A stretch of DNA of 64,000 bases from a virus (taxonomy: Duplodnaviria > Caudoviricetes). The DNA lies in IMG/VR virus record IMGVR_UViG_3300023435_000009; one strand, 5' to 3'. The notes beneath the pieces were generated by a model. The model had not been told where the DNA came from. It did not search any database and worked only from the letters and a program-made list of their open reading frames with translations. The translations under genes and the position numbers were made by a program. Numbering within the stretch: the stretch's first letter is position 1; the number at the start of each line of letters is the position of its first letter. Positions 1 through 64,000 of the stretch are shown piece by piece.

Positions 1-2
1 CT

Positions 3-599
3 CCGGGCGAGACTACGGGACCACACACAATCGTTCCCGACAGGGCGGACAACAGTACGATCCCAGGGGTCGTGTTGGCGTTTGGCAGGCGAAATGAGAA
101 GGGCGACCGACTCGCCGTTGTTGTTGACAGCCTCCGTCGTCCGGCGGCGTTGGAGTACGGTGGTAAGTGGGATCTGTCCCTGGACTTCGATGTGTCCTCC
201 CGTGACGTTTATGTTCAACAGGAGATTGCGGATCAGACTGTTGTGTACCTCTGGGGTGTGTTGCGTCCGTTCCTGTCGTCTGAGGGTATGGAGATGATCG
301 ACCTGTCCCTGGGTGGGGAGGCCGAAGAGCCCTACGATGAGAACGGGGACGACTACTTCTACACGTCGAACTTTTCCATGACGGTGGAGACAGATTGGTC
401 TATCCATGTGCCCCTTGGTGTGTTCCTCCGCCAAGCGGCCCCCCTTACGGTGGAACAGGCTCGGTTGGTGGCACAGATGACGGACGAGCAGCTTGACGGC
501 TGGCAGGGGAACATCCAGATGTTGGAGAGCCTGGGATTGGAGACGATCACGGATCCATTCTTCTCAGGACGGAACAGTACATACGAGACTATTCGCTAA
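3..599 (+). CDS. 5'-truncated gene, probable tail completion/terminator-type protein
   Basis: Frame 3 is open from position 3 (PGETTGPHTIVPDR...) into the listed 72..599 ORF, so the gene starts upstream of the window. Product inferred from position before the sheath and a beta/alpha pattern (WDLSLDFDVSSRDVYVQQEIAD). Confidence 0.55.
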   Translation, partial: PGETTGPHTIVPDRADNSTIPGVVLAFGRRNEKGDRLAVVVDSLRRPAALEYGGKWDLSLDFDVSSRDVYVQQEIADQTVVYLWGVLRPFLSSEGMEMIDLSLGGEAEEPYDENGDDYFYTSNFSMTVETDWSIHVPLGVFLRQAAPLTVEQARLVAQMTDEQLDGWQGNIQMLESLGLETITDPFFSGRNSTYETIR

Positions 600-609
600 G
601 AGGTGCGCT

Positions 610-1047
610 TTGCCCCTTTACACCTATCAGTGCCAGTGTGGAATTCAATTCGAGGGTCACGCTTCGGTGAAGCACCGCCTGCTCCCCAAGAAGTGTCAGT
701 GTGGGGAGGAGGCGGAGCGGATGATCCCCGAGGACGTGACCGGCAGCTTCCATCAGGATGTGAGTGGCCCGGTCCCACAAAATACGGGTGTCTCGCAGTA
801 CGATCTAGAAGCCGACCGAGCTATTGGAGCTTCCGCCCAGCAAGGGTGGGAGGTTGCAGACCAGCGGTTGCAGGAGAAACGAACCATCCTTGGTCATCAC
901 CCTGAGGCTTCCGGGTATGACCTCTCCCGGAATCCTGATGGGACGTACCGGGTGCTGACCGCTGAGGAGCGGGCTGTTCATGACCGAGCGCTTGCCATCA
1001 ATGACAAAGCGATGAACCAGGACAAGGAAGAAGAACCTCCCAAGTAG
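610..1047 (+). CDS. FmdB-family-like zinc-ribbon protein
   Basis: True start likely TTG at 610 (AAGAGG at 598-603), giving MPLYTYQCQCGIQFE...KKCQCGEEAER, which matches the MPxYxYxCxxCG...C N-terminus of FmdB-type Zn ribbons. The listed 493 start overlaps the previous gene. Confidence 0.75.
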   Translation: MPLYTYQCQCGIQFEGHASVKHRLLPKKCQCGEEAERMIPEDVTGSFHQDVSGPVPQNTGVSQYDLEADRAIGASAQQGWEVADQRLQEKRTILGHHPEASGYDLSRNPDGTYRVLTAEERAVHDRALAINDKAMNQDKEEEPPK

Positions 1048-1071
1048 CCTTCTCTTTTCTCAGTGCCATCC

Positions 1072-1086
1072 CGTTTTTGCTTCAAT
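1072..1086 (+). promoter_or_regulatory. putative late-promoter motif CGTT-N8-AAT
   Basis: CGTT tttgcttc AAT in the intergenic region before the sheath; same spacing as six other copies in the window. Confidence 0.4.
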
Positions 1087-1191
1087 AACCAGGACTCATT
1101 AGAAAGGGCATAAGCCATTCCCGGTTTTGACCGTGGCTAAATGTGTCGATTTTTTGGGCTGAACATTGAAGAGAACATGTGAGGTGGACAG

Positions 1192-4100
1192 ATGCCATTT
1201 CCTGGTCAAAATTATGCTCCTCCGGGCGTTTTCACGACGACACTATTTGAAAACCCTTTGGCATCGGCTCTGGAGAGCCTCAAGATTCCCATCATCATTG
1301 GTGAGGGAAATGAGAACCTCATCCAGCAAGACCTGGAGATCGTCCGTGGTTCCTCTTCCACGGTGGATCAGCGGGTTGTCGGTGAGGACGAGTCTCTTCG
1401 TGCTGTCGTGGTTGAGTCTGCCACAGGTCAGATCACCCTGGGTGCCTGGGACGGAGTCCTGGACAAGCTCCAGGTGGTAAACTACCCCATCGTCACTGGT
1501 GACGGTACGGGCACTACGACCACAAGCCGCACTGACGTGACCGTGACCATCAATAACGAGGTCATCGCCGTCCGTTCCGTGGCCGGGTCCACCGGACTTG
1601 TACAGCTTGCAACCGTTCCCTCGCCCGGAGACGTCGTCCGCTGTACCTACTACTTCGATCGCACGGACACCCTGCTGACCGATGACGTGTCGGAACAGGT
1701 GCCCAACCGTCTGGCGACCGTGAAGGCTCTCTCGGGTCTCGCAGACGTGGACGCCCCGAACTCCACCAGTGCCGTCCTGGACATCCACGGCGATATCACG
1801 GTGGGTGGTGTGGTTGTGGATGCGGCCAACAACGTTGTCAACCTGGTGGTTGACAGTGTGGCCCGTTCCATTGCCCTTCCGGCACGCAGCACCTACACGA
1901 TGGCTCAGATTGCAGCAGCGATCACAGCGGCCCGTGCGGGGACGCTGACGGCCACCACCTTCGTGAACAGCTACGGACACTCTACGCTGTCCCTGCTGGC
2001 CACCTATAGCGTGTCTGTAGCGGATGGGAGTGCCAACGGGCTGCTCGGCCTCATCGCTGGGCTGGCTGATAACCGGGTCTCCACCTTCTACACCTTCCAA
2101 GGTCCCATCGTGGACGGTTCCGGCGGTGGTGTGACCACGACCGACCCCTCCCACGTTGTGGTGCGGGTGGATGGTGTCCAGGTCATCCCCTCGTCCGTGG
2201 ACGGTGCCTCCCGTGCAGTGACCCTGTCTCGGGCACCCAAAGCGGGTGCGGTGATGTCCATCCAGTACTACTGGAACACCTGGCAGGATACGTTCGATTA
2301 CCTGGCTCACATCGCCGTCACATCGGTGACTCAGTGCGGTTCGGTGCCAGGCGTCAGCGACTACACCCAGGGTGCCGACTTCATCCTTGAGGATGATCGC
2401 ATCATGTGGGGCACGGCAGCCACGGTGATTGCGGGGATCAATACGGTCGGATCGGAGCCGTTCGATGACACCCAGATCGGTCTGTCCCTGGTGGACAACC
2501 GGACCTTCCTCGGGGCATGCACCCCGGTGGTGTCCGCTGCTGGTGGTGTGTCCACGGACTCCCGCCTCAGCTTCCAGCTTCCCGTGAGTCCTACGCTGGG
2601 AAACGGGCGGGATACACCGCTCGGTCAGAGCCTCTACCAGACCATCAGCAACAATCGGATCGACGTGGCAACCAACCGTCCTGATGTCGTGTGGGCCTAC
2701 TGGGGCTACGACGTCCAGGATGCGATGGCACGGGGCAAGGTTGAAGTGCTGAAGGTTGAAGGTTCCGTCCTCACCTTGGCGGAGGCCGTTCCTCCGGGTG
2801 CCTCGGTGTGGGCAACCGTGTACTACAACGTTCTCACCGACGCCACCTACACCATCGCCAACGAGGCAGCGGGTGCCTCGGGTGTTGGTCAGTACGCCGT
2901 GAAGAACGCCCTGGGCGCTTCCATCTTCGGTGCCTCAATCACCGCAGGGAGTAAGGGTGCGGCTCTTGTAGGAGTCACTGTGGAATTCCCCTCCGGTTCC
3001 GAGTTGAACCCGGACTTCCACTATGAGTCCGTGAGTGGCGACTTCTTCACGGGGCCTGTTGACGAGATCGTTACGGTCCAGTTTGCAGCCCGGAAGGCAT
3101 CCCCGGCCAAGTATGGCCTCTCCGGTGCCGGACCCTATGCCTTCATCGATGGTCAGTCCGACCACCTCCGTGTCCAGGTACATGGGATTGAGGCAACCTC
3201 GACGGCGGGCCTCGATCTGGCATCCCCCTCGGCGGTCCTCACCCACACGGGTGGCTTCTTCGCCTCCCTCGTCGGAACTGAACTGGCATACGAAGGCGGC
3301 GTTGGTTCCGTGGAGGGTGAGAGCGTTACGATCACGGCGGATGAGACCCTCACACTGATTGTGGACGACGTCAGCATCCCGGTGGTGTTGCCCCCGGCGA
3401 CTGCCGTGGATGCCACCTACTTTGCAGACCGTATTAATGAGCATGCCAGCGGGCACGGCGGGCTGGCTCAGGGTGGATCCATTGCAAGTACCCTCGTGTT
3501 GAGCGCTACCGCTACGCCCCCCGCAGCGGCGACCTCGGACGACTACTACAACGGCTGGGTCATTGTAGTCGGCAACGGTGGTGCAGGCACCGCCGGTCAG
3601 GCTGTGACCGTGACGGACTACGACGGCGTCACCCAGACGGCGACGGTGACCCCCGTATGGGCCGCAGCGTCTCCGATTGTCACGGATCCCTACTTCATCT
3701 ACAACCCCAACACGGTGGCGCTCTATACAGGAGCCACCAAGTTCGACGGTCCCGTCACACTGGCGGTTGGCCTGCATGATAAGATGCGTATGGTCTACAC
3801 AGGCGACGTGTCCGGTGCGCTGGTGTTTACCGCTGGCAACACGGTGGATCTGGGTGATGGCCCCTTCGCCACGGCAGCGCTTCTCGCCGCCGAGGTCACC
3901 TCACAGACCGCTGTTCAGGTCACAGCCCTCGCCTCGGTAGCGCACGCAGGACTGATCATTACCTGTGCAGCGAACGCCGATGGGCAGTTGCAGTTCAGCA
4001 TGCAGCTTCCGGGCGTGGACACTGCCGGATCTTTGCAGTTCCTCGACGCAGCAACCGCCGCTGAGGACTTCGCAATCCTGGCGGGTCTTGACACAGGGGC

Positions 4101-6501
4101 TGCCGCTGCCGGTGGTCAGGCTGCCCTGGTACAGGGTCCGATTGCTCGGGCCTACGAGTGCCCCGTGACCGGCGAGTACAAGCCCTATGACCGGATCATC
4201 CTCCGCAACCGCTTCCTGCCAGGTGGTGGCGGAAGCATGGCTGCCGACTTCGTGGTGTCCCAGACCGAATTGGGGGTCCAGGTCGGAAACGACATCGTTG
4301 GGCTGGCTACGGGAGACACCGGATACGCCGGGTCCGCCGCTGTTGTTCACCCCGCTACGATGTACGGGAACGTGGGCATCATTGGTGGTCAGGATGCAGT
4401 CACGGCAGAGCCTGCGGTTCTGTTCTATGACGGTACGGGCACCCAGGGAGCGAACGACGACTTCCTCTTTGAGTTGGACGGTACCCCGGTAGAGGTGAAC
4501 TTCACCGCTACCCCCACGGGAACGTCCACGGCGCTGGGTCCGATCACGGCTGTCGCCTCGGTTCTCGGTCAGATCGTTGCAGCGATGGCAGCCGTTCCGG
4601 GCGCACCCTGGGGCAACGCAGCCGCAGTCATCGCTGCCGGGCTGGTTATCCAGGAAGGTGCAGGCACCCGCCTCAAGGGTGTCCTGACGAACGAGCAGGC
4701 CAAGATCGTTATCGGGTCTGGGAACGCCAACGGCTCCATCGGGTTCGGTTCCGGTGCCGCAGCATTCCGCTCCCTGGTGGAGACCAAGAAACTGGCATCT
4801 GCTCTGATGAGTCACCAGATTGCCACTTTCAACGACTGGACTTTGGATCCCACCGCCGTCCCCGGTGGTGGAACCCACACCTTCGTCCGTTATGGATTCG
4901 CTACGGTGGTCCTGGACGAGACCGACGCTGAGTTCCTGTACATCCAGGACGCTCCGGCACTGACGGCTTCCTTGGGGAGCGCATCCAGCGTGACCGTCAG
5001 GGATCCCAGCCCGAACGTGCAGAGCGCTCTGTTCTACGGCACGGGCCTCACCTCCGAGGACGGCGACGGTGCGGTGGGTGACCCGGCACTGGATGGCTAC
5101 TTCGTCATTTCCAGCAACAGCGCTGGGTCCGGTTCCGTTGCCACCTCGGTGCTCAACAACGGTACGGGCCAGGACGGTGTGGTCGGACAGACCTACATCG
5201 ATGACGTGACCGGCCTGACCTTCACGATCCTCCCGAGGAACTGGAGCACGGATAAGGTCGGTCCCTGGATCAGCTATCCCACGGGTGCCACGGCAATCTT
5301 CCGGGTCGCCTGTTCCACGACGTTCACCTGTGACGCCAACATCCCGGTCCGGGTTATTCCCGGTGTGGAGATGAAGGTGGCCAACACTGTGAACGTGGCT
5401 GTCGATGATACGGCGACGGTGAAGACCTACGAGCGTGCGGGCAACGAGCCCTCCATCGGTGACCTGTACTACGCCAGCTACATCTACACGAAGCAGGACT
5501 TCACGACTCAGTTCTACACCAAGATGTCCTCGGTGGAGGCAGCCTACGGCTCCCCCATCCCGGACAACCCGGTGTCCCTCGCCACCTACCTGGCGATGTT
5601 GAATGGTGCGGTCCTGGTCGGAGTGAAGCAGGTCCAGAAGGAAGGGACTGGTGAGCAGGCCAGTGTCGCCTCCTACACCGCAGCGATTGCGGAGATGGAA
5701 GGTGTGCTGCCCGGCTTCGTGACCCCCGATATCATCACGCCGATGCGGGGTGATTCGACGGACATGTACCAGATCCTCCGTCGCTCCTGTGACAAGATGA
5801 GCAGCATCCGGTACAAGTCCGAACGGACGGCCATCGTCGGTACGGTCTCGGGAACGCTTCCCACGGATGCAATCTCGCTGGCCCAGACCCTGGGTAGCAC
5901 CCGTATGCGGCTGGTGTACCCGGACATGGCAACCCTCACCGTTCAGGACAACCTGAACAATGTGCGGGAGTATCTGGTGGACGGACCCTTCCTGGCCGCA
6001 GCTCTTGCAGGCTCGGTTGTGTCCCCGAACCTTGATGTGGCGACTCCCTGGACGGGGCGTCGGCTGACCGGGTTCACCCAGCTTGCCCGCCTGCTCGACC
6101 CGGTCGAGGCCAATCAGGTGGCACAGAAGGGTGTGACGATCCTCGAAGACAAGCCTCCGTTCCTGCGGGTGCGGCACGGTCTGACCACGGACATGTCCAA
6201 CATCCTGACCAAGCTGCCGACGATCATCATGATCGCAGACGAGGTGCAGCGGCAGGCCCGGAACGTCCTGGAGAACTTCGTTGGGATCAAGTTCCTGCCC
6301 GGTGTCGTGAGCCAGATCGAGGGTCGGTTGGCGATGATGCTCAAGCGGCTCGTTGCCGCCCAGATCATCAGTGCCTACACCGGAGTCAAGGCCAACATCT
6401 CAGCCGACGATCCCACAATCGCAGAGATAGAGGCGTACTATTCCCCAGTATTCCCACTATTATACCTAATTCTCACCTTTCATTTGAGGTCAAGTTTGTA
6501 G
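1192..6501 (+). CDS. contractile tail sheath protein, very large (1769 aa) with inserted domains
   Basis: N-terminal YAPPGVF motif. C-terminal sheath domain (DEVQRQARNVLENFVGIKF...MLKRLVAAQIISAY...AEIEAYYSPVFPLLYLILTFHL). GAGGTG SD before the ATG; strong GC3 bias. Confidence 0.92.
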   Translation: MPFPGQNYAPPGVFTTTLFENPLASALESLKIPIIIGEGNENLIQQDLEIVRGSSSTVDQRVVGEDESLRAVVVESATGQITLGAWDGVLDKLQVVNYPIVTGDGTGTTTTSRTDVTVTINNEVIAVRSVAGSTGLVQLATVPSPGDVVRCTYYFDRTDTLLTDDVSEQVPNRLATVKALSGLADVDAPNSTSAVLDIHGDITVGGVVVDAANNVVNLVVDSVARSIALPARSTYTMAQIAAAITAARAGTLTATTFVNSYGHSTLSLLATYSVSVADGSANGLLGLIAGLADNRVSTFYTFQGPIVDGSGGGVTTTDPSHVVVRVDGVQVIPSSVDGASRAVTLSRAPKAGAVMSIQYYWNTWQDTFDYLAHIAVTSVTQCGSVPGVSDYTQGADFILEDDRIMWGTAATVIAGINTVGSEPFDDTQIGLSLVDNRTFLGACTPVVSAAGGVSTDSRLSFQLPVSPTLGNGRDTPLGQSLYQTISNNRIDVATNRPDVVWAYWGYDVQDAMARGKVEVLKVEGSVLTLAEAVPPGASVWATVYYNVLTDATYTIANEAAGASGVGQYAVKNALGASIFGASITAGSKGAALVGVTVEFPSGSELNPDFHYESVSGDFFTGPVDEIVTVQFAARKASPAKYGLSGAGPYAFIDGQSDHLRVQVHGIEATSTAGLDLASPSAVLTHTGGFFASLVGTELAYEGGVGSVEGESVTITADETLTLIVDDVSIPVVLPPATAVDATYFADRINEHASGHGGLAQGGSIASTLVLSATATPPAAATSDDYYNGWVIVVGNGGAGTAGQAVTVTDYDGVTQTATVTPVWAAASPIVTDPYFIYNPNTVALYTGATKFDGPVTLAVGLHDKMRMVYTGDVSGALVFTAGNTVDLGDGPFATAALLAAEVTSQTAVQVTALASVAHAGLIITCAANADGQLQFSMQLPGVDTAGSLQFLDAATAAEDFAILAGLDTGAAAAGGQAALVQGPIARAYECPVTGEYKPYDRIILRNRFLPGGGGSMAADFVVSQTELGVQVGNDIVGLATGDTGYAGSAAVVHPATMYGNVGIIGGQDAVTAEPAVLFYDGTGTQGANDDFLFELDGTPVEVNFTATPTGTSTALGPITAVASVLGQIVAAMAAVPGAPWGNAAAVIAAGLVIQEGAGTRLKGVLTNEQAKIVIGSGNANGSIGFGSGAAAFRSLVETKKLASALMSHQIATFNDWTLDPTAVPGGGTHTFVRYGFATVVLDETDAEFLYIQDAPALTASLGSASSVTVRDPSPNVQSALFYGTGLTSEDGDGAVGDPALDGYFVISSNSAGSGSVATSVLNNGTGQDGVVGQTYIDDVTGLTFTILPRNWSTDKVGPWISYPTGATAIFRVACSTTFTCDANIPVRVIPGVEMKVANTVNVAVDDTATVKTYERAGNEPSIGDLYYASYIYTKQDFTTQFYTKMSSVEAAYGSPIPDNPVSLATYLAMLNGAVLVGVKQVQKEGTGEQASVASYTAAIAEMEGVLPGFVTPDIITPMRGDSTDMYQILRRSCDKMSSIRYKSERTAIVGTVSGTLPTDAISLAQTLGSTRMRLVYPDMATLTVQDNLNNVREYLVDGPFLAAALAGSVVSPNLDVATPWTGRRLTGFTQLARLLDPVEANQVAQKGVTILEDKPPFLRVRHGLTTDMSNILTKLPTIIMIADEVQRQARNVLENFVGIKFLPGVVSQIEGRLAMMLKRLVAAQIISAYTGVKANISADDPTIAEIEAYYSPVFPLLYLILTFHLRSSL
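6446..6460 (+). promoter_or_regulatory. putative late-promoter motif CAGT-N8-TAT embedded in the sheath 3' end
   Basis: CAGT attcccac TAT lies within the A/T-rich terminal codons of the sheath gene. Confidence 0.45.
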
Positions 6502-6538
6502 GGCAGCCACTATTCAGCGTAAAAGAGCCTAGTAATCC

Positions 6539-6567
6539 TTGACGACCTCCTGATTTCCCGGTATCGT
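6539..6567 (+). promoter_or_regulatory. sigma70-type promoter for the endonuclease gene
   Basis: TTGACG (6539-6544), 17 nt, TATCGT (6562-6567), followed by AGGAGG and ATG at 6587. Confidence 0.65.
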
Positions 6568-6586
6568 GGATTTAGGAGGTGGCTCA

Positions 6587-8557
6587 ATGGGTGGACCAAG
6601 ATCTAAAGCAACTCAGGAAGAAATCCTAGACCCTTTTGCGACGACGGAGCCTTTCAAAGCTGTTGCTCGTCGTTTGGGCATGAGTCCCAACACTTTACGA
6701 GTTAAATGGAAGGCCGCTTTTGGGGAAGATGCCTTTGTCGCACGTGGCAAAAAGCTCCAGGCTGCTGCGGCTGCCAAAACATGTCGGGCTACGGCTAACT
6801 CTCGTGTGTACAAGGACGTTACAGTGGCATGTTCAAAGTGTCATAGTCCTGTCGTTCTGAAAGCTAATCAGACGGCACACATGGAGTTAACAACTTTCGT
6901 CTGTGAAAATTGCCGTTGTGATCGTGCTTGTCCTGTGTGTGGCTTACAGGTAGTTGGGGAAGGGGGTCTGGCGGGACATTTCGGACGTCGTAGAAAGGCG
7001 GGGGACGAGGCGCACATTCGTTATCAGGATGCCCAAAGGGAAGCCCGTTGGGCTAGTGTCACACAGGGGGTTGACTACGTCGTCTGCCTTGTCTGTGGTC
7101 ATCGTTCGAAGTCTTTGGCTCGACATTTGAAAGCGGCACATGGGATTACGGCGGATCAGTACCGTGCTCAGTATGGTCGAGATGTTCAGATTCGTTCCCT
7201 AAAGGTTGAACGGGCAATGTCTGACGCTGCTAGGACTAGGGATGGTGGACATGGTACAGGCGAGGTTAAGTCCGTCACCTGTCCGGGGTGTGGTACGCCC
7301 CATGACGTTTCCAAGTTTTTGGGTTGGATGCATGACAGTCGTTGTCCCTCCTGCCAACAGAAAGCCGAGGATACCAGATGGGCTGACAAGTTCGAACCTG
7401 AGGATTACGTGACTTGTTTAGAGTGTGGGTACAGAGCGGAGAACCTAACTAGCCACATACAGAACGCTCATCCTGGGTACCGACAGCAACACCCAAAAGC
7501 CTTAATGGTAGCTTTGTCATCAGCAATACGGGACAAGTCTGTATTACGAGGGCGACGACTGTCGGATGAAACCCGACAGAAGATGTCCGAGAATGCCGGG
7601 CGTTGGAACAAGGGACTAACCAAGGAGGACCATCCGAGCATCGCCCGGAGTTCCAAAAAAATGTTAGGACGGCCTTCTTGGAGTAAAGGATTGACAGCAG
7701 CAGAGGATCCTCGTTTGGCGGAAACTGCCCGGAAGTTGAAATTCTATACTGGAGAGAACCGTCCTTGGGATAATGGGTTGGCTGCTAATTTAACCCTGAA
7801 GGATTTCGAACCCTTTATGGATGCTGATGGCTGTGTTGATCATCATCGGGTGACGGAAGTTACGGGGGTCTCTTGGATCACTGTGCGAAAGTATATCGTG
7901 GACCTGGGGTTGGCTCAGACTCGGCGGTACGTCAGGAACGCTGCTGATGACCGGACGATCCGGTTGGATAAGGCATTACTGGAACAGTTCAAACTGAAGA
8001 ACGGGAAGGTTTCCATTGGTAAAGCGATGTCCGTGACGGGGCATCATTACCCCGTTATCAAGAGGGAGTGTGACCGGCATGGCCTGCCTACCTTTCATCG
8101 GCATATCCGACAAATTCTTTGTTTGGACGCTGTTAGTAAGGCTTTGGGTGACGTGCCCTATGAGATGGAATGGTCCTCCATGAGATATACCAACCCTCCG
8201 ACTGGACGTCGTTTCCGTTTCGATGGTCATTTCCTTCTCCCTGACGCTACCCACCTAATAGTTGAATTCCAGGGTCATCAGCATTACACGTTCCCTAACG
8301 CTTTTATGATTGACGAGTCCTATTTGCCTGAATATGAGGCACTACGGGAGCGTGACCGGATTAAGCGGGAGATGGTCCAGGCTTCGTCCGGATTCCATTA
8401 CCTGGAGGTTACTGAGGATGAGCCCTACCGAGACGTGTCCTATCTACAGGGACGGTTAGTTTCCCTCGGTGTTCTTGAAGCGAAGGCACAGGGTCTTTGG
8501 TTAGGGACGAGGTTGATTTGTCCCGCTCAGGATCAAACTGAGATTAGCCGACCTTGA
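6587..8557 (+). CDS. free-standing homing-endonuclease-like protein (HTH, multiple Zn fingers, NUMOD3-like repeats, C-terminal Vsr/DUF559-like nuclease)
   Basis: ATG 6587 follows AGGAGGT. Contains CxxC pairs, two C2H2-like fingers (CLVCGHRSKSLARHLKAAH; CLECGYRAENLTSHIQNAH), SDETRQKMSE and WNKGLT/WSKGLT repeats, and RFRFDG...VEFQGHQH...RERDRIKR. Lower GC3 than the neighbouring structural genes. Confidence 0.75.
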   Translation: MGGPRSKATQEEILDPFATTEPFKAVARRLGMSPNTLRVKWKAAFGEDAFVARGKKLQAAAAAKTCRATANSRVYKDVTVACSKCHSPVVLKANQTAHMELTTFVCENCRCDRACPVCGLQVVGEGGLAGHFGRRRKAGDEAHIRYQDAQREARWASVTQGVDYVVCLVCGHRSKSLARHLKAAHGITADQYRAQYGRDVQIRSLKVERAMSDAARTRDGGHGTGEVKSVTCPGCGTPHDVSKFLGWMHDSRCPSCQQKAEDTRWADKFEPEDYVTCLECGYRAENLTSHIQNAHPGYRQQHPKALMVALSSAIRDKSVLRGRRLSDETRQKMSENAGRWNKGLTKEDHPSIARSSKKMLGRPSWSKGLTAAEDPRLAETARKLKFYTGENRPWDNGLAANLTLKDFEPFMDADGCVDHHRVTEVTGVSWITVRKYIVDLGLAQTRRYVRNAADDRTIRLDKALLEQFKLKNGKVSIGKAMSVTGHHYPVIKRECDRHGLPTFHRHIRQILCLDAVSKALGDVPYEMEWSSMRYTNPPTGRRFRFDGHFLLPDATHLIVEFQGHQHYTFPNAFMIDESYLPEYEALRERDRIKREMVQASSGFHYLEVTEDEPYRDVSYLQGRLVSLGVLEAKAQGLWLGTRLICPAQDQTEISRP

Positions 8558-8960
8558 TGTCGACGGGCTGGACCTTGGCGGTCTTCCTGAAGGGGATCCT
8601 CACGGTCAGGACACCGTTCACACACTTGGCGTCGATCTTGGCCGTGTCGTACTTCTCATCGAGCAGTACACTGGCGGAGAAGGTGTGTTCCTTGCCGCCT
8701 TGTATGAGAGGGAGCTTGTAGGTGACGTCGATCTGAAGCGACCCCTTCTCGACCTTGATGGTCACATCCTCACGGGTGGCTCCGGGGATGAGCGCCTGGT
8801 ACGTGGACCCCGTGTCATCGTGGACGATCCCATGTACTCCTACCTCGGTGCTTTTCCACTCGGGGGTGTCCTTCCCGAAGAGATCGTCCAGTTTCCTGAA
8901 CATCTCATCGAACCGGGGGCCGAAGATGTTGTCCCCATCGAATCCGCATCTGTCCTTCAT
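8544..8960 (-). CDS. hsp20: small heat-shock protein (Hsp20/alpha-crystallin)
   Basis: IPGATREDVTIKVEKGSLQI...DTAKIDAKCVNGVLTVRIP is the alpha-crystallin domain signature; AAGGAGG SD upstream on the minus strand. Confidence 0.92.
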   Translation of the reverse strand: MKDRCGFDGDNIFGPRFDEMFRKLDDLFGKDTPEWKSTEVGVHGIVHDDTGSTYQALIPGATREDVTIKVEKGSLQIDVTYKLPLIQGGKEHTFSASVLLDEKYDTAKIDAKCVNGVLTVRIPFRKTAKVQPVDIKVG

Positions 8961-8990
8961 TGTGGCCTCCTTTTGCTGCCTACAACCCTG

Positions 8991-9018
8991 AAGGTAACAG
9001 GGCTATGCCTCCTGTCAA
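8991..9018 (-). promoter_or_regulatory. sigma70-type promoter for hsp20
   Basis: Minus strand: TTGACA (9018-9013), 16 nt, TACCTT (8996-8991), preceded by TGn (extended -10). Confidence 0.55.
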
Positions 9019-9051
9019 GATGAAACCTCTGAAAAATCTTTTTTGACAAAC

Positions 9052-9080
9052 TTGACAGCGGGAAGTTGACAGCCTACTCT
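9052..9080 (+). promoter_or_regulatory. sigma70-type promoter for the MerR/VIT-vWA operon
   Basis: TTGACA (9052-9057), 17 nt, TACTCT (9075-9080); extra TTGACA copies at 9043 and 9066. Confidence 0.6.
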
Positions 9081-9103
9081 AGCGAGCAAGGACGGGGGTA
9101 GGA

Positions 9104-9829
9104 ATGCAGCACTACATCTATTTTTTAGAGGACGCAAAAAATGAGGCCATTAAGATAGGGACATCCACAAACCCTCGGGACCGAGCATCTGCTATTCAGG
9201 TGTCCACACCGTCTAATGTGGTTCTTTTGCGTTATGTCCCGGTCAAGGCTCCCTATGATGTGGAGGAGTTTCTGCACCGGCAGTTTCAACATCTTTATAT
9301 CAGGGGGGAGTGGTTTCGGAATGTCCCGGAACTCAAGGAGTTCGCTCTGAGGGGGGACGTTCCGCAGTTTGTTCCTCAGGGTCAAAGGTCATCTTGTGCA
9401 GTAGCCTTGGACACGGATGACAAATGGTCTCTGCCCCAACTCTCAGAATTGGTGGGGGTCTCCGCCCGAACTATCAGGTACTACATCTCCATTTACCTTT
9501 TGCCTGGTCCTTGTCGTTCTGGACCGGGGGCCTACTACACCGAAAAACATCGGGTGATGCTTCTTTTTATCTCTGAGAAGAGGGCACAGCGGCTGAGTCT
9601 CACTGAGATCCGCTCTTTGTTGGAAAAGTCACTGCCCACAGAAACCAGATCTTTACCCCAAACTCCGGCTCAAAAGGAGATCGTGTATGCTGTTTCCGAT
9701 GATGTGATTGTACGCATTCCAGAGAGACTTTCCCCTTGGAGAAAAAACCGCATCCTTTCTGGTTTGGCTCAGTTTGAGCGAGACATTCAAAAGATCCCGG
9801 ATATTGCAGACGAAAACGAGGAGATTTGA
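9104..9829 (+). CDS. T5orf172 (GIY-YIG-like) domain fused to a MerR-type HTH
   Basis: N-terminus YIYFL...IKIGTSTNP...R...VEEFLHRQF...IRGEWF; C-terminal half WSLPQLSELVGVSARTIRYY...YYTEKH...LSLTEIRSLL. Confidence 0.8.
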   Translation: MQHYIYFLEDAKNEAIKIGTSTNPRDRASAIQVSTPSNVVLLRYVPVKAPYDVEEFLHRQFQHLYIRGEWFRNVPELKEFALRGDVPQFVPQGQRSSCAVALDTDDKWSLPQLSELVGVSARTIRYYISIYLLPGPCRSGPGAYYTEKHRVMLLFISEKRAQRLSLTEIRSLLEKSLPTETRSLPQTPAQKEIVYAVSDDVIVRIPERLSPWRKNRILSGLAQFERDIQKIPDIADENEEI

Positions 9830-9831
9830 CG

Positions 9832-12414
9832 ATGAGAGGCATGGCACAGGAACTCGGAAACGTATTGGTGAATCCGCACACGCACGTCCCAGTGCCCCTG
9901 GCGATGGAGAAGATGGAGATGACAGGTCAGGTCACTCCTGCGGGTGGGTTGATGACCATCGTCCACAGCTTCAAGTGCGCCGGGGACCAGCCCATGGAGG
10001 CGCTGTACATCTTCCAGCTTCCCCGTGGTGGGGCCGTCCGGCGGTACAAGGTGAAGGGAAAGGACTTCGAGGTGGACTCCCAGCTTACCCCGAGGGAGGA
10101 CGCCCGGAAGGAGTACGAGGCTGGCGTGGAGGCCGGTCACCTGTCCACCCTGGCGGAGACTAGCCTGGACGGGGTCGTAACCATCATGGTGGGACAGGTC
10201 CAGCCCGATGAGACGGTCACGGTCGCTGTTGATGTGATCGGTGGGGTGGAACTGCAGGACGGGCGGTACCGCTTCCGGTTCCCCTTTACCCTGGCCCCCA
10301 GCTATCACAGCATTGCCCGCATCACGCCCACTTCTGGTGGTTCCAAGATGGAATTGCCTCAGGACATCTTCGATGAGTTGGTCCTGCCCGAGTGGAAGGA
10401 CAACGCCGAGGAGTTGCACGAGATCAGTTTCAGGCTTCACCTGGAGGCCGCTGGTTTGGTCGGTACCGTGTCCTCCCCCTCTCACAACGTGACGATGCAG
10501 CAGAACATCAATGGTTCCGCTGACGTTTGGCTGGCGGGCCTCTCCTCGTCCCCGGATCGGGATCTGGTCATCGACGTGTCCACCCGTGAGGTGGCCCCGG
10601 TGGTGTTTGCCGATCAGTCCATAGTGAAGGGGAAGCCATCTAAGGGCAAAAAAGGTCATCCCCGGTGGATGGTCGCCCTCCCCTCCGAACTCGTCCCACA
10701 GGCCACCCAGGTGCCCAGGAAGGTGATTTTCATGGTGGATCGCTCCGGCTCCATGCGGGGGAAGAGGATCGAGCAGGCCCTGGTGTCCGTGAAGGCGTGT
10801 CTTTCCGGGTTGGCTCCGGAGGATCAGTTTGGTCTGCTCCGGTTCGACAGTATGACGGAGACCTTCCATAAGAGCTTGGCGCAGGCTACCGATGACAATC
10901 GTGCTCGTGCGGCCCGCTGGTTGCAGGGGACACACTCTCAGGGTGGGACGCAGTTGGCTACGGCCTTGTCGGAGGCTCTGACGATCCTGGATGGTGATGG
11001 AGACATTTTCCTGATCACGGACGGTGAGGTGTGGGAGACCGGCCCCATCGTGGAGTCCATGGCTGCTTCCGGGAGCCGTGTCCATGTGCTGGGGATCGGG
11101 GGTGCTGCCCAGGATCGCTTCCTGGCCCAGCTTGCCCGGCGTACCGGCGGCGTCCAGAAGATGCTGAACCCCTCGGAGAACGTGCTCGCAGGGGCTATGG
11201 AACTGTTCAACGCCGTCAAGTGCCCCCGTCATTCCGACGTGAAGGTGCTGGTGGAGATGAACGGTTCGGCCAAGCCTCAGATGCACGAGGTCGGGGACGT
11301 GTGGGACGGTCGGCCTGTGTTCATCACGGACAACGGTGGGTCCAAGAACGGTTCCTACCCCGTCAGGATGGGCCTTGTTGGGATGAGTGTGGTGGTGGAC
11401 GTACCCACCCAGCGGGAGCTTTCAGAGGGTGCTGTGAGCCTTTTGTGGGCTGGGCGGCAGGTTGAGGATCTGGAAACCGCCATCGATATGGCTGGGAGTG
11501 GCCCGGCTCGGGTGGCAATGGAGACCAGCCTTAAGAAGATCTCGGTCGATTTTGGTATCGCCAGTCGGGTGATGTCCCTTTGTGCTATCGTCAAACGGGT
11601 CGGGGATCAGGCCGGGGTGACCCCGGAGCAGCGGGTGGTACCCACGGGTGTCCCCTACGACAAGGTGTTGGGCAGCGTACTTCGGAGTGCCAGCCCCAAC
11701 GACATCATGGTGAACCATTGTTTCGCTGCCTCCGCAGCATCTCACGAGCCCCCTACGTTTGGCGGTGTCCTCCATGCGATGTCCCCGGACACCTACGGGT
11801 CCACCGGGATGAATATCCGTCGTTCCTCTGTGAGGGGTTCGTCCATTGGTGCCTCCACGAAGGGATCTTCTGGCACTTGGGCAGATAGTTCTGGCACCTG
11901 GGCGGATAGTTCTGGCACCTGGGCGGATGATGTGGGAGTCGCCACTACGGGGGACAAGGACTACGGCTCGGACGGTTTGGGAGTGGAACTGCTCTTCGAT
12001 CAGGATCCGGGTGAGACTACCCCTTCGGTGAACACCTTGGGCCAGTCCCCTGTTGTATCCAGTACCCTGGGTGCCATTGTGCAGCATATGACCCTGCTGG
12101 CCCAGATCCAGTCCGATGGTGGATTGCCTGGGGCAACCCACGAGATCAGGGTGGCCAAGACTTTGCTCCTGGCACTCAAGTTGCTCCAGACTACGGTGCT
12201 GACGCAGACGAGCATGTATAAGGCGCACCTCACCCGGATGGCTGATTTCCTGGAGGCGGTGGGGTCGATTTACGACTTCCTGCCCCCTCTGGCCAAGAGG
12301 CTCAGGGCTGCATCTTCCCAGGTGCCGGGGGAGTGGGTACCGCAGGGTAACCTGGACGGTGCGGCGGCTCAGGCCACTATCGCTTCCGTCCAGATGGCCT
12401 TCCTTTCCAGGTGA
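9832..12414 (+). CDS. VIT (vault/inter-alpha-trypsin) plus von Willebrand factor A domain protein
   Basis: VIT segment (MEALYIFQLPRGGAVRRY...AGHLSTL...VGQVQPDETVTV), intact MIDAS (DRSGSM, GGT, LITDGE). ATG 9832 is 8 nt after GAGGAG and is preferred over TTG 9826. Confidence 0.88.
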   Translation: MRGMAQELGNVLVNPHTHVPVPLAMEKMEMTGQVTPAGGLMTIVHSFKCAGDQPMEALYIFQLPRGGAVRRYKVKGKDFEVDSQLTPREDARKEYEAGVEAGHLSTLAETSLDGVVTIMVGQVQPDETVTVAVDVIGGVELQDGRYRFRFPFTLAPSYHSIARITPTSGGSKMELPQDIFDELVLPEWKDNAEELHEISFRLHLEAAGLVGTVSSPSHNVTMQQNINGSADVWLAGLSSSPDRDLVIDVSTREVAPVVFADQSIVKGKPSKGKKGHPRWMVALPSELVPQATQVPRKVIFMVDRSGSMRGKRIEQALVSVKACLSGLAPEDQFGLLRFDSMTETFHKSLAQATDDNRARAARWLQGTHSQGGTQLATALSEALTILDGDGDIFLITDGEVWETGPIVESMAASGSRVHVLGIGGAAQDRFLAQLARRTGGVQKMLNPSENVLAGAMELFNAVKCPRHSDVKVLVEMNGSAKPQMHEVGDVWDGRPVFITDNGGSKNGSYPVRMGLVGMSVVVDVPTQRELSEGAVSLLWAGRQVEDLETAIDMAGSGPARVAMETSLKKISVDFGIASRVMSLCAIVKRVGDQAGVTPEQRVVPTGVPYDKVLGSVLRSASPNDIMVNHCFAASAASHEPPTFGGVLHAMSPDTYGSTGMNIRRSSVRGSSIGASTKGSSGTWADSSGTWADSSGTWADDVGVATTGDKDYGSDGLGVELLFDQDPGETTPSVNTLGQSPVVSSTLGAIVQHMTLLAQIQSDGGLPGATHEIRVAKTLLLALKLLQTTVLTQTSMYKAHLTRMADFLEAVGSIYDFLPPLAKRLRAASSQVPGEWVPQGNLDGAAAQATIASVQMAFLSR
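11869..11928 (+). repeat. 21-bp tandem repeat, about 3 copies, encoding (SGTWADS)n
   Basis: tctggcacttgggcagatagt / tctggcacctgggcggatagt / tctggcacctgggcggat. Confidence 0.95.
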
Positions 12415-12528
12415 CTCTTAGGGGGCCTTTCCGGTAAAGTGATTTAATGGAGGTGCCCCATGCCCGAGTGTCCGCCTCTACCACGAAACAGTCTCTGATC
12501 CTCCTTTAGGCCAGCCGCAGACCCTCAT

Positions 12529-12543
12529 CGTTTTTCCGGTTAT
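12529..12543 (+). promoter_or_regulatory. putative late-promoter motif CGTT-N8-TAT
   Basis: CGTT tttccggt TAT, about 60 nt before the tail tube start. Confidence 0.55.
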
Positions 12544-12603
12544 ATTAGACTCTGAGTGAGGACGGATACCGTCTTACGACCTCGTGTGTAACGGGAGGAG
12601 CGC

Positions 12604-13452
12604 ATGGCTGCTAACAACATGGACAACAACCCCTCTAACGGTGTGGGTGGGTCGTCGTACCTGTACGATTTCGGAACCAGCCCCAACACCCGGACGGCGG
12701 TGTCTCAGAAGGTGCGTATCCTGACACCGCACTATGGGAACAACGCTGCGATGCACCAGATGGGTGTGATCAGTTCGTTCAACCCCACGGAGAGCCGGAC
12801 GATTGAGCCGGTTCGTGGTGTGGGGTTCGGGGACAAGATCGCAGAGTTGGTCCCGTCCGTCACGGAACCGATGACGGGTTCCTTCGAACGAGCCCTTCTG
12901 TACCTCTGTAATCTTTGGCAGGCTTCCGGGTATGCTGGCGGCGTGGACGGTCCCGTCCGTAGCCTCTCGCATCACAAGTGGCCGTTCGACATCGAGCAGC
13001 AGCTTGTGTTCTCAACCCTGGCGGACATCGATATGGGTGCGCCCAACGTCGGTACACAGGGGAAGAGTGGTCAGTTCGACGGTGGTGTGAAGCGGACCCA
13101 GTTCCCTCAGGTCACATCCGATGGTTCCGTGAGTCCCGGATTGGATCCCAGCCAGAGAGGCCATTCCGCTGTCATCACCATCTACGAGGCGTGCTGGTTC
13201 ACGTCCTGGTCTGCTACCTTCGCTAAGGACTCCGGGATGATTATGGAGACCGGCGACGTGACCATCTCTGATGTTCACGACTTCGCCTCCGTGTACGGTG
13301 AGTTCCTGGCCACGGGTAACGACCCCACCATCGGTCAGCTTGGGTCCATCCGTTTCGCTGAGTCCTCAGAGGGCTACACGATTGCCCAGGCGGGCGGCAA
13401 CATCGGTGGCGGTGACACTGCGTCCGCCTACGATCTGAACCTGGATATCTAG
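12604..13452 (+). CDS. tail tube protein
   Basis: GGAGGAG SD; 282 aa; beta-rich pattern (SSFNPTESRTIEPVRGVGFGDKIAELVP...YEACWFTSWSATF...METGDVTISD); lies between the sheath and the chaperone/tape measure genes. Confidence 0.8.
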   Translation: MAANNMDNNPSNGVGGSSYLYDFGTSPNTRTAVSQKVRILTPHYGNNAAMHQMGVISSFNPTESRTIEPVRGVGFGDKIAELVPSVTEPMTGSFERALLYLCNLWQASGYAGGVDGPVRSLSHHKWPFDIEQQLVFSTLADIDMGAPNVGTQGKSGQFDGGVKRTQFPQVTSDGSVSPGLDPSQRGHSAVITIYEACWFTSWSATFAKDSGMIMETGDVTISDVHDFASVYGEFLATGNDPTIGQLGSIRFAESSEGYTIAQAGGNIGGGDTASAYDLNLDI

Positions 13453-13459
13453 TGTCTCC

Positions 13460-13477
13460 GCCCGTGTGAGCACGGGT
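13460..13477 (+). terminator. hairpin after the tube gene (possible terminator or processing stem)
   Basis: gCCCGTG-tgag-CACGGGt; no strong U-tract follows. Confidence 0.3.
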
Positions 13478-13486
13478 TGGTATGAT
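13478..13486 (+). promoter_or_regulatory. extended -10 element upstream of the chaperone-tape measure genes
   Basis: TGgTATGAT at 13478-13486; no recognisable -35. Confidence 0.45.
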
Positions 13487-13699
13487 GAGATGAGGAAACA
13501 GTCCCTGGCGGCCTAAACAAAGCCGATGGACAGATGTGGATGCTCCTGTTGTGCTTTTTTCCCCTCCCTCGGGAGGTGGTCAGATTGAGATGGGTTCAAA
13601 TGTCCACGGATGTTTCATTGTGTGCTGTCAATGGCCTACCACCTGCTGTTTCCCCTTAAGGACTACGCCCTTTGACGGGCGAATTGACGTGAGGGAAAT

Positions 13700-14935
13700 A
13701 TGCAGATCTCTTTTGAAGCCTTAGAGAAAGCTCTAGCTCCTATCAAGGACATCGGACAGGGGGAACTGACTTTCCCGGTTGGAGGTGTGGACATCACTCT
13801 CCAGGTGCTAACACCTGAACAGGAGGTCGACGTCCAGAGGTATGCTGGTGAGGCTATCCAAGGGGATGAAGACGAGAACATCTCGACCACTGCTGACTAC
13901 CTGGAGCGATTCAAGGTCGCAGTTCTTTCCCACGCCATCATTGCCGTTGGGGACCAGGATCTCCGGGACGTGGATGTCGTAGAGACGGATGAGAAGCTTC
14001 CTAATGGCCAGTCCGTCAAACTTCCCAAAGTCCAGGCTTTGCGAAAAATGCTTCTTCAGTGGACTGGAACAGTTCGGATTAGTATTTTTCGTAAGTATGG
14101 TGAGTTGCTGGAAAAGGTGGAGCGCCGAGCCGAGTCGGCCATTACCTTTGAGCCTGCGGATTTGGGTACGGAGATAGAGAGGGTCGAGCAACGTCTGAAG
14201 ACACTTCAGGAGGAGAAGAAAAAGCAGGGCAAGGATGCGGAGGACGGGGTTTCCTCTCAGGTTGCCAAGCTGGCCAAATCCTTGGCTCGTCAGGGGGTGC
14301 AGGATCAAGCCGAGTATAGGGAACATGTAGACCAGGCAGCGGCGGCGAGAGTCGGCGTTACCTCTGAGGAAGGAGCGGAGGTCCCCCCTGAGGCCCCTGC
14401 ACCGTCCGAGAGCCCCGTTCCCCGGCAGTCTATCCTCCCCCCCTCTGCGCCTCCCCCCGGCGCTGTGAAGCCTAACGTAGCAGTACCGCCCCCGGAACCC
14501 ACTCCACCCCCGGAGACCGCTCCTGATGTTGCTCGGGCACCAGAGCCGTTGCCCGAGGAGGATTCCTTTGTGGATGCCGGAGATTCCGAGGCTATGGACG
14601 CAGCGGTGGATGCGGAGAACCGGCGTCTAATCGAAATCCGACGTCGGGCCATTGAGCAGCATCGGGCTGGGGAGGTACCGCAACAGCCCCATGGGATGCG
14701 ACCACCTCCTCATCGGGCCGCACAGGATGTTCCGAGCACCGATTACAACCCGGAGGACTTTGACGATTCCCAACTGAAGGTGAGCAAGGCTCCGGACGGT
14801 GCGCCCGCTGTCCAGATGCAGCCTACGGAAGAACTGTCACAGACCAAAGGATCTCGGGGGGGACGTGTTCCTCTCAATCAAGCCGCAGCGCCCAAAGGTT
14901 CAGGGAATCCACGGTTCAAGCCCCCTCAGAAGTGA
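13700..14935 (+). CDS. probable tail assembly chaperone with a Pro/Ala-rich C-terminal extension
   Basis: Position between tube and tape measure; N-terminal ~160 aa (ITLQVLTPEQEVDV...VAVLSHAII...IFRKYGELL) has a chaperone-like pattern; GAGGGA SD. Confidence 0.6.
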   Translation: MQISFEALEKALAPIKDIGQGELTFPVGGVDITLQVLTPEQEVDVQRYAGEAIQGDEDENISTTADYLERFKVAVLSHAIIAVGDQDLRDVDVVETDEKLPNGQSVKLPKVQALRKMLLQWTGTVRISIFRKYGELLEKVERRAESAITFEPADLGTEIERVEQRLKTLQEEKKKQGKDAEDGVSSQVAKLAKSLARQGVQDQAEYREHVDQAAAARVGVTSEEGAEVPPEAPAPSESPVPRQSILPPSAPPPGAVKPNVAVPPPEPTPPPETAPDVARAPEPLPEEDSFVDAGDSEAMDAAVDAENRRLIEIRRRAIEQHRAGEVPQQPHGMRPPPHRAAQDVPSTDYNPEDFDDSQLKVSKAPDGAPAVQMQPTEELSQTKGSRGGRVPLNQAAAPKGSGNPRFKPPQK

Positions 14936-14947
14936 TGAGAGTGGTGG

Positions 14948-16144
14948 ATGAATGTCTCCCTCCCAAGGTCTACCCCGAAACAACGACTGCCTCTTTATGA
15001 GGACGTCGAAACGCTGATCTCCCCCGGTTTTCTAACCCACTCTGTTTCTGTTGGTTCAGTTAAGTTGGCTGTCCGGTCGTTAGGGCCAGGGGACTTGTTT
15101 CTTCTTCGTTCCCGTGTCGGGTATGGGTCAGACAACGAGTGGAAGATGTGGGCCTTGGCTTCGGCTGTGTGGGTGGTGAATGGTGCGGTGGTGTTGGGGG
15201 AGGCCAACGCTGCAACCGCTATCATTCCTGTTCTTCGTAACCTCCCCTCTGAGGCTATAGCAAAACTGTTTTCGGTGTTGCTGGGCTTGTTTGCCCGTCA
15301 GACGAAGGCTCTGCATGCAGTGGAGTCCTTTTGTTATGAGGGTTCTTCTCGTTACATTTGGAAGAGTTACGGGGGCCATCATCCCACAGCCCACTCGGGA
15401 ATAGAGGGTGCCTCAACGCTGGGGTCCAACGGGGTCCAACGGATGTGGGCCTTTTTTAACTCCGTTGAAGATCAGCGCCTACGAGACGAAACGATGTGGG
15501 AAGGTTTCAAACTGACCACATCGGCTCAAGCTCCCAAGGGTGTCAAAAAAATCGATGAAAGGGACAAACGAACTCATCAACAAGAGCAGGATCGAAGGCA
15601 GGAACTACAGGACAGGTTTTACTATGAGACCTTGGGCCTTATAAAACCGAAGGGGGAAGAAACTGACGGTGACGCCCCTGTAGCCAAGCTGGGCAGTAAG
15701 TCCCCGGATGATCTGGCGGACGAGATGTACCGTTGGGTGGTGGGGGATGAGGACCAACACGATGCCATCGTCAACGCCTACAAGAAACAGGTCACAGAAC
15801 GCTATGAACAGGAGAAAAGAGTCAGGGCAGAACGCAGGCGAGCTATACAGGAGAGGGAATTGGGTACAGGCTCTGAGGATTCGCCAATGGCTTTGGTGGG
15901 GTACACACCGGAACAACTGCAGGAGATTCTGAAGGGGCGTGGGGCTGGCGCTCCGGGGGTCAAACAGATCATGGACGAGGGTGGTTCCCGAGATTACCTT
16001 TATAATCGCTATCTAGAGAGGGATCCCGACTCGGGTGTGCTGAAGCCGGAAAGTGGACGGCTTGAACCGGCGGAGGGAAGGGATCTGACGGAAACCCTGG
16101 CCAATCGCAGGGTGCCGTTCACGACTGAGGAGACTGAAAGCTGA
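14948..16144 (+). CDS. second chaperone-like/pre-tape-measure protein
   Basis: 398-aa ORF abutting the tape measure gene (TGATG overlap); N-terminus (KLAVRSLGPGDL...ALASAVWVVNG...AIAKLFSVL) loosely parallels the previous gene. Confidence 0.5.
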   Translation: MNVSLPRSTPKQRLPLYEDVETLISPGFLTHSVSVGSVKLAVRSLGPGDLFLLRSRVGYGSDNEWKMWALASAVWVVNGAVVLGEANAATAIIPVLRNLPSEAIAKLFSVLLGLFARQTKALHAVESFCYEGSSRYIWKSYGGHHPTAHSGIEGASTLGSNGVQRMWAFFNSVEDQRLRDETMWEGFKLTTSAQAPKGVKKIDERDKRTHQQEQDRRQELQDRFYYETLGLIKPKGEETDGDAPVAKLGSKSPDDLADEMYRWVVGDEDQHDAIVNAYKKQVTERYEQEKRVRAERRRAIQERELGTGSEDSPMALVGYTPEQLQEILKGRGAGAPGVKQIMDEGGSRDYLYNRYLERDPDSGVLKPESGRLEPAEGRDLTETLANRRVPFTTEETES

Positions 16145-19100
16145 TGGCACAAGCGAACGACACCGCCCTCAGAGTTATGATTGACCCTGACCTGAAGGGG
16201 TTGAAGCCGTTTAAGACCGGGTTGGTGAAGGTGGTTGCTGAGGCTACTACCACAATGACCAAAAACATGGCCACCAAGATCGCCACGGCAATGAAGGGGC
16301 AGTACAAGGAACTGGAGATGTCCGCTCGTAAGGTTGTGGCCATCGAAACGGCACTTAGGACCAAGAACTTCTCGGTGGAAAGGAAGGCCCGGCTTCAGCT
16401 TCAACTGGATGAGCACAAAGTCCGAACAGGACTGCTTGAAAAGAACTTCAAGAAGGAACTTCGGCAGGAGGGCCTCATCCAGAAGCGGCGCACCAAGTCG
16501 CTTGAGAAGGTCATGTCCTCCCAGGCGGTCACCAGGAAAGCGGGAGAGCTGGGGGAGAAATTTGGGACCGAGATCCAAAGTGCCTTCGAGGATCTGACGT
16601 CGAAGGATCTCTCTCGGATGATGAAAGGTCCGTTGACTCAGTTAGGTACCCTCACACAGAAGGCTGGTGAGGGAATGGTGAAGAAGGGCAAGGACGGTGG
16701 CGCTATGGGGGGGGTAGGCAAAATCCTCGCCCAGCTTGGTCCGGCTCTCATCGCCATCGGGAGTATCGCTGCGGGGTTCGCTGCCATAGTGGCTATCCTT
16801 CTGATGGTAGACTCCCATGCCAAGGAGTTGCACCACACTATTCTAGAGTCGGGGGTGGCGGCAGGGGAGTTGACGGGTAAGTTCGGGGAGTTAGACACAC
16901 AACTTGGTCATGTCCGAGAAACCTTCACCTTAGCTTCCGACTTTAATCGGATCTGGGGCACCACAGCCAAGGACCACCTGGAGGTGTTGGGAGCCTACGC
17001 TGAGGCCGGTCTGACTTTCCGGGAGATCCGGGGCAACGTCAAAAACGTTCGGGAGGAGATGGAGAAGCTTCGGGACGCTACCCAATTGACCATGGTCTAC
17101 TCCAAGCTATTCGGGCAGGGGACTCAGGTCATGGCGGGGAACATTGCTACCTGGATGGAGGAGTTGGGCGCTGATTTCAAAACGGTGCAGGAGGGGTTGA
17201 GCGCTATTCATATCGCAGCCCGAGACTCGGGTTTCGGGATTAAACGGTTCTACGGAATGGTGTTACAGGCCACCTCCGGCATGTCCATGTACAATGTCCG
17301 ATTGAATGAAACTGCTGGGATGCTTATGACGCTCGGCAAAATCCTGGGTGCCTCCAAGGCTGGTGAGTATATCCAGGGCCTGACGAAGGGTTTCACTGAC
17401 GAGTCGATGACGGATAGGATTGTTCGGGTGAAAACAACAGGTGCAAGAAAAACGCAGCAGATCATCGGTGGTTCTGCCGAGGACATTTCCCGAGATTTCA
17501 TGGAGAAATTGATTAATCAGTCTGCAGCGGGTGGTGCTGAGGTTGCTGGTCTCCTTAAGGGGATTGGGGTCGATCTGGATCCCACAAATCTAGCCAAGAT
17601 GTCTAAGGCCCACAGGGCAGCGGCGGCGGACGAATTGGTAGACAAACTCAGTAAAATGTCGGAGGACAAACTGACGGATTTGTTGACTGACGCTGCTTTG
17701 AGCGGGAATGAAGATCTGGTTCGGCAGTTGACTAATCTACAACAGGTTGCTGGGGGCGTAGGTGGTGATGAGTTTGCGATGGCCAAGGCCCTGGGGGGTT
17801 TAGACATAGGTGGCAAGCTGGCGATGACGTTGGCTCAAGGTCAGTCCTTCATTGGTAAACCCCTCCACGAGATGGGGCTAAAACAGCTCATCGCCTTTGA
17901 GAAGATGTCAGGGATTACTGGTGAGTCGCTTCAGCAGTTGATTCGGATTGACCGCACGATGCATGGCAACTGGGAAAAACTAGACAAGCAGGCAAAAGAG
18001 GGGCAGCAGCTTTCTAGAGACGATATGGAGGACCAGATCAAGGCATACGGTGCTGCTGTCAAGGATGGCGCTGTGTACTCAGCGCACTTGGCAGAGAATG
18101 GTACCATCCAATGGGGTGAGAAACTGGATAACATGGCGGATTACATCCAGGGCCAGGGTGACATTTTTGCCCAGGCGGCTAAGGATGGACTGGCCCCGGA
18201 CATCCAATTGGCCCAGGACATTGCCCGCAACACCACTGAGATCGCTAAAGTCCTGGAGCAAGGTGTCGAATACTGGCTGGAGAAGATCCATCATGGTGTT
18301 GAGGACATCGTCAATTGGCTTGGCGGTGGAGATGATAAGGCCGTTCGTGGTGCCGTGTCTGATAAGATAAACAAGGAACTGGAGAAGAACCGGGACGAGC
18401 AAGGAGAGTTGTCAAAAAAGATTTCGAAGTGGCAGTCCGAAATCCCTACAGAAACTGCTGAGGGGAAGGATGCGTTGCGGGCCAAGATTGGTGCCGCCGA
18501 AATGACGCTTACCCGACAAAGGACAAAGGCTGCCGTCCTGGACAAGGATCTTCGAACGTTGTCTCGACAGACGTCACGAGGGCTTTTCACACCTGGCCGT
18601 ACCGAAGAGGAGGTGAGGTCACAACTTCATTTGGGCGCTCCAGACGCAACACAGACACGAGCCATCCCTACCAGTGCCCGAAAGGCCGGAATGAAGGAAG
18701 CCTTGGCTGCGGCTGCGAAGGCTTCTGAGGTGGCCCAAGCAGCGAAGCCCTACCCAACAACTCGGGATGCTGCCGATGTAGCAGAGAGGCGACTCGACAA
18801 ACGTACCCAGCTTGCTCAGTACTGGACAAAAAGGAAGATGACGGCGGAGACCGGTGGCGGAACTTTTGCCAAACCGGATACTTCGGAGGGGCAGACGATT
18901 GACGGCACGTATTATATGCCTTCGCAGATGGAGGAAGCTTGGGAGGATGTTCAAAAAGCGAACACCGAGGACATCATCTCCCAAATGGAAGCCGACACAG
19001 CGAAGCAGAACCAGACCCTCAAGGATCAAACGAGAGTGCTGGAGGTCGCTGATGACAAGTTCTTCACTAAGGGTTACGCCAAGTCCCGTGCCGCAGAACT

Positions 19101-19575
19101 GGCCACGGAGATTGTGAAGCAGGGCAGGGCTGACAAACGGAAAGAGCAAGTAGAAAACATCACCAGTTACCTGCGGCAGACAGGGATGAGTAAGACCTCG
19201 GCTGAGGGTGGAGCGGAGGCGCTCGTTAGTGGCAAGGGGGTGGGGTCGCAGGCAGGGCTGAAGGATCGAGCGGCACTGATCCTCCGAGACCTGGGCGATT
19301 CAGAATCTCTTTCCCCCGCTGCTGCTTTGCAGTTGAATGAGTGGCTGGACAAACCCAAGGCTGAGGACTTTGTCATGCAGGTGGGTCGGGGCGGCATCAA
19401 GTTTGCCCAGCGGGTGGACGCTAACGACGTGGGGGTCTTCTCGAAGCCTGGTGGGGCCTTGAGTCAAGCGGGTAAAGGCGGCGGTAAGGGGTCGAATACT
19501 TTCCATCTCTACGGTGAAGGTCCAGGGGTTCTGAGCATGATCACCAGGGCACAGGATGCGGGGCTGTTGAGTTAA
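16144..19575 (+). CDS. tape measure protein
   Basis: 1143 aa, helical, Ala/Gly/Lys/Glu-rich, one hydrophobic segment (LGPALIAIGSIAAGFAAIVAILLMV); canonical position. Confidence 0.85.
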   Translation: MAQANDTALRVMIDPDLKGLKPFKTGLVKVVAEATTTMTKNMATKIATAMKGQYKELEMSARKVVAIETALRTKNFSVERKARLQLQLDEHKVRTGLLEKNFKKELRQEGLIQKRRTKSLEKVMSSQAVTRKAGELGEKFGTEIQSAFEDLTSKDLSRMMKGPLTQLGTLTQKAGEGMVKKGKDGGAMGGVGKILAQLGPALIAIGSIAAGFAAIVAILLMVDSHAKELHHTILESGVAAGELTGKFGELDTQLGHVRETFTLASDFNRIWGTTAKDHLEVLGAYAEAGLTFREIRGNVKNVREEMEKLRDATQLTMVYSKLFGQGTQVMAGNIATWMEELGADFKTVQEGLSAIHIAARDSGFGIKRFYGMVLQATSGMSMYNVRLNETAGMLMTLGKILGASKAGEYIQGLTKGFTDESMTDRIVRVKTTGARKTQQIIGGSAEDISRDFMEKLINQSAAGGAEVAGLLKGIGVDLDPTNLAKMSKAHRAAAADELVDKLSKMSEDKLTDLLTDAALSGNEDLVRQLTNLQQVAGGVGGDEFAMAKALGGLDIGGKLAMTLAQGQSFIGKPLHEMGLKQLIAFEKMSGITGESLQQLIRIDRTMHGNWEKLDKQAKEGQQLSRDDMEDQIKAYGAAVKDGAVYSAHLAENGTIQWGEKLDNMADYIQGQGDIFAQAAKDGLAPDIQLAQDIARNTTEIAKVLEQGVEYWLEKIHHGVEDIVNWLGGGDDKAVRGAVSDKINKELEKNRDEQGELSKKISKWQSEIPTETAEGKDALRAKIGAAEMTLTRQRTKAAVLDKDLRTLSRQTSRGLFTPGRTEEEVRSQLHLGAPDATQTRAIPTSARKAGMKEALAAAAKASEVAQAAKPYPTTRDAADVAERRLDKRTQLAQYWTKRKMTAETGGGTFAKPDTSEGQTIDGTYYMPSQMEEAWEDVQKANTEDIISQMEADTAKQNQTLKDQTRVLEVADDKFFTKGYAKSRAAELATEIVKQGRADKRKEQVENITSYLRQTGMSKTSAEGGAEALVSGKGVGSQAGLKDRAALILRDLGDSESLSPAAALQLNEWLDKPKAEDFVMQVGRGGIKFAQRVDANDVGVFSKPGGALSQAGKGGGKGSNTFHLYGEGPGVLSMITRAQDAGLLS

Positions 19576-19576
19576 G

Positions 19577-20206
19577 ATGGCACTAGGTTCAGGCAAAACG
19601 AGTCCCATTTTCAGGTCGGCATTCAAGTCGGCACAGGATGAGTTTGACCCGAGCCTTGCCGTCCGGCCTTTTGTTTTTGACATCCTCGGCCCGGACATGG
19701 AGACCAGCATCCTACCCGAGAGCCTGAAGCTCCTCCTTCACGTCCCCCCTCAGTCCGTGGAGTTCAATTACGCCAAACAGATCGAGCGCATCCAGACCCG
19801 AGGGGGTTTCGTAGAGCAGCACTGGGGGGAGGGTGCCCGAACCATCAATTTCAACATGGTCACGGGTGGCTTCATGCGGGCTTACTCTGGGTTGTCCAAC
19901 ATCACAGGTGGCCCCGGAAGTTTTGACACCGGAGGCACCCGGCGGGAGACCATTGCCTACGACAAGTATCTAGACCTGTTGGCCCTGTTCCACAACAACG
20001 GAAGCATCTACGACGTTGCTGGTAAAATCGTGTTCCAGGGTATCATCAAGGTGACCTTCGACGGGGGTGTCCATCTGGGTTGGTTCTCTGCCTTTACTGT
20101 GTCAGAGGACGCTGCGGAACCATTCCAGTTTCAGCTTACGGCGAACTTCACGATTGACCGAGAGGTGCTACGCTTCCGGTCTCGTGTTCCCGGCCTGGTC
20201 GGGTAG
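19577..20206 (+). CDS. tail tube initiator/baseplate centre protein (gp48/gp54-like)
   Basis: Directly after the tape measure gene; LHVPPQSVEFNYAKQIERIQTRGGFVEQHWGEG...GWFSAFTVSEDAAEPFQFQLTANF is a tube-like fold pattern. Confidence 0.65.
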   Translation: MALGSGKTSPIFRSAFKSAQDEFDPSLAVRPFVFDILGPDMETSILPESLKLLLHVPPQSVEFNYAKQIERIQTRGGFVEQHWGEGARTINFNMVTGGFMRAYSGLSNITGGPGSFDTGGTRRETIAYDKYLDLLALFHNNGSIYDVAGKIVFQGIIKVTFDGGVHLGWFSAFTVSEDAAEPFQFQLTANFTIDREVLRFRSRVPGLVG

Positions 20207-20214
20207 GGGGGCGC

Positions 20215-21966
20215 ATGCCTTTTGATGACCCATGGGCATTGGCTGATGAGCTAGAGCAACGAGACTACCAGGACACATTGGTCAAGCAGCGAAATGAGGC
20301 TTACAAGAAGGAACAGAAGGAGTTAGCGAAAAAGGGATGGGCGCTGGTAAAGGAGTGGTGGCAGGAAGATTCCGGGGTTTTCCATCATGAGGAATTCCCA
20401 GACAACTCACAGGCTCAGTCAATCCCTGGAAGCACTACTGCAAAGTCGGGATCAGGGTCTAAGCCAAAGGCACCGGCACCCCCACAGGCTCAGGTGTACG
20501 ATCCGGCCAAGCCTGACGCCGCAGTTCCTGATGATCCTGGCCTTTCCACACAGGAGAACCTGGGTGCTCTCCAGCAGGACTATGAGGATCATTTAGGGGG
20601 CTTGGACCCTAGCGACCGCTTCGGCAGTACTGACCCTGGGGACAGGCTGAACCTGTACAATCGCAGCAGGGACGAACTGGTGGCCCAATCAGTAAAGACT
20701 CCGCCTGCACCCGCTGAGTTCCTGCCCCTTCAGGTCGGCCCCGAGGTGGGGATCGAGGTAGAGAACTCGTTGCTGCCCTCCCCCGAGGCGTCTCAGGCGC
20801 TTCTTCGTCAGTTGTCCCCCTTCATGTTCCAGGTGGAACCCCCGCTGCCTTTCGGTGAGGACGGTGGATTTCTGGCAAGACAGGGGAACAACATCAGCCT
20901 GGATGCCTTTGCCAATGCAATGTCGGGCTACAAGGGTTACGAGGCCGCTCGGACAGCGGTGGCTCAGTCTGCCTTGGCTGTAGGAGTCAACGGGAAGACT
21001 GGATCCCTCCAGGGTTTCATTCAGGCCAACTCCCAGAAGGAGCATCTGACCTGGGGGGAGGTCCAGCCCACCACAAGCCAAACGAACCTTGGAGAACCCG
21101 CCATCGCTGATATGCTGGCGGCGGTTGATATCGCCCGACAGGTTTCAGGGATCATGCAGATCCCACCGCTGGTGATGCTCATCAACCCTGCGTCTCTTTC
21201 TATGGATTACACGAAGATCCAACAGTTCCAGGAGCGGACCCGGTACGGGTTCGTATTCCATGCCTGGGGCGAGGAGCAGCCGACGCTTTCCATCTCGGCT
21301 CGTTGCGGTGCCTTTGTGTCCGGGGGCCGGGGGGTCCAGTACGCCAGCAAGCGGGACTCCCTTTCCTGGCAGAACCTGATGAACGCTTTTCACCTCTACA
21401 AGAGCAACGGGTATATCTATGACACCATTGGCAAGTCCAACGCCCACCATTTCGTTGGGGCCTTGTCGATTCATTATGACCAGTGGGTCTACTATGGACA
21501 CATCGAGAGTTTCAACTGGACCTATGATGAGGGTAATGAGCTTGGTGGTGTGGAGTTTTCCATTGAATTCACCGTGTCGGCAATGGCGGATATGGCACAG
21601 CAGCCTTTCGTAGTCATGCCCATGAAGTCCCCGACGCTCAGTCCAAGTGATCCTCGGTACTATGGAGAAGCAAATCAGGCCCAGAACCAGCCAGGAAATT
21701 ACTCGGTTGGGTTAGGTCCTGATGGGAAGCCTCGGGTGACAACTCAGGGACACATTGCCACCGGAGATGATTTCGGGGTTTTGGTGCCTGGTGGTTTGGA
21801 GTCCCCCTTGGAAAAAGGAACGGGGTTCACCAAGTCAGGAGGAGGCACTGGTGGGACTCCTGTGGGTTCCGGTGGTTTTGAGGACCCCAAAGTTAATGAA
21901 CCCCTTGGGCAACGTATCGTGACGACAGAGGCCACGCAGTTTTCCGGGCCTTTTGGACTGAGGTAA
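20215..21966 (+). CDS. second tube-initiator-like protein with a long N-terminal extension
   Basis: Internal domain LINPASLSMDYTKIQQFQERTRYGFVFHAWGEE...GHIESFNWTYDE...EFSIEF is paralogous by eye to 19577..20206. Confidence 0.6.
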   Translation: MPFDDPWALADELEQRDYQDTLVKQRNEAYKKEQKELAKKGWALVKEWWQEDSGVFHHEEFPDNSQAQSIPGSTTAKSGSGSKPKAPAPPQAQVYDPAKPDAAVPDDPGLSTQENLGALQQDYEDHLGGLDPSDRFGSTDPGDRLNLYNRSRDELVAQSVKTPPAPAEFLPLQVGPEVGIEVENSLLPSPEASQALLRQLSPFMFQVEPPLPFGEDGGFLARQGNNISLDAFANAMSGYKGYEAARTAVAQSALAVGVNGKTGSLQGFIQANSQKEHLTWGEVQPTTSQTNLGEPAIADMLAAVDIARQVSGIMQIPPLVMLINPASLSMDYTKIQQFQERTRYGFVFHAWGEEQPTLSISARCGAFVSGGRGVQYASKRDSLSWQNLMNAFHLYKSNGYIYDTIGKSNAHHFVGALSIHYDQWVYYGHIESFNWTYDEGNELGGVEFSIEFTVSAMADMAQQPFVVMPMKSPTLSPSDPRYYGEANQAQNQPGNYSVGLGPDGKPRVTTQGHIATGDDFGVLVPGGLESPLEKGTGFTKSGGGTGGTPVGSGGFEDPKVNEPLGQRIVTTEATQFSGPFGLR

Positions 21967-21969
21967 CGG

Positions 21970-24900
21970 ATGGGCTTAATGCACAGACCTTATGTTGGCA
22001 CCTGGAGGTTGGGCCAGCGCAAAGTTGTCCAGCACACACCTGATGCCCTCGTGTACATCAACGGGGACATCTCTCTTCCTGGTTGCCAGAAGTGCCATAG
22101 CGCAATCAACATCCAGCAGTTTGTGACATCGGTGTCAGTGGACGCTGGTTGTGACGCAGCGGGGGCGTCAGGTAACTTTACATTGAGCGTTCCGGTCCAC
22201 CACATAGATTCGTTCGCTCGTGATGCCCAGTTCCTCCTGCACCCAGGGTTGGAGGTTCACATCTACATGCGGGGGTACTTCCCTGTGAAGGGGCTGTATT
22301 CCAATCTGGGAACAGCCATGAACAACCCCGAGATCACGTTTGAAGCCTCGGGTGAGTCTAACATCGACTACAGCAACACCACGTACAGCGGGCACATGGA
22401 GTCCACCCTGGGCGAGACACCGATCCTCATTCCTGGGGTGGACCTGAAAAAGAATGTCCAACTGGAGGCTTACGCAGCGCAGTTGGATCAACTGTGGGCC
22501 TTGGAGGGGCCTCAGACAATCCAAGATTTTCCTCGGGAACGGGTTCTCTACATTGCGATGGCAGCGTCCGAGGAAACGGGGGTTCCCCTAGAGTGGCTGC
22601 TGGGCAATCTGATGCGGGAGAGCAAAATCCTGCCAGCGGGTCGGAATCAAGAGAAGAAGGATTCGGAAACGGAACCGGACACTAACACGGCTTTCGGGTC
22701 CACTCAGGTTTTAAGTAAGTGGTTTGACAACTTTGCCGAAGATCCCCGGATCACTTGGGAACATTCCGATTTGATTGACCCCCGGTTGGCTACCTGGACG
22801 ATGGCTTACACATACCAGAACGCCATGAAGGGCAAGGATTCTGACACGTTGACGGATCTGTGGGCTGGGGAGTTGTGGAGGGGGAAAAACGTCGGTCTTG
22901 ATGGTTCCAATGCACCCGCAGAACAGCGTGCTAAAACTATTGGGGAGTTTAAGGATCACCTGGCATACTGGAAGGGCGAGGCAGCAGGGGTGACTACTGA
23001 CGATTATGCACCGGGTTCTGAGCCGGTCTCAGCCCCTGTTGTGACACCCACACCGGGGTCCACCGTCAACCCCTCGGATGTGTCGTGGGGTGACTCTTTG
23101 GTGAACGAGGCCGGATTGTCCGGGGTTGAGCTTGAGAACATGTTGGCCTACCCCTACTACCACACCTTCCACGGGGTGGTGACGTCGGTGGCACACTCCT
23201 GGAGCGCTGGATCACAGAACATCACCATCCAGTGCGCCTCAATGCTCCATTTCTGGCAGTATCACCAGATGAGCACCAATGCTTCCCTCTTCGGGGCACG
23301 CCCTCAAAACTCTAAAGCCCGTGTGTCCATGGTTGGGCACAATTTCACGGGGATGCACCCCTACGAGATCATGTACACGCTGCACAATGACACCGCTGGG
23401 GCGGCTGGTGGTGTCGCCTATGCTTTGTCCAAGAAGACGAACCAGACTGCTCGTTCACCAATTACGGGGGAGAGCCTTTTCAGTTTGAACCTGAGATACT
23501 GGCAGCACCGTTTCAATCAGCGGGAAACGAAGCTCCGTCTCCACGGTGCTTCAGGGTCGTTGTTCAACTCGGCACAGGCCACCTTCCTGAGTCGTCTTAA
23601 GGGTTCAGAGCTTACCCGGTTACTGAAAAGTCGCTTCCAGGACAAGGGTACAAGTCGGTCGGGTGACATTTTTTCTGCTGCATTGACATTAGGGCTGCTG
23701 AGACCTTCTAGCGAGGACCGCCGGAAGCAGATGATTGAGGCCCTGAAGTTCGCACGATCGAACCCGAACAACCCTGATTCTCCTACTCCGTCATTCGAGT
23801 TGAACCTGGCCGAAATGATTGCTTTCGTGAACAACATCTCCCAATGGGGCCAGGTGCAGCTTTTCGAGAGCACCTACGAGTCCAAACTGGACATCGCACA
23901 GAAGGTGTGTGAGGTCACGGGGTTCGAGTTCTACCAGGATGTGGATGGGGACTTCGTCTTCAAGCCCCCAATGTACAATCTGGACACCTCCGGCAGTCGT
24001 GTGTACCGGCTGGAGGACATCGACATCATCTCCATCAACTTTGACGAGAAGGAACCCCAGGTCACCTACATGACCGTGAAGGGGACGTTCACCAAAAACA
24101 TCGTGGGGCATGGGGTCGAGGGGGAGTGGGGGGTTCAGGGCCAGTATATCGACTACCGTTTGGTCGCACAATTTGGGTGGCGTCCAGGAAATTATGAAAC
24201 GGCGTATTTCAATGACACCAAGTCGATGTTCTTCTCCGCCATCAACCGCATGGACATAATGAACGCTCCTGCCAACTCCGCTTCGGTAACGATCCCGATG
24301 CGTCCTGAGTTGCGTCCTGGGTATCCCGTGTACATCCCCTATCTGGACTGTTTCTACTACTGCAACAGTTTCGCTCACGCCTATCAGGTGGGTGGCCAGT
24401 GTACCACCACGCTACAACTTATTGGGAAGCGGGCCAAGTTCTATGCTCCGGGGGATCCAGCGCAAGTGGAGACCCTGGGGACGAACCCCGTGTTGTCCGG
24501 CATCGATGCTATTAAGTTGGATTATCCAGCCTTCCCACCCACTCCGCTTGAGGTACAGGGAAAGGACGGGAGACCACAGTTGTCGGGGTTCCCCAACGTG
24601 GTGATGGCCCTTGACCCGGAACAGTTCAATCCGTTGTTCTTCCTTGTTGGATCCGATATCGACTCCTTGGACTCCTACCAGTCTCTCTTTGGGCTTCTCA
24701 AGATGGGGGTGGATCTCAACATCCTCACGGTGACGGATAAGGGAAATCCAGGACCGCTGTTCACGATGTCCGCTGATGATGGGAACACAATCAGTTTCTG
24801 GTACCCCACGGACCCGTCGCAACCAAATGAGCTGGGGGGGATCCCCATCAAGGTGGTTGCTGCAATGTATCAGGACAGGCAGGCAAAGTTCACAATAAAC

Positions 24901-27015
24901 CAGGTACAATTGCGGAAGGACTTTGAAAAAGCCAACAGGGCACTGGGAGTGGCCCAAAATAAACAGTCTGATTTGAACAAAAACGATGTGCAGTCCACTG
25001 CGAAGGACAAAACAAAGGCACAGGCAGCGGTGACTGCGGCTGAGGCCAAGGTTGCTAAAGTCAGAGCCCAGTTCGACTCAGCAATAACTGCCTTTGATGA
25101 AAGCCTGGGGGACTCATCCGACACCGCCTCGGTAGGCTATTTCGTGGAGCTTATCCGAAGGACAGGGAATCGGTTCCTCAAGGACGCACAGTTCGGGACA
25201 GCCTACAAGGATCCCAACGCCACCACGACCCTCCTGGACCTGTTGGGGGACAAGAAGGCGTCTCTTTCCAATGGTTCACTGCCTGGGATGTACCGTTACT
25301 ACTCGGCGTCACATCCTCAGAAAGAGTACCAAGGGCAACCCGTAAAGAAGATCAAAAAAACGGACACCGGAACTAGCAGCGATACACTGACGCCCAATGA
25401 CATGGCGGGGAAAACACTGCCCGTGCCGACGTTCCTGCCCTCCAATGAGATCGAGATCCAGCCTAATGGGGTACTGCCCCAGGCGCAGTTGGGGGCACGA
25501 GTTCCCATCTGGGGGATCAAGGTGTTGACCAACAGGATAGCGGGGGGTGAGTTCGTTCCTACCAACGAGATCCGGGAGATGATGTTTAGTCCCGTAGAGG
25601 TCACATTGTCACGGGGGAAGTCCAAGACTATAAAGCGTTCCTGGAGTTTGGAGTTTGGGGGCGGGTTCCTTTCCAAGGTGGAAAGTCAGATTGTGACCCT
25701 GGCTGCCAAAGCGACTCTGGAGCAAACACCGCAAAGCCTGTTCTCGGTGTGGTTGACCCTATTCAATAGTACGGGTCTCGTGCTGGCTGCTCTTGCAGCA
25801 AACGCTCATGGCACAGCGCCGATTGCAGATCTTTCCACATTTGTTGTGATTCCCGACGCTTTTTATGCCTTTGGTGCCGTGTGGCCAAGTACCACCCCAC
25901 TCAGCACCTACAAACTGGCGGACAACCCCAGTGCCTCCAAGAAATTGTTTCGGGGTTCCTCTACCAGGAATTCCATCGATGTGTGGAAGAACGTGGCTCA
26001 GTGGTTCGCTGGGAATGTGCAGGAGCAGGTGCGAGCCATTAAGGACCAGTGGTTGGAGAGCACCGTAGCCCAAGAAACCAGCCACCAGACCACAATGGAG
26101 AGATTGGACCTTTTTGTGAAAACTTTGGCCGGTCCCTACGGTGACACGGTCCCCAAGAAGTTTTCTGAATCATGGACGGTCAGGACACCCATCACGGTGT
26201 TAGCGTACCCTCCTGTGTTCCCCGTGTCCGACGCTCGTGGCTACACCGTGATCGGCTCCTATCGTTACGGGCGGGACGTGGACACAGACCCCGGTGGTGT
26301 CCTGGATCAGTTGACCAGGCAGGACCCTCTCTCCCTGTTGAGCCAAGATCTGGTGGAGGACATTGTAGACGTCATCACCCTGGGTAAAGGTGATGATTCC
26401 GTGAAGGAGGTTGAGCGCAAGGTTTTGCAAAGCCTCCGAGACAACTTGACGGATGAGCAGATCCTGGACCTGGGGTTGGCCCGAACGACTGGTGACCCCA
26501 CGGAGCTACAGATCAATCTTATCAACTTCCTGACGGACAAGGCCAAGGATGGGGTCCACAAGATCCCGTTGGTGAATGCTGGGTATTCACTGGCTGAACT
26601 GACATCAGGACTCAAGACGACGACCTGCACCTGTAAGGCAGCGGAGGCTGACATCCTGTTGGACATTGCGGGGCATGCTGATTTTATCCAGGTGGACACT
26701 CCCGGATCCCCGACTAGTTCCCCGTTGCCGTTGGCCTTGGGGGAACAGGGACTGGATGATGTGACCAGATTGCTGATGTCCTCATCGATGGGTCCGGCCT
26801 TGGATTGGGAGATGTCCCAGGAGGCTCTGCGGGGTTCCCTTCCGGACATGAAGCCCAGCAGTGTCGTGAGGACCATCAAGGATCTTAAAAAGACCTATGA
26901 GGACTTCGCCGCCCAGCAGAAGGCAGCGGCGGACAACCTGAAAAGCACTAGCAAAAACGTCATCGGTCAGGCCAACGAGGGCGTAGTAGACGCTTTCACG
27001 GGTGAGGAGAACTAA
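21970..27015 (+). CDS. baseplate hub protein (gp27/VgrG-N-like) with an inserted lytic transglycosylase-like domain
   Basis: Hub motifs (IAQKVCEVTGFEFYQDVDGDFVFKPP; SASVTIPMRPELRPGYPVYI) plus an SLT-like insert (AASEETGVPLEWLLGNLMRES...AFGSTQV). Confidence 0.75.
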   Translation: MGLMHRPYVGTWRLGQRKVVQHTPDALVYINGDISLPGCQKCHSAINIQQFVTSVSVDAGCDAAGASGNFTLSVPVHHIDSFARDAQFLLHPGLEVHIYMRGYFPVKGLYSNLGTAMNNPEITFEASGESNIDYSNTTYSGHMESTLGETPILIPGVDLKKNVQLEAYAAQLDQLWALEGPQTIQDFPRERVLYIAMAASEETGVPLEWLLGNLMRESKILPAGRNQEKKDSETEPDTNTAFGSTQVLSKWFDNFAEDPRITWEHSDLIDPRLATWTMAYTYQNAMKGKDSDTLTDLWAGELWRGKNVGLDGSNAPAEQRAKTIGEFKDHLAYWKGEAAGVTTDDYAPGSEPVSAPVVTPTPGSTVNPSDVSWGDSLVNEAGLSGVELENMLAYPYYHTFHGVVTSVAHSWSAGSQNITIQCASMLHFWQYHQMSTNASLFGARPQNSKARVSMVGHNFTGMHPYEIMYTLHNDTAGAAGGVAYALSKKTNQTARSPITGESLFSLNLRYWQHRFNQRETKLRLHGASGSLFNSAQATFLSRLKGSELTRLLKSRFQDKGTSRSGDIFSAALTLGLLRPSSEDRRKQMIEALKFARSNPNNPDSPTPSFELNLAEMIAFVNNISQWGQVQLFESTYESKLDIAQKVCEVTGFEFYQDVDGDFVFKPPMYNLDTSGSRVYRLEDIDIISINFDEKEPQVTYMTVKGTFTKNIVGHGVEGEWGVQGQYIDYRLVAQFGWRPGNYETAYFNDTKSMFFSAINRMDIMNAPANSASVTIPMRPELRPGYPVYIPYLDCFYYCNSFAHAYQVGGQCTTTLQLIGKRAKFYAPGDPAQVETLGTNPVLSGIDAIKLDYPAFPPTPLEVQGKDGRPQLSGFPNVVMALDPEQFNPLFFLVGSDIDSLDSYQSLFGLLKMGVDLNILTVTDKGNPGPLFTMSADDGNTISFWYPTDPSQPNELGGIPIKVVAAMYQDRQAKFTINQVQLRKDFEKANRALGVAQNKQSDLNKNDVQSTAKDKTKAQAAVTAAEAKVAKVRAQFDSAITAFDESLGDSSDTASVGYFVELIRRTGNRFLKDAQFGTAYKDPNATTTLLDLLGDKKASLSNGSLPGMYRYYSASHPQKEYQGQPVKKIKKTDTGTSSDTLTPNDMAGKTLPVPTFLPSNEIEIQPNGVLPQAQLGARVPIWGIKVLTNRIAGGEFVPTNEIREMMFSPVEVTLSRGKSKTIKRSWSLEFGGGFLSKVESQIVTLAAKATLEQTPQSLFSVWLTLFNSTGLVLAALAANAHGTAPIADLSTFVVIPDAFYAFGAVWPSTTPLSTYKLADNPSASKKLFRGSSTRNSIDVWKNVAQWFAGNVQEQVRAIKDQWLESTVAQETSHQTTMERLDLFVKTLAGPYGDTVPKKFSESWTVRTPITVLAYPPVFPVSDARGYTVIGSYRYGRDVDTDPGGVLDQLTRQDPLSLLSQDLVEDIVDVITLGKGDDSVKEVERKVLQSLRDNLTDEQILDLGLARTTGDPTELQINLINFLTDKAKDGVHKIPLVNAGYSLAELTSGLKTTTCTCKAAEADILLDIAGHADFIQVDTPGSPTSSPLPLALGEQGLDDVTRLLMSSSMGPALDWEMSQEALRGSLPDMKPSSVVRTIKDLKKTYEDFAAQQKAAADNLKSTSKNVIGQANEGVVDAFTGEEN

Positions 27016-29444
27016 TGGCCCCATCAGACACCAGTTCCAGACGTCCAGGTGGTGCCCCCTCTGTTACCCGTGGGCAGATGCGGTCCACAACCACGAAGGC
27101 CCAGCAGGATCTGAAGAAGGCTTCCCCTGACCAGAATTACGGGTTGGGGATCGCCAAGGTCACTAACTTGGACTACGAGGGCCACCTCGCTACGCTCCGT
27201 ACCGTAGCGGGTGCCTCGGGCACCTATGAGCGTGTGCCTGTTCCCCTTACCTTCCCAGGGGCCGGTGCCCGCCACTTCCTCGGGGCGATGCCCCAGATCG
27301 GGGATTTCTGCATCATCGGTTGGATGGTGCAGGAGAGTGCCACATCGGACGTGGGGGAGAGTACCAAGACTCCTGTGATTCTGGGTTGGATGGTTCCGGG
27401 CATCTGGCCAGGCCGGAACTGGGTAACAACGGCGGAAACGACCGCCGACGAATACGAACTGGGACCGGGAGAAGAGAAATTCTGGGAGGGTTCCTATGAT
27501 CGCACCCGGCACAAGCTCCGGCACATCCAACCCGGCAACATCGTAGGCTCCTCTGCCCAGGGTTCAGACCTTGTGCTGGATGAGAGTGTGACACTGTCCA
27601 ACAGGCGGGGGAACGAGTTCCGCCTACGGGACCAGGACCAGGCTGCCGTACTCCGGGCGTTGCAGAGTTTCCAAGCGCTGGCTGGTGCCCGTGTCTACGC
27701 CGGGATGGTGCAGCGGGATGCCACATTCCTTCCTCCCACCATGGTGTCCGATGGAAAGATCTGGGATGATGGACTTCAGGCGGGGCTGGGACGCCCACTG
27801 ACGGACAAGTCACTCCCCTCAAGTCTGAGTGAAACCCAGGGGTTCCTGACACCATCAGCGAACTTGGCTAAGAGCACTGAGGATTCGACGCTCACTCGAA
27901 GCTATCTTGCCCCGGACCCGTACCTGGATCCCCTCCAGTTTCTTCGGTACGGGGGTTTCATCAACGAATTCGGGCAGGTCGTAGATGATAAGCATAAAAC
28001 CGATGCAATCTACGGGGCGAAGTCCCTGTTCCGTGTGTCCAATCAGAGCAAGGGAAATGCTGTCACCAACCCGGATGCCCGGACGTTGACGGAGTACCGT
28101 ATTGAGGTTACCCACACCTCGGATGGGATTTTGCCCGTCACCGAGCAGACGGACATGCTCGATGTAGACCGGATCCCGGAGAACGACCCGAAGACGGGGT
28201 CCACGACACCGAACGTCAACGCTCCGTACATAGAGTGGGTGCTGGGATCCGTGGTCGGGAACGACCCTTTCTCAATTGCCGGGAGGAAGAGCTACGGGCT
28301 TCCTCTGGTGGCCTCCGTTTTTGACGGGGACACTCCCGCACCAGGGATAGAACCTGCCAACATTACATTCGTTGGGGGTGGGGCCAGTTCAACCCCCATC
28401 TTGGAGCAAGCCGCTACGCTGTTCCGGTTGACACCCCCTACTGGAGGTGTGTCCGAGACGTTCGTGTCCTACAACAAGCAAGGGCAACTCAGGGCCAGCA
28501 TCGGAGGCGACCCGAAAGGCAACGCAGTGGAAGCGTTCCTGAGGGGTGGCCTCAAATTGGGCGTTGCAGGAAAGTTCCAACTGCTGCTCGATGGGCACAC
28601 CGAGTTCGGAACCACTGGAACGAACAGCCTGGCCTTCACGGCGCAGGAGGGCTCAGTTCGCATTTTCGGTGGGGGACCTATCAAGTCACACGAAGCTGAG
28701 ATGGAGGCCGTGTTGGGCACGGGGCGGGGCGCAGGGGACGTTCCTGCGGTAGACATTGAGGCCCGAACCAACCTTCGCCTCCTTGCGGGCAAAAAGGTGC
28801 TCATCCATGGGCACCAGACCGAGGTCAGTGCGACCTCCGTGCAGATCACTGGGCATGAGGATTTGAGCCTCGACGGAGTCAAGAGGACATCCATTTCCTC
28901 CGAAAACTTCCAGATCACTGTGGGTGGGAAATGCCAGGAGTCCTACGGTGGTCCCAAGTACGGTCTCCCCACGAATTTCCCCCTCCACGAGCGGACTTAC
29001 GCCCCTACGGTGCCAGGTTTCGTCTGTGAGAAGGTGACCTATGTGGCGGGGGATCGTGAGGAAACCTTCAACCTGGGGAATCACAAGACTTCCATCAAAG
29101 TCGGTAACATGACCTATGAGACCCTGGTGGGTGTGTGGAAGGCCAAGGCTGCTACCAGCACCTTGACGATGAGCCCTGCTGGGATCAACGCCACGGCAAG
29201 TGTTGGCCCCCTCTCCCTTACGGCCTCGGCGGGCACGGCAACAATGACAGGCACGGCGGCTGCTTTCCTTGTAGCGACTGCGGGGGTGGCGACTGTGAGA
29301 GGATCCTCGGGCGTGTTGCTGGCAGGGCCGATTTTTGGAACGGACAGTGGCCCAATTCTCTGCGCCGGTTCTCTGGAACCCTTCACGGGGCTGCCGTTCG
29401 GAACTTGGGGTATCGGGGCCAAGGGCCATCTGATCGCTAGTTAG
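27015..29444 (+). CDS. central spike protein (gp5/gpV-like: OB fold plus beta-helix)
   Basis: N-terminal OB-fold (GIAKVTNLDYE...AMPQIGDFCIIGW); C-terminal short beta repeats rich in Thr/Ser/Ala/Gly; follows the hub with a TAATG overlap. Confidence 0.75.
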   Translation: MAPSDTSSRRPGGAPSVTRGQMRSTTTKAQQDLKKASPDQNYGLGIAKVTNLDYEGHLATLRTVAGASGTYERVPVPLTFPGAGARHFLGAMPQIGDFCIIGWMVQESATSDVGESTKTPVILGWMVPGIWPGRNWVTTAETTADEYELGPGEEKFWEGSYDRTRHKLRHIQPGNIVGSSAQGSDLVLDESVTLSNRRGNEFRLRDQDQAAVLRALQSFQALAGARVYAGMVQRDATFLPPTMVSDGKIWDDGLQAGLGRPLTDKSLPSSLSETQGFLTPSANLAKSTEDSTLTRSYLAPDPYLDPLQFLRYGGFINEFGQVVDDKHKTDAIYGAKSLFRVSNQSKGNAVTNPDARTLTEYRIEVTHTSDGILPVTEQTDMLDVDRIPENDPKTGSTTPNVNAPYIEWVLGSVVGNDPFSIAGRKSYGLPLVASVFDGDTPAPGIEPANITFVGGGASSTPILEQAATLFRLTPPTGGVSETFVSYNKQGQLRASIGGDPKGNAVEAFLRGGLKLGVAGKFQLLLDGHTEFGTTGTNSLAFTAQEGSVRIFGGGPIKSHEAEMEAVLGTGRGAGDVPAVDIEARTNLRLLAGKKVLIHGHQTEVSATSVQITGHEDLSLDGVKRTSISSENFQITVGGKCQESYGGPKYGLPTNFPLHERTYAPTVPGFVCEKVTYVAGDREETFNLGNHKTSIKVGNMTYETLVGVWKAKAATSTLTMSPAGINATASVGPLSLTASAGTATMTGTAAAFLVATAGVATVRGSSGVLLAGPIFGTDSGPILCAGSLEPFTGLPFGTWGIGAKGHLIAS

Positions 29445-29489
29445 CCTATTTGTCCTTCTGGTATAGGGAAGATAGGGTTGGGGGCGGAA

Positions 29490-30269
29490 ATGCCAAAGCG
29501 AGCAACTTTCCAAGTCGGTCAGCGGTACGGGCGTTTGGTGATCACTGGTGATGCCCCTCGTGCCCCCCATGGGCAAACTCAGGTGCAATGCCTCTGCGAC
29601 TGTGGCACCGTCGTGGTCAAAGTCCTGCACAAAATGATGTCGGGACACACCCGTAGTTGCGGGTGTCTTCGGGGGGTTTCACACGGGGTTACTTCCGAAA
29701 CGTCTATGTTGGGACAAAGGTTTGGGCGACTCACTGTGACCGGCAGAAACAGGAACAATACACGGGAGGGTGGTACTCAATGGGACTGCCTCTGTGATTG
29801 TGGTCACCCCACCACTGTGCCACTGAATCGCCTTCGTACTGGCATCACACGTAGTTGTGGTTGTCTTCACCACGATAATGCCGTTTCCATGGGGAAGTCG
29901 AACAAAGGCAAACGGGCGCACAACTGGAAAGGTGTCGGTGAAATTTCCGGTTGTTTTTGGAAGCAAATCCTGGCAGGGGCGGAGCAACGAGGATTGTCCG
30001 TCACTGTCACACACCAGGAGATTTGGCAGCTTTATCAGAGGCAAAACGGAAGATGTGCCCTAACGGGATTTGCACTGACCTTTGACAGGATTGGCGTTCG
30101 GTCAAGCGGGAATGCATCGCTTGACCGCATCGACAGCACTAAGGGTTACGAGATAGATAACATCCAATGGGTAGAGAAACGGGTGCAACAGATGAAGTGG
30201 GATATGGCCCAGGCTGAATTGGTTTTCTTGTGTAAAGCTGTTGTAACGCACAGTGCCCGAAGGGACTGA
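29490..30269 (+). CDS. HNH/His-Me-finger-type free-standing endonuclease with two N-terminal CxCG...SCGC repeats
   Basis: GQRYGRL...CLCDCG...HTRSCGCL occurs twice; C-terminal CALTG...SLDRIDSTKGYEIDNIQWV...MK; lower GC3; TGgTATAGG extended -10 at 29459-29467. ATG 29490 preferred to TTG 29478. Confidence 0.8.
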   Translation: MPKRATFQVGQRYGRLVITGDAPRAPHGQTQVQCLCDCGTVVVKVLHKMMSGHTRSCGCLRGVSHGVTSETSMLGQRFGRLTVTGRNRNNTREGGTQWDCLCDCGHPTTVPLNRLRTGITRSCGCLHHDNAVSMGKSNKGKRAHNWKGVGEISGCFWKQILAGAEQRGLSVTVTHQEIWQLYQRQNGRCALTGFALTFDRIGVRSSGNASLDRIDSTKGYEIDNIQWVEKRVQQMKWDMAQAELVFLCKAVVTHSARRD

Positions 30270-30270
30270 T

Positions 30271-30888
30271 ATGGCCCTGACCCCAAACCAGCTCTACCAG
30301 ACCCTGGCCCAGAATAGGGCTTCGGGTGGTTTCCCCTTCGGGGGTGTTCCTTATGATGGTCTCGCACAGGGGATTGCTTCGGGCGTGATCCAGTGGGGCA
30401 TCAACCAACCGACGAACTTGGCGCTCAAAGGGGTGGCTACGGGACAGCCCGGTATGGGTGTGATCGAGGCTGCGAGCAGCAAACTGGTCGTTCCTCCGAC
30501 TGTGGACGTGGTGGTATCTGCCCTATCAGGAGCGGGGATGCAGGGGCCTTTGTCCCTCTCTCTGGCGACGGCGGTGACCATGGGGATCTCGCAAGGATTT
30601 AGCAGTTATGGACAGTATTCCGGTGTCGCTGCTGGGATTAGCGTGGGGCAGGATGTCTCTAAGGTCATCGTGGCGAACGGTCCTGCTCTGGTGGGTATCT
30701 TACAGGGTACCTTAAGGGCCTCGCTTGGTGCTGGAGCGGCACTTTCGATGATGGCTCAAGGTCTTGGGATCGGGATAGCCTCGTTGCTTCTGTTGGGAGT
30801 CGGGACGGCCTCTGTGACGCTGCCTGCGACTCCCCCCGTTGTGGCGGGAGTTCCTGTCCCTGGCACTACGAACTCGGTGGTGGTGTAA
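30271..30888 (+). CDS. small Gly/Ala-rich baseplate- or spike-associated protein
   Basis: ATG 30271 follows AAGGGA; TAATG coupling to the next gene; function inferred from position only. Confidence 0.5.
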   Translation: MALTPNQLYQTLAQNRASGGFPFGGVPYDGLAQGIASGVIQWGINQPTNLALKGVATGQPGMGVIEAASSKLVVPPTVDVVVSALSGAGMQGPLSLSLATAVTMGISQGFSSYGQYSGVAAGISVGQDVSKVIVANGPALVGILQGTLRASLGAGAALSMMAQGLGIGIASLLLLGVGTASVTLPATPPVVAGVPVPGTTNSVVV

Positions 30889-33800
30889 TGGGTTTCAGTT
30901 TCGACGGTCATGTATTGCGGGGGGCACGGATCGCTCCCAGTAACGCTGTTACCTCAGGGGAGCCCGTCACGGGGGTCATCCGTGATCCACGCTCTGTCCC
31001 CACGGCATACACATTAAAGGTCGGGTCACCCCTGGGTGAGCCTCCGACCTTTGTGGACGCAGCGGCTGATAAGTACAGGGCCGGAATCCTAGATGCACCG
31101 GGCACAACTCCGGTTGAGTATCTGGTATGGGCGCAGAACACGGCATCCCTGTCATGGGTGGATGACCCATCTTGGTGGCTGGAAACGGGAACAGCGACAT
31201 ACCCCACGGGTACCCTGAGCGTGACCGACGTCGTAGCGGGTGAGACTTGGACGGATGGGGCAGCCCACCTTGTGGTTACGGACGAGGGGAACAGGAGCCT
31301 CAGTCGCATCCTGGCGGTTGTTGTCGCTCGGGGCGATCAGGACTACGACGATGACGGTTGGATCGATCCTGACGATGTGAACCCAGCCAACCATCCGGGG
31401 GGCCAGCCCCGTAAGGGCAACGCCCCCTACGTCACCCTCTATTTCGAGGCCGACGAGCAGAGTCCGACCCTTGGGATGGCCTATCTCACGGACGTACAGC
31501 AGACCGCTCTCGCCGGGGGCCTGTCCCTTCGCAGAGGGGACTACGTGGTGGCCGTCCACTACACACTGGCGTCGTCCCGCTTCTGGTGGACGAGGAACGA
31601 CCGCTACGAGACCCGGTTCGGGTGGGACGGACAGGCTCGGCGTTGGGCACCATACAAGGGCACGGCAGTCAAGAATCTGGGTGCAATGGTGCTAGACCTG
31701 GATTACACGATGAGCCCTAAGGTCAACAACCTGCCCGTGGGGACCTTCCTACCGGGTTCTTCGGCAGCCCCTGACCAGTACTCGATGATCCGGGTGGGGT
31801 CCGTACCGGGGGCCACAGGGACGCCTGTGGGGTCTGTCCGTGTGGTGGCAGACAGTGACTTCGAGGACTATGACTTCGCAGCAAACCCTTGCAATGCTGT
31901 AATGGGTCAGACGGGTGGGAAGCTCGCTTTTAACCCGGAATTTGCGACGGCCCATGCTGGTGAGACCATCTGGTACTCCTACAAGGGCTACAGCCCAACC
32001 TCGGACGGAATCGTGGGTCCGATGCGGCTTGCAGATGCCACACCCCTGTACTTGGCCCCGATCCCTGGTCCGACTGATCACCCCTTCATCCATTTTGGGA
32101 GTCGGAATCCTCTGACCCCTATTTTGGTCACCACTGATGCGGCTCTGGCATCAATCAACACAGTGGACCCCGGTACGGTTGCCGTGTCTCTTTCGACCGG
32201 GAAGTTGCGTTTTGCCCCCGAAGACGTACAGCGGGCTGATCCCTCAACCCCCCTGTTTGACAAGTACTTCCTGGGAGAGGACGTCATTTACAAGGGGGTG
32301 GCTCTTAACAGCCAGCCCCAGCCTACTCGTGCTCCTGTGGCACTCGTGGATGAAGCGGGCGCTGTGGCTACGGCACAGGATGACCCGTTGTACATCCCGG
32401 ACGCAGTAGAACTGCCCACCGAGTTTGCGCTGGACGACCCCCGAAGAGGACTCGGGGTTTCGGGCATCCTCGACGCCCCGGACGGTACAGGGGGTCTTCC
32501 CTCCCAGCCCGGTGTTGCAGCCACGGTACGTCCGGGGGGCGACACCATCGGGGCACAGAACTTGGGTCGGATCCGTCAGGTAGACGACGGGGTTGGAGAA
32601 TCCATCTTGTTCTCCCGTGAAGGGGCCATCATCACGTTGGAGGAGGTGACTCTGGAGGCTGACCTCCCGACCATGGGCTTCAAGGTCAAGGCCAGCAAAG
32701 CCTATGTAGCAAGGGAACGGGGTGTAGAGGGATCTCTGGTGGTGCTGGGCCGAAGTGATCGGAAGAGCTTCGGGGATAACGCTGTCTACTTCCTTCAGTC
32801 GTCACTGACTCCAGCGACCTTCACTACGGACGCTGTGGTCTACTCCAGGGGACGGGACATCTTCAGGTTCACTGGTGATGAGGTGTTCTACTATGCCGTG
32901 GACGGTACGGCATACCTGTGGACACCCACTCTGCTGTTGGCAGCCTACCCTAACAACAGTTATTTCACACCCGAGATGGTCGCCGCATCCCTTCAGTCTG
33001 ACACTCTTCCGTTGCCTCCCGCCGGGACGGCCACCGCTGTGAGCGGTCGTGTTGCAATCCGAGGAGCGACCTCGGTGGAGATCGGTTTCGGGACGGACGG
33101 GGAAAAGGATCTTTCCGGTTGCACTGCCTTGGGCCTTATGCCTGGGTGGCGTGCCGTGAACGGGGTCCAGAACTGGCTTCCTGACTCAGGGGTCACTTTG
33201 GGACTCCCTCGCAGCCCCTCCAACATGGACCGCAGCAGTGCCACCCCGGACTACGCCGCAGTCGACCGGGTCGAGAACATCATCCTGTCCGAGAGTGTTC
33301 CTCCCAGCCCCTTCACGTTCCTGGACAATGTGCCATTGCAGGACATCGCTGGGTATGACGACGGGGTCTTCTTCACCCTCCAGTACCTTGCCCTTAATGG
33401 GGACGAGATCGAGGTGGTCAACAAGCCCCTCCTGCACTACGAGGACATCATTCACAGGTTTGGGCAGCGGAAGTTTGACTGGGTGGAGGACAGCATCGCC
33501 TTGGGTGTCGTGGACAAAACGACCACGACCCTGAACTTGGGTGTTCCCAGCCTGGTGCCGGAGACCCTGCTGGGGATCCCTGAAATTGCCGCAGGGCTGC
33601 TGGTGGCCCCTGATGGTGGTGTTTACATCTTTCAGGATCCTGACACGGACTTCGTTCTGCCCCAGGACGGGGTGTCCGGGAACGTGATCCTGGTCGAGCG
33701 GTTTGGTTCCTTGGTGACCTATGGGTCCAAGGGTGCCCGCCTGACCGACCCCACTCACTTTGAGGATCAGTCCGCTGACTTCACCCAGGCCAAGGTTGGC

Positions 33801-36800
33801 TACCGCCTGAAGATCACCTCCGGGGATAACACCGGCTCCTATCTTGTGGAGGAGATCCTTTCGTCTACACAAGTGCGATTGGCACCTGCGATCCCAGAGG
33901 AGTCCCAGATTTGGATGACGTGGGAGCTTTTCACGGGACACACCTCGGATGTGTATGACCCGGCGCTTGTCGCTGACATGGTCTACAAGGACTTCCAGCT
34001 TCTCCCTGAGGAGCCTTTCATCATCAGGATACTGCATCTGGCCGGGCTTGTGCCTGCAACCCCAGCGGAGCAGGAGGCCAACCGACTTCAGGTGGACATG
34101 GGCGAAGCGGTGGAACTTGATCGTCCTATCAGCCTCCGGTTCGGTTTGGAGGCAGTCAACCTTACGAATGAGGCGACACTGACGGCCCTCAGGAAAGTCC
34201 CCATGGGGACGATGGCCAACAACCTGCTGACGCTCCCCGATGTGAACAGTTCCCGTTTCTCCACGGAGGCGTTCTCCGTTCAGGTGGGGAGGGCAACTTT
34301 TAGCCACGGGGCCGGTGATCTGGTGGGGGTTGCGTCCTTCAGTTCGGATCCGTCAGGAATTGAGTACCTGACCGCTGACATTGTTGTTGGCGGTGTGACG
34401 ACACCGAAGGGGCGTCTCAAGTTTGGCACCACTGTGTTGACTTCACTGACGGGGGCCAAGGTCTACTACCAGGAGGAGTTCCTGGGTGCAGCCCTGCTCG
34501 TCAGTGGAGAGGCGGAGTTTGACCCCTCAGACGGTTGGTTCAACTTGTCCTCCGCTGACCTGACGGTACACGCTGGGAAGAGGCTCTATTTTGTGGAGCA
34601 GTTGGAGACCGAAGGGCACAGGGATGTTTCCATCAATCCAATGCTGGGTGCCTTCTCCCCCAACGTGCCCCTCCCGAGGGGGGCGGTGGTGGAGGTTCTT
34701 TACTGGCGGGCGGACCTTGAGGGGCGGCGGATCGGTGACCAAGTGGTCGAGTTCCTTCCCGTTTTCGTGCGGAAAGAACAGGCGCAGTTGGTTGCCCCCA
34801 ACATCTACAAGTTCAACCATGCTCTTGAAGACACCGTGTTCCAAGACATCGAACCTTCCGTGTGGATCGGTGCGATGATGCAGAACTTCGGGCAGGTCGA
34901 CTGTGTTGTCGATTACCCCGAGGATTGGAACGGAGCCGGGCGTGTCACGTTCGTGAGTAAAACAGTGGACGCCACGGACCCCGTGACCGTGACCTTTGCC
35001 GTGTACGAAGCCCAGGGCGGGGAGCGTTCTTACGAGGCCAGTCAGAAAAACATCTATCGTCCACCCTTTTTCATCAAGGCGAACCAGAGCCGGTTTGGGC
35101 TCAGGACGGATAGGACAGCAGAGTTCGAACCGGGCCAGATGATTCGGATTGGTGAGGACTGCTTCTACATCCGCTCCCTGAAGTACTTTCCGCTCGAAAC
35201 CGATGGCAGCGGGGATGTGACCGAGGTCAACATCTTCCCCTCTACCATAAACGAGGTGGGCAGCAGGGCTCCTGGTAACGATCTGCTGAACTACATTACG
35301 GACAAGCCCCTCACGACGGTGGTGGACCCCGATGGGCCGACTCCTGTGCCCACAACGGCAGCCGCTGGGTTTATGTCAGCTATTGATCTGACACAGTTTC
35401 CTTTTGAGTCTGTGGTGCGAGGCCAGAAGGTTGTCATCTTCAGAGGTGACCTTACGGAGTTCGCTGTGCCGGGCCATGTTATCGAGATCGGGGGCGCACC
35501 CTACACCATCGGTAGTTCCGAGATCACGGAGGATGGGACACGCACGAAGATCACGGTGACGGGGAGCTTCCATCGGGCCTTCGACATACTGGCAGCCCCC
35601 ATCGTCAAAATCTCCTACCGTCCGGTGTACCCTCCGAACTTCATGGAGTTCGTGGGCGTGGGTCCGGTTCTGGACTCTGAGACGGTGGAACTTGTCCTGT
35701 TCGGGGAGACCCTGAGCAACGGTGAGGAGGCACCGGGGCGGACCCTGGTGCCTGACGTGGAGTACCATCTGGACTACACGTCAGGGGCTGTGCAGCTTCT
35801 GTGGCCTCCGCAAGCTGGTCTGCAGCCCAACCAGTGGCTCCTTCTGACCTTCACCAAGCTGCGGACCCTCCAACCCTATCTCAAGGATGAGGTGCTGGTG
35901 GAGCCTCGGTTCCAGGCGTCGTTCTTGTCCGTCACGACACCCAGCGAAGCGAATGACAGACTGGGTGCAACCCTCGCTGCGACGTTCACCTTTTCCAGCC
36001 CGGACTCATTCTACTTCCGAGCCGTGGAGTTGACCCAATTCCTCAGCGAGGCAGCCCAGGAGGCTATCCGGGACATCAACGCCACGTCTCCCGCTGGGGG
36101 TTCCATTCAGATCTCCGCCGGAGGGACCGACAACTGGCAGCAGGGGCGTTTTGGGTTGATGGGGGAGAAGGCACACCTCTCGGACCTGGATCGGGCAGCC
36201 AGGACGTTCCTGGGCTTCTACAATGACACTGTCGTGGCCTTCGAACAGATCCAGGAGACCATCTCGGGAGGTTTCGTCGGGGATCGGGATGGGAAGTTCC
36301 GGTTCTGGGTGGGCTACGGGAAGGACTACCCCACGCCTGGGTACGAGGACGCCATCTCAGGTGGTCTCCTGTCAAGGTTTGTGTGGGCGGACGCAGTAAA
36401 TTCTGAACGGGTGCTGGGCGCTCCAGCATTCCTGACCCTGGACGATTGGGTGGTGGCTCCTGACTCCGTCACGTTGGAGGATGCTGAGATCAGTGGTTCT
36501 TTCCTGGGTCCAAACACGCTGAATATAATGCAGACCATCCAGGGTGCATTGGTTCAGAATGATGTGGACGACGTCGTTCTCCTCAAGCTCGGAAAGACGC
36601 ACATTACAGGGACGGGGGCGGATCCCTATTACCACTTCAAGGCCAAGGGTGTCTTCGGGCGCATGTCCGATCAGCATCAGTTCTCCCGCATCTTCCCCAC
36701 CCGGACCAAGGCATTCTTCCGTCTGTACCCCGGCGCAGGGGCACAGATGGAGCCGGGAGCCTTCAACCCTGGCGTCTACACGGCAGGACGGGACATCAAC

Positions 36801-39800
36801 GGGGAATGGCTGAAGACCACGGGTGAGCAGATTGGCCAGATCAGTAATCCCGTGCTGGGGGACATCCAGGGTGTAGATTCCATCGATCTGGTCGAGAGAC
36901 GGGCGAGGGGTCGCATCTGGGGGTACTTTCCGGATGGGCTACCTGGTGGTCTTTTCGACGGGGGTGCTTCTCCTCCGGTCCCTGTTGCCTGCATCATCGT
37001 GACGCCGCTCCTTTTAAGGGACGTGCCCGTGGATCCTGAGACGGGCTACCCTGATGACACACGATTCCTCTCCACAGTGCCTCCTGGGGATCTGGGCGAC
37101 GCCGTTGCTGGTGACCCAGAACTGGCCGTGCCCGGTTTCGAGGCAGGAGATCAGTTGGGCTGGGGGAAGCCGGACGGAACAGAACTCGGTGCCTTCTGTC
37201 CCACAACTGTCCTGATGTGGGGTGCCACGGAACCCACGGGCCTCTTCGTCAGAGAAGTCCTATACGGGTGCGTGATTACCTTCCAGGACTACTTGGCCGC
37301 CCCGATGGCGCTCCCTGAGGAAGTCCTTGTGGTGGACACACCCGCCCACGAGTACCCCTTGGAGCGGGGCGACACACTGATGGTGGTTTCGCCCTCAGGG
37401 GTGGCGATGCAGGCTCCTCAGGTGCCAGACCTGACCACGGCTCCCACCTTCCAGACGTTCGCTGACAGTACGGTGCTGGCCGGACTGTATCGGGATGGCT
37501 ATGACTTGGGGACCAAGTCAGACGGACAAGTCATCGACAAGTCCCTCCCCTCCCTTCAGGACCACGCCTACATCCCGTTGAAGGAGTTGGCGGGACAGAA
37601 TGTGCCTGAGCCCACCTCCTCGGTGGAGGGTATTCTGGAGTTCCTTTACATGAACCAGAACCCACTCAAAGTTCCGGCTTTGCTTGGGGGTTGGGTGGAC
37701 GACTCGGGGGACTTCTCGGTCCCATACATCCGCACGGGCAACACAGAGATCGATCGCTTCGAGGACATCTCCGTTGTGGTGTCCGAGGCGATCTCAGCCA
37801 GGTCCGACACGGTGCCAACCGAGGCGGTGTACCCGGACGAAATCCTGAGCCTGAACGGCGTGGTGAACGTCGTTGGGGACACTCCTGCGTCCCTAGATGT
37901 GGATGCGGACCTGTTCCCCGTGGTGCCTGGTCCCATCGTTCCTGGGATCGGGAATGCCCGACCCTACGACCTGATCTTGGTTCAGGAACCAGCCTTGTTT
38001 GAAGACTCTGACTTCACCACGTTAGCAGGGTACACGTTGGGGCCGCACGGCATCCTGTCCATAGGACGAGCGGAGACCATCCCCGGTGGGACGGCGGTTG
38101 AACCCCCGAGGTTCGTCACCCACACGGCAGCCCCGCCCGCCGGACTCAGCCCCGTGACGGGAGATGCCGTCAGATACAATCTGACCAATGCAATGGTGTT
38201 CGTGGATGGTATCTATCCGCCGGATCCCCAGGTGGGGGTACCGCCAGCGGGTGTTGCGGTCTTTGAGGACACACTGGCTGGGATCACGGTGTTGGACTTC
38301 ACCTCTGTTCCCATGGCCCTGAACGATGGGATCACCCGAGGGGTGGGGAACCTGAACGACGTTTACTTTGCGGGCAACCCGATTACCATCAGGATGATTG
38401 CCCGCCCAGACCCGAACGTAGTTGCGGGGCCGGTTGGACCGAACCCACTGCCCTCGTTGACGGGCGGTGTGGAGGCTCTCCGAATTACTCTCTGGCAGGG
38501 TATGGCCTTCGTGTGGACCTATCAGGACGACTTCAACCTGGCACCTCCTATCGGTGTGGCGCTGGGTGGTCCTCCCATCTTTGGGGACAATGTCGTTCCG
38601 GTGCTCCCCGTTTCAGACAACCGCCAGATCATCATTCCTGGCCTCGGCATCATCCCCTGGGGTGCTGTCCCACCGAACACATGGTTCCTGCCTCACACGC
38701 TGACACCGGGGCCGCTGTATACGATGATCTACGGGTTCGAGTACAGCTTTGACATCGACGCCAGAGGGTTCTTGCACTGGGCACCCGCAGCGCCGATCTG
38801 GGGATCCCTGACAGCCTGGGTGGATGAGGACCGCCTCACCTTCCACGAGACCTGCGACCTGCGTTACGCATCAGAGCGGGGTTTTGTGCATCCTCTTAAT
38901 CCCGCTTTGGACCTTGAGACCCAACTCACCGTGGACGAGGTCCGGCTTGGGCGGGATGCAGCCACTTGGTACTGGTCCGACGTTAACGCCAGGGCCAACG
39001 GTTGGACAGGTGCCCCGATTCCCTTCACGTTCTTGATGCGAGTTCCACCCTACGTGGGTGAATGGCAGATGGCGGCTGGTACCGTCAGCGAGCGGGGGTC
39101 TATCCGGGTGATGGCTTTTGAGGGGCATGACAACGTCCCCATTGAAGGGGTGACTGTTGCTTCGGCCACTGTGCCTTCCTGTGACTACCCACCCAACCAG
39201 ACCGCTGAGATCTGCTCCGGCGTAGGGGTCACATCCAGCAGGCTCAACACCTGGCTCACCCCGGCGGAGGTCGAAAGTTCAGACTGTCGCCTCACGGCCA
39301 TCACCCCAAGCTCAGGTTCCGTAGGGGCCGTTGAGAAGGGTGACGTGCTCGTCATCAATGGTTCCAGTAATCTGACATATCCGGGCACCCTGTACGCTGG
39401 GACGTACCTTGTCCGGCATGCAGTGGAGACCTTGGGTGGTTCCTACCGAGCGGTGGCTCCTACGTCCACCACGGGGGTAGGGACGGGTTGGTGCCCAGTG
39501 GTCTATCCCACGGTGTTGGGGTACGACAATGTCACCAATGAACTGACGGTCTCCGATTTGGCCCCCGCAGCGGGAGGACCCCTTGTGGGTGGTGTCAATG
39601 TCGGGTTCCCTCTCCCTGCGGCAGGCACCCGAGTCTTTGTGTTGATTAGTCCTGCAGGGTTGGCTTCATTCGATGAGTTGACTTTCCGTGGGTCTGTGAT
39701 CAGTGCCGAGTACTCTGGGATGGCGATGGTGGCTGGACGGGGCGTCTTCACGGTAGCCAACTGGCAGGATGCAATGGGGACGGTGATCACGGAGGCTGAG

Positions 39801-42302
39801 TTCGAGCTTTCCGCCACCGTAGGAACGAAGATCTCGGGGATGCAGTTCCTTCCCGTACAGGTTTCCGGGGCCGAGTACGGTTTGCCCCATGACAACTGCG
39901 TGGGCGTTGATGATGCAGCCCTTTCCATCTATGGGTTCCGGCGGCTGACCTTCAGGCCGCCCACGTCGTTGACTCATTTCCCTGCCGCCCCGGATAACGC
40001 TCAACCTGTGGTGTTCAACTCTGCGGGGGCACCCGGCGTGACGGACGGGGCCTTGGACAGGGTTGCGGGGTTCAACACCTTGATCCCCATGGTCTCTGCC
40101 CCGGAACCGGGGCATGAGTTCCTGCCCAGTCCAGCGACTCCGGTCTACCACTGGGTCGCACACACGTTGGACGTGCAGGCGTTTAACAGCCTGCTTCAGC
40201 TTTGGGACACCCTGAATGTGGCTGGTGGCTCCTACGGCGGCATCCATGGTGCGACGGGAGTCCGGTGCATCCTCCCTGGGACCGAGATGGCTATGACCAG
40301 TGAAAATGTCGGGGTGATGCTCCCAGGCTTCCGTGCCCAGGCAGGGATCTTCCTGGAGCCCTCCGTGCCTCGTGCCGGGTTGGATCTGGTTCCGGCAGTC
40401 AGTCACGTTCGGGTTGTTGACCAGGACCACAGTCTTCCTGACCCCACTCTTGCGGCAACGGATGATGTGCGAGAGATCTGGATGAGGAACGCTCATGACT
40501 ACTACCTGGGAGGTGGTGCTTCTACGCAACCGAACATCCCGGAAGAGGTCACCTTCATTGTGAGACGCATCCGTCGTTTTCACAACGTCGGGGGTTCTCC
40601 TACGAACCTGATGCCCCTGCGATATGCCTACGAGATCCGCCGAGGAATGATCACTGATTACACTGTGATGCCCAGCCAGATGTGCATCGTGCAGGCCAAC
40701 TCTTTCACAATGAACTGGGAATCGATCAAGCCCGCAGGGTCACCCAAAGCGAACGACGCTTGGAATGACGGTGCCACCTACCTGGGAACCAACCTGGGGC
40801 CGTTCAACAACGAGGACGTGAACGCCCACGCCGGGGACACCTTCCGGCTCCTGGATCGTTTCGGGGACGTAGTGGAGGAAGCCGAGATCAGTTCCGTGAG
40901 GGAAGGACATGAGTTGGTTCTTGTTCCTCCAGGGTTGCAACTCTATGACCCCTCTAACGGGACCGTGCGGTTCGAGATTTTCCTCCGGCACGCTCCGGTG
41001 CCCCATGAGCAGACCAACGAGCAACTCCTGGATGTCATTACTTCTCGGGCTGTCACACGCACGGACGCTACCTGGGGTGTGGCCTCAGAGTTGGGTGGTT
41101 ACGTCCCAGAGGTCACAGGTGGGGCCACCTATGCTGGTAATGTCAACAAGCTCTACGACGACCTGAACGCCCCAGGAACCGGGGGCCAGACCTTCGGGGC
41201 GTTGGGGGTACAGAAGGGTGATATCGTTGTGGTGGATCCCATCGGGTTGATTCCTCAGAACTTAGCGGGCGATCCCACAACGCAAGAGTTGGCGATGCGT
41301 CCGGTGGGGGACGATTCTGTAGACGTCAGGATCGGTGCCGGAGTGTATGTGCCTGGACGCCCGAACCCTCTGGATGACAACAGGGGCTTCTACAGGGTTC
41401 TCCAGGTGGTCGATTCGGTGACACCCCCCTACTTGCTGGTGAATCCGGTTACGGAATTCACGGGGACAGATGTCGCTCCCGTTGTGTTCGATCCTACGGA
41501 TGACACCCGAGCGTATGCGGTGTACCCCTCGATCCACGACTCTTCTTTGGCTGCGACTGGCGAGGAGGGGCAGATGGATCTTCGTCCGACGAGGGCGAGG
41601 AATCCTGCGAATGGTTCCTTCAAGAACTACCCCAGCGGACTCAGCAACCACTCGGTAAGGCCCTTCTCTTATCAGGTGATTCGTCCGACGCAGTTCTTCA
41701 CGGACGCCACCATTGACTTGGTCCTGTCCACTCGGGAACGGATGCTCTCCCTCATCGCTTTGATCAATCAAATTGGGCACACCAAGGGTGGCAGTTATTT
41801 CATCTTCCAACGGGACACCCACCTGTACGATGTGGGCAGCCCGACCGACCCGGAGTTGGGCCTCGGTGTGGCCTCTAACGACTACCTCATGTCCGTGGTG
41901 GGCCGGGTGGATGTGATGCCCTATGCCAATAACACGACCTGCTTGTCCCTTCTGGACAGGAGGTTCTGGATCCTGGACGAGAAGCTGGACTTCCTGACGT
42001 ATGATGCAGCCAGCGGGACGGGGATGAGAAGGGCGGGTCCAGGGGACACCCCATACACTGAGTACTCTACAGTGACGGGGAGCATGGTCCGCCCTGTGCT
42101 GCCAGACTTGGTAGACGATGTGCTGGATCAGTCTGAGAGGCTCCGGGACGTGCGGTACGTCTGGTTGGCCTACCGGACTCATCAGGTTCTGGGCACGCTT
42201 GCCTCACTGAGCCGCTTTGACGCTGAGTTACCCAAACGTCTTCAGGAACAGGAGCAGTATCTGCTCCTGAAGGAATCGATGGAGAAGGTCTCTGAAACTT
42301 GA
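30888..42302 (+). CDS. giant (3804 aa) virion structural protein, probably baseplate/fibre-anchoring
   Basis: Uninterrupted 11.4-kb ORF with phage-type GC3 bias, beta-rich composition, located in the baseplate module. Confidence 0.7.
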   Translation: MGFSFDGHVLRGARIAPSNAVTSGEPVTGVIRDPRSVPTAYTLKVGSPLGEPPTFVDAAADKYRAGILDAPGTTPVEYLVWAQNTASLSWVDDPSWWLETGTATYPTGTLSVTDVVAGETWTDGAAHLVVTDEGNRSLSRILAVVVARGDQDYDDDGWIDPDDVNPANHPGGQPRKGNAPYVTLYFEADEQSPTLGMAYLTDVQQTALAGGLSLRRGDYVVAVHYTLASSRFWWTRNDRYETRFGWDGQARRWAPYKGTAVKNLGAMVLDLDYTMSPKVNNLPVGTFLPGSSAAPDQYSMIRVGSVPGATGTPVGSVRVVADSDFEDYDFAANPCNAVMGQTGGKLAFNPEFATAHAGETIWYSYKGYSPTSDGIVGPMRLADATPLYLAPIPGPTDHPFIHFGSRNPLTPILVTTDAALASINTVDPGTVAVSLSTGKLRFAPEDVQRADPSTPLFDKYFLGEDVIYKGVALNSQPQPTRAPVALVDEAGAVATAQDDPLYIPDAVELPTEFALDDPRRGLGVSGILDAPDGTGGLPSQPGVAATVRPGGDTIGAQNLGRIRQVDDGVGESILFSREGAIITLEEVTLEADLPTMGFKVKASKAYVARERGVEGSLVVLGRSDRKSFGDNAVYFLQSSLTPATFTTDAVVYSRGRDIFRFTGDEVFYYAVDGTAYLWTPTLLLAAYPNNSYFTPEMVAASLQSDTLPLPPAGTATAVSGRVAIRGATSVEIGFGTDGEKDLSGCTALGLMPGWRAVNGVQNWLPDSGVTLGLPRSPSNMDRSSATPDYAAVDRVENIILSESVPPSPFTFLDNVPLQDIAGYDDGVFFTLQYLALNGDEIEVVNKPLLHYEDIIHRFGQRKFDWVEDSIALGVVDKTTTTLNLGVPSLVPETLLGIPEIAAGLLVAPDGGVYIFQDPDTDFVLPQDGVSGNVILVERFGSLVTYGSKGARLTDPTHFEDQSADFTQAKVGYRLKITSGDNTGSYLVEEILSSTQVRLAPAIPEESQIWMTWELFTGHTSDVYDPALVADMVYKDFQLLPEEPFIIRILHLAGLVPATPAEQEANRLQVDMGEAVELDRPISLRFGLEAVNLTNEATLTALRKVPMGTMANNLLTLPDVNSSRFSTEAFSVQVGRATFSHGAGDLVGVASFSSDPSGIEYLTADIVVGGVTTPKGRLKFGTTVLTSLTGAKVYYQEEFLGAALLVSGEAEFDPSDGWFNLSSADLTVHAGKRLYFVEQLETEGHRDVSINPMLGAFSPNVPLPRGAVVEVLYWRADLEGRRIGDQVVEFLPVFVRKEQAQLVAPNIYKFNHALEDTVFQDIEPSVWIGAMMQNFGQVDCVVDYPEDWNGAGRVTFVSKTVDATDPVTVTFAVYEAQGGERSYEASQKNIYRPPFFIKANQSRFGLRTDRTAEFEPGQMIRIGEDCFYIRSLKYFPLETDGSGDVTEVNIFPSTINEVGSRAPGNDLLNYITDKPLTTVVDPDGPTPVPTTAAAGFMSAIDLTQFPFESVVRGQKVVIFRGDLTEFAVPGHVIEIGGAPYTIGSSEITEDGTRTKITVTGSFHRAFDILAAPIVKISYRPVYPPNFMEFVGVGPVLDSETVELVLFGETLSNGEEAPGRTLVPDVEYHLDYTSGAVQLLWPPQAGLQPNQWLLLTFTKLRTLQPYLKDEVLVEPRFQASFLSVTTPSEANDRLGATLAATFTFSSPDSFYFRAVELTQFLSEAAQEAIRDINATSPAGGSIQISAGGTDNWQQGRFGLMGEKAHLSDLDRAARTFLGFYNDTVVAFEQIQETISGGFVGDRDGKFRFWVGYGKDYPTPGYEDAISGGLLSRFVWADAVNSERVLGAPAFLTLDDWVVAPDSVTLEDAEISGSFLGPNTLNIMQTIQGALVQNDVDDVVLLKLGKTHITGTGADPYYHFKAKGVFGRMSDQHQFSRIFPTRTKAFFRLYPGAGAQMEPGAFNPGVYTAGRDINGEWLKTTGEQIGQISNPVLGDIQGVDSIDLVERRARGRIWGYFPDGLPGGLFDGGASPPVPVACIIVTPLLLRDVPVDPETGYPDDTRFLSTVPPGDLGDAVAGDPELAVPGFEAGDQLGWGKPDGTELGAFCPTTVLMWGATEPTGLFVREVLYGCVITFQDYLAAPMALPEEVLVVDTPAHEYPLERGDTLMVVSPSGVAMQAPQVPDLTTAPTFQTFADSTVLAGLYRDGYDLGTKSDGQVIDKSLPSLQDHAYIPLKELAGQNVPEPTSSVEGILEFLYMNQNPLKVPALLGGWVDDSGDFSVPYIRTGNTEIDRFEDISVVVSEAISARSDTVPTEAVYPDEILSLNGVVNVVGDTPASLDVDADLFPVVPGPIVPGIGNARPYDLILVQEPALFEDSDFTTLAGYTLGPHGILSIGRAETIPGGTAVEPPRFVTHTAAPPAGLSPVTGDAVRYNLTNAMVFVDGIYPPDPQVGVPPAGVAVFEDTLAGITVLDFTSVPMALNDGITRGVGNLNDVYFAGNPITIRMIARPDPNVVAGPVGPNPLPSLTGGVEALRITLWQGMAFVWTYQDDFNLAPPIGVALGGPPIFGDNVVPVLPVSDNRQIIIPGLGIIPWGAVPPNTWFLPHTLTPGPLYTMIYGFEYSFDIDARGFLHWAPAAPIWGSLTAWVDEDRLTFHETCDLRYASERGFVHPLNPALDLETQLTVDEVRLGRDAATWYWSDVNARANGWTGAPIPFTFLMRVPPYVGEWQMAAGTVSERGSIRVMAFEGHDNVPIEGVTVASATVPSCDYPPNQTAEICSGVGVTSSRLNTWLTPAEVESSDCRLTAITPSSGSVGAVEKGDVLVINGSSNLTYPGTLYAGTYLVRHAVETLGGSYRAVAPTSTTGVGTGWCPVVYPTVLGYDNVTNELTVSDLAPAAGGPLVGGVNVGFPLPAAGTRVFVLISPAGLASFDELTFRGSVISAEYSGMAMVAGRGVFTVANWQDAMGTVITEAEFELSATVGTKISGMQFLPVQVSGAEYGLPHDNCVGVDDAALSIYGFRRLTFRPPTSLTHFPAAPDNAQPVVFNSAGAPGVTDGALDRVAGFNTLIPMVSAPEPGHEFLPSPATPVYHWVAHTLDVQAFNSLLQLWDTLNVAGGSYGGIHGATGVRCILPGTEMAMTSENVGVMLPGFRAQAGIFLEPSVPRAGLDLVPAVSHVRVVDQDHSLPDPTLAATDDVREIWMRNAHDYYLGGGASTQPNIPEEVTFIVRRIRRFHNVGGSPTNLMPLRYAYEIRRGMITDYTVMPSQMCIVQANSFTMNWESIKPAGSPKANDAWNDGATYLGTNLGPFNNEDVNAHAGDTFRLLDRFGDVVEEAEISSVREGHELVLVPPGLQLYDPSNGTVRFEIFLRHAPVPHEQTNEQLLDVITSRAVTRTDATWGVASELGGYVPEVTGGATYAGNVNKLYDDLNAPGTGGQTFGALGVQKGDIVVVDPIGLIPQNLAGDPTTQELAMRPVGDDSVDVRIGAGVYVPGRPNPLDDNRGFYRVLQVVDSVTPPYLLVNPVTEFTGTDVAPVVFDPTDDTRAYAVYPSIHDSSLAATGEEGQMDLRPTRARNPANGSFKNYPSGLSNHSVRPFSYQVIRPTQFFTDATIDLVLSTRERMLSLIALINQIGHTKGGSYFIFQRDTHLYDVGSPTDPELGLGVASNDYLMSVVGRVDVMPYANNTTCLSLLDRRFWILDEKLDFLTYDAASGTGMRRAGPGDTPYTEYSTVTGSMVRPVLPDLVDDVLDQSERLRDVRYVWLAYRTHQVLGTLASLSRFDAELPKRLQEQEQYLLLKESMEKVSET

Positions 42303-42327
42303 TAAGTGTTCAACGGTGCTTTAAGAT
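42299..42327 (+). promoter_or_regulatory. sigma70-type promoter in the element left end
   Basis: TTGATA (42299-42304), 17 nt, TAAGAT (42322-42327); GTCAT-gtgc-ATGAC hairpin at 42332-42345. Confidence 0.65.
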
Positions 42328-42368
42328 GTTGGTCATGTGCATGACTATCACGCAGGCAGAGGGGAAAA

Positions 42369-43577
42369 GTGCTTCTAGCTCATGAAATAAGGCTCCGTCC
42401 CTCCCGAACGCAGGAGGAATACTTTCGTCATGCCTGTGGTGTGGCGAGGTTCACGTACAACTGGGCGTTGGAACATTGGAAAAGCGCCTACGAGGCGGGA
42501 GAAAAACCTTCTGGATCTTCTCTCAAGAAACAGTTCAATGCTATCCGTCGTGAGAAGTTTCCCTGGACTTATGAAGTTCACAGGGACTGTACAGCCCAGT
42601 CTTTCACGCAACTCCAAAAGGCGTTCACGCATTTTTTCCATCGTATGAAAGCGGGTCGAAAACCAGGCTACCCCAAGTTTAAAAAACGAGGTGGGTGCAA
42701 GGACTCTTTCTACATAGCTAATGACCGATTCCGATTAGACAACAAACGTATCCACTTACCCAAAATAGGATGGGTCAGGTTGCGTGAAGTCCTACGTTTC
42801 GAGGGTATGATCACCAGTGCTATCGTCAAGCGTGTAGCTGACGCCTGGTTCGTTGTAGTACAGGTCGATGTCGGTGACTATCGACGTGACCGCATTGCCA
42901 ATAGTGAGGTCGGTGTCGATTTGGGTATCAGATCCTCTGCTACACTCTCCACCGGGGAGCATATTCAAGGACCAAAGGCCTTGAAAAAGAACCTGAGGAA
43001 GTTGCAACGGGAGTCCCGTTGGCATTCCCGCAAACAGAAGGGATCAGCAAATCGCCGTAAATCGACAATGAAATTGGCTCGATTGCACCGTCGGATCGGT
43101 TACGTCCGATCCGACTATCTGCACAAACTGAGTACAAGGCTCTGTCGTGAGAACCAAGCGATAGGGATCGAGGATTTGGCTGTACAGAACATGGTTCGTA
43201 ATAGGCGGTTGAGCCGCCACATCGTGGATGAGGGATGGGGGGGGTTTCGACGGCAGATCAATTATAAGGCGGTCATCTTTGATGACGTGGTCGTTGTTCA
43301 TGATCGTTTTTACGCTTCGTCGAAGACCTGTTTTTTGTGTTGTGAAAAGAGGGCTAAGTTAAGCCTATCCGAGCGTACCTTCAAGTGCGCCTGCGGTTGG
43401 GAAATTGACAGAGATGTCAATGCCGCTTTGAACTTACTACCGTGGGTTACACGGGAAGTTACGCTTGTGGAGAAGGAAGCGCTGGTTTTGGCATTAGCTG
43501 AAACGAAACTGCCTTTGATGAAGCAGGAACTAACCCCTACGCCTTTGTGCGTGGGGGAAAGGTATCAGAAGGCCTAG
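42369..43577 (+). CDS. tnpB: RNA-guided endonuclease TnpB
   Basis: N-terminal HTH (AHEIRLRP...ARFTYNWAL), RuvC-I VGVDLG, RuvC-II IGIEDL, Zn finger CxxC...CxCG, RuvC-III DRDVNAALNL; all three catalytic acidic residues present. Confidence 0.95.
   Translation: MLLAHEIRLRPSRTQEEYFRHACGVARFTYNWALEHWKSAYEAGEKPSGSSLKKQFNAIRREKFPWTYEVHRDCTAQSFTQLQKAFTHFFHRMKAGRKPGYPKFKKRGGCKDSFYIANDRFRLDNKRIHLPKIGWVRLREVLRFEGMITSAIVKRVADAWFVVVQVDVGDYRRDRIANSEVGVDLGIRSSATLSTGEHIQGPKALKKNLRKLQRESRWHSRKQKGSANRRKSTMKLARLHRRIGYVRSDYLHKLSTRLCRENQAIGIEDLAVQNMVRNRRLSRHIVDEGWGGFRRQINYKAVIFDDVVVVHDRFYASSKTCFLCCEKRAKLSLSERTFKCACGWEIDRDVNAALNLLPWVTREVTLVEKEALVLALAETKLPLMKQELTPTPLCVGERYQKA
43441..43572 (+). ncRNA. putative omegaRNA scaffold overlapping the tnpB 3' end (5' boundary approximate)
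   Basis: Follows the DVNAALNL codons; hairpins GTTTTGGC-atta-GCTGAAAC (43485-43504) and CCCCTACGC-ctttgt-GCGTGGGGG (43534-43557); 84% identical over 92 nt to the non-coding copy at 54578-54668. Confidence 0.7.
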
Positions 43578-43804
43578 TGGAGATCCCTAAAGAAATTCAG
43601 GACTTGCTGGACAAACTCGGGGTGGACCCTGGGGCCTGGGGTGAGATGGAAGGGCACGCTGCCACTCCTCCCCTGATGCAGCGTCAGGCTGAAACTCTCG
43701 TCAAGCTCCGCACCTTCCTGGAGACTATGGTGGCCCAGGATCAGGCCGCATTGTCGGGGCTGCATGAACAGTTGGCCCGACTGAAACACGGTGGGGGATC
43801 CTGA
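43577..43804 (+). CDS. small hypothetical coiled-coil protein
   Basis: GTG at 43577 overlaps the TAG stop (TAGTG); the listed start at 43547 lies inside the omegaRNA and is unlikely. Confidence 0.6.
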   Translation: MEIPKEIQDLLDKLGVDPGAWGEMEGHAATPPLMQRQAETLVKLRTFLETMVAQDQAALSGLHEQLARLKHGGGS

Positions 43805-46698
43805 TGGCGAACTCGTGGGGAACACTGACGTTTGAGATCCCGGACTTTCTGGATGACATCCGAAACGCAATCAACAGCGTGGCCGAATGGATGGTTGCGG
43901 TGTTGGACATCGCCCTGCTCGCTCTGAACTTCATCAAGGCGTTTCTGGTTGGCTTCCTCGATCCAATTATTGCATTGGTGCAGGCCCTCATTGATGAGAT
44001 CAACGCTCTTCTCCGGGACTTGAGGCAGTTAGGGTTATACCTGACGGGGGATTGGAACCTCTTGGAGGATCCCGACACGTTGAAGGGCGGCTTCCAGGAG
44101 TATGAGCGGAGGATGATCGCCCGCCTCACGGATAGGACGGATCCGTCACGCCCTGACGTTTCCGCAGCGACCACCGTCCTGTCCATGTTCTTCTATGTGT
44201 CCGTGGACCTGTCCGAGTGGGAGCGGCTTGACCGCACCATCAGGATGTTGCTCGCCTACTTCAAGCAGTTCCCCGCCCTGGCTAGTTCTCATCCTGCCGT
44301 AGCAATCACGGAGGTTCTGTACGGGGCATCCGCAGCGAATTTGATGGACTTCGGAGACATTGGGGCCTTTTTCACGAAGGAGAGTACACCTCCTGCACTG
44401 GCTCTGGTGAAGTGGCGGGTCGACAAAGCCTTCAAGGGTGATGCGTTTTTGCCCCCGATCTCCATTCCTCCAGGCGGCTTCATCGTTACGGTGTCCACGG
44501 TGCCCGAGGGCATCCCCATCGTGTATGACCGTCCTCAGGGGGACCAGGATAAGAAGAAGGTGCCGGGCACATCCACGTTGGCGCAGCCCCGAGAGTATGG
44601 GCCGGTGCTGATGTCCGATGGTCGTCCCCTCATTCTGTACGGTGGGGGGGAGATGATCTATCCGGTCCCTGCCTCTATGACTTACAACTGGGGGATCAAA
44701 GACGGGGCGTTGGTTGATGGGGCAACCCGAGTTTATGGTCTGCTGGGATCGGGGAGGACACCAATCCCAATCGACCTCCTGAAGAACGGGGACGACTACT
44801 ATCTCCAGCGGACCTTCTGGGTGTCCCCCAAGGCCGTTGGAGGGGCCTTTGCTACCGGGGAGTACTCCATCCTTCTGAAGGGTGAGGAAATGCCACGTGC
44901 AGCCCATGTCGTAGCCGACTCGGGTGGGGAACTTCAGTTCGTGGATGATGGCCCTGCTGCGACCCTTTACGTCCGGGTGGCGACCTGTTCCAAGGCCGTG
45001 GCCAACTCCGGGGCCTTCCGATATCAGTTTCAGGAGGGGACGAAGAGCATCACGGGGCAACCCATTCAGGTGGGGGTCAGTTCTGATGGGGTGGAGGAGG
45101 GCAAATCTCCCACGGATATCGGATCCTTCAGCAATCCCCAGCAGATCGTGTTTGCGAACACCAACACCAAGGAGTACCTGGATGCTCTGCGGGTGGCCCT
45201 CCTGGTGCTTGTGTTGGTGCGCCCCGACCTACAGCCGCTGGATGAGATTGAGGGGACGGTGTCTACCGAGACCTTCGAAAACCTCAAGTCCAGCAAAGTC
45301 ATCACCGAGGGGTTGGCCCTCGGCTACTGCGGGTTGGAGTCAGTTCAGCATCTGACGGGTGTGGTCTATGACCAGAAACTGTCCTACGCTGATGCCATGA
45401 AGGTGTCGGACGCTACCGTGTTGACTTTCCGTCAGGATCTCATTGCTCGGATCAACCTGGCAGCCCATGACATCTACAGCAAGACTGGCCCAATGCCCGA
45501 CGTTGAGGCTACCGTAGTCAGTGGAACCAAGTTCCTCCGCACGGCAACGTGGGGGGACATCCTAGATGCAGTTCATCCTGAGGTGACATCTGATGGGAAA
45601 CCTAGCGGCTGGGCTGCTTTCCTGGATCTGACACTGTGGGAGTCTCTGGAGAGTTCCGATCCGAAGATTGGTGTTGCTCGGAACCCTCTGTCCGTTCTTG
45701 GGGGGCTTGAGGATGTGGCACGGAGTCTGATGGGTAACCCCGATGTTACCCTGGATCGGGATCCCCACATGCAGGACGGGCTGGTAGATGCAAACGCTGG
45801 GAAGTGGGACAATTACAAATTCATGGAGATGGCTTTCGGGTCCAAGGAGGAACTCCAGACCTTCTTGAAGGAGTGCCCACCAGGGCTGCGGAGCATTTAC
45901 GAGCAGTGTGTCGTGCAACCTGACAATAAGGACATTGCCGTACCCGACGATTGGTTCCACCGGGTGGATACATCAGACATGGCTGAGAGGCACGTAGGTT
46001 CAGCGGATCTTTCCCCTGTGTTCTTTTATGGTCCCCCTATCCCCGACAAGATGATGTACTGTCGAGGGTTGTTCGTCAAATCAGATCTCGTGACGGCACA
46101 GGATGCCAGCAAGGGAAGAATCCTCCAACAGGCATCTCTTGCCCTGCGTGTGGCGGGGGCGGCAATTCGCAGACCCCTGTCCGATGGGGAGTGGCTGTTC
46201 GTTCGGTGGTTTGACACGATGCCCGGTTTGGAAGACTTCCTGGCTTCCCTGGCAAACTGGATGGAGGCAATCAGGGCATCCCTTCAGTCCATTATAGATA
46301 CGATCCGAAAGTACATCGAGTACCTTGAGGCCCGAATCGTGGACCTACAGCAGTTGATCCGGCGGATCAATGCACTGCTTCAGTCTATCCTGGGTTTCAC
46401 CTTCCAGATCCCCTCATGTTCCGTGTTGACGATGGTGTCCAATGGGACGGGCGGGGTTTTGTCTGACCTGATCACGGCGGACAACAAACCCAGCGACACG
46501 CCGTTGGCCTACGGGGGTGGTGTCGCAGTGGTGATTCCTCTGTTCCCCAGTTTCGTCCTGTTAGATTTGTTGTTGGCCTTTTGGCACCCCAAATCAGGGA
46601 AGCCAGATGGTCCCATGGGTGAGGATCCGACAACCGTGGAGGGGATCAACGGTGTTCCTGTTGTCCCATCAGATCCTGTTGTTCCTGATGTTTTGTAG
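43804..46698 (+). CDS. hypothetical virion-associated protein (964 aa) with terminal amphipathic helices
   Basis: TGATG coupling, phage codon bias, baseplate module; no family recognised. Confidence 0.6.
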   Translation: MANSWGTLTFEIPDFLDDIRNAINSVAEWMVAVLDIALLALNFIKAFLVGFLDPIIALVQALIDEINALLRDLRQLGLYLTGDWNLLEDPDTLKGGFQEYERRMIARLTDRTDPSRPDVSAATTVLSMFFYVSVDLSEWERLDRTIRMLLAYFKQFPALASSHPAVAITEVLYGASAANLMDFGDIGAFFTKESTPPALALVKWRVDKAFKGDAFLPPISIPPGGFIVTVSTVPEGIPIVYDRPQGDQDKKKVPGTSTLAQPREYGPVLMSDGRPLILYGGGEMIYPVPASMTYNWGIKDGALVDGATRVYGLLGSGRTPIPIDLLKNGDDYYLQRTFWVSPKAVGGAFATGEYSILLKGEEMPRAAHVVADSGGELQFVDDGPAATLYVRVATCSKAVANSGAFRYQFQEGTKSITGQPIQVGVSSDGVEEGKSPTDIGSFSNPQQIVFANTNTKEYLDALRVALLVLVLVRPDLQPLDEIEGTVSTETFENLKSSKVITEGLALGYCGLESVQHLTGVVYDQKLSYADAMKVSDATVLTFRQDLIARINLAAHDIYSKTGPMPDVEATVVSGTKFLRTATWGDILDAVHPEVTSDGKPSGWAAFLDLTLWESLESSDPKIGVARNPLSVLGGLEDVARSLMGNPDVTLDRDPHMQDGLVDANAGKWDNYKFMEMAFGSKEELQTFLKECPPGLRSIYEQCVVQPDNKDIAVPDDWFHRVDTSDMAERHVGSADLSPVFFYGPPIPDKMMYCRGLFVKSDLVTAQDASKGRILQQASLALRVAGAAIRRPLSDGEWLFVRWFDTMPGLEDFLASLANWMEAIRASLQSIIDTIRKYIEYLEARIVDLQQLIRRINALLQSILGFTFQIPSCSVLTMVSNGTGGVLSDLITADNKPSDTPLAYGGGVAVVIPLFPSFVLLDLLLAFWHPKSGKPDGPMGEDPTTVEGINGVPVVPSDPVVPDVL

Positions 46699-46707
46699 GA
46701 GATAATC

Positions 46708-47589
46708 ATGCCCAGCTTTTCCAAGTTGTGTGTGTGGCCGCTCGGGTATTTCCGAGCTTACTCAAGCTGGTTGCTTAAAAACCGCCGCACTGTGTCACAG
46801 CGGATCAATGTCATCAATGCCGAGGTTGAACGGATCGGGGTGGTCAAAGTCACATACAGGGCCGTGGAAGCAAACGGAGAGGTTCGTCGGACGGAGGAAC
46901 GGACTGGCCTCTATGTGACTCCCGGCTCGGCCTTGGGCAAATTGTTTCGAGCCTACGTTGCTCAGGGGGGTGATCCTCTTAGCATCTCGCCCTTTACTTA
47001 TCCTGAGACCAATGACATGACGCAGGGGAATTCCGAGCAGGATGCGGTGGTGCAGGAGGAATACCCCTTTGGCGGAGTCGTAGCCCCTCAATCGGCAGCC
47101 CCCAACGATCCGATTTCCTCTGATCAATCCCCTGGTTGGGGTGGTCATCCCGGAGGTTATCTCCAGTCAGATGCCTACTACCCGGCTCGCCAAGGTGGCC
47201 GGATCGACCCCGGTTCTTATGACCATGAGGGGGTCGTGAAATCGATGCGGCAGATGCGGGAGTGGGCTAATCAAGATTTGAAGGAACGCCAGGATCTGGA
47301 GTGGCGGATTGTCAAGCTCTGTGACCTCAGAGAGCAGCTTGTGAAGGAGCGGGACGAGGTGCTCGTTCAGGCCTTCGGTGGTGCTCTGGGTGGGGTGGGG
47401 CCGTTCGACCCGACCCGGTTTGACGAGACGTTGATGGTGCAAAACGTCATTCAGGACATGTATCAGATTCTGTACCAGTCAGATGAGACGGGGCGGGTCA
47501 CTTTTGAACCCAGCGACGAAATGCCCTTTCTCCAGTTCACCTTCCCGAATGAAGCGTCAGAGGTGGGGAGGGACATGTTGGGTTGTTAG
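46708..47589 (+). CDS. hypothetical protein (293 aa)
   Basis: AGGAGA SD; phage codon bias; no family recognised. Confidence 0.6.
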   Translation: MPSFSKLCVWPLGYFRAYSSWLLKNRRTVSQRINVINAEVERIGVVKVTYRAVEANGEVRRTEERTGLYVTPGSALGKLFRAYVAQGGDPLSISPFTYPETNDMTQGNSEQDAVVQEEYPFGGVVAPQSAAPNDPISSDQSPGWGGHPGGYLQSDAYYPARQGGRIDPGSYDHEGVVKSMRQMREWANQDLKERQDLEWRIVKLCDLREQLVKERDEVLVQAFGGALGGVGPFDPTRFDETLMVQNVIQDMYQILYQSDETGRVTFEPSDEMPFLQFTFPNEASEVGRDMLGC

Positions 47590-47590
47590 G

Positions 47591-47605
47591 CGGTGTTTCC
47601 TCTAT
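47591..47605 (+). promoter_or_regulatory. putative late-promoter motif CGGT-N8-TAT
   Basis: CGGT gtttcctc TAT, 35 nt before the gp25-like start. Confidence 0.55.
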
Positions 47606-47639
47606 ATTTTAGATCCTGTGGCACCTTGATGGAGAGAGC

Positions 47640-48791
47640 ATGTCCCAAGATTTCCAACTGGCCTGGCCTTGTCCGCATCTGACTGTAGAGGAGTACATTC
47701 CTCTTGGACCGGATCGGAGATCTTTGGCCACCAAGCAGCCTGTGGCTAACACAGGCACCATCAGGATCCTTGCCAACGACGAGTTCTACATCCCCAACTC
47801 AGGGATGTTTTCACAAGCCGAGTTGATGAGTGCTGTGTCCGGTCCTTATGACATCATCCCCGGTGAGAACAGTTTCACGGTAGAGACCTCGGCGGGTTCC
47901 CAGACGTTCGTTTTTGCTGTTCAGGCAGTGACAAGGTATACGGCGAAACAAGTTGAGGCGTTGTTCCAGAAGGTTAGCACCGGAACCGTCCTCATTGGGA
48001 CAAGCAACAGCCACCTTTCCTTCACGGACACTGCTGCGATTGGGGATGCCTCCTACGTGGCCGTCAGCGGGACCGCTGCAGGCGCTTTGGGGTTCGGGGC
48101 GGCGGGGGTCAACTCCTACCAGCGGCGGGCCATAGGACGGCGTTTGTTTCCCTCCTGGAACATTTACACACCAGGCGGAGCAATCACGGCCAGGTACCCC
48201 CGGTTCACGTCACCTATCACAATGGGTGACCCCGTGTTTAAGGTGACGTATTCGATGCCGGGTAACCGCTGCCTCAGGTGTGGCGCTACCTATGTCGAGA
48301 ACGACATCCGGTTCGCAGCCAGCGGTCAAAGCCTGATGGTGGCTAATGAGGATCTGCTCTATCAAGCGGCCCTCAAGATTCTACTGACGGACAAGGGTTC
48401 TAATCCCTACCATCCCTGGTACGGAACGGACCTTCGTTCTCGGATTGGTTCGAAGACCGTTTCCGGTGTGGCGACCTTGATTAATGAGGACGTGCGGAAA
48501 GCGTTGGCCAAGTATCAGTCCCTCCAGACGGAGCAGGCCAAGTTCCAGCAGGTCACCTACAAGGAACGTCTCTACTCCGTGACCAATGTGACGGTCTCTC
48601 CGCACACGCAGGACCAGACCACCTTCATGATCGACGTGACAGTTCAGAACGCTTCTTCTGACCCAATCCATCTGAACATCGTCTACACGGTGCCTGGAGT
48701 GGTGGCTCTGATGGGATCCAACGGGTTAATGTTAGGGGCAAAGACCGCAGGACTTGAGAACCAGCCCAACCCGTTTTCAGGAGGCAACTGA
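47640..48791 (+). CDS. baseplate wedge/sheath initiator, gp25 (GPW)-like, N-terminally extended
   Basis: C-terminal NEDLLYQAALKILLTDKGSNPYHPWYGTDL...IDVTVQN is the gp25 pattern; precedes the J-like gene. Confidence 0.85.
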   Translation: MSQDFQLAWPCPHLTVEEYIPLGPDRRSLATKQPVANTGTIRILANDEFYIPNSGMFSQAELMSAVSGPYDIIPGENSFTVETSAGSQTFVFAVQAVTRYTAKQVEALFQKVSTGTVLIGTSNSHLSFTDTAAIGDASYVAVSGTAAGALGFGAAGVNSYQRRAIGRRLFPSWNIYTPGGAITARYPRFTSPITMGDPVFKVTYSMPGNRCLRCGATYVENDIRFAASGQSLMVANEDLLYQAALKILLTDKGSNPYHPWYGTDLRSRIGSKTVSGVATLINEDVRKALAKYQSLQTEQAKFQQVTYKERLYSVTNVTVSPHTQDQTTFMIDVTVQNASSDPIHLNIVYTVPGVVALMGSNGLMLGAKTAGLENQPNPFSGGN

Positions 48792-51700
48792 TGGCGACAA
48801 CTCCCAAGTTCCTGGCCCCCGATGGGCAGTATCGGGAGAACTACGTTTTCACCACAGACGTCTCCTACCGCTTCTTCTCGGGGCAGATGGATGCGGACAC
48901 GGCGGACATGCAGGTTTCGCTTCGGGGCGGGGCCTTTTCGTCTAATCCTGATTACATCCAGTTCGAAGGTACGACCTTCACGATCCCGAATCCTTCAGCC
49001 TTCCCGGACGGACTCCAGCTTCTTCAGGGTGCCAACGTCATCGATGTCAAATCGGTATTGACGACGGGAGAGACGACAGCGGCGGGTGTCATTCGGGCGA
49101 ACCTGGCGGTTGACCGGGATGTGAAGGCTGAGGTGCTGGCTCCTTCCGGGATTTTCATCGAGCGTTTGGACCGCACAGTAAAGATCACGGTCACGGGTTT
49201 GGAGGACGAGGAGGTGACGGGGTACAACTTCTACGCCTCCGCCTTTCCCGGAGGCGGGATCACCGGGTACAAGAGGGTCAGCATCCAGCCTGTCATCTCC
49301 TATGACACAGAGGAGGTCTTGTCTCTTATCGGCATCCTAGACGTGGACATGGATGTGCCTCTGAACGATGATGGCACACCCCTAGCCAATCCTCTGCTTT
49401 TCCGCACCATGGGGATGCAGGTGAATCTTGCGGGCGACATCCTCCAGTCGGACTTTGACGAGAGTATTCGGATACCGGACAGCACGACCCATTTCCGCAC
49501 CTCTGTTGGGATAGACTCAGTTTCTCTCGTGAAGAAGTTCTCCTTCACACACAATCGAGCGGCACTGCCTACGGATGCGAAAAATCCAGCGGTTCCATAC
49601 AATGACTTCCAGGCCCTCCCCGATGAGGATCCCCTGTACTATGCGGTCACTGCCATCTACCTCATCGATGGTGTGGAGTACGAATCTCAGGTGTCCCAGG
49701 AGGTTGCGGGGGCACCTCTCATCGTGACCCCCCAGGTAGCGAACCTCCCGGCTGTTTCCCGGCAGCAGGTCGTGCGAGACACCACACTGGCGATCTTCCG
49801 GTCCCACCCCGAAGTGGACGTGAAGCCCGGCTCTTACCTCAGGGACACCTTCATCGACCCCTTCTCTACGGAGGCGGAACGTATCCGTTTCATCGTGGGG
49901 TTCCTCCAGGCGGGGCAGAGCTTCACCACGCTGCTGGCTATCGATGACCCCACTGGGTCGGGTACGTCGCTACCTGTGACACAGAGTCCGTACAAGATTG
50001 CCCTCAAGCAGGCGTTCTACCTGCAAGACACGGCATCGGTACAGAACCTGGTGGACAATGCTTTCGACCATCTGGCAGCCAGGCGAGGGGTTCAGCGGCG
50101 GGCTGGGTACCGTGCCCATGGTGAGGTGCTCTTCTATGTGACCAACCGACCGACCTCTACCCGCTTTATCCCGATTGGGACGATTGTGACGAGCGGTTCA
50201 GTGAGGTTCCGCACTACGTCCGCAGCCCGTATCTCACCCACAGGGACAGGGACGACCTACAGTCCTGCCACCGGACGCTGGACGACCCGAGCCTACGTCC
50301 AGGCGCTGGAGGCGGGGGAAGCAGGGAACCTGACGAGAGATCAGATCCGCACCGTTCAGAATGGCCCCACCGATGTACAGGTCACGAACCCGAACAACAC
50401 CTTCGGTGGTCGAAACACGGAGTCCAACTACGCCCTTGCGATTCGTGCAGACGGCGTATTGGCTTCGGTGGATTCGGGGACGTACAGGGGTCTCACTCAG
50501 GATGCCTCGGATGTGCCTGGGGTGCGTCAGGTGAACGTGGTAGAGGCAGGGCACACCCTCATGATGAGGGACTTGGATGTCACAACAGGCAGGCACTGGG
50601 GCGGCAAGGTGGATGTGTGGACCCGTGGAGACAGTAGTGCCACGCTCACCGACTCCTTTGCCTTCTCGTTCGAGTCGGTAATCGACGGACAGTTCGAGGC
50701 AGTGGGGGACATCGGAAACCTCAAGTTCCGGGCGATCAACTCCCGTGTGACCGAGGACTTCCCCATCATTGAGATGCTCAACATCCCTGACTGGGAGTTG
50801 GAGTTCAGGGACGAAACGAAGGGGACTGTGCTGGACCTGAGGGACGCTGAGATCATCCGACCGGATGGGTTGCAGCTTTCCGCCACCTACAATGATCCGA
50901 CGCTGTTGCACTATCTGGACGTGTTCCGAGGCTCCTACCGCTTCCGCACGAGTAACAAGTTCGTGTTCAGCCGTCAGCCCGTGGGCGAGATCAACTCCTT
51001 CTACAAGCTGCTGGCCTCGGGTGACAAGAGCGTCGTCAGCACCTCGGCATACAAGCTATTCCATCCAGGCGACCCAATGGTGCTGGGACGGTCCACAGAG
51101 GCTGGGGACTACATCCAGGTGGTGGAGCCTCTGGACGGGACACCTCCTGTGAACATTCCCTCCGGTGACCCCATCGTGATCACGGGGGAGAGTCACGTAC
51201 TCCTCTCCGGGCCTGAGTATCTGGAGAACCTCGGGATTAACCCATACACGGTCCACGTCTACAACTTTGACCGTTCCATCGAGTACAACGGTCCCTTCCA
51301 CTCTTCCTCAGTCAAGGATTACACCCTGGTAGAGGAGGTGGATGAGACTCCCGTTGCCTTTGTCCCGGTTACGGGCGGGCGGTTGTTGGAAGGGATGCAA
51401 GTCATCGTTGACTATCAGCACGACGAAAACTACTCGGTGGAGTACATGATCAACGCCGTGGTTCAGGCCGTGCAGAACGCAGTGGACCTGAGCAGGCACG
51501 CCACCGCTGACGTGGTGTCCAAGGAGTCCATCCCGGCGGGTGTGAATATTTCCGGGACGGTTGTCATCCTCAGGAACCAGCAGTCCTCGGTGGTGGACGG
51601 CAACATCCGCACAGAGTTGGGTCGAGTGTTCGGGGCAATGACCCTGGCCCAGCCTCTCCGTCAGAGCGACGTCATCAGTGCAATCGAAACGGTGCAGGGA

Positions 51701-52258
51701 GTGTCCTACGCTGTAGTTCCTCTGACCCATCTGGCCAGGCAGGACGGTTCTACTGTGGTGCGGGAAGAGGTTGTGACCTCGCAGGGAGGCACAGATTGGG
51801 TAGACATTTCCTCCGTTTCAACTCACGCCTGGCATGACGATGCTGTGACGATCTACTTGGTCACCAACCCCCTGTACAGTAACACCACGGATGGGGGCGG
51901 CGACTACAACGAATTCCGAGGCGTTTTCATTGACGACGTTCCCCAGACCCTCTTTGACGTTGTGCCTCAATTCGACGGGGCACCGCTTAAGGGCGTGGCC
52001 AACGGGGCGTGCATCATCGGTGACGATGGGATGAGCATCCCAGGGTACCTTGGGGCCACGGCCAACAGGATCTTGCTGGCACTCCCTACGGGGGTGAATC
52101 CTTCGGACGGTACCTTGAAGGTGACCTACATTGCCATGGACGACAGCGGGGTGAAGAACATCGAACCGGGGCCTGCGGAGTATCTGGTGTTGGGTGACCT
52201 GGAGTTTACCTATGATGAGGACCGGGACTTCTCGGCTCTGGTGACAGGGCGGAGCTAA
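48791..52258 (+). CDS. baseplate J-like (gp6-like) wedge protein
   Basis: DVKPGSYLRDTFIDP, FDHLAARRGVQRR, ALEAGEAGNL, TFGGRNTESNYAL and VPGVRQVNVV are Baseplate_J-type motifs. Confidence 0.88.
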   Translation: MATTPKFLAPDGQYRENYVFTTDVSYRFFSGQMDADTADMQVSLRGGAFSSNPDYIQFEGTTFTIPNPSAFPDGLQLLQGANVIDVKSVLTTGETTAAGVIRANLAVDRDVKAEVLAPSGIFIERLDRTVKITVTGLEDEEVTGYNFYASAFPGGGITGYKRVSIQPVISYDTEEVLSLIGILDVDMDVPLNDDGTPLANPLLFRTMGMQVNLAGDILQSDFDESIRIPDSTTHFRTSVGIDSVSLVKKFSFTHNRAALPTDAKNPAVPYNDFQALPDEDPLYYAVTAIYLIDGVEYESQVSQEVAGAPLIVTPQVANLPAVSRQQVVRDTTLAIFRSHPEVDVKPGSYLRDTFIDPFSTEAERIRFIVGFLQAGQSFTTLLAIDDPTGSGTSLPVTQSPYKIALKQAFYLQDTASVQNLVDNAFDHLAARRGVQRRAGYRAHGEVLFYVTNRPTSTRFIPIGTIVTSGSVRFRTTSAARISPTGTGTTYSPATGRWTTRAYVQALEAGEAGNLTRDQIRTVQNGPTDVQVTNPNNTFGGRNTESNYALAIRADGVLASVDSGTYRGLTQDASDVPGVRQVNVVEAGHTLMMRDLDVTTGRHWGGKVDVWTRGDSSATLTDSFAFSFESVIDGQFEAVGDIGNLKFRAINSRVTEDFPIIEMLNIPDWELEFRDETKGTVLDLRDAEIIRPDGLQLSATYNDPTLLHYLDVFRGSYRFRTSNKFVFSRQPVGEINSFYKLLASGDKSVVSTSAYKLFHPGDPMVLGRSTEAGDYIQVVEPLDGTPPVNIPSGDPIVITGESHVLLSGPEYLENLGINPYTVHVYNFDRSIEYNGPFHSSSVKDYTLVEEVDETPVAFVPVTGGRLLEGMQVIVDYQHDENYSVEYMINAVVQAVQNAVDLSRHATADVVSKESIPAGVNISGTVVILRNQQSSVVDGNIRTELGRVFGAMTLAQPLRQSDVISAIETVQGVSYAVVPLTHLARQDGSTVVREEVVTSQGGTDWVDISSVSTHAWHDDAVTIYLVTNPLYSNTTDGGGDYNEFRGVFIDDVPQTLFDVVPQFDGAPLKGVANGACIIGDDGMSIPGYLGATANRILLALPTGVNPSDGTLKVTYIAMDDSGVKNIEPGPAEYLVLGDLEFTYDEDRDFSALVTGRS

Positions 52259-52488
52259 TGACAATCATCACCGTCAGATGGCGGGAAGGTGGCGAACGCA
52301 TGGAGAAGGCCGTGGAGAGGCTGCCCTGGACGGGTCACATCCTGGACGAGGTGATCTTTCACCGACCCCCCACCGTTTTGGAGTTGGCTGCCTTGACGCA
52401 GCATCTCAGGGGGCCGAGGACCCGTTGGAAGATGCTGACGGATAAGGGGTGGCGTGGGGGCTCAATCTGGGGGGCACGGGATGGCTGA
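52258..52488 (+). CDS. small hypothetical ORF between the J-like and I-like genes
   Basis: Fills the gap exactly (TAATG overlap with J, 8-nt overlap with the next gene); no family recognised. Confidence 0.45.
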   Translation: MTIITVRWREGGERMEKAVERLPWTGHILDEVIFHRPPTVLELAALTQHLRGPRTRWKMLTDKGWRGGSIWGARDG

Positions 52489-53899
52489 TCCTACGGACAA
52501 AAACCTCCTGCCAGGACTGCTGGCGCAGAATCCGTCCCTCTGGGAAAAGGACTCCCAGGATCATAAACGGAAGGTGCAGGAGCAGGTAGAGCGGGTGATG
52601 ACGGTGTTCCGCCAACTCATCCCCAGCAACTATGTTAGCAATGTGCCTGGTCCTTTCTACATGACGCAGTTCCAGTCGGCAGCGGAGCAGATTGCCGACT
52701 TCCAGATCACGGCCCAAGAGGTCTTTGCTGACTCGTTCTATGATTTCACCCGTTCCGAGGTGCTCTATCAGATCCTTGGTGATCTGGTGTTCCCCGACGC
52801 CCGGACCTATGGGTATCCTGAGCTTGAGGGCGACCTGACCTACAGAGTGTTCCTCCAACGGATGGTGGTCCTTCTCCTTCGGGGAGCCACGACCTCGGTG
52901 CAGAAGGACGGTGTAGAGTTGCTCACGACTGCCACCGTCCAGGTGTTGGAGCGGGGCATAGAGGCCCGCAAACTCCTTGTGAGGGATGCGGACGGCACAC
53001 TTCGCCCGACCTCCGCCTGGGCTGAAGCCGACGCTTTCACTTTTGAGATCAATATCAGCCAAGTGGCCGGAACTGTTGAGATTGACGGGGTCTCCGTTCC
53101 GCTGTACGGCTTCCCTGAGGACCCCTTCAAACTCCAGCGGAACGTCTATCTGGTGCTCCGGGCGCTGAAACCCGCCCACGCCCTTTATGACTATCGCCAT
53201 CTCTTCCTGGACACCTTCGGGGAGATGTTCTCTGATGTTCACCGGGTCGACATGTCCTCCTACTACTACCAGGACTTCAGGCGGTACTGTCTCGGGGCCA
53301 AGAGGGTAGCAGGAACGGCGGGGATCACCTGGGCGAACAAGACCCTGTTCAGCGATCACCAGAGGGACTTCACGGGGATTGATCCCACGGCAATGCTGAC
53401 TATCCTCTCCGGTCTGAACTCAATCCATGTTGGGGGCACTGAAGGGACACCCGCTTCCCAGGATATGTGCCACGTCGGTCGGTACGAGGTTCTGGAAGTT
53501 AAGTTTTTTGTTCAGGACGATCAGGTTGCCCGGCAGTACACCACGTTTCCCACGGGGCTGACGGGGTCGGCAACGGTGTCCGGGGACGAATTAGAGGACA
53601 CGGCGCAGCTTTCCTGGCACACGATCCAGGAGGGTGAAATTCTGACCCTCCTGAGTGGCCCCAATGCAGGCTCCTATCGACTCAAGACTGTGTTGGGACA
53701 GTACGGGGGACCAGCGGGTAGCACATTGATAGCAGCACCGGCTACAGGGGTGAAGGTTGCCCCCAGCATCCTCCGGCTTCGTCGTCGGATGGGGGTCAGT
53801 GCTACTGGGCAGTCCTATGAGGTTCAGGTGGACAGGTTGGGAGTGCAGGAACCTCGTTTGGCTAGTCAGGAAGATGCCACCGTACAGTTTCTCATCTAA
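52481..53899 (+). CDS. baseplate wedge/tail protein I-like (gp7-like)
   Basis: Follows J; FYDFTRSEVLYQILG...YRVFLQRMVVLLLRGAT...VLRALKPAHALY resembles the P2 gpI/gp7 N-domain. ATG 52481 preferred to GTG 52454. Confidence 0.7.
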   Translation: MADPTDKNLLPGLLAQNPSLWEKDSQDHKRKVQEQVERVMTVFRQLIPSNYVSNVPGPFYMTQFQSAAEQIADFQITAQEVFADSFYDFTRSEVLYQILGDLVFPDARTYGYPELEGDLTYRVFLQRMVVLLLRGATTSVQKDGVELLTTATVQVLERGIEARKLLVRDADGTLRPTSAWAEADAFTFEINISQVAGTVEIDGVSVPLYGFPEDPFKLQRNVYLVLRALKPAHALYDYRHLFLDTFGEMFSDVHRVDMSSYYYQDFRRYCLGAKRVAGTAGITWANKTLFSDHQRDFTGIDPTAMLTILSGLNSIHVGGTEGTPASQDMCHVGRYEVLEVKFFVQDDQVARQYTTFPTGLTGSATVSGDELEDTAQLSWHTIQEGEILTLLSGPNAGSYRLKTVLGQYGGPAGSTLIAAPATGVKVAPSILRLRRRMGVSATGQSYEVQVDRLGVQEPRLASQEDATVQFLI

Positions 53900-53905
53900 G
53901 CCGTC

Positions 53906-53920
53906 CATTGATGCGCCTAT
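53906..53920 (+). promoter_or_regulatory. putative late-promoter motif CATT-N8-TAT
   Basis: CATT gatgcgcc TAT, just after the I-like stop codon. Confidence 0.5.
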
Positions 53921-53991
53921 AAATTCGGTAGGGTGAGGTCTAGTCTGAAAGAAGTTGGGTTTGGGGTTACAGACTGTGGAGAGGGGACACA

Positions 53992-54516
53992 ATGGTTTTA
54001 CGTGAGAAAGTGCTCAAGTTGGCCCACGACCGGCCAGAATTTCGGAAGTACCTTGTTCCTTTGTTGAGAAGGTGTGCTGCTTCGACTCCCTCCTACCAGG
54101 AGTACGTGGACAAGAAGAGACAGAAGAATGAGCGTCCTCTCTCCAAGGATAAGTGGGAGAGGAGGGTGCTGCGCAACCGGGGGATCTCTGAGGGCCACGA
54201 AGAGTGGAAGAAGGACGAAGCGGCCAAGAAGGACCTGAAGAAGACGGATAAGTCCGACACCAAACGGAAGGACCGAAAGGAATTGTCCGATAAAGTTGTG
54301 AAATCCAGGGGTCTCAAGGATAAGGATCTTGAAGAAGTTCAGGCCTATCAGAAGAAGAATGTGAAGCCGGGTCAGAAGGGCAAATTGAAGCCCTGGGAAC
54401 TCAAAGCTAAGTTCTTGGCAAAGGCCAGCCCTGAAACGAAAGAACGGATGAAGGGGCTGAACAACCAGGAGTTCATGGCGGTTCTCAATGCTATCATGGA
54501 TGAGGACGAGGGTTAA
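53992..54516 (+). CDS. small highly charged (Lys/Glu/Arg-rich) hypothetical protein
   Basis: GGAGAGGGG SD; 174 aa; N-terminal LREKVLKLAHDRPEFRKYLVPLL helix. Confidence 0.7.
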   Translation: MVLREKVLKLAHDRPEFRKYLVPLLRRCAASTPSYQEYVDKKRQKNERPLSKDKWERRVLRNRGISEGHEEWKKDEAAKKDLKKTDKSDTKRKDRKELSDKVVKSRGLKDKDLEEVQAYQKKNVKPGQKGKLKPWELKAKFLAKASPETKERMKGLNNQEFMAVLNAIMDEDEG

Positions 54517-54518
54517 CC

Positions 54519-54533
54519 CAGTTTTTAGCCAAT
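54519..54533 (+). promoter_or_regulatory. putative late-promoter motif CAGT-N8-AAT
   Basis: CAGT ttttagcc AAT directly upstream of the AGGAG RBS that the mini-element displaced. Confidence 0.45.
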
Positions 54534-54545
54534 GAGGTAGGAGAA

Positions 54546-54668
54546 CGTTTCTAGGGTTCTTGACAGTGTGTAACGGGGCGCTGGTTTCGGCATTAGCTGA
54601 AACGAAACTGTCCTCGTTGGAGTAGGGGCTAATTCCTACGTTTTTGTGCGTGGGGAAAGGTAGCAGAA
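54546..54668 (+). mobile_element. 123-bp non-autonomous miniature derivative of a TnpB/IS607-like element (left end plus 3' omegaRNA/right end)
   Basis: 54541-54579 aligns to the TnpB left end 42282-42319; 54578-54668 aligns to 43479-43570 (77/92 identical); flanked by AGGTAGGAGAA and AGGTAGCAGAA. Confidence 0.85.
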
Positions 54669-54671
54669 GCC

Positions 54672-57600
54672 ATGGCAGCGGTAATCGTCAGTAAACTATA
54701 CACCTCTCCGGTTGGCCCCCAGGTTGGACCCACCGAGACGGGGATCAGCAGGAACGATCTACAAAAGGGCTACCGTGTGGTCTGTGAGTCACTTAACGTG
54801 GCGACGACCTACAGTTGGTCCCTTGTGTTCACTCCGGATTCCCCTGGCCCCACAGCGGCCTCTGGGAACGACTTCACAGGTACTCCGTCCACTGCGGGCC
54901 TGCTGCCCCCCGAGGGTAGCACGTCGGCCACGTGCAAGTTTGATGTAGACTGGGACGGTTCCTACCTCATCCGTCTCATCACTGATGCGGGCACGGTAGA
55001 CGAGGACTCTCAGTTCATCCGGCTTCGATTGATGACTACCTTCGGTGATCTGAAGCTCATCGCCGCCGGGGAGCGTCGGGACCAAGGTGGTGTGGTTCCT
55101 GTGGACGCAGCGACCGAAGGGTGGTCGGATGTCCAGAACCAGAACATCCAGCGGCTGATGCTGATGGTGCGCCGGGGAATGACTACGGGCCGGACGCTCT
55201 ACGTTGATCCCAACAGGGGGCGGACCTTCCTTACCTCTCAGGCGTCCGACGATACTACAAATATCGTGCGTGTCCCCGGACCGGACTCCGCAGCGAGAGA
55301 TGAGAGTGGGATGCGGATGTCGGCGGTAGGGTGTGGGGACTTCTCCTCCATCTCTGAAGCCATCAGCTACGCTTCCGCTGCTGTCGCCAGGGGGGAACCG
55401 GCCTTGGCTGCAGGGGATCCCTACATCATCAATGTGGCCCCTGGGACTTACAATGAGGACTTAGCGCTGGTCCCCTTCGTTTATTTGATGGGGGCTGGGG
55501 GGTACTACAATCGGGTCACTACAGTTGATGCCACCACTACAGGTTCCCACACGTTTACGGCAACAGGTCCCGGTGACCTCTGTGTTTTGATAGGGATGCA
55601 CCTGACGAATAGTCTCGTTACAACCGGGGCGGTTCTGGAAAACAACGGTGGTATTCTCATCCTTCAGGACGTTGCAGTCCAGCAGGAAGGTGTTTCCGGA
55701 ACGCAGGGGCCTGCTCTTCATGTTGATCAGGCTTTTGAGTCTACGGTCTGGGCTGACCAATGTCTCTTGAGTTCAGAGGGCTCTCCTGCAACTCAATATG
55801 CGCTCGTCCTTGAGAACCTTGCTGGAGCAGTCACCTTTACAGGGGGGATGATCGTTGGGCCATCCGCTGTGTTCTGTCTCTCGGATCCTGTCGCAGGAGC
55901 ATCTACGCTGGCTGTAGACATCCGCAGTGCTGTGATTACAGCAGGGGTCGGAGGTACTGCCTATCAGGGATACCCCAGCAGTACGACGTTTGCTACCTCT
56001 GAGATTGGGGGGCCTGTGGTGCTTAGTTCCGGGGCTTACGGGGTGGGGGCCTACACCCACGATGTGGAACTGGAACTCAACGCTGTTTCCTTTGATGTAG
56101 CTCTGCTGGTTGCCCCTGTGTCAGTGACCCCGACTGGTACGACCGGATCCTGCACTTTCAACCACGGGGACGTTGTTGTCCGTGGAGCTACCGCAGGGGA
56201 TTATCTGGATGTCCCCACGGCCCCTGGAAACGTGCCTACGGTGGAGCCCAGTTCTCAGAGCTACGCCAACTATTTTGACAACAACTTCACCAACCCTCTG
56301 ACGACGCTTTCGCTGAACAGTCTTCAGCAGATCCCGGTGGGTAACGTCCAGGAGGCCCTTACGCTCCTGACTCGTTACGTGCTGCCCGTCACGGGAGCAC
56401 CGTTCTACTCCCTGGAGTCTGCATATAACGGCCTCGCTTCCTTGAACCCCCCGGTAGCGGGTGATGGGTTGGGCCGGACCATCGAGGCGGGTGCCGGAGC
56501 TGTTCAGATCACGGCGGCACTTGCCCCGGTGGTACCCTACGAGCCGCTCCTGTTGGGCGGTCTTCAGGTAGAGGGTCAGGTTGATATAGGCCCCCTGATG
56601 GGGGATGGCCTGGGCTCCGAGTTTACGGTCGACCCCAACACCTTTGGGATGGGTGTGATCCTTAAGATGGGTCGCAATGTCTTCCCCAACGTGACGGGGC
56701 TGAATTCGTTGGCTCTGGTTCAGGTGGGTTCCGATCCTTCTTTGCCTTTCGACTACACTGTCCACACGAGGAACAGTGCTGGTCTACTCCTCAGGCCGGG
56801 GGCTGCAAGTCTGGTTGCAGGATCCGGGGTAGGGGCACTTGGCCCTGGGGGCGGTGACGTTCATCTACAAGCGGGTTCCGCAGGAAACCCCGCACCCACT
56901 ACGGGTTCTGTGTGGGTTGCCCCCGGTGCCCACACTGTTACTAACGGACGTCTAGAGTTGGCGGACCCCTCAACGGCGACGGCCCCCACTTTGTTGGCTG
57001 CCGGACCTTTTGTTCCTGGTCCCGCCACAGGCACCTTCTACATTCAGACCATCAATGGTGTGGAGGAGCACACGATCCTGGCGGCGGACACCATTGGCAC
57101 TTTGGTGGCCCGAATCAACACCACTTCCCTGAGTTTGGCGGCTACAGCCGTCATGGGGACCACACTAAGACTCACGGGTCTGAACACGGGGCCGACCGCC
57201 TTCATCCTCTACATGACGGATGATCAGGGCGGGGCACTCAACACAATGATGGGAGACTTGGTCCCCCCGGCGGCGACATATGTTGCAGGGAGCTACGTCA
57301 ATCATGTGGGTCTGAGTTGCATTGGAGCCAATCTGTTCCATGTTCACGGTACAGTCTCGGCAGATGTGCCCATTATTGCCGTTCCTGGTGGCTATCAGCC
57401 AATGCTCAATCCTGGAGCGCTTGTTGGACCAGGAATCGCTATTGTTGGGGTGGATAACACGGCAGGTACTGTTACGGTGACACTTCCAGTAGCTCCTGCT
57501 GTGGCGACACAGCTTACGGTCAAGCACGAGGCGGGTGTGTTGGCTCCACTTACTCCTGTGAACATCGTTCCGGGGGCAGCCAATATCGACGGTGTCGCTG

Positions 57601-57686
57601 GACCCCGTGTCTACAACAACCCGTTGGACCACCAGTTCAGCCTGACAATGTACTTTAGCGGTGCCGCTGGTTGGTTCATCATCTAA
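54672..57686 (+). CDS. tail fibre/tailspike-like protein (Ig/PKD-like N-terminus, parallel beta-helix, C-terminal fibre-tip domain)
   Basis: TYSWSL...YLIRLIT (PKD-like); RTLYVD...FSSISEAI...INVAPGTYNEDL (pectin-lyase-like beta-helix start); C-terminal VDNTAGTVTVTLP...IDG...GWFII. Confidence 0.7.
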   Translation: MAAVIVSKLYTSPVGPQVGPTETGISRNDLQKGYRVVCESLNVATTYSWSLVFTPDSPGPTAASGNDFTGTPSTAGLLPPEGSTSATCKFDVDWDGSYLIRLITDAGTVDEDSQFIRLRLMTTFGDLKLIAAGERRDQGGVVPVDAATEGWSDVQNQNIQRLMLMVRRGMTTGRTLYVDPNRGRTFLTSQASDDTTNIVRVPGPDSAARDESGMRMSAVGCGDFSSISEAISYASAAVARGEPALAAGDPYIINVAPGTYNEDLALVPFVYLMGAGGYYNRVTTVDATTTGSHTFTATGPGDLCVLIGMHLTNSLVTTGAVLENNGGILILQDVAVQQEGVSGTQGPALHVDQAFESTVWADQCLLSSEGSPATQYALVLENLAGAVTFTGGMIVGPSAVFCLSDPVAGASTLAVDIRSAVITAGVGGTAYQGYPSSTTFATSEIGGPVVLSSGAYGVGAYTHDVELELNAVSFDVALLVAPVSVTPTGTTGSCTFNHGDVVVRGATAGDYLDVPTAPGNVPTVEPSSQSYANYFDNNFTNPLTTLSLNSLQQIPVGNVQEALTLLTRYVLPVTGAPFYSLESAYNGLASLNPPVAGDGLGRTIEAGAGAVQITAALAPVVPYEPLLLGGLQVEGQVDIGPLMGDGLGSEFTVDPNTFGMGVILKMGRNVFPNVTGLNSLALVQVGSDPSLPFDYTVHTRNSAGLLLRPGAASLVAGSGVGALGPGGGDVHLQAGSAGNPAPTTGSVWVAPGAHTVTNGRLELADPSTATAPTLLAAGPFVPGPATGTFYIQTINGVEEHTILAADTIGTLVARINTTSLSLAATAVMGTTLRLTGLNTGPTAFILYMTDDQGGALNTMMGDLVPPAATYVAGSYVNHVGLSCIGANLFHVHGTVSADVPIIAVPGGYQPMLNPGALVGPGIAIVGVDNTAGTVTVTLPVAPAVATQLTVKHEAGVLAPLTPVNIVPGAANIDGVAGPRVYNNPLDHQFSLTMYFSGAAGWFII

Positions 57687-57698
57687 AACGGGGGCATC

Positions 57699-60600
57699 GT
57701 GCCTGGACCCTTTACATATCCTCTGCCTCATCCTGCAGGAGCCGGTTACGGTGGTGTAGGATGGAGTCCCCGTGCCGGGGACGGAACGTTCGATCCCCAG
57801 AACGTGGCCTATGGCTACGGTGAGGACTCCTATGGAGCCATCGATTTCCCCGCCCCGCCGATTGCCGTCGATGGGGGTTATGGTGGTGACCCCTATGGGA
57901 CAGGACCCTATGGTGGGATCGAGCTAGTACCCCCTCGTTTGTCTTCCGCTGTTAGCTTGAACGGTTGGGAGATCGAGGTGTTCTTCTCTGAGGAGATGGA
58001 TCCCAATGATCTTTCGCTGGTGGATCCCCTTTCCTATCTGTTGACTCCCGTGGATGCTGCCGCCTCCGAGGTGCTTTCGGTACGAATTGAAAAGTTGGGC
58101 AGCATCTCTCTGCACGATCACTTCCAGGGTGTCTTGTCCGTCATCATCACACACACGGGAACCACTCTGGGTGGGACCTATGAAGTGTGGGCCACGGGAC
58201 CGACCGACGTCTCAGGGAACCCCATCCTAGACATCCCCTTTGAATTGTTGACCATCGGGGAAGCTCCCGTTTACACCGTCTCCGCTGCCAGCGGGAACGA
58301 ACTGCTGTTCCAGTTCAGCCATGCGATGCTCTCGGCGGCGGATGAACCTGCCGGATCTCCAGGTATCACGAACCCTGCCTCGTACCAATTCACGTCTGAC
58401 CCAGACTATCCGATCACCTTGACACCTGTCATCATCACTCACCCATATAATGGAGACGCCTCCCAGGTGCATCAAGAAGTGCAGGGGATGACGTCGGTGC
58501 AGTACAACTGTACGATCAGCCCCGCAACCGAGATTGAGTACGACGGGACGATCCTGCCGAGCGAGGCCACGACTTTTACCGGGACCGAGGTGTTCCCTGG
58601 TAACGGTCAGTCCCTCATCACAGGGGGCAAACTCATTCTTAATAAGGCTAAGGTTCTCAGCTACGGTTGGGACTTCCTGGTCTTGGGTGGAACGATCCCC
58701 GCTGACTCTACGTTCCGTGCAGACGTGATCGTCAATGCGGGAGCAGCGATCTATGCCCCTCCGTTGGCAGCCTTTACGACGTTGAACCTGGGACAGGCCA
58801 TCTTTGCCACAGGTCCTGTGGGGATGGGCACACAGGCGACGGTGACACTTCAGAAGGTGGCTGGTAATCAGGATCGTATCCATATCCAGAGTGGGGTCTG
58901 GATCACAACGGTGATGGCCACCTGGAGTTCCGGGGACATCACACTCTCGATGGTGCGGAACAGGAAGGCGGGTTTCATCACCTTCCTTCTCGGAGGCGTG
59001 CCCCTCGTTACAGTGCCTACAGCCACCATTTCGGAACCCTCCACGCTGGCTGGGGCAGGGGTGCGGTGGTTGCTCTCGCCGTCCCTCACGAACATTTCGG
59101 GGTTTCAACTCCTGGACGTGTCGTTCGAGCAGACCGAGACGGTGTGGTCCGCAGCGTGGAACTTCCTGCATAACATGATGGGCCTCTTCCAGGGATCCGC
59201 AGCGCACACACGGCCCTGGCTTCTGACTCAGCGAGGTCCCTTGGTGAAGGACTGGGGGGACATGACTCCCGCCACCAAGCAGGACGTAGCACTGTGGGTC
59301 AATGGTGGTGAAGTCGATGTTTCCGATGTGAATCCCTATTGGGGAAAGGTCACACCGACGATTCCCATTCCGTTGCTCCCACCGGGCGACCCTCAAGCCG
59401 ACGTCAAAATAGACTATCACTGGATGGCCACACCAATCATGCCTTTGGCGGGGTTGAACGTAGAAGGGGCTGTTCTGAACAAGTGGGACCGGGCAACCGG
59501 ACACCACGATCCCGCCTTCCACGGCGAGCAGATCCAGGACGCCACCCACGCCAAGGGGGCACCCGACATCAGCCGTTTCCCGATGGGTGTGGTGATTGGA
59601 CCCCCAGATTACCCCGAACCGCTCTTGGTCAGCCATCGGTACATGGGGTTCGAGAAGGACGCTTCGGCGCTCCTCAACAGTCCTACCACGATGATCCTGA
59701 ATCAGGATCCCCGTGTCTCCCAGGTTCCGGCCTTTGAGTCGCCCACCGAGGGCACGACACGGGCTTTTGAGGGTGCCCAGAGTCCTACACTGGACGACCC
59801 CCCTTGGACGTTAGAGGGGCAAGACACGGGTTCAGCGGTCAACGGCATTTATACTGTCATTGACAGCCAGTCGGGAGCCTTTAATCCTGACGACCCCAAG
59901 GTTGCGATGTACTGGGGGGAGATCGACCTTAATTTCCCCTCTAACCTCTATCTGGTTGGGAAGTTTTCGGTGCCCAAAGATCCCGTGACAGAGGTGGCTT
60001 CCGTGTCACCCCACGGAGTCTTCACGGGTGTTGGGTTCGGTGTCCACGACAATCACCACCTGTACCTGGCCGGAGCTATTCAGCTAGGCACAACGGATAT
60101 TATTCGTCACGTCGGGATACTCAAAGATCCAACGATGATGCATCTGTTGGACGGGTGGGATCTGGGACCGAAGGCCACCATCAGCATCATCTCCTCTACC
60201 GTGTGTACCGCAGCTTCCTCCAGTGTGCCTACGGGATTCACTACAGGCGGTCGGTTCAATATTCTGAGTGGCTCCCAGGCGGGTGTCTACACGGCTTCCT
60301 CCGTGATCCGCCACAGTACGGGAACGACCGAGATTACGGTGACCCCCGGCTTCCCCGCCAATCCCAAGCTGTACGATAACAAGTACTTCGATGCGATCTT
60401 TGAGGTGGACTGGGTGGAGGATTCATCCACCTACCGGATGGTGGTGGACCCAGAGCAGCGGACGGCAACGCTTGACATTTCGGGTAGACTCTCCGGGCGG
60501 GTTGCGACGTTGGACGGTACCGTGGCGCACATGCCTCAGCCTGCCCAGACGTCCCTTTTGTTGAGCACCGAGTACGAAGGCCAGGTCTTTTGGGGGTCGC

Positions 60601-63600
60601 TGGACTCCTTCGCCGTGTCACATTCCTCCTGGTCCTTCCTCCGCTACGGTATCGTTCCTGACCAAACGTCTTTGCGAGGATACGTTCAAGTCGTGAACAC
60701 GGAGATGGGGGATCTTCCCGAAGAGGACCCCAACGAAGAGTGGTTCCTCACTGAGCCGTTTGGAACGTCCGAGATCCTGATGACCGGGGGGATGCAGCTT
60801 AAGAGCACTGCCGGAAGCGACGCCTATAATCTGGTCTACGGATACAGCCGGATCGAGCCCTTCCTGTTCCCTGACGCCAACGTAGACCTCCGGGCCTTTT
60901 TCGGGGTGGACTCCGCCGTGCTCGGGGCCGGGGATGCTGAGATTGTCCTCCAGGATGGGGTGCGGGTGATCCGCTTGGCGACCCTGATGTACTACGAGGG
61001 CGACGACCCTTGGCGGCAACTTGTGGAGATGCCCTCCGTGAGTTGTGCTGGGTTCATGTCCCCTGACCAACAGGGCTGGGACTACAGCGGGGATGTTGGG
61101 AATGATGGGCTGTCCGAGGGGCCAGACTTCACCCTCACTGTGCCTGCGGGTGAGACCACCCGTTACCGAGCAACAGCGGACACGACGGGACTCGTTTGCG
61201 GTGACCCTGGTGACCGGATTGGCGAGGTGCTGGTGGCCTCTGATGCTGCAGGCTACTTGTTCACCCTGGCATCTCCCTCGGGGCACAGCATCCAGTTCTG
61301 GCTCCGTGAGGGTGCGACCCCTGGGGTAGAGCTTAGGACTGAGGCGGGGGTGATTGTCCAAGCCTACGACTTCGACTGGACCGATGATGCGCTGCACGCC
61401 TATAGGTTGATCGCTTCTAGCGGGGTTGCATCACTTCTCATCGACAACACCCTCCAGCTTCCGACCGTTGGGATGGGGCCGTTCGCCTCCGGTGGTAGCA
61501 GCCAGTTCCTCTTCGGATCTGTCGCCCCCACATCGGACATGACCACCAGATGGCGGTCGGTGTCCTATTCGGTGATCCCGCCTGCCACAGTGAAACGGAC
61601 CTTCGGGATCTGGCTTGGCGGGAACAAGGACGACATCGATCAGTGGCAGATTCCTCGGACGGACAGCACGACGGCGAAGAATTCCGATGAGATTGGCCCC
61701 GTTGTGGAAGAGATGGACTGGCGGACCCCCATGGAGGTGCGCCTGCTACGGACCCCCGAGTGGGGCGTCACAATGCTCCGTCCGGACCTTCCGATGCCTC
61801 CCTACTACGTTCCTGAGACTCCGGGCGTTCCTGGCAGTGGGTACGCCACCCAGACGGCGGTCCCCTCCGCTGGGTGGATCAACGTAGAGGATGCGGAGAT
61901 CCCCAAACTGCCAGCCATTTTTGGGAGCATCTCGTTCGGGGCCTTGGATCAGCGATCCGTGACCCAGCAACATTGGGATTGGGTCCGGTACAAGATCTTC
62001 AAAACGATCACGGAGGAGCACAAGTCCCCGGACCACATGGTGCTCAACCAGAACAACGTCCTCACCAGCGGTGACTGGTTGTTGGACAGGACGCTGGAGA
62101 CGGCAACTCTCCAGGTTGCCAGTATCAATTCGCTGGCCCTGGCCCCGCTCCATATGGTAGCCGAGGGTGTCTACAAGGTGGTGGATGGCTCGACGGTTTA
62201 TGCCCGGACGGACTGGACATTTGATGCCAACCAGCAGACGCTGGTGCTGGACAAGGGACTGAACTTCTCCTCCGCTACGGCAACCGTCACGGTCTTGTTC
62301 TACCCAGGCAAACCCATCACCGACACCTACCTCCTGGGCCAACCCGTCCAGGATGGGATGACGCTTCTGAACGAGGGTACACCCCCTGTTCCGATGAGCC
62401 AGGGTGTAGGAGCCACGCACGAAGAGATCCACGGGTCGTTCCTGAACGACCCTGCCCACATTCTGAACGAGAATCCGGGCTTCACCTTGAACGACCCCTA
62501 CAATGTCCTGGTTTTCGTGGATGACGCCGAAGCCCTCTACGAGAATATGAAGTTCATGGAGGTGGACAACAGCGGTGATACGGGCCTGATCTCCACCCCC
62601 TGCGAGGGTACTCTGCCACAAGGTTTCTCTGGGCATTCGCCGGATGAGGGTGAGGAAGTGTACTCCAAGACGGGTACGGGAGCCTCCCTGGGTGGCGTTG
62701 GCCAGAGTGCTGGCCTCAAGGCAACCGGGACGAAGGTGGGAGAAGCCGTTGGTGCCCACGTCTTGGGGTTCAAAGGCACTAAGTTCTGGGAGAAGATGAC
62801 ATCACCGAAGCCCAGCCCGTTCGAGCAAGGCGGTGGGATGCCGGGCAAAACCTTGTTTGCATCTGGAGGCAACTATCTTGGCCCAGTGGTGGATCTGGGT
62901 GGACAAATCATCGACATGAAGCCCCTTGGCGGGACGCTCGGGCCGGGAACGGCTGTTCTGTACCCGAACTTCGTAGAGGGTGCTGCTAAACCGGGGACCG
63001 GGATCAAAGGGATCTACCGCCGCACTGATTGGTTCCTCCGATTGCACGCTGTCATAGGGCAGAACCAGCAAGAGAAGCAACTCATCGAGATCATGTCCCT
63101 GGACAGTGCAGACAACACGCCACCCACCACACCGTACCGTTGGGCTGTCAACCCCTCGGGGACGCCCCCAGTCAATGGTTATGGGGCTTGCCTGGCGGAG
63201 TATACGGGAGCAGGAGAGTATTCGCACACGGGGCCTTGGGGTGGACTGTCAGCATTGGAAGCGGCCCAGGACTTCGGAATCCTGGAGTTCCTTGGGCTGA
63301 CGGTTCCCGTGGGCACTACAGCAGAGGTACGGAGCGATGCAGGCTGGTCCGTTGTTTTCACGGCAGTGGCTGTTCCGGTTCTCCCCACGGAATTTGCAGC
63401 GGCCCCGACGCCGCATCTCAGTTTGGCTGACGCCATCAACAACCACGCCGTCACCCGGAACTGGGTGGAGGCGGTGGCTGGTTTGACTTGGTGGGGAAGC
63501 CGTGCGGTGACGGTGGAGTCCTTGTCCCCCGTAGTGGTTGGGAATCTGGTTAGCATCTGGGGCACGCCCCCGCAGATTGTGGTGCAGGATGTCCTGGGGA

Positions 63601-63791
63601 CGGAGGCCGGAGGTATCTTGACTGGGGGGGCGAAGATCAATCAGTCATCGGTGTTGGCCGGGGGTTGGCAGACGGTTAACCCTGTCGGACCAGGAGAACA
63701 TGATCCGCTTCTCGGTTTTGTGTGTCAGGGCGGTGCCCTCCTTCCCGTGGGCGGTACAGTGATTGAGGTTTTGTCGTCTCCAGCGGTGTGA
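57699..63791 (+). CDS. large virion structural protein (2030 aa) with YG-rich N-terminus and Ig-like domains
   Basis: GTG start; GYGG/AYGYGEDSYG/GGYGGDPYGTGPYGG repeats, then Ig-like segments (PRLSSAVSLNGWEIEVFFSEEM); phage codon bias. Confidence 0.7.
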   Translation: MPGPFTYPLPHPAGAGYGGVGWSPRAGDGTFDPQNVAYGYGEDSYGAIDFPAPPIAVDGGYGGDPYGTGPYGGIELVPPRLSSAVSLNGWEIEVFFSEEMDPNDLSLVDPLSYLLTPVDAAASEVLSVRIEKLGSISLHDHFQGVLSVIITHTGTTLGGTYEVWATGPTDVSGNPILDIPFELLTIGEAPVYTVSAASGNELLFQFSHAMLSAADEPAGSPGITNPASYQFTSDPDYPITLTPVIITHPYNGDASQVHQEVQGMTSVQYNCTISPATEIEYDGTILPSEATTFTGTEVFPGNGQSLITGGKLILNKAKVLSYGWDFLVLGGTIPADSTFRADVIVNAGAAIYAPPLAAFTTLNLGQAIFATGPVGMGTQATVTLQKVAGNQDRIHIQSGVWITTVMATWSSGDITLSMVRNRKAGFITFLLGGVPLVTVPTATISEPSTLAGAGVRWLLSPSLTNISGFQLLDVSFEQTETVWSAAWNFLHNMMGLFQGSAAHTRPWLLTQRGPLVKDWGDMTPATKQDVALWVNGGEVDVSDVNPYWGKVTPTIPIPLLPPGDPQADVKIDYHWMATPIMPLAGLNVEGAVLNKWDRATGHHDPAFHGEQIQDATHAKGAPDISRFPMGVVIGPPDYPEPLLVSHRYMGFEKDASALLNSPTTMILNQDPRVSQVPAFESPTEGTTRAFEGAQSPTLDDPPWTLEGQDTGSAVNGIYTVIDSQSGAFNPDDPKVAMYWGEIDLNFPSNLYLVGKFSVPKDPVTEVASVSPHGVFTGVGFGVHDNHHLYLAGAIQLGTTDIIRHVGILKDPTMMHLLDGWDLGPKATISIISSTVCTAASSSVPTGFTTGGRFNILSGSQAGVYTASSVIRHSTGTTEITVTPGFPANPKLYDNKYFDAIFEVDWVEDSSTYRMVVDPEQRTATLDISGRLSGRVATLDGTVAHMPQPAQTSLLLSTEYEGQVFWGSLDSFAVSHSSWSFLRYGIVPDQTSLRGYVQVVNTEMGDLPEEDPNEEWFLTEPFGTSEILMTGGMQLKSTAGSDAYNLVYGYSRIEPFLFPDANVDLRAFFGVDSAVLGAGDAEIVLQDGVRVIRLATLMYYEGDDPWRQLVEMPSVSCAGFMSPDQQGWDYSGDVGNDGLSEGPDFTLTVPAGETTRYRATADTTGLVCGDPGDRIGEVLVASDAAGYLFTLASPSGHSIQFWLREGATPGVELRTEAGVIVQAYDFDWTDDALHAYRLIASSGVASLLIDNTLQLPTVGMGPFASGGSSQFLFGSVAPTSDMTTRWRSVSYSVIPPATVKRTFGIWLGGNKDDIDQWQIPRTDSTTAKNSDEIGPVVEEMDWRTPMEVRLLRTPEWGVTMLRPDLPMPPYYVPETPGVPGSGYATQTAVPSAGWINVEDAEIPKLPAIFGSISFGALDQRSVTQQHWDWVRYKIFKTITEEHKSPDHMVLNQNNVLTSGDWLLDRTLETATLQVASINSLALAPLHMVAEGVYKVVDGSTVYARTDWTFDANQQTLVLDKGLNFSSATATVTVLFYPGKPITDTYLLGQPVQDGMTLLNEGTPPVPMSQGVGATHEEIHGSFLNDPAHILNENPGFTLNDPYNVLVFVDDAEALYENMKFMEVDNSGDTGLISTPCEGTLPQGFSGHSPDEGEEVYSKTGTGASLGGVGQSAGLKATGTKVGEAVGAHVLGFKGTKFWEKMTSPKPSPFEQGGGMPGKTLFASGGNYLGPVVDLGGQIIDMKPLGGTLGPGTAVLYPNFVEGAAKPGTGIKGIYRRTDWFLRLHAVIGQNQQEKQLIEIMSLDSADNTPPTTPYRWAVNPSGTPPVNGYGACLAEYTGAGEYSHTGPWGGLSALEAAQDFGILEFLGLTVPVGTTAEVRSDAGWSVVFTAVAVPVLPTEFAAAPTPHLSLADAINNHAVTRNWVEAVAGLTWWGSRAVTVESLSPVVVGNLVSIWGTPPQIVVQDVLGTEAGGILTGGAKINQSSVLAGGWQTVNPVGPGEHDPLLGFVCQGGALLPVGGTVIEVLSSPAV

Positions 63792-63806
63792 CGGTAGAGC
63801 CTCTAT
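63792..63806 (+). promoter_or_regulatory. putative late-promoter motif CGGT-N8-TAT
   Basis: CGGT agagcctc TAT, 25 nt before the next start. Confidence 0.55.
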
Positions 63807-63831
63807 TTTAGGGCAAGGGTAAGGAGCCGGG

Positions 63832-64000
63832 ATGCTACATAGAGACAAAGCACGTAAGATCCAGCAGGGGGTGAAAATGGGCCTCGATATGGGAACCTTC
63901 CTGGAAAAGGGGGGCATTACCGCCGCAGTGGGAGGCGTTTTCATCCTCGAAATGCGAGATGCCACTACCGGGGAAGTTCTGGAGTATTGGGAAAAGAAAA
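63832..64000 (+). CDS. 3'-truncated gene, probably a tail-fibre-attachment/baseplate protein (not in the ORF track)
   Basis: AAGGAG SD at 63821-63826, ATG 63832, open to the window end: MLHRDKARKIQQGVKMGLDMGTFLEKGGITAAVGGVFILEMRDATTGEVLEYWEKK. Confidence 0.6.
   Translation, partial: MLHRDKARKIQQGVKMGLDMGTFLEKGGITAAVGGVFILEMRDATTGEVLEYWEKK

Follow-up and report, generated by a model that had tools for sequence, protein, structure and literature searches.

Free-standing homing endonucleases of phages cut genomes that lack the endonuclease and co-convert flanking markers (PMC2988022), and nuclease genes sit at exchange boundaries beside essential phage genes (PMC10448857). In the intronless homing of T4, the endonuclease gene lies between genes and beside a conserved essential gene, is patchily distributed among relatives, and carries a co-converted donor tract into the neighboring gene. 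T4 I-TevI, segB, and mobE have a promoter within a hairpin that hides the ribosome binding site (RBS). The locus analyzed here, which lies in a 64,000-nucleotide stretch of viral DNA (“the window”), appears to share the genomic features, and a promoter-hairpin arrangement of this kind is predicted for it. It is unlike T4 in that the nuclease belongs to neither the GIY-YIG nor the HNH type, DNA binding would rely on Ros/MucR-type zinc fingers, and the internal promoter resembles sigma-70 promoters and not T4 late promoters. Moreover, the host of the gene is an uncultured phage of ~0.5 Mb, and activity is predicted from sequence and fold.

The EDxHD enzyme I-Bth0305I and the free-standing Hef of phage U5 (PMC3239194) combine N-terminal DNA-binding modules with a C-terminal Vsr-like catalytic domain, and the protein described here has a similar layout. 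However, zinc fingers replace the NUMOD2/HTH modules, the gene is outside any intron, and the protein has no sequence-level match to Vsr or I-Bth0305I; the EDxHD residues are not confidently mappable. As in the ICP1 HEG islands (Barth, Dunham and Seed, 2023; PMC10448857), the endonuclease gene is next to a gene for tail morphogenesis, at the border of an exchanged segment, but the exchanged flank is <120 bases here, compared with a 10-kb island of >90% identity there. A second nuclease-type gene (T5orf172 fused to MerR) follows at 0.5 kb, and a single gene lies between the two. The locus also resembles the mobile ORF elements of fungal mitochondria, in which a selfish endonuclease comes with a replacement 3′ end of the adjoining gene. 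Those elements keep the displaced end downstream, whereas here the sheath end is replaced and not duplicated. A duplicated old tail of that kind was ruled out, as nothing in 6502-13000 resembles the sheath tail at either the protein or the DNA level.

The features of the locus, in window coordinates, are:

1192..6501, + strand: tail sheath gene (1769 aa), assigned by the fold match of its last 370 aa
6381..6501, + strand: foreign, putatively co-converted 3′ end of the sheath gene, from the break in identity to phage L024 and the drop in GC3
6539..6567, + strand: predicted sigma-70-type promoter of the endonuclease gene (TTGACG, 17-nt spacer, TATCGT), from a promoter scan
6545..6582, + strand: predicted hairpin with the Shine-Dalgarno (SD) sequence AGGAGG (6574-6579) in its 3′ arm, from the minimum-energy fold
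6587..8557, + strand: putative free-standing homing endonuclease gene, with ROS_MUCR and phrog_9084 matches and a GC3 of 0.49
8096..8479, + strand: predicted Vsr-like PD-(D/E)xK nuclease core, from an AlphaFold model and VIA-align

The ORF at 1192-6501 is a contractile-tail sheath by fold: the modeled last 370 aa match the sheath of phage 812 (E 1e-10, prob 1.00) and also DSY3957, pyocin R2, AFP, and T4 gp18. Searches of the protein against Pfam and PHROG gave no match. The preliminary description reported an abrupt change of codon usage at the 3′ end of this gene, in a peptide that still looks like a normal sheath C-terminus. Its counts are exact, with 15 of the 28 codons at 6415-6498 ending in A or T and 10 in A, compared with 5 and 1 of the 60 codons at 6181-6360, and the C-terminal peptide is indeed conserved in at least 40 relatives. 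In the rest of this gene of 1769 codons, the fraction of codons ending in A or T is 0.256 and of those ending in A 0.074 (Fisher p = 0.0018 and 2.4e-5, respectively, against the last 28), and no 28-codon segment outside the 3′ end has eight or more codons that end in A. By likelihood, the A/T-ending codons have their change point at 6409. GC3 is 0.80 in the sheath body (0.80-0.85 upstream of the tail), 0.46 in the tail, and 0.49 in the endonuclease gene, where it is low throughout; low GC persists for 2 kb past the sheath gene. The replaced tail encodes the last two beta-strands of the sheath. The 5′ end of the sheath gene is likewise rich in codons ending in A or T.

Comparison with the near-identical phage L024 revealed that the codon shift is a recombination junction. 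The two sequences differ at 15 of 1231 positions over 5150-6380 and at none of the 341 bases of 6040-6380. The first mismatches are at 6381, 6384, and 6402, and the sheath tail beyond is only about 67-70% identical. Past the sheath stop codon, the spacer is 30-53% identical and the endonuclease gene ~75%. L024 also has a low-GC3 tail, one of different sequence, and a distinct endonuclease allele; the same 28 sheath codons are 67% identical between the two phages, each version being synonymous. The left edge of the foreign tail lies between 6381 and 6415, giving a replaced tail of 85-120 bases in which the peptide is conserved and the silent sites are replaced. As the sheath C-terminus is near-invariant as protein, such a swap is silent and visible only at synonymous sites. 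The suggestion in the preliminary description that the tail arrived with the free-standing endonuclease gene is supported by the identity break at 6381-6402, which runs through that gene, and by the composition that the two share. Patches inside the sheath gene (4880-5000 and 5090-5150) are also only 80-90% identical to L024, with no endonuclease nearby, indicating that recombination in this gene is not always endonuclease-dependent.

Endonuclease-free relatives of similar GC (the L004 group, the L015 group, L003, and L042) keep a tail GC3 of 0.75-1.0. This check favors the preliminary description, which had named A-rich codons in endonuclease-free relatives as a refuting result. Across the 16 endonuclease-bearing loci, the GC3 offset of the tail tracks that of the endonuclease gene (Spearman 0.68, p 0.004). 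Within high-GC3 loci only, the tail drop did not differ significantly between endonuclease-bearing and endonuclease-free loci (Mann-Whitney p 0.075). Low-GC3 tails occur in the endonuclease-free L009 and L026 too. The endonuclease-bearing L019, L020, and L021 have no GC3 drop in the sheath tail, and their tails, like that of L002, resemble endonuclease-free alleles at most positions. An A-rich tail is thus not a required feature of endonuclease carriage, and the A-rich look in the window would reflect the lower GC of the donor and a long conversion tract. Shared rare codons adjoin the stop in otherwise GC3-rich sheath genes: TCA AGT TTG in the window, L019, L048, and the remnant locus L017, and CAT TTR AGG in the window, L024, L021, L022, and L035 but in 0 of 14 endonuclease-free loci.

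The endonuclease ORF begins 85 nt past the sheath stop and encodes 656 aa from the ATG at 6587, a start confirmed by the resumption of identity to L024 at that point. The protein has an N-terminal HTH, several Ros/MucR-type zinc fingers, possible NUMOD-like repeats, a second HTH, and the predicted C-terminal nuclease. The ROS_MUCR match (PF05443; E 2.6e-16) covers profile positions 62-97 of 123, the zinc finger matches 2jsp (E 2.3e-5), and the protein matches phrog_9084, “homing endonuclease” (E 1.2e-4); NUMOD3 scored below its cut-off (E 0.057, 13.8 bits against 20.4). Source databases call the homologues MucR regulators. We ruled out the label of Ros/MucR transcriptional regulator for this protein, which has 656 aa, several fingers, and a nuclease domain, as opposed to a small single-domain protein. 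The endonuclease family is undescribed, its members being labeled in databases as regulators.

The C-terminal domain has a Vsr fold, as judged from an AlphaFold model (pLDDT 83.6 for the nuclease core). VIA-align superimposed the core on Vsr (1cw0; Z 9.6, rmsd 2.9, 111 aligned) and on the catalytic domain of I-Bth0305I (3r3p; Z 8.5, rmsd 3.4, 95/98 residues). Foldseek E-values were modest, about 0.01 and, for the matches to Vsr (prob 0.98-0.99), 0.02-0.04, the fold assignment being clear only by exhaustive structural alignment (VIA-align). The nuclease domain, searched as a single sequence and as a 9-sequence profile, gave no sequence-level match to Pfam nuclease families or the PDB, and no sequence alignment of the core to Vsr or I-Bth0305I was obtained. 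Residues D80, E94, H100, D124, and K127 of the core are invariant in nine homologues, and position 96 is Gln or Met in this alignment. In Vsr/DUF559-type relatives, Asp is usual at this position, and the EDxHD composite motif in Vsr comprises Glu25, Asp51, His69, and Asp97. The combination of a zinc-finger array with a small Vsr-like nuclease may interest nuclease engineers.

A promoter had been placed within the sheath tail, where CAGTATTCCCACTAT is present at 6446-6460 and was taken as a copy of the late-promoter motif of the window. The underlying pattern, CAGT-N8-TAT, occurs 3 times in 64 kb compared with 2.76 expected from shuffles. At this chance frequency, the pattern in that form is not recurrent in the window, and we discarded it as a window-wide promoter motif. 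A promoter hidden in the tail is not supported, as a conserved sigma-70-type promoter lies in the spacer instead. The spacer promoter (6539-6567) probably drives the endonuclease; sequences of the form TTGAC(A/G/T)-17-TAnnnT lie at the same distance to the start codon in L019, L029, L012, L034, L002, L021, and L047. The 5′ arm of the predicted hairpin begins just past the -35 box, and the -10 box is in the loop. The predicted probability that the SD is unpaired is 0.00 in read-through RNA and 0.46 in RNA starting near the SD, and 0 of 50 shuffles were as low as the window. Based on this folding, the RBS is probably hidden on the read-through sheath mRNA. Equivalent hairpins with different stem sequences are predicted in L029, L012, L034, L035, L019, L047, and L050, and in silico the SD-hiding hairpin is found in the window and clearly in five other loci. 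SD sequestration was no better than in shuffled controls in L024, L019, L002, and L020, and a consensus fold of the promoter-hairpin region had no pairs, the stems being in different registers in the MAFFT alignment.

Homologues of the endonuclease are located directly after the sheath stop in all 16 loci examined, at a distance of 57-118 nt, and the right-hand neighbor varies among them. Four more loci have decayed remnants after the sheath stop. C-terminal remnants follow the stop in L010, L017, and, as read by eye, L041, and L012 has a clean internal deletion of 1.76 kb relative to L029. At least 14 loci are without the endonuclease; in the ones inspected at the sequence level, the sheath stop is followed directly by a hairpin. 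This pattern of invasion, decay, and loss is typical of an actively homing element. Sheath and endonuclease histories are incongruent: the sheath of L002 is the closest after that of L024 (75%), yet its endonuclease is among the most distant (49%), and for L019 the values are 68% and 67%. The family numbers at least 200 proteins, encoded on contigs as long as 0.5 Mb and annotated as MucR-type regulators; its members appear to be site-specific nucleases with a single target, the sheath-gene 3′ end. The DNA beyond the sheath gene is a hot spot of variation whose cargo differs among phages.

We consider it likely that the segment from ~6381-6415 to ~8557 was imported as a unit by intronless homing, with co-conversion of its flank and with cleavage as predicted for the enzyme. 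The unit would consist of the terminal 85-120 bases of the sheath gene, the 85-base spacer carrying a promoter and RBS, and the endonuclease gene. By analogy with T4, an ancestor of this phage would have been in a mixed infection with a related huge phage of lower GC, whose endonuclease would have cut the sheath-end region of the ancestor. The break would have been resected and repaired from the donor genome, and repair would have copied both the endonuclease gene and the flanking sheath codons of the donor. The left end of the conversion tract would then be the start of the A/T-rich codons, which would represent the codon usage of the donor. The endonuclease is probably expressed from its own intergenic sigma-70-type promoter, and the predicted hairpin would hide the RBS on read-through mRNA. 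The junction, the common composition of tail and endonuclease gene, the fixed site of the family with its patchy occurrence and decay, and the nuclease fold are observed. We infer that a cut by this enzyme drove the event, and likewise the location of the cut and this logic of expression. The locus would thus be an unusually clear case of a process already known, with an undescribed enzyme family as its driver. It offers sharply resolved natural homing and co-conversion in an uncultured huge salt-lake phage, the breakpoint being placed within ~20-35 bases via a near-identical strain. Composition breaks beside nuclease genes are usable to predict endonuclease targets, and should not be misread as regulatory signals.

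The same lake metagenomes contain several related phages, so an assembly could in principle have joined two of them at conserved sequence. The junction recurs with zero differences in independent assemblies, namely L043 (ENA) and contigs of runs X16 (5933-6785) and X22 (5710-7205). Assemblies from different runs and centers show 0-1 differences over 14 kb; 16 contigs encode this exact sheath protein, and 21 encode the endonuclease. We conclude that the junction is not an assembly artifact, and the probability of a chimera is negligible. Codons changed in place by local selection, whether to embed a signal or to keep RNA structure weak where the gene ends, would fit the A/T3-rich 5′ end of the sheath gene, and gene ends can be compositionally special. 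However, in-place point mutation cannot leave two strains identical over 341 bases and 30% different beyond them, relatives of the same GC without the endonuclease have GC-rich tails, and the low GC continues well past the sheath gene. This explanation is very remote and is effectively refuted by the L024 comparison. Ordinary homologous recombination, eased by the conserved sheath end and with the endonuclease gene as a passive passenger, accords with the further diverged patches in the sheath gene, the low-GC3 tails of L009 and L026, and the variable cargo downstream. We nevertheless regard it as distinctly unlikely, given the single position of the family in 16/16 loci with a varying right neighbor, a nuclease fold closest to Vsr and a proven homing endonuclease, and the signs of invasion, decay, and loss.

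It was also proposed that the replacement end exists to destroy the recognition site of the endonuclease, providing self-immunity, and carries the endonuclease promoter as well. In T-even phages, an endonuclease-bearing genome is resistant via sequence differences at the target; no wording on such resistance was found in the review PMC2988022. Allele-specific immunity would produce what is seen here, namely two near-identical phages that differ both in their endonuclease alleles and in the synonymous codons used at the same 28 positions, and the rare stop-adjacent codons recur among endonuclease-bearing loci. On the other hand, L019, L020, L021, and L002 bear the endonuclease with tails mostly like endonuclease-free alleles, insertion after the stop codon may alone split the site, and the promoter part conflicts with the position of the conserved promoter in the spacer. 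Self-immunity as the purpose of the replacement is a tentative possibility. It is unlikely, though conceivable, that rival endonuclease alleles serially displace one another at the sheath end, each with self-resistant synonymous 28 codons that are cut by its rivals. If so, near-isogenic lake phages such as the window and L024 would differ almost only at the sheath end, and the target of each enzyme would be readable from silent-site differences.

Several observations count against homing with co-conversion: the Gln or Met at position 96 of the core, the diverged patches inside the sheath gene, the low-GC3 tails of L009 and L026, and the outcome of searches for the donor and for an endonuclease-free twin. 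Scanning IMG/VR for exact words of the tail sequence turned up no donor contig, and there was no twin among the viral and metagenome contigs searched. Contigs of four runs had no joint skipping the endonuclease gene, coverage gaps there being uninformative. In a search of 5.8 billion clusters, the nearest endonuclease outside the phage’s own cluster is 61-68% identical, and the members of its 90% cluster are the same phage, with 0-1 differences. Phage records in GenBank yielded a single weak match, of 243 bases, to a 485-kb uncultured phage.

The window lies within a 109-kb IMG/VR contig with an estimated completeness of about 21%, and nearly all of its genes are on the plus strand. Because a 528-kb contig bears the exact sheath protein of the window, and the window DNA is present in many salt-lake metagenome runs, we assign it to a huge, uncultured salt-lake phage. 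The relevant features are as follows (GC3, GC at third codon positions).

1192-6501, plus strand: tail sheath gene (1769 aa; fold match to contractile sheath proteins)
6539-6567, plus strand: putative promoter in the spacer between the sheath stop and the endonuclease ATG (TTGACG, 17-nt spacer, TATCGT)
6587-8557, plus strand: free-standing endonuclease gene (656 aa from ATG 6587)
8544-8960, minus strand: Hsp20 gene (GC3 0.8, like the phage's own genes)
9104-9829, plus strand: T5orf172/MUG113-MerR fusion gene (241 aa)

Pfam and PHROG searches returned no match for the ORF at 1192-6501. A model of the C-terminal 370 residues, for which 23 relatives were used, matched the phage 812 sheath (E 1e-10), as well as DSY3957, pyocin R2, AFP and T4 gp18. 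Among the forty-odd related loci gathered for comparison, the C-terminal peptide ...PVFPLLYxxLTFHLRSSL is almost invariant.

Among the last 28 sheath codons, 15 end in A or T and 10 in A, versus five and one of the 60 codons at 6181-6360; these counts, taken from the preliminary description, were exact on recount. In the remaining sheath gene the fractions are 0.256 (A/T-ending) and 0.074 (A-ending), and no other 28-codon window of the gene holds at least eight A-ending codons. The codon-usage change point is at 6409. At 6400-6550, GC drops to 0.42-0.44 (about 0.62 upstream); it is then about 0.5 until about 8550. GC3 is 0.46 in the tail (the foreign-looking 3′ end of the sheath gene), 0.49 in the endonuclease gene and 0.80 in the sheath body. 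The A/T-rich codon shift at the sheath end is a genuine feature, far outside what chance would give.

The origin of this tract was revealed by L024, a 2123-base metagenome contig with the same sheath gene. Only 15 mismatches separate it from the window across 5150-6380, with none across 6040-6380. The first mismatches then occur at 6381, 6384 and 6402 and are dense from there; the tail is 67-70% identical, the spacer 30-53%, and the following gene about 75% over its first 414 bases. That gene is a different allele, whose protein is 76% identical to that of the window. The L024 tail has a likewise low GC3 (0.50), yet its sequence differs from that of the window tail. As aligned, these are two near-identical phages with two versions of the sheath tail, spacer and endonuclease gene. 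Given this sharp break in identity, an origin by mutation in place was rejected, and the recoded tract is, on the alignment, the left flank of a recombination junction. Assembly error at the junction was also rejected, as the same junction is carried by L043, an ENA assembly with one difference from the window in 14,180 bases, and by contigs from other studies' runs that cover 5710-7205 and 5933-6785 with no differences. Two further stretches inside the sheath gene (4880-5000 and 5090-5150) are 80-90% identical between the window and L024, against 97-100% elsewhere; neither of these additional, small mosaic patches has an endonuclease gene near it.

The same A-rich codons in relatives lacking the endonuclease would, by the preliminary description's own criterion, have contradicted it. 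Instead, those of comparable GC keep GC-rich tails, with GC3 of 0.93 (L004 group), 1.0 (L015 group and L042) and 0.75 (L003). Carrying the endonuclease does not alone entail a GC3 drop, since L019, L020 and L021 bear it and their tails show none. Across 16 endonuclease-bearing loci, the GC3 offset of the tail from the sheath body tracks that of the endonuclease gene (Spearman 0.68, p 0.004), and in 15 of them the endonuclease gene has a lower GC3 than the sheath body. The simplest reading of these sequences is that the tail is part of an imported unit whose flank length varies, and that the donor in this case was of lower GC. L019, L048 and the remnant locus L017 have the same three final sense codons as the window, TCA AGT TTG, each of which is rare in such GC3-rich sheath genes; their sheath proteins are just 51-68% identical to that of the window. 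The window, L024, L021, L022 and L035 share CAT TTR AGG, which is absent from all of 14 endonuclease-free loci. Between L021 and its endonuclease-free relative L015, 21 identical bases are followed by differences at 9 of the 24 final bases. In L002, the closest IMG/VR relative, a lone in-frame TAA (6694-6696) falls at a conserved Leu position of the otherwise open sheath frame; nonsense mutation, sequencing error and read-through are all possible explanations.

An endonuclease homologue was located in 16 loci, including five homologues chosen for long contigs and low identity (38-56%). In every case it lies 57-118 bases past the stop of the sheath homologue on the same strand. The far-side neighbor differs by locus (MerR/VIT-vWA, small ORFs or a UvrD helicase). 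Decayed endonuclease genes were found past the sheath stop at four loci.

L012, 7203-7370: relative to L029, a clean 1.76-kb deletion that kept the promoter, hairpin, first 26 codons and last codons
L010, 7161-7280, and L017, 3342-3443: solely 36-40 C-terminal codons, directly past the sheath stop
L041, after 534: apparently a like remnant of 36-40 C-terminal codons, read by eye

No endonuclease trace was detected in at least 14 loci, and in those whose sequence was read a hairpin directly follows the sheath stop. Similarity to the window is discordant between the two genes (sheath versus endonuclease, 75% versus 49% in L002 and 68% versus 67% in L019). This apparent pattern of invasion, decay and loss is that expected of a homing endonuclease gene.

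At the N-terminus of the endonuclease lies an HTH. The protein also matches the Ros/MucR zinc finger (E 2.6e-16; Ros structure 2jsp, E 2.3e-5) and has several more Cys/His finger-like motifs, read by eye, and weak NUMOD3-like repeats. For its C-terminal region, the sole family match was one PHROG, annotated as homing endonuclease. When the last 190 residues of the protein were modelled (pLDDT 83.6), the best alignments were to Vsr endonuclease (Z 9.6, rmsd 2.9, 111 residues), RAP-domain proteins and the catalytic domain of the homing endonuclease I-Bth0305I (Z 8.5); every further structural match was a PD-(D/E)xK nuclease. D80, E94, H100, D124 and K127 are invariant in nine homologues. I-Bth0305I founded the EDxHD family, which combines N-terminal DNA-binding modules with a C-terminal Vsr-like domain and includes the free-standing Hef enzyme (PMC3239194). 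There is no Pfam model for the nuclease domain, and it is uncommon, with 99 representative clusters out of 1.84 billion. Full-length homologues number at least 207, many of them from contigs of 0.1-0.5 Mb, and their sources call them MucR-family or "predicted" transcriptional regulators, Zn-ribbon proteins or ribosomal proteins. Homing with co-conversion is already known; the enzyme family and its strict tie to the sheath gene of huge phages are new.

[quoted passage not shown] In other phages, nuclease genes beside essential structural genes mark exchange boundaries (PMC10448857). The window locus fits both patterns. The imported tract would have its left end at 6381-6415 and its right end at about 8557, past which GC3 is back to 0.8 in the convergent Hsp20 gene. 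As no displaced copy of the old tail is left downstream in 6502-13000, the sheath end was replaced, not duplicated. The central proposal of the preliminary description, that the sheath end came with the endonuclease, holds, given the L024 junction and the shared composition. Its proposal that the silent differences would protect the phage from its own enzyme finds suggestive support in the window/L024 pair. Against it, the tails of other carriers look ordinary, and the target site may be split simply by insertion directly past the stop.

A promoter (CAGT-N8-TAT) hidden in the sheath tail had also been proposed, and was rejected because the motif occurs at chance frequency (three in the window versus 2.76 expected). 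Three intergenic regions that precede structural genes (1-82, 12415-12607 and 13453-13703) contain the repeated word AACAGT; it may be the "late motif" of that description, and is not the form in the sheath tail. The putative spacer promoter is followed by AGGAGG (6574-6579) and ATG 6587, and TTGACA-17-TAnnnT occurs at equal distance in other loci. In the predicted fold, bases just past the -35 box pair with the Shine-Dalgarno (SD) sequence and the -10 box lies in a loop. The SD is predicted to be fully paired in read-through RNA from the sheath gene (P unpaired 0.00; 0 of 50 shuffles as low), versus P unpaired 0.46 in RNA starting near it. Hairpin stems vary in sequence across loci with pairing kept; in four loci the sequestration effect was indistinguishable from shuffles. 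A promoter within an SD-sequestering hairpin, the same design, is documented for I-TevI, segB and mobE (PMC2988022). We infer that the endonuclease would be translated from its own transcripts and be silent on the abundant late sheath mRNA.

The region past the sheath gene gathers varied cargo and other selfish elements. In two distant relatives (L050:4775-7716 and L051:4466-7398) a UvrD-type helicase gene follows the endonuclease, with a faint intein match in L050. The Hsp20 gene, placed between two nuclease-type genes, is the sole minus-strand gene of the window in a crude ORF call; it overlaps the end of the endonuclease gene by 14 bases and was not found in the related loci tested (L002-L023). 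The protein encoded at 9104-9829 joins an N-terminal T5orf172/MUG113 (GIY-YIG-like) domain to a MerR-type HTH. At this position, before the VIT-vWA gene, relatives have just a MerR-type protein of 129-135 aa. The gene has a GC3 of 0.53, versus 0.75 in its neighbors. It seems to be another gene of endonuclease type, of chimeric make-up.

What the first reader, a model, noticed from the sequence alone, without database searches (positions are those of the whole stretch)
42277..43590. TnpB-only IS607-like element with an exactly reconstructable empty site and candidate TAM
Seen in sequence: AGAAGG direct repeats (42283-42288, 43567-43572) bracket tnpB, its promoter and its omegaRNA. Excision gives ...TCG ATG GAG AAG GCC TAG TGG AG..., so the giant gene would end MEKA* with TAGTG coupling to the 43577 gene. 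All three RuvC residues are intact and no tnpA is present. Established: IS607 elements recombine via a serine recombinase at short G-rich cores and their TnpB cuts the empty allele. Inference: the TAM is within GGAGAAGG and the guide begins at CCTAGTGGAGATCCCTAAAG, making this a homing, RNA-guided selfish element in a phage baseplate operon.
Basis: partly seen in the sequence, partly recalled or inferred. Interest (0 to 1): 0.7.

Follow-up and report, generated by a model that had tools for sequence, protein, structure and literature searches.

The report
Transposase-less IS607 TnpB element in phage
A huge salt-lake phage carries, between two virion genes, a 1.3-kb selfish element with an intact RNA-guided nuclease (TnpB) and its guide RNA but no transposase; it is a new member of the known IS607 family, and its guide matches the site as it would look without the insertion.

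Summary
AGAAGG sits at 42283-88 and 43567-72 and brackets a 402-aa TnpB gene with intact RuvC residues and a structured 3' guide-RNA scaffold. No transposase gene lies in the 109-kb record.

The IS607 assignment is supported:
- In a 141-protein tree, the window's TnpB falls in the clade holding every relative linked to a serine recombinase. Relatives linked to a Y1 transposase fall in the other clade.
- The 3' scaffold resembles RAGATH-18 and is backed by compensatory base changes.
- Family-wide junctions follow IS607 logic. The left flank ends in (A/T/G)GGAG and the right end in CAG. The shared AG is the core, and position -3 tells target from self.

A related phage keeps the uninterrupted site.

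Two corrections:
- The likely TAM is TGGAG (42280-84).

Homing is inferred, not shown. All 23 contigs and four laid runs carry the insertion, and no empty allele was found.

Earlier notes of this scan list several similar transposase-less elements in this phage.

Verdict: new member of a known kind, moderate interest.

The parts
30888..42302 (+). 3804-aa phage gene whose 3' end received the insertion. It now ends ...SMEKVSET*, and its last four codons and stop come from the element's left end.
   Evidence: ORF list, sequence. The relative L003 ends ...SMEKV*. No Pfam or PHROG match.
42280..42284 (+). Predicted TAM, TGGAG. Its last two bases (42283-84) are the predicted AG crossover core.
   Evidence: Left flanks end TGGAG or AGGAG in the window, the mini relic, L027, L024, L192 and L195. 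The autonomous relative L114 and L034 start their shared sequence at AGGGAG. Measured TAMs for this RNA type are AGGAG or GAGGG (PMC11061315).
42285..42368 (+). Left end of the element. It supplies an in-frame stop (TGA 42300-02), a promoter-like TTGATA-17-TAAGAT (42299-42327) and a purine-rich stretch before the GTG start.
   Evidence: The tip AAGGTCTCT matches the mini relic's tip AACGTTTCT, and a -35-like hexamer is shared with the mini relic and L027. Promoter scan.
42369..43577 (+). tnpB, 402 aa, with the RuvC triad and zinc finger intact. The ORF runs through the right end and stops on TAG 43575-77, the inferred original stop codon of the giant gene.
   Evidence: The identical protein was found on 23 contigs.
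43404..43568 (+). Guide-RNA (omegaRNA/reRNA) scaffold overlapping the 3' end of tnpB. Its RAGATH-18-like core is 43464-43529 and it ends ...GGTATCAG. The 5' limit is approximate.
   Evidence: Full-length but sub-threshold RF03064 hits in the window, L024, L027 and L030. In a 39-sequence alignment, 16 of 19 predicted pairs show compensatory changes. Fold z = -3.7.
43567..43568 (+). AG core at the right junction. The preceding TC makes ATCAG, which is not a TAM, so the occupied site would be spared.
   Evidence: CAG is the last conserved triplet in the 14 CAG-type elements tabulated and at the shared right boundaries. The only near-match to TAM plus guide in the window is this junction, with 2 mismatches in the TAM.
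43569..43588 (+). Predicted guide template, about 16-20 nt of flank beginning AAGGCCTAG.... It includes the old stop codon and the GTG start of the next gene.
   Evidence: Inferred from where the scaffold ends, by analogy with CboIStron and ISFba1. A strain variant carries C>A at 43574, as expected for ordinary flank.
43577..43804 (+). 75-aa downstream gene. Its GTG start overlaps the TAG.
   Evidence: Its homologue in L003 starts with an ATG that overlaps the giant gene's TGA.
54536..54669 (+). Decayed mini copy of the same element, with left end fused to the 3' scaffold part and no tnpB. It follows AGGAG and ends ...GGTAGCAG just before the ATG of the 1004-aa gene.
   Evidence: The conserved GAAGCAGGAAC motif is mutated and the 5' strand of the RAGATH core is missing.

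Best explanation
Window 42285-43568 (1284 bp) is a non-autonomous IS607-family insertion sequence of an AG-core subtype. It keeps tnpB and its guide RNA but has no serine-recombinase tnpA.

It inserted immediately 3' of TGGAG, a Shine-Dalgarno-like motif, at the junction between a 3804-aa virion gene and a 75-aa gene. The insertion does little damage. The left end ends the giant gene after four extra codons. The AG core plus the flank keeps a purine-rich ribosome site and the GTG start for the next gene.

Inferred mechanism:
- tnpB is transcribed from the operon or from its own weak promoter.
- The 3' part of the mRNA folds into the scaffold ending ...CAG, and the following 16-20 nt of flank (AAGGCCTAG...) become the guide.
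- The TnpB-RNA complex can then cut only DNA in which TGGAG directly abuts that flank. That is the uninterrupted allele of a co-infecting relative, or a joint left after excision.
- Repair from the occupied copy would re-install the element (homing).
- The occupied allele escapes because ATCAG replaces TGGAG.

Shown here: the element's identity, its family, its ends, its RNA structure and the architecture of the empty site. Inferred: the exact TAM, the guide start, cleavage and homing.
For: - TnpB domains and catalytic residues are intact.
- Tree of 141 TnpBs: the window pairs with L024 (SH-aLRT 96). Both sit in an 11-member clade that is all transposase-less, and all but one member (L113, unclear) have a CAG end. 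That clade lies inside a 117-member clade (support 98) holding all 42 tree members with a serine-recombinase motif next to tnpB.
- Eleven of those adjacent ORFs were run through Pfam, and all match Resolvase.
- The four TnpBs next to a Pfam-confirmed Y1_Tnp gene (L146, L155, L167, L188) all sit in the other, 24-member clade (support 98).
- RAGATH-18-like hits cover the full model at the 3' end of tnpB in the window and three relatives. RAGATH-18 RNAs are reported only with IS607 TnpBs (PMC11061315).
- In the 39-sequence scaffold alignment, 16 of 19 predicted pairs show compensatory changes.
- Junction logic: left flanks end (A/T)GGAG and right ends end CAG in six independent insertions. The autonomous element L114 (with TnpA_S) and L034 share sequence from AGGGAG to ...GGAACAG.
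- GG-core relatives show NGGG and ...AACGG, the pattern of CboIStron's TGGG and UCGG.
- The natural uninterrupted site in L003 ends ...ATG GAG AAG GTA TGA with an overlapping ATG. L004 is also uninterrupted.
- The mini relic shows that the tip AAsGTyTCT belongs to the element and that GGAG belongs to the target.
Against: - No empty allele and no excision joint were seen in 23 contigs, 24 contigs for the neighbouring gene, four laid runs, or two junction-pattern scans. Current homing or excision is therefore undocumented.
- No tnpA lies in the 109 kb available, and the element may simply be stranded.
- Rfam scores (24-29 bits) are below the RAGATH-18 gathering score of 44.9.
- By sequence, the protein is slightly nearer to ISDra2 TnpB (IS605, 198 bits) than to PDB 8IAZ (171 bits). 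I take 8IAZ to be ISFba1 because the residue numbering matches with an offset of 3; its record is titled only 'Transposase'.
- Of the TAM-contact residues reported for ISFba1, N61, Y117 and N121 are kept, but K80, K83 and N122 are not (alignment).
- GGAG is also what a ribosome-binding site looks like, so some of its recurrence at gene junctions could reflect context rather than TAM.
Confidence: 0.75

Rival explanations
1. Stranded passenger. The element is a genuine IS607-type insertion, but it is now immobile and has no function in the phage. It persists only because precise deletion is rare, and TnpB and its RNA never meet a cleavable target.
For: No transposase in the record. The insertion is fixed in every contig and run examined. 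A second copy of the same element has already decayed to a 134-bp relic.
Against: The ORF, the catalytic triad, the zinc finger and the scaffold are all intact. The closest relatives are also intact transposase-less copies in other phage-like contigs, which suggests selection for the nuclease itself.
Confidence: 0.17
2. The TAM includes the whole GAGAAGG, the scaffold ends ...CAGAAGG, and the guide starts at CCTAGTGG (43573).
For: The exact repeat is 6 nt long. Junction identity beyond AG recurs in other elements.
Against: In relatives, the bases after CAG differ from element to element (AAGCC, TAGTG, AACCC, CGAAG, GTGAG, GACCA), and the bases after GGAG differ as well. The mini relic shows that AAsGT after GGAG is element sequence. 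Measured TAMs of this RNA type are 5-mers ending in AG or GG that abut the target directly.
Confidence: 0.05
3. It is an IS200/IS605-type element, mobilised as single-stranded DNA by a Y1 TnpA.
For: The best-scoring natural solved structure by sequence is ISDra2 TnpB. The guide RNA overlaps the ORF, as in IS605 elements.
Against: All Y1-linked relatives fall in the other clade of the tree. The junction motif is G-rich and shares a dinucleotide with the right end. The scaffold is RAGATH-18-like.
Confidence: 0.02
4. The nuclease has been repurposed. The phage uses TnpB and its RNA against another target, such as the host or a competing phage, or as a regulator, rather than for the element's own upkeep.
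For: Phage-borne TnpB relatives with regulatory roles exist (TldR papers listed). Earlier notes of this scan report many OMEGA nucleases in this phage.
Against: The RuvC triad is intact, so it is not a dead repressor. The guide position holds the element's own flank. No second match to TAM plus guide exists in the window.
Confidence: 0.01

Closest known systems
IS607-family TnpB with RAGATH-18-derived reRNA (ISFba1 type; Ren et al. 2024, PMC11061315; PDB 8IAZ, taken to be ISFba1 from matching residue numbering)
   Same: A roughly 390-400-aa TnpB with the RuvC triad and a zinc finger. A RAGATH-18-like core in the guide scaffold. A G-rich 5-nt TAM ending in AG (AGGAG measured there, TGGAG predicted here). 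Relatives are linked to a MerR-HTH serine recombinase.
   Different: Here the scaffold overlaps the last ~57 codons of tnpB, whereas that paper describes the reRNA as separate from the coding sequence. The Rfam score is below threshold. Several TAM-contact residues differ. There is no tnpA. The host is a huge phage.
CboIStron / IS607 of Clostridium botulinum (Zedaveinyte et al., bioRxiv 10.1101/2023.11.20.567912)
   Same: The same junction logic. The TAM and the end of the scaffold share the crossover dinucleotide and differ at position -3 (TGGG vs UCGG there, GGAG vs nCAG here). The empty joint is scarless and equals TAM plus guide target. GG-core relatives of this TnpB show the identical NGGG and ACGG pattern.
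   Different: The core is AG rather than GG. No group I intron and no TnpA_S are present. Excision and homing were measured there and are only inferred here.
ISDra2 TnpB (IS200/IS605; PDB 8BF8, 8EXA)
   Same: The closest natural solved structure by sequence (E 2.5e-57). The guide RNA overlaps the 3' end of the ORF. The proposed role is the same: cleavage of the empty site.
   Different: ISDra2 has a Y1 transposase, a TTGAT TAM and hairpin ends. Y1-linked TnpBs form a separate clade from the window's.
Free-standing homing endonuclease genes of T-even phages (intronless homing; review PMC13565253)
   Same: A nuclease gene placed between two conserved phage genes in the same orientation. It would cut the allele that lacks it in a co-infecting relative and be copied in during repair.
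   Different: Target recognition is by RNA guide plus TAM, not by protein. The target is set automatically by the flank. Nothing has been measured for this element.

Membership tests
IS607 family (TnpB-bearing) | TnpB with a RuvC D-E-D triad and a CxxC...CxC zinc finger | tested here: met
   Pfam domains. D184, E268 and D349 align to ISDra2 D191, E278 and D361. C321, C324, C340 and C342 are invariant.
IS607 family (TnpB-bearing) | A serine-recombinase TnpA (MerR HTH plus Resolvase domain) encoded in the element | tested here: not met
   No Resolvase hit in the 109-kb record and no ORF between the junctions other than tnpB. The element is therefore a non-autonomous derivative. The other ~80% of the phage genome was not searched.
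IS607 family (TnpB-bearing) | TnpB groups phylogenetically with TnpBs linked to a serine TnpA, not with those linked to a Y1 TnpA | tested here: met
   Tree of 141 proteins. The 117-member clade (support 98) holds the window and all 42 members with an adjacent serine-recombinase motif, 11 of them confirmed by Pfam. The four Y1_Tnp-linked proteins lie in the other clade. This was a quick LG+G4 search rooted at the midpoint.
IS607 family (TnpB-bearing) | No terminal inverted repeats, and a crossover dinucleotide shared by the target or TAM and the right end | tested here: met
   AG at 42283-84 and at 43567-68. The same holds in relatives. GG-core relatives show NGGG and ACGG. No terminal inverted repeats were found. 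The core here is AG, not the usual GG.
IS607 family (TnpB-bearing) | RAGATH-18-type guide RNA scaffold (Rfam RF03064) | tested here: inconclusive
   Matches cover the full model but score 24-29 bits against a gathering score of 44.9. Homology is backed by the conserved CCUGUGGAG...GAAGCAGGAA motifs and by covariation.
IS607 family (TnpB-bearing) | RNA-guided cleavage of DNA with the TAM next to the guide-matching target | not testable with these tools
   This needs a TAM-library or interference assay.
IS200/IS605 family | Y1 (HUH) TnpA in the element or in close relatives, an AT-rich TAM and subterminal hairpins | tested here: not met
   No Y1_Tnp in the record. A motif screen of 167 loci found Y1 genes only next to the distant clade. 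The junction motif is GGAG.

The most novel reading that the evidence does not exclude
Transposase-free TnpB and guide-RNA cassettes may act in huge-phage populations as free-standing homing nucleases that retarget themselves, in effect gene drives. They would use Shine-Dalgarno-like TAMs so that they land harmlessly at gene junctions. The junction identity that extends beyond the 2-nt core (4, 2, 1, 3, 0, 7, 0 and 0 extra bases in eight insertions; p about 0.002 without the most extreme case, 0.02 under a composition-biased match rate) may betray an insertion route or a target-choice rule not yet described for IS607.
Probability: 0.25. Interest if true: 0.6.

Novelty: new member of a known kind. 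Interest (0 to 1): 0.35.

Why it matters
This is a clean natural example of the TnpB donor-joint logic in a virus. The TAM, core, scaffold end, guide and uninterrupted site can all be read from sequence, and they give an exact substrate for a cleavage assay. It shows that an AG-core branch of IS607, with a TAM that looks like a ribosome-binding site, has spread as transposase-less copies into tightly packed phage operons. That fits the idea that the nuclease alone can maintain or spread such elements by homing. The compact 402-aa nuclease with a predicted NGGAG TAM is also one more candidate for the editing toolbox. None of this changes current understanding of the family.

Tried and rejected
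- Search for an empty allele. Exact-protein look-ups of TnpB and of the 75-aa neighbour returned only occupied contexts. A two-flank pattern and a junction pattern found nothing in viral contigs. Laying contigs of four runs gave no joints. These were contigs, not reads, so rare variants could be missed.
- The search for related loci with TnpB in viral contigs found nothing.
- No RNA holder was listed among the sequencing runs, so expression could not be examined.
- Relatives of the 1004-aa gene downstream of the mini relic were not found in viral contigs, so that relic's empty site was not checked.
- PHROG and Pfam gave nothing for the giant gene or its immediate neighbours.
- The repeat finder showed no terminal inverted repeats or obvious repeated TnpA-binding motifs in the ends.
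- I considered that GGAG before tnpB in L030, L194 and L201 marked their left junctions. I rejected this because a small ribbon-helix-helix gene overlaps the tnpB start there, so their left ends lie further upstream.
- I considered an empty site of GAG AAG GTC TAG (MEKV*), with the boundary after GGTC. I rejected it because the mini relic shows that AAsGTyTCT is element sequence.
- Structure prediction and complex prediction were not used, because they would not change the verdict.


Full report
**What is there**

The window is part of a 109-kb IMG/VR record. The same sequence occurs in a 521,674-bp contig and in many salt-lake metagenomes. AGAAGG occurs at 42283-88 and at 43567-72. The 3804-aa ORF 30888-42302 ends ...SMEKVSET*. 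An 84-nt leader follows, then ORF 42369-43577 (402 aa, GTG start), and then a 75-aa ORF whose GTG (43577) overlaps the TAG that ends the 402-aa ORF.

The 402-aa protein has the three TnpB domains. D184, E268 and D349 align with the catalytic D191, E278 and D361 of ISDra2 TnpB. They are invariant among 32 homologues, as are four zinc-finger cysteines. The only sigma-70-like site is TTGATA-17-TAAGAT at 42299-42327. It is no more than chance would give, although a similar -35 hexamer sits at the same place in the mini copy and in L027.

**Is it an insertion, and what did the site look like?**

A related phage fragment, L003, is 67% identical in the downstream 964-aa protein and has no insertion. 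Its giant gene ends ...TCA ATG GAG AAG GTA TGA (SMEKV*), and the small gene's ATG overlaps the stop. A more distant relative, L004, is also uninterrupted, with an ATGA overlap.

It differs by one residue (A for V), which is unremarkable at this divergence. The interval 42285-43568 is 1284 bp, exactly 428 codons. As a result, tnpB is in the giant gene's frame and ends ...QKA* on what was the giant gene's own K-A-stop.

**Which family?**

Three lines of evidence converge on IS607.

*Neighbours and phylogeny.* About half of 80 bacterial relatives (40-62% identity) carry a co-directional ~210-aa ORF immediately upstream of tnpB, with the motif Y[AC]RVSSxxQ. Eleven such ORFs from bacterial and metagenome relatives were run through Pfam, and all match Resolvase, most of them with a MerR-type HTH as well. 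In a tree of 141 TnpBs:
- The window pairs with L024 (support 96).
- Both sit in an 11-member clade of transposase-less copies. All but one have CAG ends; L113 is unclear, and L027's 'CGG' label in the tree is a regex artefact.
- That clade lies inside a 117-member clade (support 98) containing every serine-TnpA-linked protein.
- The four proteins next to a Pfam-confirmed Y1_Tnp gene all lie in the other 24-member clade.

The tree is a quick LG+G4 search rooted at the midpoint.

*The RNA.* Rfam finds RAGATH-18 across its full length at the 3' end of tnpB in the window (43464-43529) and in L024, L027 and L030. The scores are 24-29 bits against a gathering score of 44.9. Ren et al. (PMC11061315) report that RAGATH-18 RNAs occur only with IS607 TnpBs and form their guide scaffold. 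A 39-sequence alignment from ~60 nt upstream of the motif to the right end gives 19 consensus pairs, 16 with compensatory changes. One example is the stem closing the terminal hairpin, with UA:14, CG:12 and GC:11. The window's copy folds with z = -3.7. Unlike ISFba1, the scaffold here lies inside the last ~57 codons of tnpB.

*The junctions.* In the phage-type relatives, conservation on the right stops at CAG:
- window ...GGTATCAG
- mini copy, L027, L195 and L030 ...TAGCAG
- L024 ...AAACAG
- L192 ...GTCAG

The following bases differ from element to element. On the left, the flank ends TGGAG (window, L027, L024, L192) or AGGAG (mini copy, L195). An autonomous element with TnpA_S (L114) and its relative L034, at unrelated sites, share sequence from AGGGAG to ...GGAACAG. 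Relatives of the GG type begin at (N)GGG and end ...AACGG. That is the TGGG and UCGG pattern measured for the C. botulinum IS607 IStron. There, the shared GG is the serine-recombinase core and position -3 distinguishes target from self.

By the same logic, the window's TAM is TGGAG (42280-84) and the core is AG. The scaffold ends at 43568 and the guide begins at 43569. This agrees with the measured AGGAG and GAGGG TAMs of RAGATH-18-type TnpBs. The only near-match to TAM plus guide in the window is the right junction itself, where TCAG replaces GGAG.

**Points against, or left open**

- By sequence, the protein is slightly closer to ISDra2 TnpB (198 bits) than to 8IAZ (171 bits). I take 8IAZ to be ISFba1, because its residue numbering matches the paper's with an offset of 3.
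- In that alignment N61, Y117 and N121 of ISFba1 are conserved, but K80, K83 and N122 are not. The TAM therefore cannot be read from contact residues.
- GGAG is also a ribosome-binding motif. Because these elements sit at gene junctions, part of its recurrence could reflect context.

**Is it active?**

Every contig carrying this TnpB (23) or its 75-aa neighbour (24) has the same occupied context. Contigs of four further runs cross both junctions without a joint. Two pattern scans for the empty junction found nothing. No tnpA or Y1 gene lies in the 109 kb, and only one tnpB does. Excision and homing are therefore inferred from the family's known behaviour, not observed. The intact ORF and RNA, and the fact that all seven closest relatives examined are intact, co-directional, transposase-less copies in phage-like gene rows, argue that the nuclease itself is maintained.

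**Other copies in the phage**

- A 134-bp relic at 54536-54669 joins a left end (~70% identical) to the last ~95 nt of the scaffold (84% identical). It follows AGGAG and ends ...GGTAGCAG just before the ATG of the 1004-aa gene. Its conserved GAAGCAGGAAC motif is mutated and the 5' strand of the RAGATH core is gone, so it looks dead.
- A profile search of the record found a third, GG-type orphan scaffold with its own left end at G000:103773-104140, outside the window.
- Earlier notes of this scan describe both, and list further transposase-less TnpB and IscB elements elsewhere in this phage. I re-derived the first two independently. The others I did not check.

**An unexplained detail**

Only the AG core should be shared by the two junctions. 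Yet identity continues for 4 (window), 2 (mini), 1 (L027), 3 (L195), 0 (L024), 7 (L192), 0 (L114) and 0 (L034) further bases. Simulation gives p = 3e-6 for the sum. Without L192 it gives 0.0016, or 0.02 with a composition-biased match probability. Comparison of the mini relic with L003 shows that, in the window, this identity is between the element's left tip and the target, not a duplication. It may reflect a target preference of the recombinase for sites resembling the joined ends. I could not test that.

**Verdict**

The element is a new, non-autonomous, phage-borne member of a known family. The AG-core, NGGAG-TAM branch is already implicit in published TAM data. Homing remains a well-founded inference.

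Noticed in passing
window 54536-54669: A decayed mini derivative of the same element, with the left end fused to the 3' part of the scaffold. It sits between AGGAG and the ATG of the 1004-aa gene. Removing it would restore AGGAG-AAGCC-ATG, a textbook ribosome site.
   Followed up: partly
G000:C1:103773-104140 (outside the window, same strand as window +): A third IS607-type remnant, of the GG-core kind. Its left end starts at TAGGG|TTGCTAACAG, right after a 66-aa ORF's stop codon, and its guide-RNA-like right end finishes ...GGAGAACGG. It has no tnpB.
   Followed up: partly
L030:2867-3004, L194:2373-2504, L201:1539-1751: In one subclade of the phage-borne relatives, a 43-70-aa ribbon-helix-helix gene (Pfam RHH_1 in L194) overlaps the tnpB start, where tnpA would normally be. 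A 2026 preprint, listed but not read, describes Arc-type RHH repressors in IS605 elements.
   Followed up: partly
junctions of window, mini relic, L027, L195, L024, L192, L114, L034: Identity between the left-end tip and the right flank extends beyond the AG core more often than chance predicts. No explanation has been established.
   Followed up: partly
window 42285-43577: The insertion is exactly 428 codons long. tnpB therefore shares the giant gene's reading frame and terminates on that gene's inferred original K-A-TAG.
   Followed up: yes
window 43574: A strain in a marine metagenome run (X18) carries C>A at predicted guide position 6, plus a few flank SNPs, while the element's right end is unchanged. 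The reconstructed C-terminus stays MEKA*.
   Followed up: no
window 43464-43476 vs 42279-42288 and 43574-43583: The scaffold's own 5' motif reads CTTGTGGAGAAGG. It therefore contains TGGAG+AAGG, which is the TAM plus the first four guide bases, and it resembles the flank CTAGTGGAGA. This is probably coincidence with the conserved CCUGUGGAG motif.
   Followed up: no
window 47640-48791: This is the only neighbour with any annotation: weak PHROG matches to baseplate and baseplate-wedge proteins (E 1e-6 to 3e-4). The 'baseplate operon' label rests on this alone.
   Followed up: no

Follow-up and report, generated by a model that had tools for sequence, protein, structure and literature searches.

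Two elements, E1 and E2, in a 64,000-nucleotide stretch of phage DNA (the window, whose coordinates we use throughout) are transposase-less IS607 derivatives, and each lies between a Shine-Dalgarno (SD) sequence and the start codon of a conserved phage gene. We consider it very likely that motif plus selection explains this placement as a whole: the lineage targets GGAG, and selection probably removes the copies that land in genes, so these elements sit between SD and start.

The two elements and their insertion sites

The DNA is from a huge salt-lake phage with a 528-kb genome. The features at site 1 are:

42281..42284 (+), GGAG target of E1, within the last codons of a 3804-aa gene (from the empty sites of relatives L268 and L342)
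42285..43568 (+), E1, a tnpB-only IS607-derived element of 1284 bp with no transposase (from the sequence, empty sites and aligned ends)
42299..42327 (+), sigma-70-like promoter in the left end of E1 (1 found, 0.1 expected)
42369..43577 (+), tnpB, 402 aa (RuvC residues D184, E268 and D349 present)
43450..43568 (+), right end and predicted guide-RNA scaffold of E1 (RAGATH-18-like core at 43464-43529)
43569..43584 (+), host spacer with the first bases of the 75-aa gene, the predicted guide (matches only the empty site)
43577..43804 (+), 75-aa phage gene 3' of E1 (conserved)

In the empty allele, the target is the SD of the 75-aa gene, 8 nt 5' of its GTG; L268 and L342 both have an empty site with the same GGAG 5-8 nt ahead of the start. 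With E1 present the 3804-aa gene ends in MEKVSET* instead of MEKA*, as the first-pass annotation had proposed, and L342 does end in MEKA*. This replacement stop is unremarkable: each of the three reading frames meets a stop within 40 nt of the left end, and the TGA (42300-42302) belongs to the promoter's -35 box. The sequence also confirms that tnpB takes the host AAG GCC TAG as its final codons: it reads through the right end of E1 and terminates at the host TAG, which overlaps the GTG of the 75-aa gene. A T at 43565, where 24 of 26 aligned ends have G, converts the presumed TAG of tnpB to TAT. The right-end AGAAGG had been taken for the SD of this GTG; its AAGG is host DNA that is found in an empty relative too, and the AGAAGG repeat at E1 is host sequence on one side. 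As the true SD was the GGAG at 42281-42284, site 1 is likewise an SD/start insertion.

No E1-free allele was found in the lake population (E1 is present in 12/12 contigs), nor was an excised allele found among the contigs of four runs, which drop rare variants. Sequence from the divergent strain X20 overlaps both ends of E1. By analogy with published systems (PMC11061315; bioRxiv 10.1101/2023.11.20.567912), 43569..43584 would act as the guide. Our searches for guide targets and transposases covered 109 kb of the 528-kb genome, and there we found no second target for this predicted guide (the best candidate has 6 mismatches in 16).

The features at site 2 are:

53947..53953 (+), decayed sequence that was probably the first SD of the 1004-aa gene (from a single contig)
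53954..54543 (+), cassette of ~590 bp with a 174-aa gene (53992-54516), missing from three relatives
54540..54543 (+), GGAG target of E2 (from related phages and the target alignment)
54544..54666 (+), E2, a 123-bp miniature (ends compared with E1)
54672..57686 (+), conserved 1004-aa phage gene 3' of E2 (no Pfam match)

E2 joins ~34 bp of left end to the final 89 bp of a right end that is identical to E1 at 75/90 positions. It has neither the -10 box nor the 5' strand of the guide scaffold. With that pairing strand missing and the conserved 3' motif altered, E2 is unlikely to be a working guide. A profile search gave no support for 53960-53985 as a relic of the scaffold's 5' part, and E2 has a terminator-like hairpin no better than expected by chance.

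Before E2 arrived, the GGAG at 54540..54543 was the SD of the 1004-aa gene, 5 nt 5' of its ATG. The cassette's 3' end is the AGGAG that precedes E2. In a related strain and in two phages that are more distant, the leader is a plain AGGAG and both E2 and the 174-aa gene are absent. A contig with a variant 174-aa gene retains E2. The region of the probable original SD matches the related strain's leader at 11/15 nt, with four transitions. The first-pass annotation called such sites low-cost and the operons essential, both of which are inferences; the genes flanking both elements are shown to be syntenic in relatives.

Family assignment and known systems

The TnpB of E1 matches NF040570 with 274 bits (cut-off 100) and IS607_TnpB with 230 bits, which is below that model's cut-off of 350. 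Its RuvC domain and zinc finger are intact, and D184, E268 and D349 are invariant in the TnpB alignment. In the tree it falls in a clade of 20 rows that are all CAG-ended (SH-aLRT 96), apart from the GG-ended elements. Neither E1 nor E2 has room for the serine recombinase TnpA, and there is no PF00239 match in 109 kb. Because neither contains a TnpA, we class both as non-autonomous derivatives. Two relatives in the clade (L148 and L120) have an IS607 transposase above the cut-off of NF033518. The elements are neither of the IS110/IS900 type nor IStrons: E1 has only TnpB domains and E2 has no gene, so a DEDD recombinase is absent, and an Rfam scan of 42200-55000 found no group I intron. That scan gave only a full-length match of the E1 right end to RAGATH-18, which is weak (24 bits, E = 0.96, gathering cut-off 44.9). 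Scans of viral contigs with single proteins and for DNA patterns gave no matches or chance-level matches only.

E1 resembles ISFba1 (PDB 8IAZ; PMC11061315) in its TnpB of ~400 aa (E = 3e-49 to 8IAZ) and possibly in its RAGATH-18-like right-end motif; the guide RNA of ISFba1 is derived from RAGATH-18. The GGAG target is also close to AGGAG, the motif of the ISFba1 TnpB, which requires all five bases (PMC11061315). However, the target of E1 is TGGAG, A is at -5 in only 10/21 targets, the Rfam score is weak, and the motif-contact residues are partly kept (the equivalents of Y117, N61 and N121 but not K80/K83). A text search of PMC11061315 found no mention of Shine-Dalgarno sequences, ribosomes or insertion sites.

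Like the canonical IS607 elements (IS607, IS1535, ISXfa1 and CboIStron; review PMC13565253), E1 and E2 have no inverted repeats, no target duplication and two shared core bases. In IS607 elements the target is the TnpB motif and the element's end differs from it at -3 (bioRxiv 10.1101/2023.11.20.567912, 10.1101/2023.08.09.552727), and the ends of our elements differ from their target in the same way, while their target would likewise be the TnpB motif. Unlike the canonical elements, their core is AG instead of GG, their GGAG target coincides with the SD, and they have neither TnpA nor an intron that could hide the insertion.

Target motif and placement before start codons

We sought relatives of the elements in genomes with an RNA model and identified right ends from their pattern and by visual inspection (nine calls were discarded). 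The right end finishes in CAG, which is invariant in 26 aligned relatives; its tip is GCAG where the target is GGAG, with C at -3 in 26/26. Homology between copies in multi-copy genomes places the left end directly 3' of GGAG. The sequence itself is as first described; the borders of the elements move by a few bases. The mapped targets are GGAG in 18/21 cases, and the other three differ by one base. Only AG is shared between the junctions across 21 relatives.

The first-pass annotation had a different explanation: targets resemble the right end along 9-11 nt, and a new SD comes from that end, so that insertion is nearly free. We think this very improbable, and family-wide it is mostly refuted. 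Site 2 speaks for it. There, the 11-mers at 54535-54545 and 54658-54668 do match at 10/11 positions, and the second ends 3 nt 5' of the ATG at 54672. The last two bases of the 11-mer belong to the element in the left copy and to the host in the right copy. The true match of target to end is therefore 8/9, and given the plain AGGAG leader of the related strain and the two other phages, the 9-mer is not the ancestral leader. A 6-bp direct repeat at site 1 also favors mimicry (AAGG follows only 5/440 GGAG words), as does the purine-rich right end of E2's sub-lineage, which leaves -6.8 kcal/mol of SD energy in the E2 leader. However, across 21 sites the excess likeness 5' of the junction is weak (positions -9 to -5, 30/105 versus 21 expected, p = 0.03) and there is none 3' of it (23/84 versus 23). 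The upstream match at E1 is 1/5, and many right ends are T-rich (GATAGCAG). Targets resemble the right end only by the 4-nt GGAG/GCAG rule, and the 10/11 match at site 2 stands alone, although motif plus selection leaves its 5/5 extra match unaccounted for.

At site 2 alone, the 9-mer that precedes E2 might be the tip of an older right end of this lineage, with a C-to-G change at -3 that restored both SD and target, and the 174-aa cassette might have come with or into that older element. The cassette does start just 3' of the decayed SD and end in a 9-mer that differs from the lineage's right end at -3 alone, and this context occurs once in 440 GGAG words. But the right-end profile has no match in the cassette, the cassette's 5' end does not resemble a left end, IS ends are missing from a homolog of the 174-aa gene, GAGGT and AGGAG are both common SD words, and we have not seen a tnpB element with a GGAG end. 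Overall, we find this possible but doubtful.

If placement were random with respect to start codons, the first-pass idea of SD-like landing sites would fail; instead, we found enrichment. (Start codons here are ORF-opening codons and are not homology-based.) An ORF-opening ATG lies 4-12 nt past the right end in 21/32 CAG-ended relatives versus 11/92 GG-ended IS607 elements, with a peak at 6-9 nt (Fisher p = 1.6e-8; this and our other p values are too optimistic, since the relatives share descent). The baselines are 6% for random sites, 12% for GGAG words and 16% for AGGAG words. Further copies precede a start in 13/21 cases. Among the cyanobacterial CAG-ended elements, which make up a separate clade, there is no enrichment (1/18); pooled with the rest, the count is 22/50.

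SD-like sites are thus preferred, but the elements need not detect translation signals. Targeting of GGAG together with the loss of in-gene insertions is enough, and predicts that about 48-59% of copies precede starts. In this phage, 29/61 tolerable GGAG words precede a start, versus 29/1293 of all GGAG words (the 48% null relies on our own crude gene caller, which is biased toward SD-bearing starts). It is unlikely that, over and above the 4-nt word and selection, the transposase has an active preference for genuine translation-initiation regions (with their accessible, transcribed or AG-rich context). Such a preference would fit the 66% of survivors that precede a start, versus 12-16% of GGAG/AGGAG words in the flanks, and the enrichment of A at -5 and -6 of targets (10/21 each). 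But selection alone gives 48-59%, one third of the copies have no nearby start, and A at these positions is ordinary for SD sequences.

We propose that both elements are non-autonomous and belong to an IS607 lineage in which the ends join at AG instead of GG. A serine transposase supplied in trans would insert the element directly 3' of GGAG, which would also be the type of motif that its TnpB recognizes. The right end, GCAG, is the target changed at -3, which in IS607 elements spares the element's own end from cutting by TnpB. As GGAG is the core of the bacterial SD, the filtering out of in-gene insertions would leave most survivors between an SD and a start codon.

Translation after insertion and what it means

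Insertion shifts the SD upstream and leaves a weaker signal: SD energy goes from -8.7 to -3.2 kcal/mol, and is weaker in 16/16 cases. Nor do right ends make better SDs than shuffled ends do (p = 0.32; in a second set of 25, p = 0.04 with an effect of 0.45 kcal/mol), so the idea that the right end rebuilds the SD does not hold. The downstream gene would be expressed by read-through transcription together with either coupling to tnpB or, for E2, the purine-rich tip of the right end.

Coupling to tnpB is probably the likelier repair. The tnpB stop is at most 11 nt from the element's end, or beyond it, in 21/33 versus 22/92 cases; the frame usually ends 10-17 nt 5' of the host start and at E1 overlaps it. 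Miniatures without tnpB have a putative relay ORF in 11/11 bacterial copies, of about six types. A stronger version is that this AG-core lineage of IS607 elements has evolved into a parasite of ribosome-binding sites: coupling replaces the SD, the stop of tnpB or the relay ORF is selected to lie a few bases before the host start, and the TAG-to-TAT change in E1 was selected after insertion and made coupling exact. We hold this tentatively, at somewhat below even odds.

Landing between an SD and a start codon was described for other insertion sequences (Doran 1997 and Inglis 2003, cited in PMC2942039). These share with E1 and E2 the landing place and the need to keep the downstream gene translated. 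They are reportedly IS900-type elements, mycobacterial members of the IS110 family. Unlike E1 and E2, IS900-type elements have an unrelated recombinase and no TnpB, while the landing place of E1 and E2 would be set by a 4-nt motif that an RNA-guided nuclease recognizes as well. Our literature search, with most subscription journals outside its reach, found no paper that ties IS607 to the Shine-Dalgarno sequence or the ribosome-binding site. The AGGAG motif of IS607 TnpB and SD targeting by unrelated insertion sequences are each published, and that the component observations were already known individually limits the surprise.

Together, they give the published AGGAG motif of IS607 TnpBs a biological reading: the motif is the SD. 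As this phage genome is ~97% coding, an element with such a motif lands at gene boundaries, and the TnpB nuclease would guard sites that are hard to lose by mutation. The AG-core lineage is also an exception to the GG ends that are the rule in IS607 elements. Should coupling be the repair, it would be a translation-level counterpart of the self-splicing of IStrons.

The two elements and their affiliation

The phage (about 528 kb, from salt-lake metagenomes) carries both elements in its virion-gene region (sheath initiator, baseplate J), of which the window is a part. The 109-kb record has one transposon right end in two copies and one tnpB, but no serine recombinase. In an alignment of 26 related right ends, the terminal CAG is invariant; counting back from the end, position -5 is A in 26/26 and position -4 is G in 24/26. 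In bacterial genomes with multiple copies, similarity between copies starts exactly after GGAG, and TCT lies six bases into the left ends, as it does in both of our elements. The CAG terminus and the start of homology after GGAG, together with the TCT, give these boundaries:

42285-43568: E1, the tnpB-only element at site 1
54544-54666: E2, the 123-bp miniature at site 2

E2 fuses a left end of about 34 bp with the terminal 89 bp of a right end; identity to E1 is 75/90. Relatives from the same clade encode an IS607 transposase (above the curated cut-off), and the clade of E1's TnpB contains only CAG-ended elements (20 rows in our tree, SH-aLRT 96), so E1 and E2 are derivatives of IS607 that lack a transposase and have an AG core. 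Most of the IS607 family has a GG core (2026 review, PMC13565253). E1 and E2 work like IS607 and descend from it, but they are not autonomous members.

The closest TnpB relative (65-68%; L026:3860-5296) lies between a phage primase and the next gene. It has a small zinc-ribbon ORF where tnpA would be, and its tnpB also passes the right end, overlapping the host start by 8 nt.

Insertions relative to start codons

We called right ends at 240 loci and looked for an ATG 4-12 nt downstream that opens an ORF of at least 50 codons. Outside of cyanobacteria, 21/32 CAG-ended elements had one (25/32 if GTG and TTG are counted), and the distance peaks at 6-9 nt. This compares to 11/92 GG-ended elements and to 6% of random positions (12% of GGAG words and 16% of AGGAG words in the flanks). 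Among further copies from an RNA-model search of whole genomes, 13/21 had a start downstream. Insertions of the family are thus non-random with respect to start codons, which is what the family test proposed in the first-pass annotation had asked. The enrichment spans phages and several phyla. Mapped targets end in GGAG in 18/21 cases, and the other three are off by one base. (Since some of the copies behind the start and target counts are related, p values come out too small.)

The cyanobacterial CAG-ended elements (L150-L183) form a separate IS607 clade in the tree, and the link to start codons is absent (1/18). Starts at 7-12 nt are mildly over-represented among GG-ended elements (L169, L240, L082, L217, L168, and others; 11/92 versus 1/92 in a control window), perhaps owing to a sub-clade that lands in GGAGG-type sites.

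Translation signals at the two sites

Deleting E1 in silico leaves ATGGAG, 8 nt, and GTG. The empty site is known from two related phages: L268 has the same ATGGAG 8 nt upstream of the ATG of a 76-aa homolog, and L342 has ATGGAG followed by AAGGC and ATGA. The upstream protein in L342 ends with MEKA*, which bears out the protein end that was originally reconstructed. AAGG had been viewed as a Shine-Dalgarno sequence (SD) supplied by the right end, but it is host sequence, as it is present in L342's empty allele. The SD that was broken is the GGAG that is now stranded to the left of E1. The giant gene's new stop is a TGA within the -35 box of E1; since every frame meets a stop within 40 nt of the left end, it needs no special explanation. 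As first described, tnpB terminates on a host codon, the TAG overlapping the downstream GTG. It reaches this TAG because position 43565 is T (G in 24/26 aligned ends), which gives TAT in frame instead of the TAG of E2 and several relatives. One lead from the sequence is that the 75-aa gene, formerly coupled to the giant gene's stop, may now be coupled to tnpB's.

E2 has AGGAG on one side and a 5-nt spacer and ATG on the other. A related strain (run X20, one contig) skips 53937-54664 and reads GAAGGAG, AAGCC, ATG. In two more distant phages, AGGAG lies 5 nt upstream of the same gene, and the 174-aa gene is missing as well. At 53947-53953, the window retains what looks like the old SD in decayed form, with 11/15 positions matching and four transitions. 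Since relatives lack the cassette and the decayed SD is kept, one SD was probably hit by two arrivals, first the 174-aa cassette and then E2. The right-end-like 9-mer upstream of E2 is part of the cassette. It may be an ordinary SD, or it may derive from an older right end by reversion to a good SD; a profile search of right ends found no other trace of an older right end at the cassette.

The cassette (53954-54543) encodes a lysine-rich 174-aa protein, is absent from three relatives, and has the same entry SD as E2; one distant homolog of the gene (L271) is in a different context with no IS ends. Upstream of the leader, ATTGAT-5 nt-TATAA (53907-53921, kept in L024 and L272) probably represents a late promoter of the phage. 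Around E1, X20 shares about 99% identity with the window, falling to about 89-91% in parts of the baseplate gene (51190-51460) and the 1004-aa gene (54665-55500), which suggests mosaic exchange. The junction at 52258-52488 is also variable, as its short ORF downstream of the baseplate J gene is missing in L024, and L272 has a 266-aa gene in its place. Elsewhere, the window has a perfect 21-nt inverted repeat (11942-11962 and 63517-63537, 51.5 kb apart) and three 21-nt tandem repeats within an 862-aa ORF (11868-11930).

The proposal that the right end rebuilds the SD does not hold: in 16/16 relatives, insertion weakens pairing with the 16S tail (from a mean of -8.7 to one of -3.2 kcal/mol), and real right ends pair about as well as shuffled ends. 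In the window, pairing goes from -6.4 to -4.1 kcal/mol for E1 and from -8.5 to -6.8 for E2 (median of 18 window genes, -7.6). The purine-rich tip of E2, about 10 nt from the ATG, is a partial SD substitute, but this is local and not a family rule.

Alternatively, translation might be repaired by coupling to the tnpB stop. Among CAG-ended elements, 21/33 have this stop at most 11 nt from the end or past it, versus 22/92 of GG-ended elements; in 18/26 cases, it lies no more than 17 nt from the host start. Two bacterial genomes contain 11 tnpB-less miniatures of 248-352 bp (L284, L288, and L291 in G001; L289, L292, L295, L298, L301, L303, L306, and L309 in G003). All 11 have an ORF of 67-99 codons (68-98% of the length) that stops 3 or 6 nt short of the right end, a possible translational relay. 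(In L292 and L295, an ATG is 10 nt downstream of the displaced SD.) A full shuffle seldom yields such an ORF (P 0.005-0.06 for each), but the odds are much better if the inherited 3' part is retained (P 0.01-0.57), and E2 now has no such ORF (its tnpB frame is closed at 54623-54625), so coupling is only a lead.

Target specificity and the probable role of selection

The claim that the target mimics the right end stands for the four bases and, slightly, just 5' of them (30/105 matches versus 21 expected, p 0.03; A at -5 in 10/21 mapped targets), but not 3' of the junction (23/84 versus 23 expected). Such a resemblance is already known for IS607, where the transposase target is also the TnpB motif and C at -3 of the end avoids self-cutting (bioRxiv 10.1101/2023.11.20.567912, 10.1101/2023.08.09.552727). 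The measured motif is AGGAG for IS607 TnpBs from 18 of 22 tested strains (PMC11061315). Our literature search found no paper that links this motif to the SD; other IS elements have been described that insert between an SD and the start codon (PMC2942039).

In this phage, just 29/1293 GGAG words are upstream of a start. Given our crude gene calls, 61 of them are intergenic or fall within the last six codons of a gene, and 29 of these 61 precede a start (19/32 for AGGAG). A GGAG-specific transposase would insert, selection would filter the insertions, and the survivors would mostly lie before starts. As 29/61 of the tolerable words already precede starts, GGAG specificity and selection would give roughly the observed share, and the elements would not need to sense translation signals.

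Follow-up and report, generated by a model that had tools for sequence, protein, structure and literature searches.

What is the short unit that separates the Shine-Dalgarno sequence of a phage fibre gene from its start codon, and how did it come to lie there? The question is raised by a locus in the window, that is, the whole 64,000-nt stretch of DNA analysed here, whose source is a 109-kb IMG/VR virus record with a CheckV completeness of about 21%. The window sequence is also found on a 528-kb JGI contig, and the phage is therefore a huge phage; the stretch is present in 24 salt-lake metagenome DNA runs, with no RNA runs among those listed. The region is composed of co-directional structural genes, including a 3804-aa ORF, a Baseplate_J protein and a 1004-aa fibre-like protein (ORF list and Pfam). 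The unit, hereafter the mini unit, is identical in three independent assemblies (the JGI 528-kb contig L003, Logan L004 and ENA L007) and is thus not an assembly artefact. BLAST of its locus, and of the locus of the TnpB element resident in the same window, against 50,697 GenBank phages returned no match. The features discussed are located in Table 1.

Table 1. Position of the mini unit, the resident TnpB element and associated features (window coordinates unless a contig is named)
Feature	Position	Strand	Basis or remark
Mini unit, 123 bp	54544-54666	+	counted between the AG common to both junctions
Ancestral Shine-Dalgarno core GGAG of the fibre gene; flanks the insertion on the left, candidate TAM	54540-54543	+	
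Left-end-derived part of the mini unit, about 36 nt	54544-54579	+	alignment to resident 42285-42320
Right-end part of the mini unit, with GGTAGCAG at its end; 3'-terminal 89 nt of the omegaRNA scaffold	54578-54666	+	
Purine-rich GGGGAAAGG near the right end of the mini unit	54652-54660	+	11 nt before ATG; read from the sequence
AAGCC spacer and fibre ATG, right flank and formal guide position of the relic	54667-54674	+	ORF list, L005
Fibre gene ORF	54672-57686	+	ORF list
174-aa lysine-rich ORF	53992-54516	+	additional gene separating the conserved promoter/leader from the fibre gene
Resident tnpA-less IS607-type TnpB element	42285-43568	+	bounds counted from the shared AG
Resident tnpB ORF, 402 aa	42369-43577	+	ORF list, Pfam
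Resident omegaRNA scaffold core, 113 nt	43456-43568	+	model R1, 101.3 bits
AG-ended elements	L015, L018, L021, L033, L035, L041, L063, L113, L114, L119, L124, L129, L141, L143; window 43568 and 54666		
Left-end/right-flank repeats	window 42285-42288 / 43569-43572; junctions of L113, L021, L018 and L033		
tnpA remnant behind a very short left end	L021:740-835; L124:1403-1501		apparent deletion intermediates

The two parts of the mini unit correspond to the two ends of the resident TnpB element. With two small gaps, the resident left end from 42281 can be aligned to the 40 nt at 54540-54579; 20,000 random 40-mers drawn from the window all scored lower. Positions 54578-54670 are 83.9% identical to 43479-43572 over 93 columns. 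In the left part a TTGACA -35-like box is still present, as is the GTGnnAACGnnGC motif; the -10 box is gone. The halves overlap by GC (AACGGG[GC]GCTGG), forming the LE-RE junction GTAACGGGGCGCTGGTTT, as would be expected if some 1.16 kb had been deleted internally. No coding capacity is left in the unit, while both parental ends are kept. The original prediction, that the left end of a TnpB element had been fused to the 3' part of its omegaRNA through a GC microhomology, is therefore borne out: both halves show significant homology, in the right order and abutting, and the GC overlap is present at the joint. The predicted length of 123 bp also holds, provided that it is counted between the shared AG dinucleotides.

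The resident TnpB contains the HTH_OrfB_IS605, OrfB_IS605 and TNB domains (Pfam); its residues 5-356 align with the ISDra2 TnpB (E 2.5e-57), and the RuvC D/E/D catalytic residues are conserved. The element has a promoter, TTGATA-17-TAAGAT, and is flanked by ATGG[AGAAGG]TCTCTG and GGTATC[AGAAGG]CCTAGTG, so that AGAAGG occurs at both junctions. Its empty site is seen in L031, a phage relative with 67% identity in the neighbouring 964-aa protein, where it reads ATGGAGAAGGTATGA and where the giant gene ends, overlapping the next start. In the window the 3804-aa ORF (30888-42302) ends exactly at the left junction, and the left end of the element supplies its last five codons and stop (VSET-stop); the end predicted at the window's own empty site is A-stop, and the L031 relative ends in MEKV-stop. 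The tnpB stop codon TAG (GGTAGCAG in the mini unit, L018 and L021) is TAT at 43563-43565 in the resident copy, and the ORF therefore runs three codons into the flank, i.e. the guide position, and stops at 43575-43577 on a TAG overlapping the GTG with which the next gene begins (43563-43577). An IMG/VR scan with the resident TnpB alone found nothing; its nearest TnpB relatives share 55-65% identity with it, and each is placed between genes of the same orientation in a phage-like setting. Outside the window there is another TnpB-like ORF, 462 aa long and divergent (G000:C1:21245-22633; L002:1057-2445, minus strand), with a TNB domain barely over the Pfam cut-off, an OrfB_IS605 match under it, and no omegaRNA model match adjoining it.

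Both the mini unit and the resident element belong to the IS607 family, as had been predicted, because their relatives carry a serine-recombinase TnpA. The ORF directly upstream of tnpB combines a MerR-HTH with a Resolvase domain in eight of ten relatives sharing the omegaRNA model; L009 has a Resolvase ORF in this place, and the upstream ORF of L010 has no Pfam match. L041 is an autonomous element, complete with tnpA, tnpB and omegaRNA, and has the same right end, AAGGTAGCAG, as the mini unit. In the solo tnpB elements L021 and L124 only the last ~30 codons of tnpA are left (…HCFSSRLYGLRNY…; …VHCFSSRLYGLRNY…), which marks them as deletion intermediates between autonomous IS607 elements such as L041 and the tnpA-free copies; the solo TnpB copies on phage contigs are tnpA-deleted IS607 derivatives. 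A tnpA gene of either type (Resolvase or Y1), for which a search of the genome had been suggested at the outset, was not found in the 109 kb covered of the ~528-kb genome.

Elements of the IS607 family have no inverted repeats and make no target duplication, and exchange occurs at a dinucleotide present in both ends and in the target, which in the characterised members is GG, within TGGG (PMC6188088; PMC10690162). The elements described here resemble the IS607 IStron of C. botulinum, IS1535 and IS607 itself (PMC10690162, PMC6188088) in several features: (i) a MerR-HTH and resolvase TnpA beside tnpB in the autonomous relatives; (ii) no terminal inverted repeats; (iii) one dinucleotide common to the two junctions and present a single time in the empty site; (iv) an omegaRNA that overlaps the 3' end of tnpB and extends as far as the right end; (v) a TAM-like motif as the left flank. 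They differ in having an AG core with a GGAG flank instead of GG and TGGG, in having as target the Shine-Dalgarno sequence 5-10 nt ahead of a start codon, and in copies without tnpA, the mini unit lacking also tnpB and the 5' part of the omegaRNA. The AG is found at both junctions of the mini unit, the resident element and six relatives, and once in the L031 empty site. Two end groups can be distinguished: an AACGG end goes with a GG core (several tnpA-bearing relatives), and an (A/G)GCAG end with AG at both junctions. The GTGnnAACGnnGC motif recurs in the left ends of the resident element, the mini unit, L018 and L041, with no repeat array defined. An IS200/IS605 reading, with insertion after TTGAT/TTGAC and a Y1 TnpA, was rejected because ~20 nt upstream of the pentamer are common to unrelated insertion sites, because the L031 empty site ends at GGAGAAGG, and because the relatives carry serine recombinases, not Y1.

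Removal of the mini unit from the window gives gtAGGAGAaGCCATGgCAGCgGT, in which the fibre gene regains a ribosome site, AGGAGAAGCCATG, matching AGGAGATGCCATG of L005 at 12 of 13 bases; the reconstructed empty site is AGGAGAAGCCATGGCAGCGGT against AGGAGATGCCATGTCAGCAGT in L005, and the precise empty site predicted for the window population is GGTAGGAGAAGCCATGG. The sequence upstream of the L005 fibre gene (55% identical protein) reads aAGGAGAtGCCATGtCAGCaGT, and those of L006 and L193 read GGAGAcacaATG and GGGAGcaccATG, respectively. In all three relatives GGAG lies 4-5 nt before the fibre ATG and the unit is absent; the fibre intergenic spacers of L006 and L193, likewise without it, measure 51-76 nt. 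An empty allele, sought as a check on the prediction, therefore exists at homologous loci, and these compared sites are homologous, not near-isogenic, the closest fibre-locus relatives being only ~55% identical in protein. The final AG of the GGAG is the dinucleotide repeated at the right junction of the mini unit. From these comparisons the mini unit is evidently an insertion into the Shine-Dalgarno site of the fibre gene, and the predicted location in the ribosome-binding site stands, since removal restores a ribosome site and start that match the relatives. The promoter CAGT-N8-AAT, claimed to be restored together with it, found no support: no promoter-like site was detected in or before the unit (53850-54750). 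Contigs from four low-share runs over 53600-55400 are fragments of the same strain, none spanning the unit, and are neutral on the empty allele; their sole loose end is the resident TnpB copy.

As a result of the insertion, the AGGAG that originally stood 5 nt before the fibre ATG is now 128 nt upstream. In all related right ends GGAAGG or AGAAAG immediately precedes the terminal CAG, suggesting that the element brings a substitute ribosome site of its own, and in the mini unit GGGGAAAGG probably replaces the displaced Shine-Dalgarno sequence. Since the insert splits GGAG from AAGCCATG…, a cognate TnpB-omegaRNA would have no TAM beside its target, and the occupied fibre site would be uncuttable by it.

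Transcription of the fibre gene probably starts at a conserved promoter upstream of the 174-aa ORF. The promoter-like ATTGATGCGCCTATAA is located just after a 475-481-aa gene at window 53907-53922, L005:2945-2960 and L006:2929-2944; it is kept in the three phages although their proteins are only ~55% identical, and is likely to be the promoter of the fibre operon. Together with the leader …GG(G/A)GACACAATG it precedes the fibre gene in L006 and the 174-aa ORF in the window. This ORF is missing from the fibre loci of the relatives and belongs to no Pfam family; its sole homologue is distant (37%, L008, beside an RNase_T gene), and an IMG/VR scan with the protein found nothing. A role as cargo of the TnpB element was rejected, as the upstream leader is native and common to L005 and L006; against it is also the lack of an omegaRNA model match near the homologue in L008. 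The gene is a separate acquisition and no part of the transposon relic. In one ENA contig of the same phage (L007) a 2-bp deletion frameshifts the ORF, at low depth and possibly through error.

The position of the mini unit is typical of its group. A same-strand ORF of at least 66 aa starts 5-10 nt downstream of 15 of the 17 AG-type right ends, and a sixteenth runs off its contig. The left flank GGAG abuts the left end in seven of the eight elements with a readable left junction, the exception being L114 with CTAG. No such placement before start codons is seen for the relatives ending in AACGG with a GG core. With AG ends before start codons and GGAG as the flank, the omegaRNA guide position would be the start region of the next gene, and the AG-ended, mostly phage-borne elements appear to target Shine-Dalgarno sites. 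An IS607 TnpB subgroup of this kind seems to be undescribed, as judged from a limited full-text literature search. The left end begins with 1-4 nt that repeat the right flank past the shared AG (AAGG, AA, GTA, GTG…), and the varying length of the repeat argues against a fixed target duplication. Across eight elements the 3 nt to the right of the core match the start of the left end at 14 of 24 positions (p ~5e-4), which would fit a recombinase preferring targets that resemble its own RE-LE junction. For the mini unit, the insertion site and its own RE-LE junction (GGTAGG[AG]AAG and GGTAGC[AG]AAC) agree at 10 of 12 positions.

The retained part of the omegaRNA was examined with a covariance model of the 113-nt core built from ten close relatives. 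The model finds one match at the tnpB 3' end in each of 78 of the 176 related loci, and nowhere else there. The family folds into four nested helices, with 96.6% of cells paired and two-sided changes in 13 of the 14 pairs, compared with ~40% paired when the partners are slid; the helix alignment was fitted to the model, so these figures lean towards structure. The mini unit scores 31.4 bits (E ~2e-6), the resident copy 101.3 bits. Without the 5' strands of helices 1 and 2, the mini unit has lost five of five and three of four pairs, respectively. In ISDra2, with a scaffold of 116 nt, TnpB recognises stem 1 and the pseudoknot, both built from the 5' ~30 nt (PMC10097598). An Rfam search (E up to 1, 40000-58000) matched no family, RAGATH-18 included. 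Pairing of GUUAC (5') with GUAGC (3' tail) as a pseudoknot was discarded, since it is not kept in relatives.

Decay is seen also in what remains. The most strongly conserved motif, GAAGCAGGAAC, has become GGAGTAGGGGC, and the GAAGCAGGAA core motif reads GGAGTAGGGG; motif positions 2, 9 and 10 are G in the mini unit and A in 73-78 of the 78 relatives, never G. At columns conserved to at least 90% the mini unit deviates in three of eight, and 48 of 63 relatives deviate in none. Judged against nine outgroups, all four changes at columns conserved in every one of the nine fall on the mini branch, and the changes of the resident copy are in variable columns, apart from TAG to TAT. Changes at positions otherwise invariant in the family have the signature of relaxed constraint. 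As the long-range helices cannot fold and invariant positions are changed, the mini unit is unlikely to be a competent TnpB guide. Two hairpins of the retained part still pair, one of them through a two-sided change (CC..GG to UU..GA), and some residual constraint on, or role for, the mini RNA may persist.

The divergence between the two copies, 16%, had been taken as a sign of a related but non-identical parent. Such a parent is possible but not required: the mini unit is far closer to the resident element (82%) than to any other relative (66% for the next), it is on the mini branch that the conserved columns changed, and a copy of the same lineage decaying after the deletion would explain the divergence as well as a foreign parent.

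We regard the mini unit as probably a protein-less, internally deleted and decaying relic of an IS607-family TnpB element, which now forms the leader of the fibre gene. A full-length relative of the resident element, from the mostly phage-borne AG-core subgroup whose insertion sites are GGAG Shine-Dalgarno sequences located a few bases upstream of start codons, would have integrated at the AGGAG of the fibre gene, and the features of the junctions fit a serine-recombinase exchange at the shared AG. The ~1.16 kb comprising the -10 box of the promoter, tnpB and the 5' 23 nt of the omegaRNA core would have been lost between two GC dinucleotides, either in place or before arrival at the fibre site. 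The remnant would then be carried passively in the fibre mRNA leader, with its purine-rich right end probably standing in for the displaced Shine-Dalgarno sequence, and with the separation of GGAG and AAGCCATG… presumably making the site resistant to a cognate TnpB-omegaRNA.

The similarity of the insertion site to the element's own RE-LE junction, in the mini unit and across the eight elements, would also fit integration by a recombinase acting on an active, MITE-like non-autonomous IS607 element, which keeps its cis sites and transposes within the structural module by means of a serine TnpA supplied in trans. The retention of both parental termini with the AG core at each junction points the same way, and protein-less LE/RE derivatives (PATEs) are known for IS200/IS605 (PMC10055086). 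The site similarity is, however, equally explained by integration of a full-length parent, and the mini unit keeps ~36 nt of left end, whereas the IS1535 transposase requires four 9-bp motifs located ~20-60 bp from the left terminus (PMC6188088). Copy number also speaks against this: the 109-kb record, in which tnpA is lacking, contains two copies of the omegaRNA part only, the resident one and the mini unit, itself single. An exact 22-mer common to both omegaRNA copies has no match in IMG/VR, and among the 78 model matches in the 176 related loci, all at a tnpB 3' end, there is no further orphan. The original prediction of a spreading satellite with MITE-like mobility is consequently not supported, as the suggested BLAST of the unit gives one copy in 109 kb of the ~528-kb genome, and an empty allele was not found among the population contigs covering the site. 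An active element is thus unlikely.

The scaffold that ends against the fibre start could alternatively be an orphan guide RNA, loaded in trans on the resident TnpB and cutting unoccupied fibre sites (AGGAG + AAGCCATGGCAGCGG…); cleavage of the target form AGGAG+AAGCCATGGCAGCGGTAATC in co-infecting relatives would then lead to homing or marker exclusion. An empty site would indeed place GGAG beside the guide match, the scaffold is 82-84% identical to the resident one with two hairpins retained, and trans-acting omegaRNAs borne by PATEs have been proposed (PMC10055086). Against this stand the deletion of the 5' strands of the covarying helices 1 and 2, the three family-invariant A that became G on the mini branch, the correspondence of the missing 5' segment, by ISDra2 homology, to the protein-recognised stem 1 and pseudoknot (PMC10097598), and the lack of a promoter-like site in or before the unit. 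We consider such a guide very unlikely. The further consequence, that the relic RNA loaded by the resident TnpB gives it a second guide against the ribosome site and start codon of the fibre gene in insert-free competitors, has a very slight probability; if true, the relic would amount to RNA-guided phage marker exclusion or homing in a 123-bp cassette.

The substitutions specific to the mini unit might instead have built a regulatory leader, in which a terminator-like hairpin, or pairing of the left end with the start region, tunes fibre expression. A hairpin GTAGGGG-CTAA-TTCCTAC followed by GTTTTTGT (54622-54649) is present only in the mini unit and uses five of its substitutions, and the whole unit with the start region folds better than shuffled sequences (z -2.5). 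One terminator-like hit is, however, what shuffling yields (mean 0.8), the minimum-energy fold is the ancestral 3' hairpin, with which the new one competes, and no relative has a comparable leader, so that exaptation of this kind is highly improbable. A native leader with chance similarity and no transposon origin, favoured only by the position in an intergenic leader, is already refuted by the significant likeness of both halves to the resident ends in the right order and abutting, by the absence of the unit from relatives and by the omegaRNA model match (E ~2e-6).

As a transposon relic, the mini unit can be compared with other reduced or selfish elements. It shares with the PATEs (Meers et al. 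2023, PMC10055086) a minimal ORF-less LE+RE structure, a retained guide-RNA sequence and a presumed need for proteins in trans. PATEs are multicopy, keep the end hairpins of the Y1 TnpA and often have an intact omegaRNA, whereas the mini unit is single-copy, of IS607 type, and has a truncated and mutated scaffold. In relation to the ISDra2 TnpB-omegaRNA (PDB 8EXA/8H1J), a scaffold core of ~113-116 nt and the D/E/D residues are conserved; ISDra2 is an IS200/IS605 element with a TTGAT TAM, and only the 3' 89 nt of the scaffold are kept in the mini unit. No IS607 counterpart of PATEs was described in a limited full-text literature search. In the cycle of phage homing-endonuclease genes, the nuclease is lost after fixation and the occupied site stays resistant. 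The mini unit resembles the relics of free-standing homing-endonuclease genes as the product of a selfish nuclease cassette between conserved phage genes; the nuclease here was RNA-guided, and resistance would come from the split of TAM and target, not from target substitutions.

Taken alone, the mini unit is a transposon scar, the deletion remnant of an IS. It is of value as the endpoint of a reduction series, seen in the present data, which runs from the autonomous IS607 element (L041) through copies with a tnpA stub (L021, L124) and the resident element without tnpA to the protein-less LE+RE remnant. The subgroup of AG-ended elements that appears to target Shine-Dalgarno sequences is a more interesting by-product than the mini unit itself. 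If the TAM of these elements really is the Shine-Dalgarno sequence, every phage gene start would be a potential landing or homing site.
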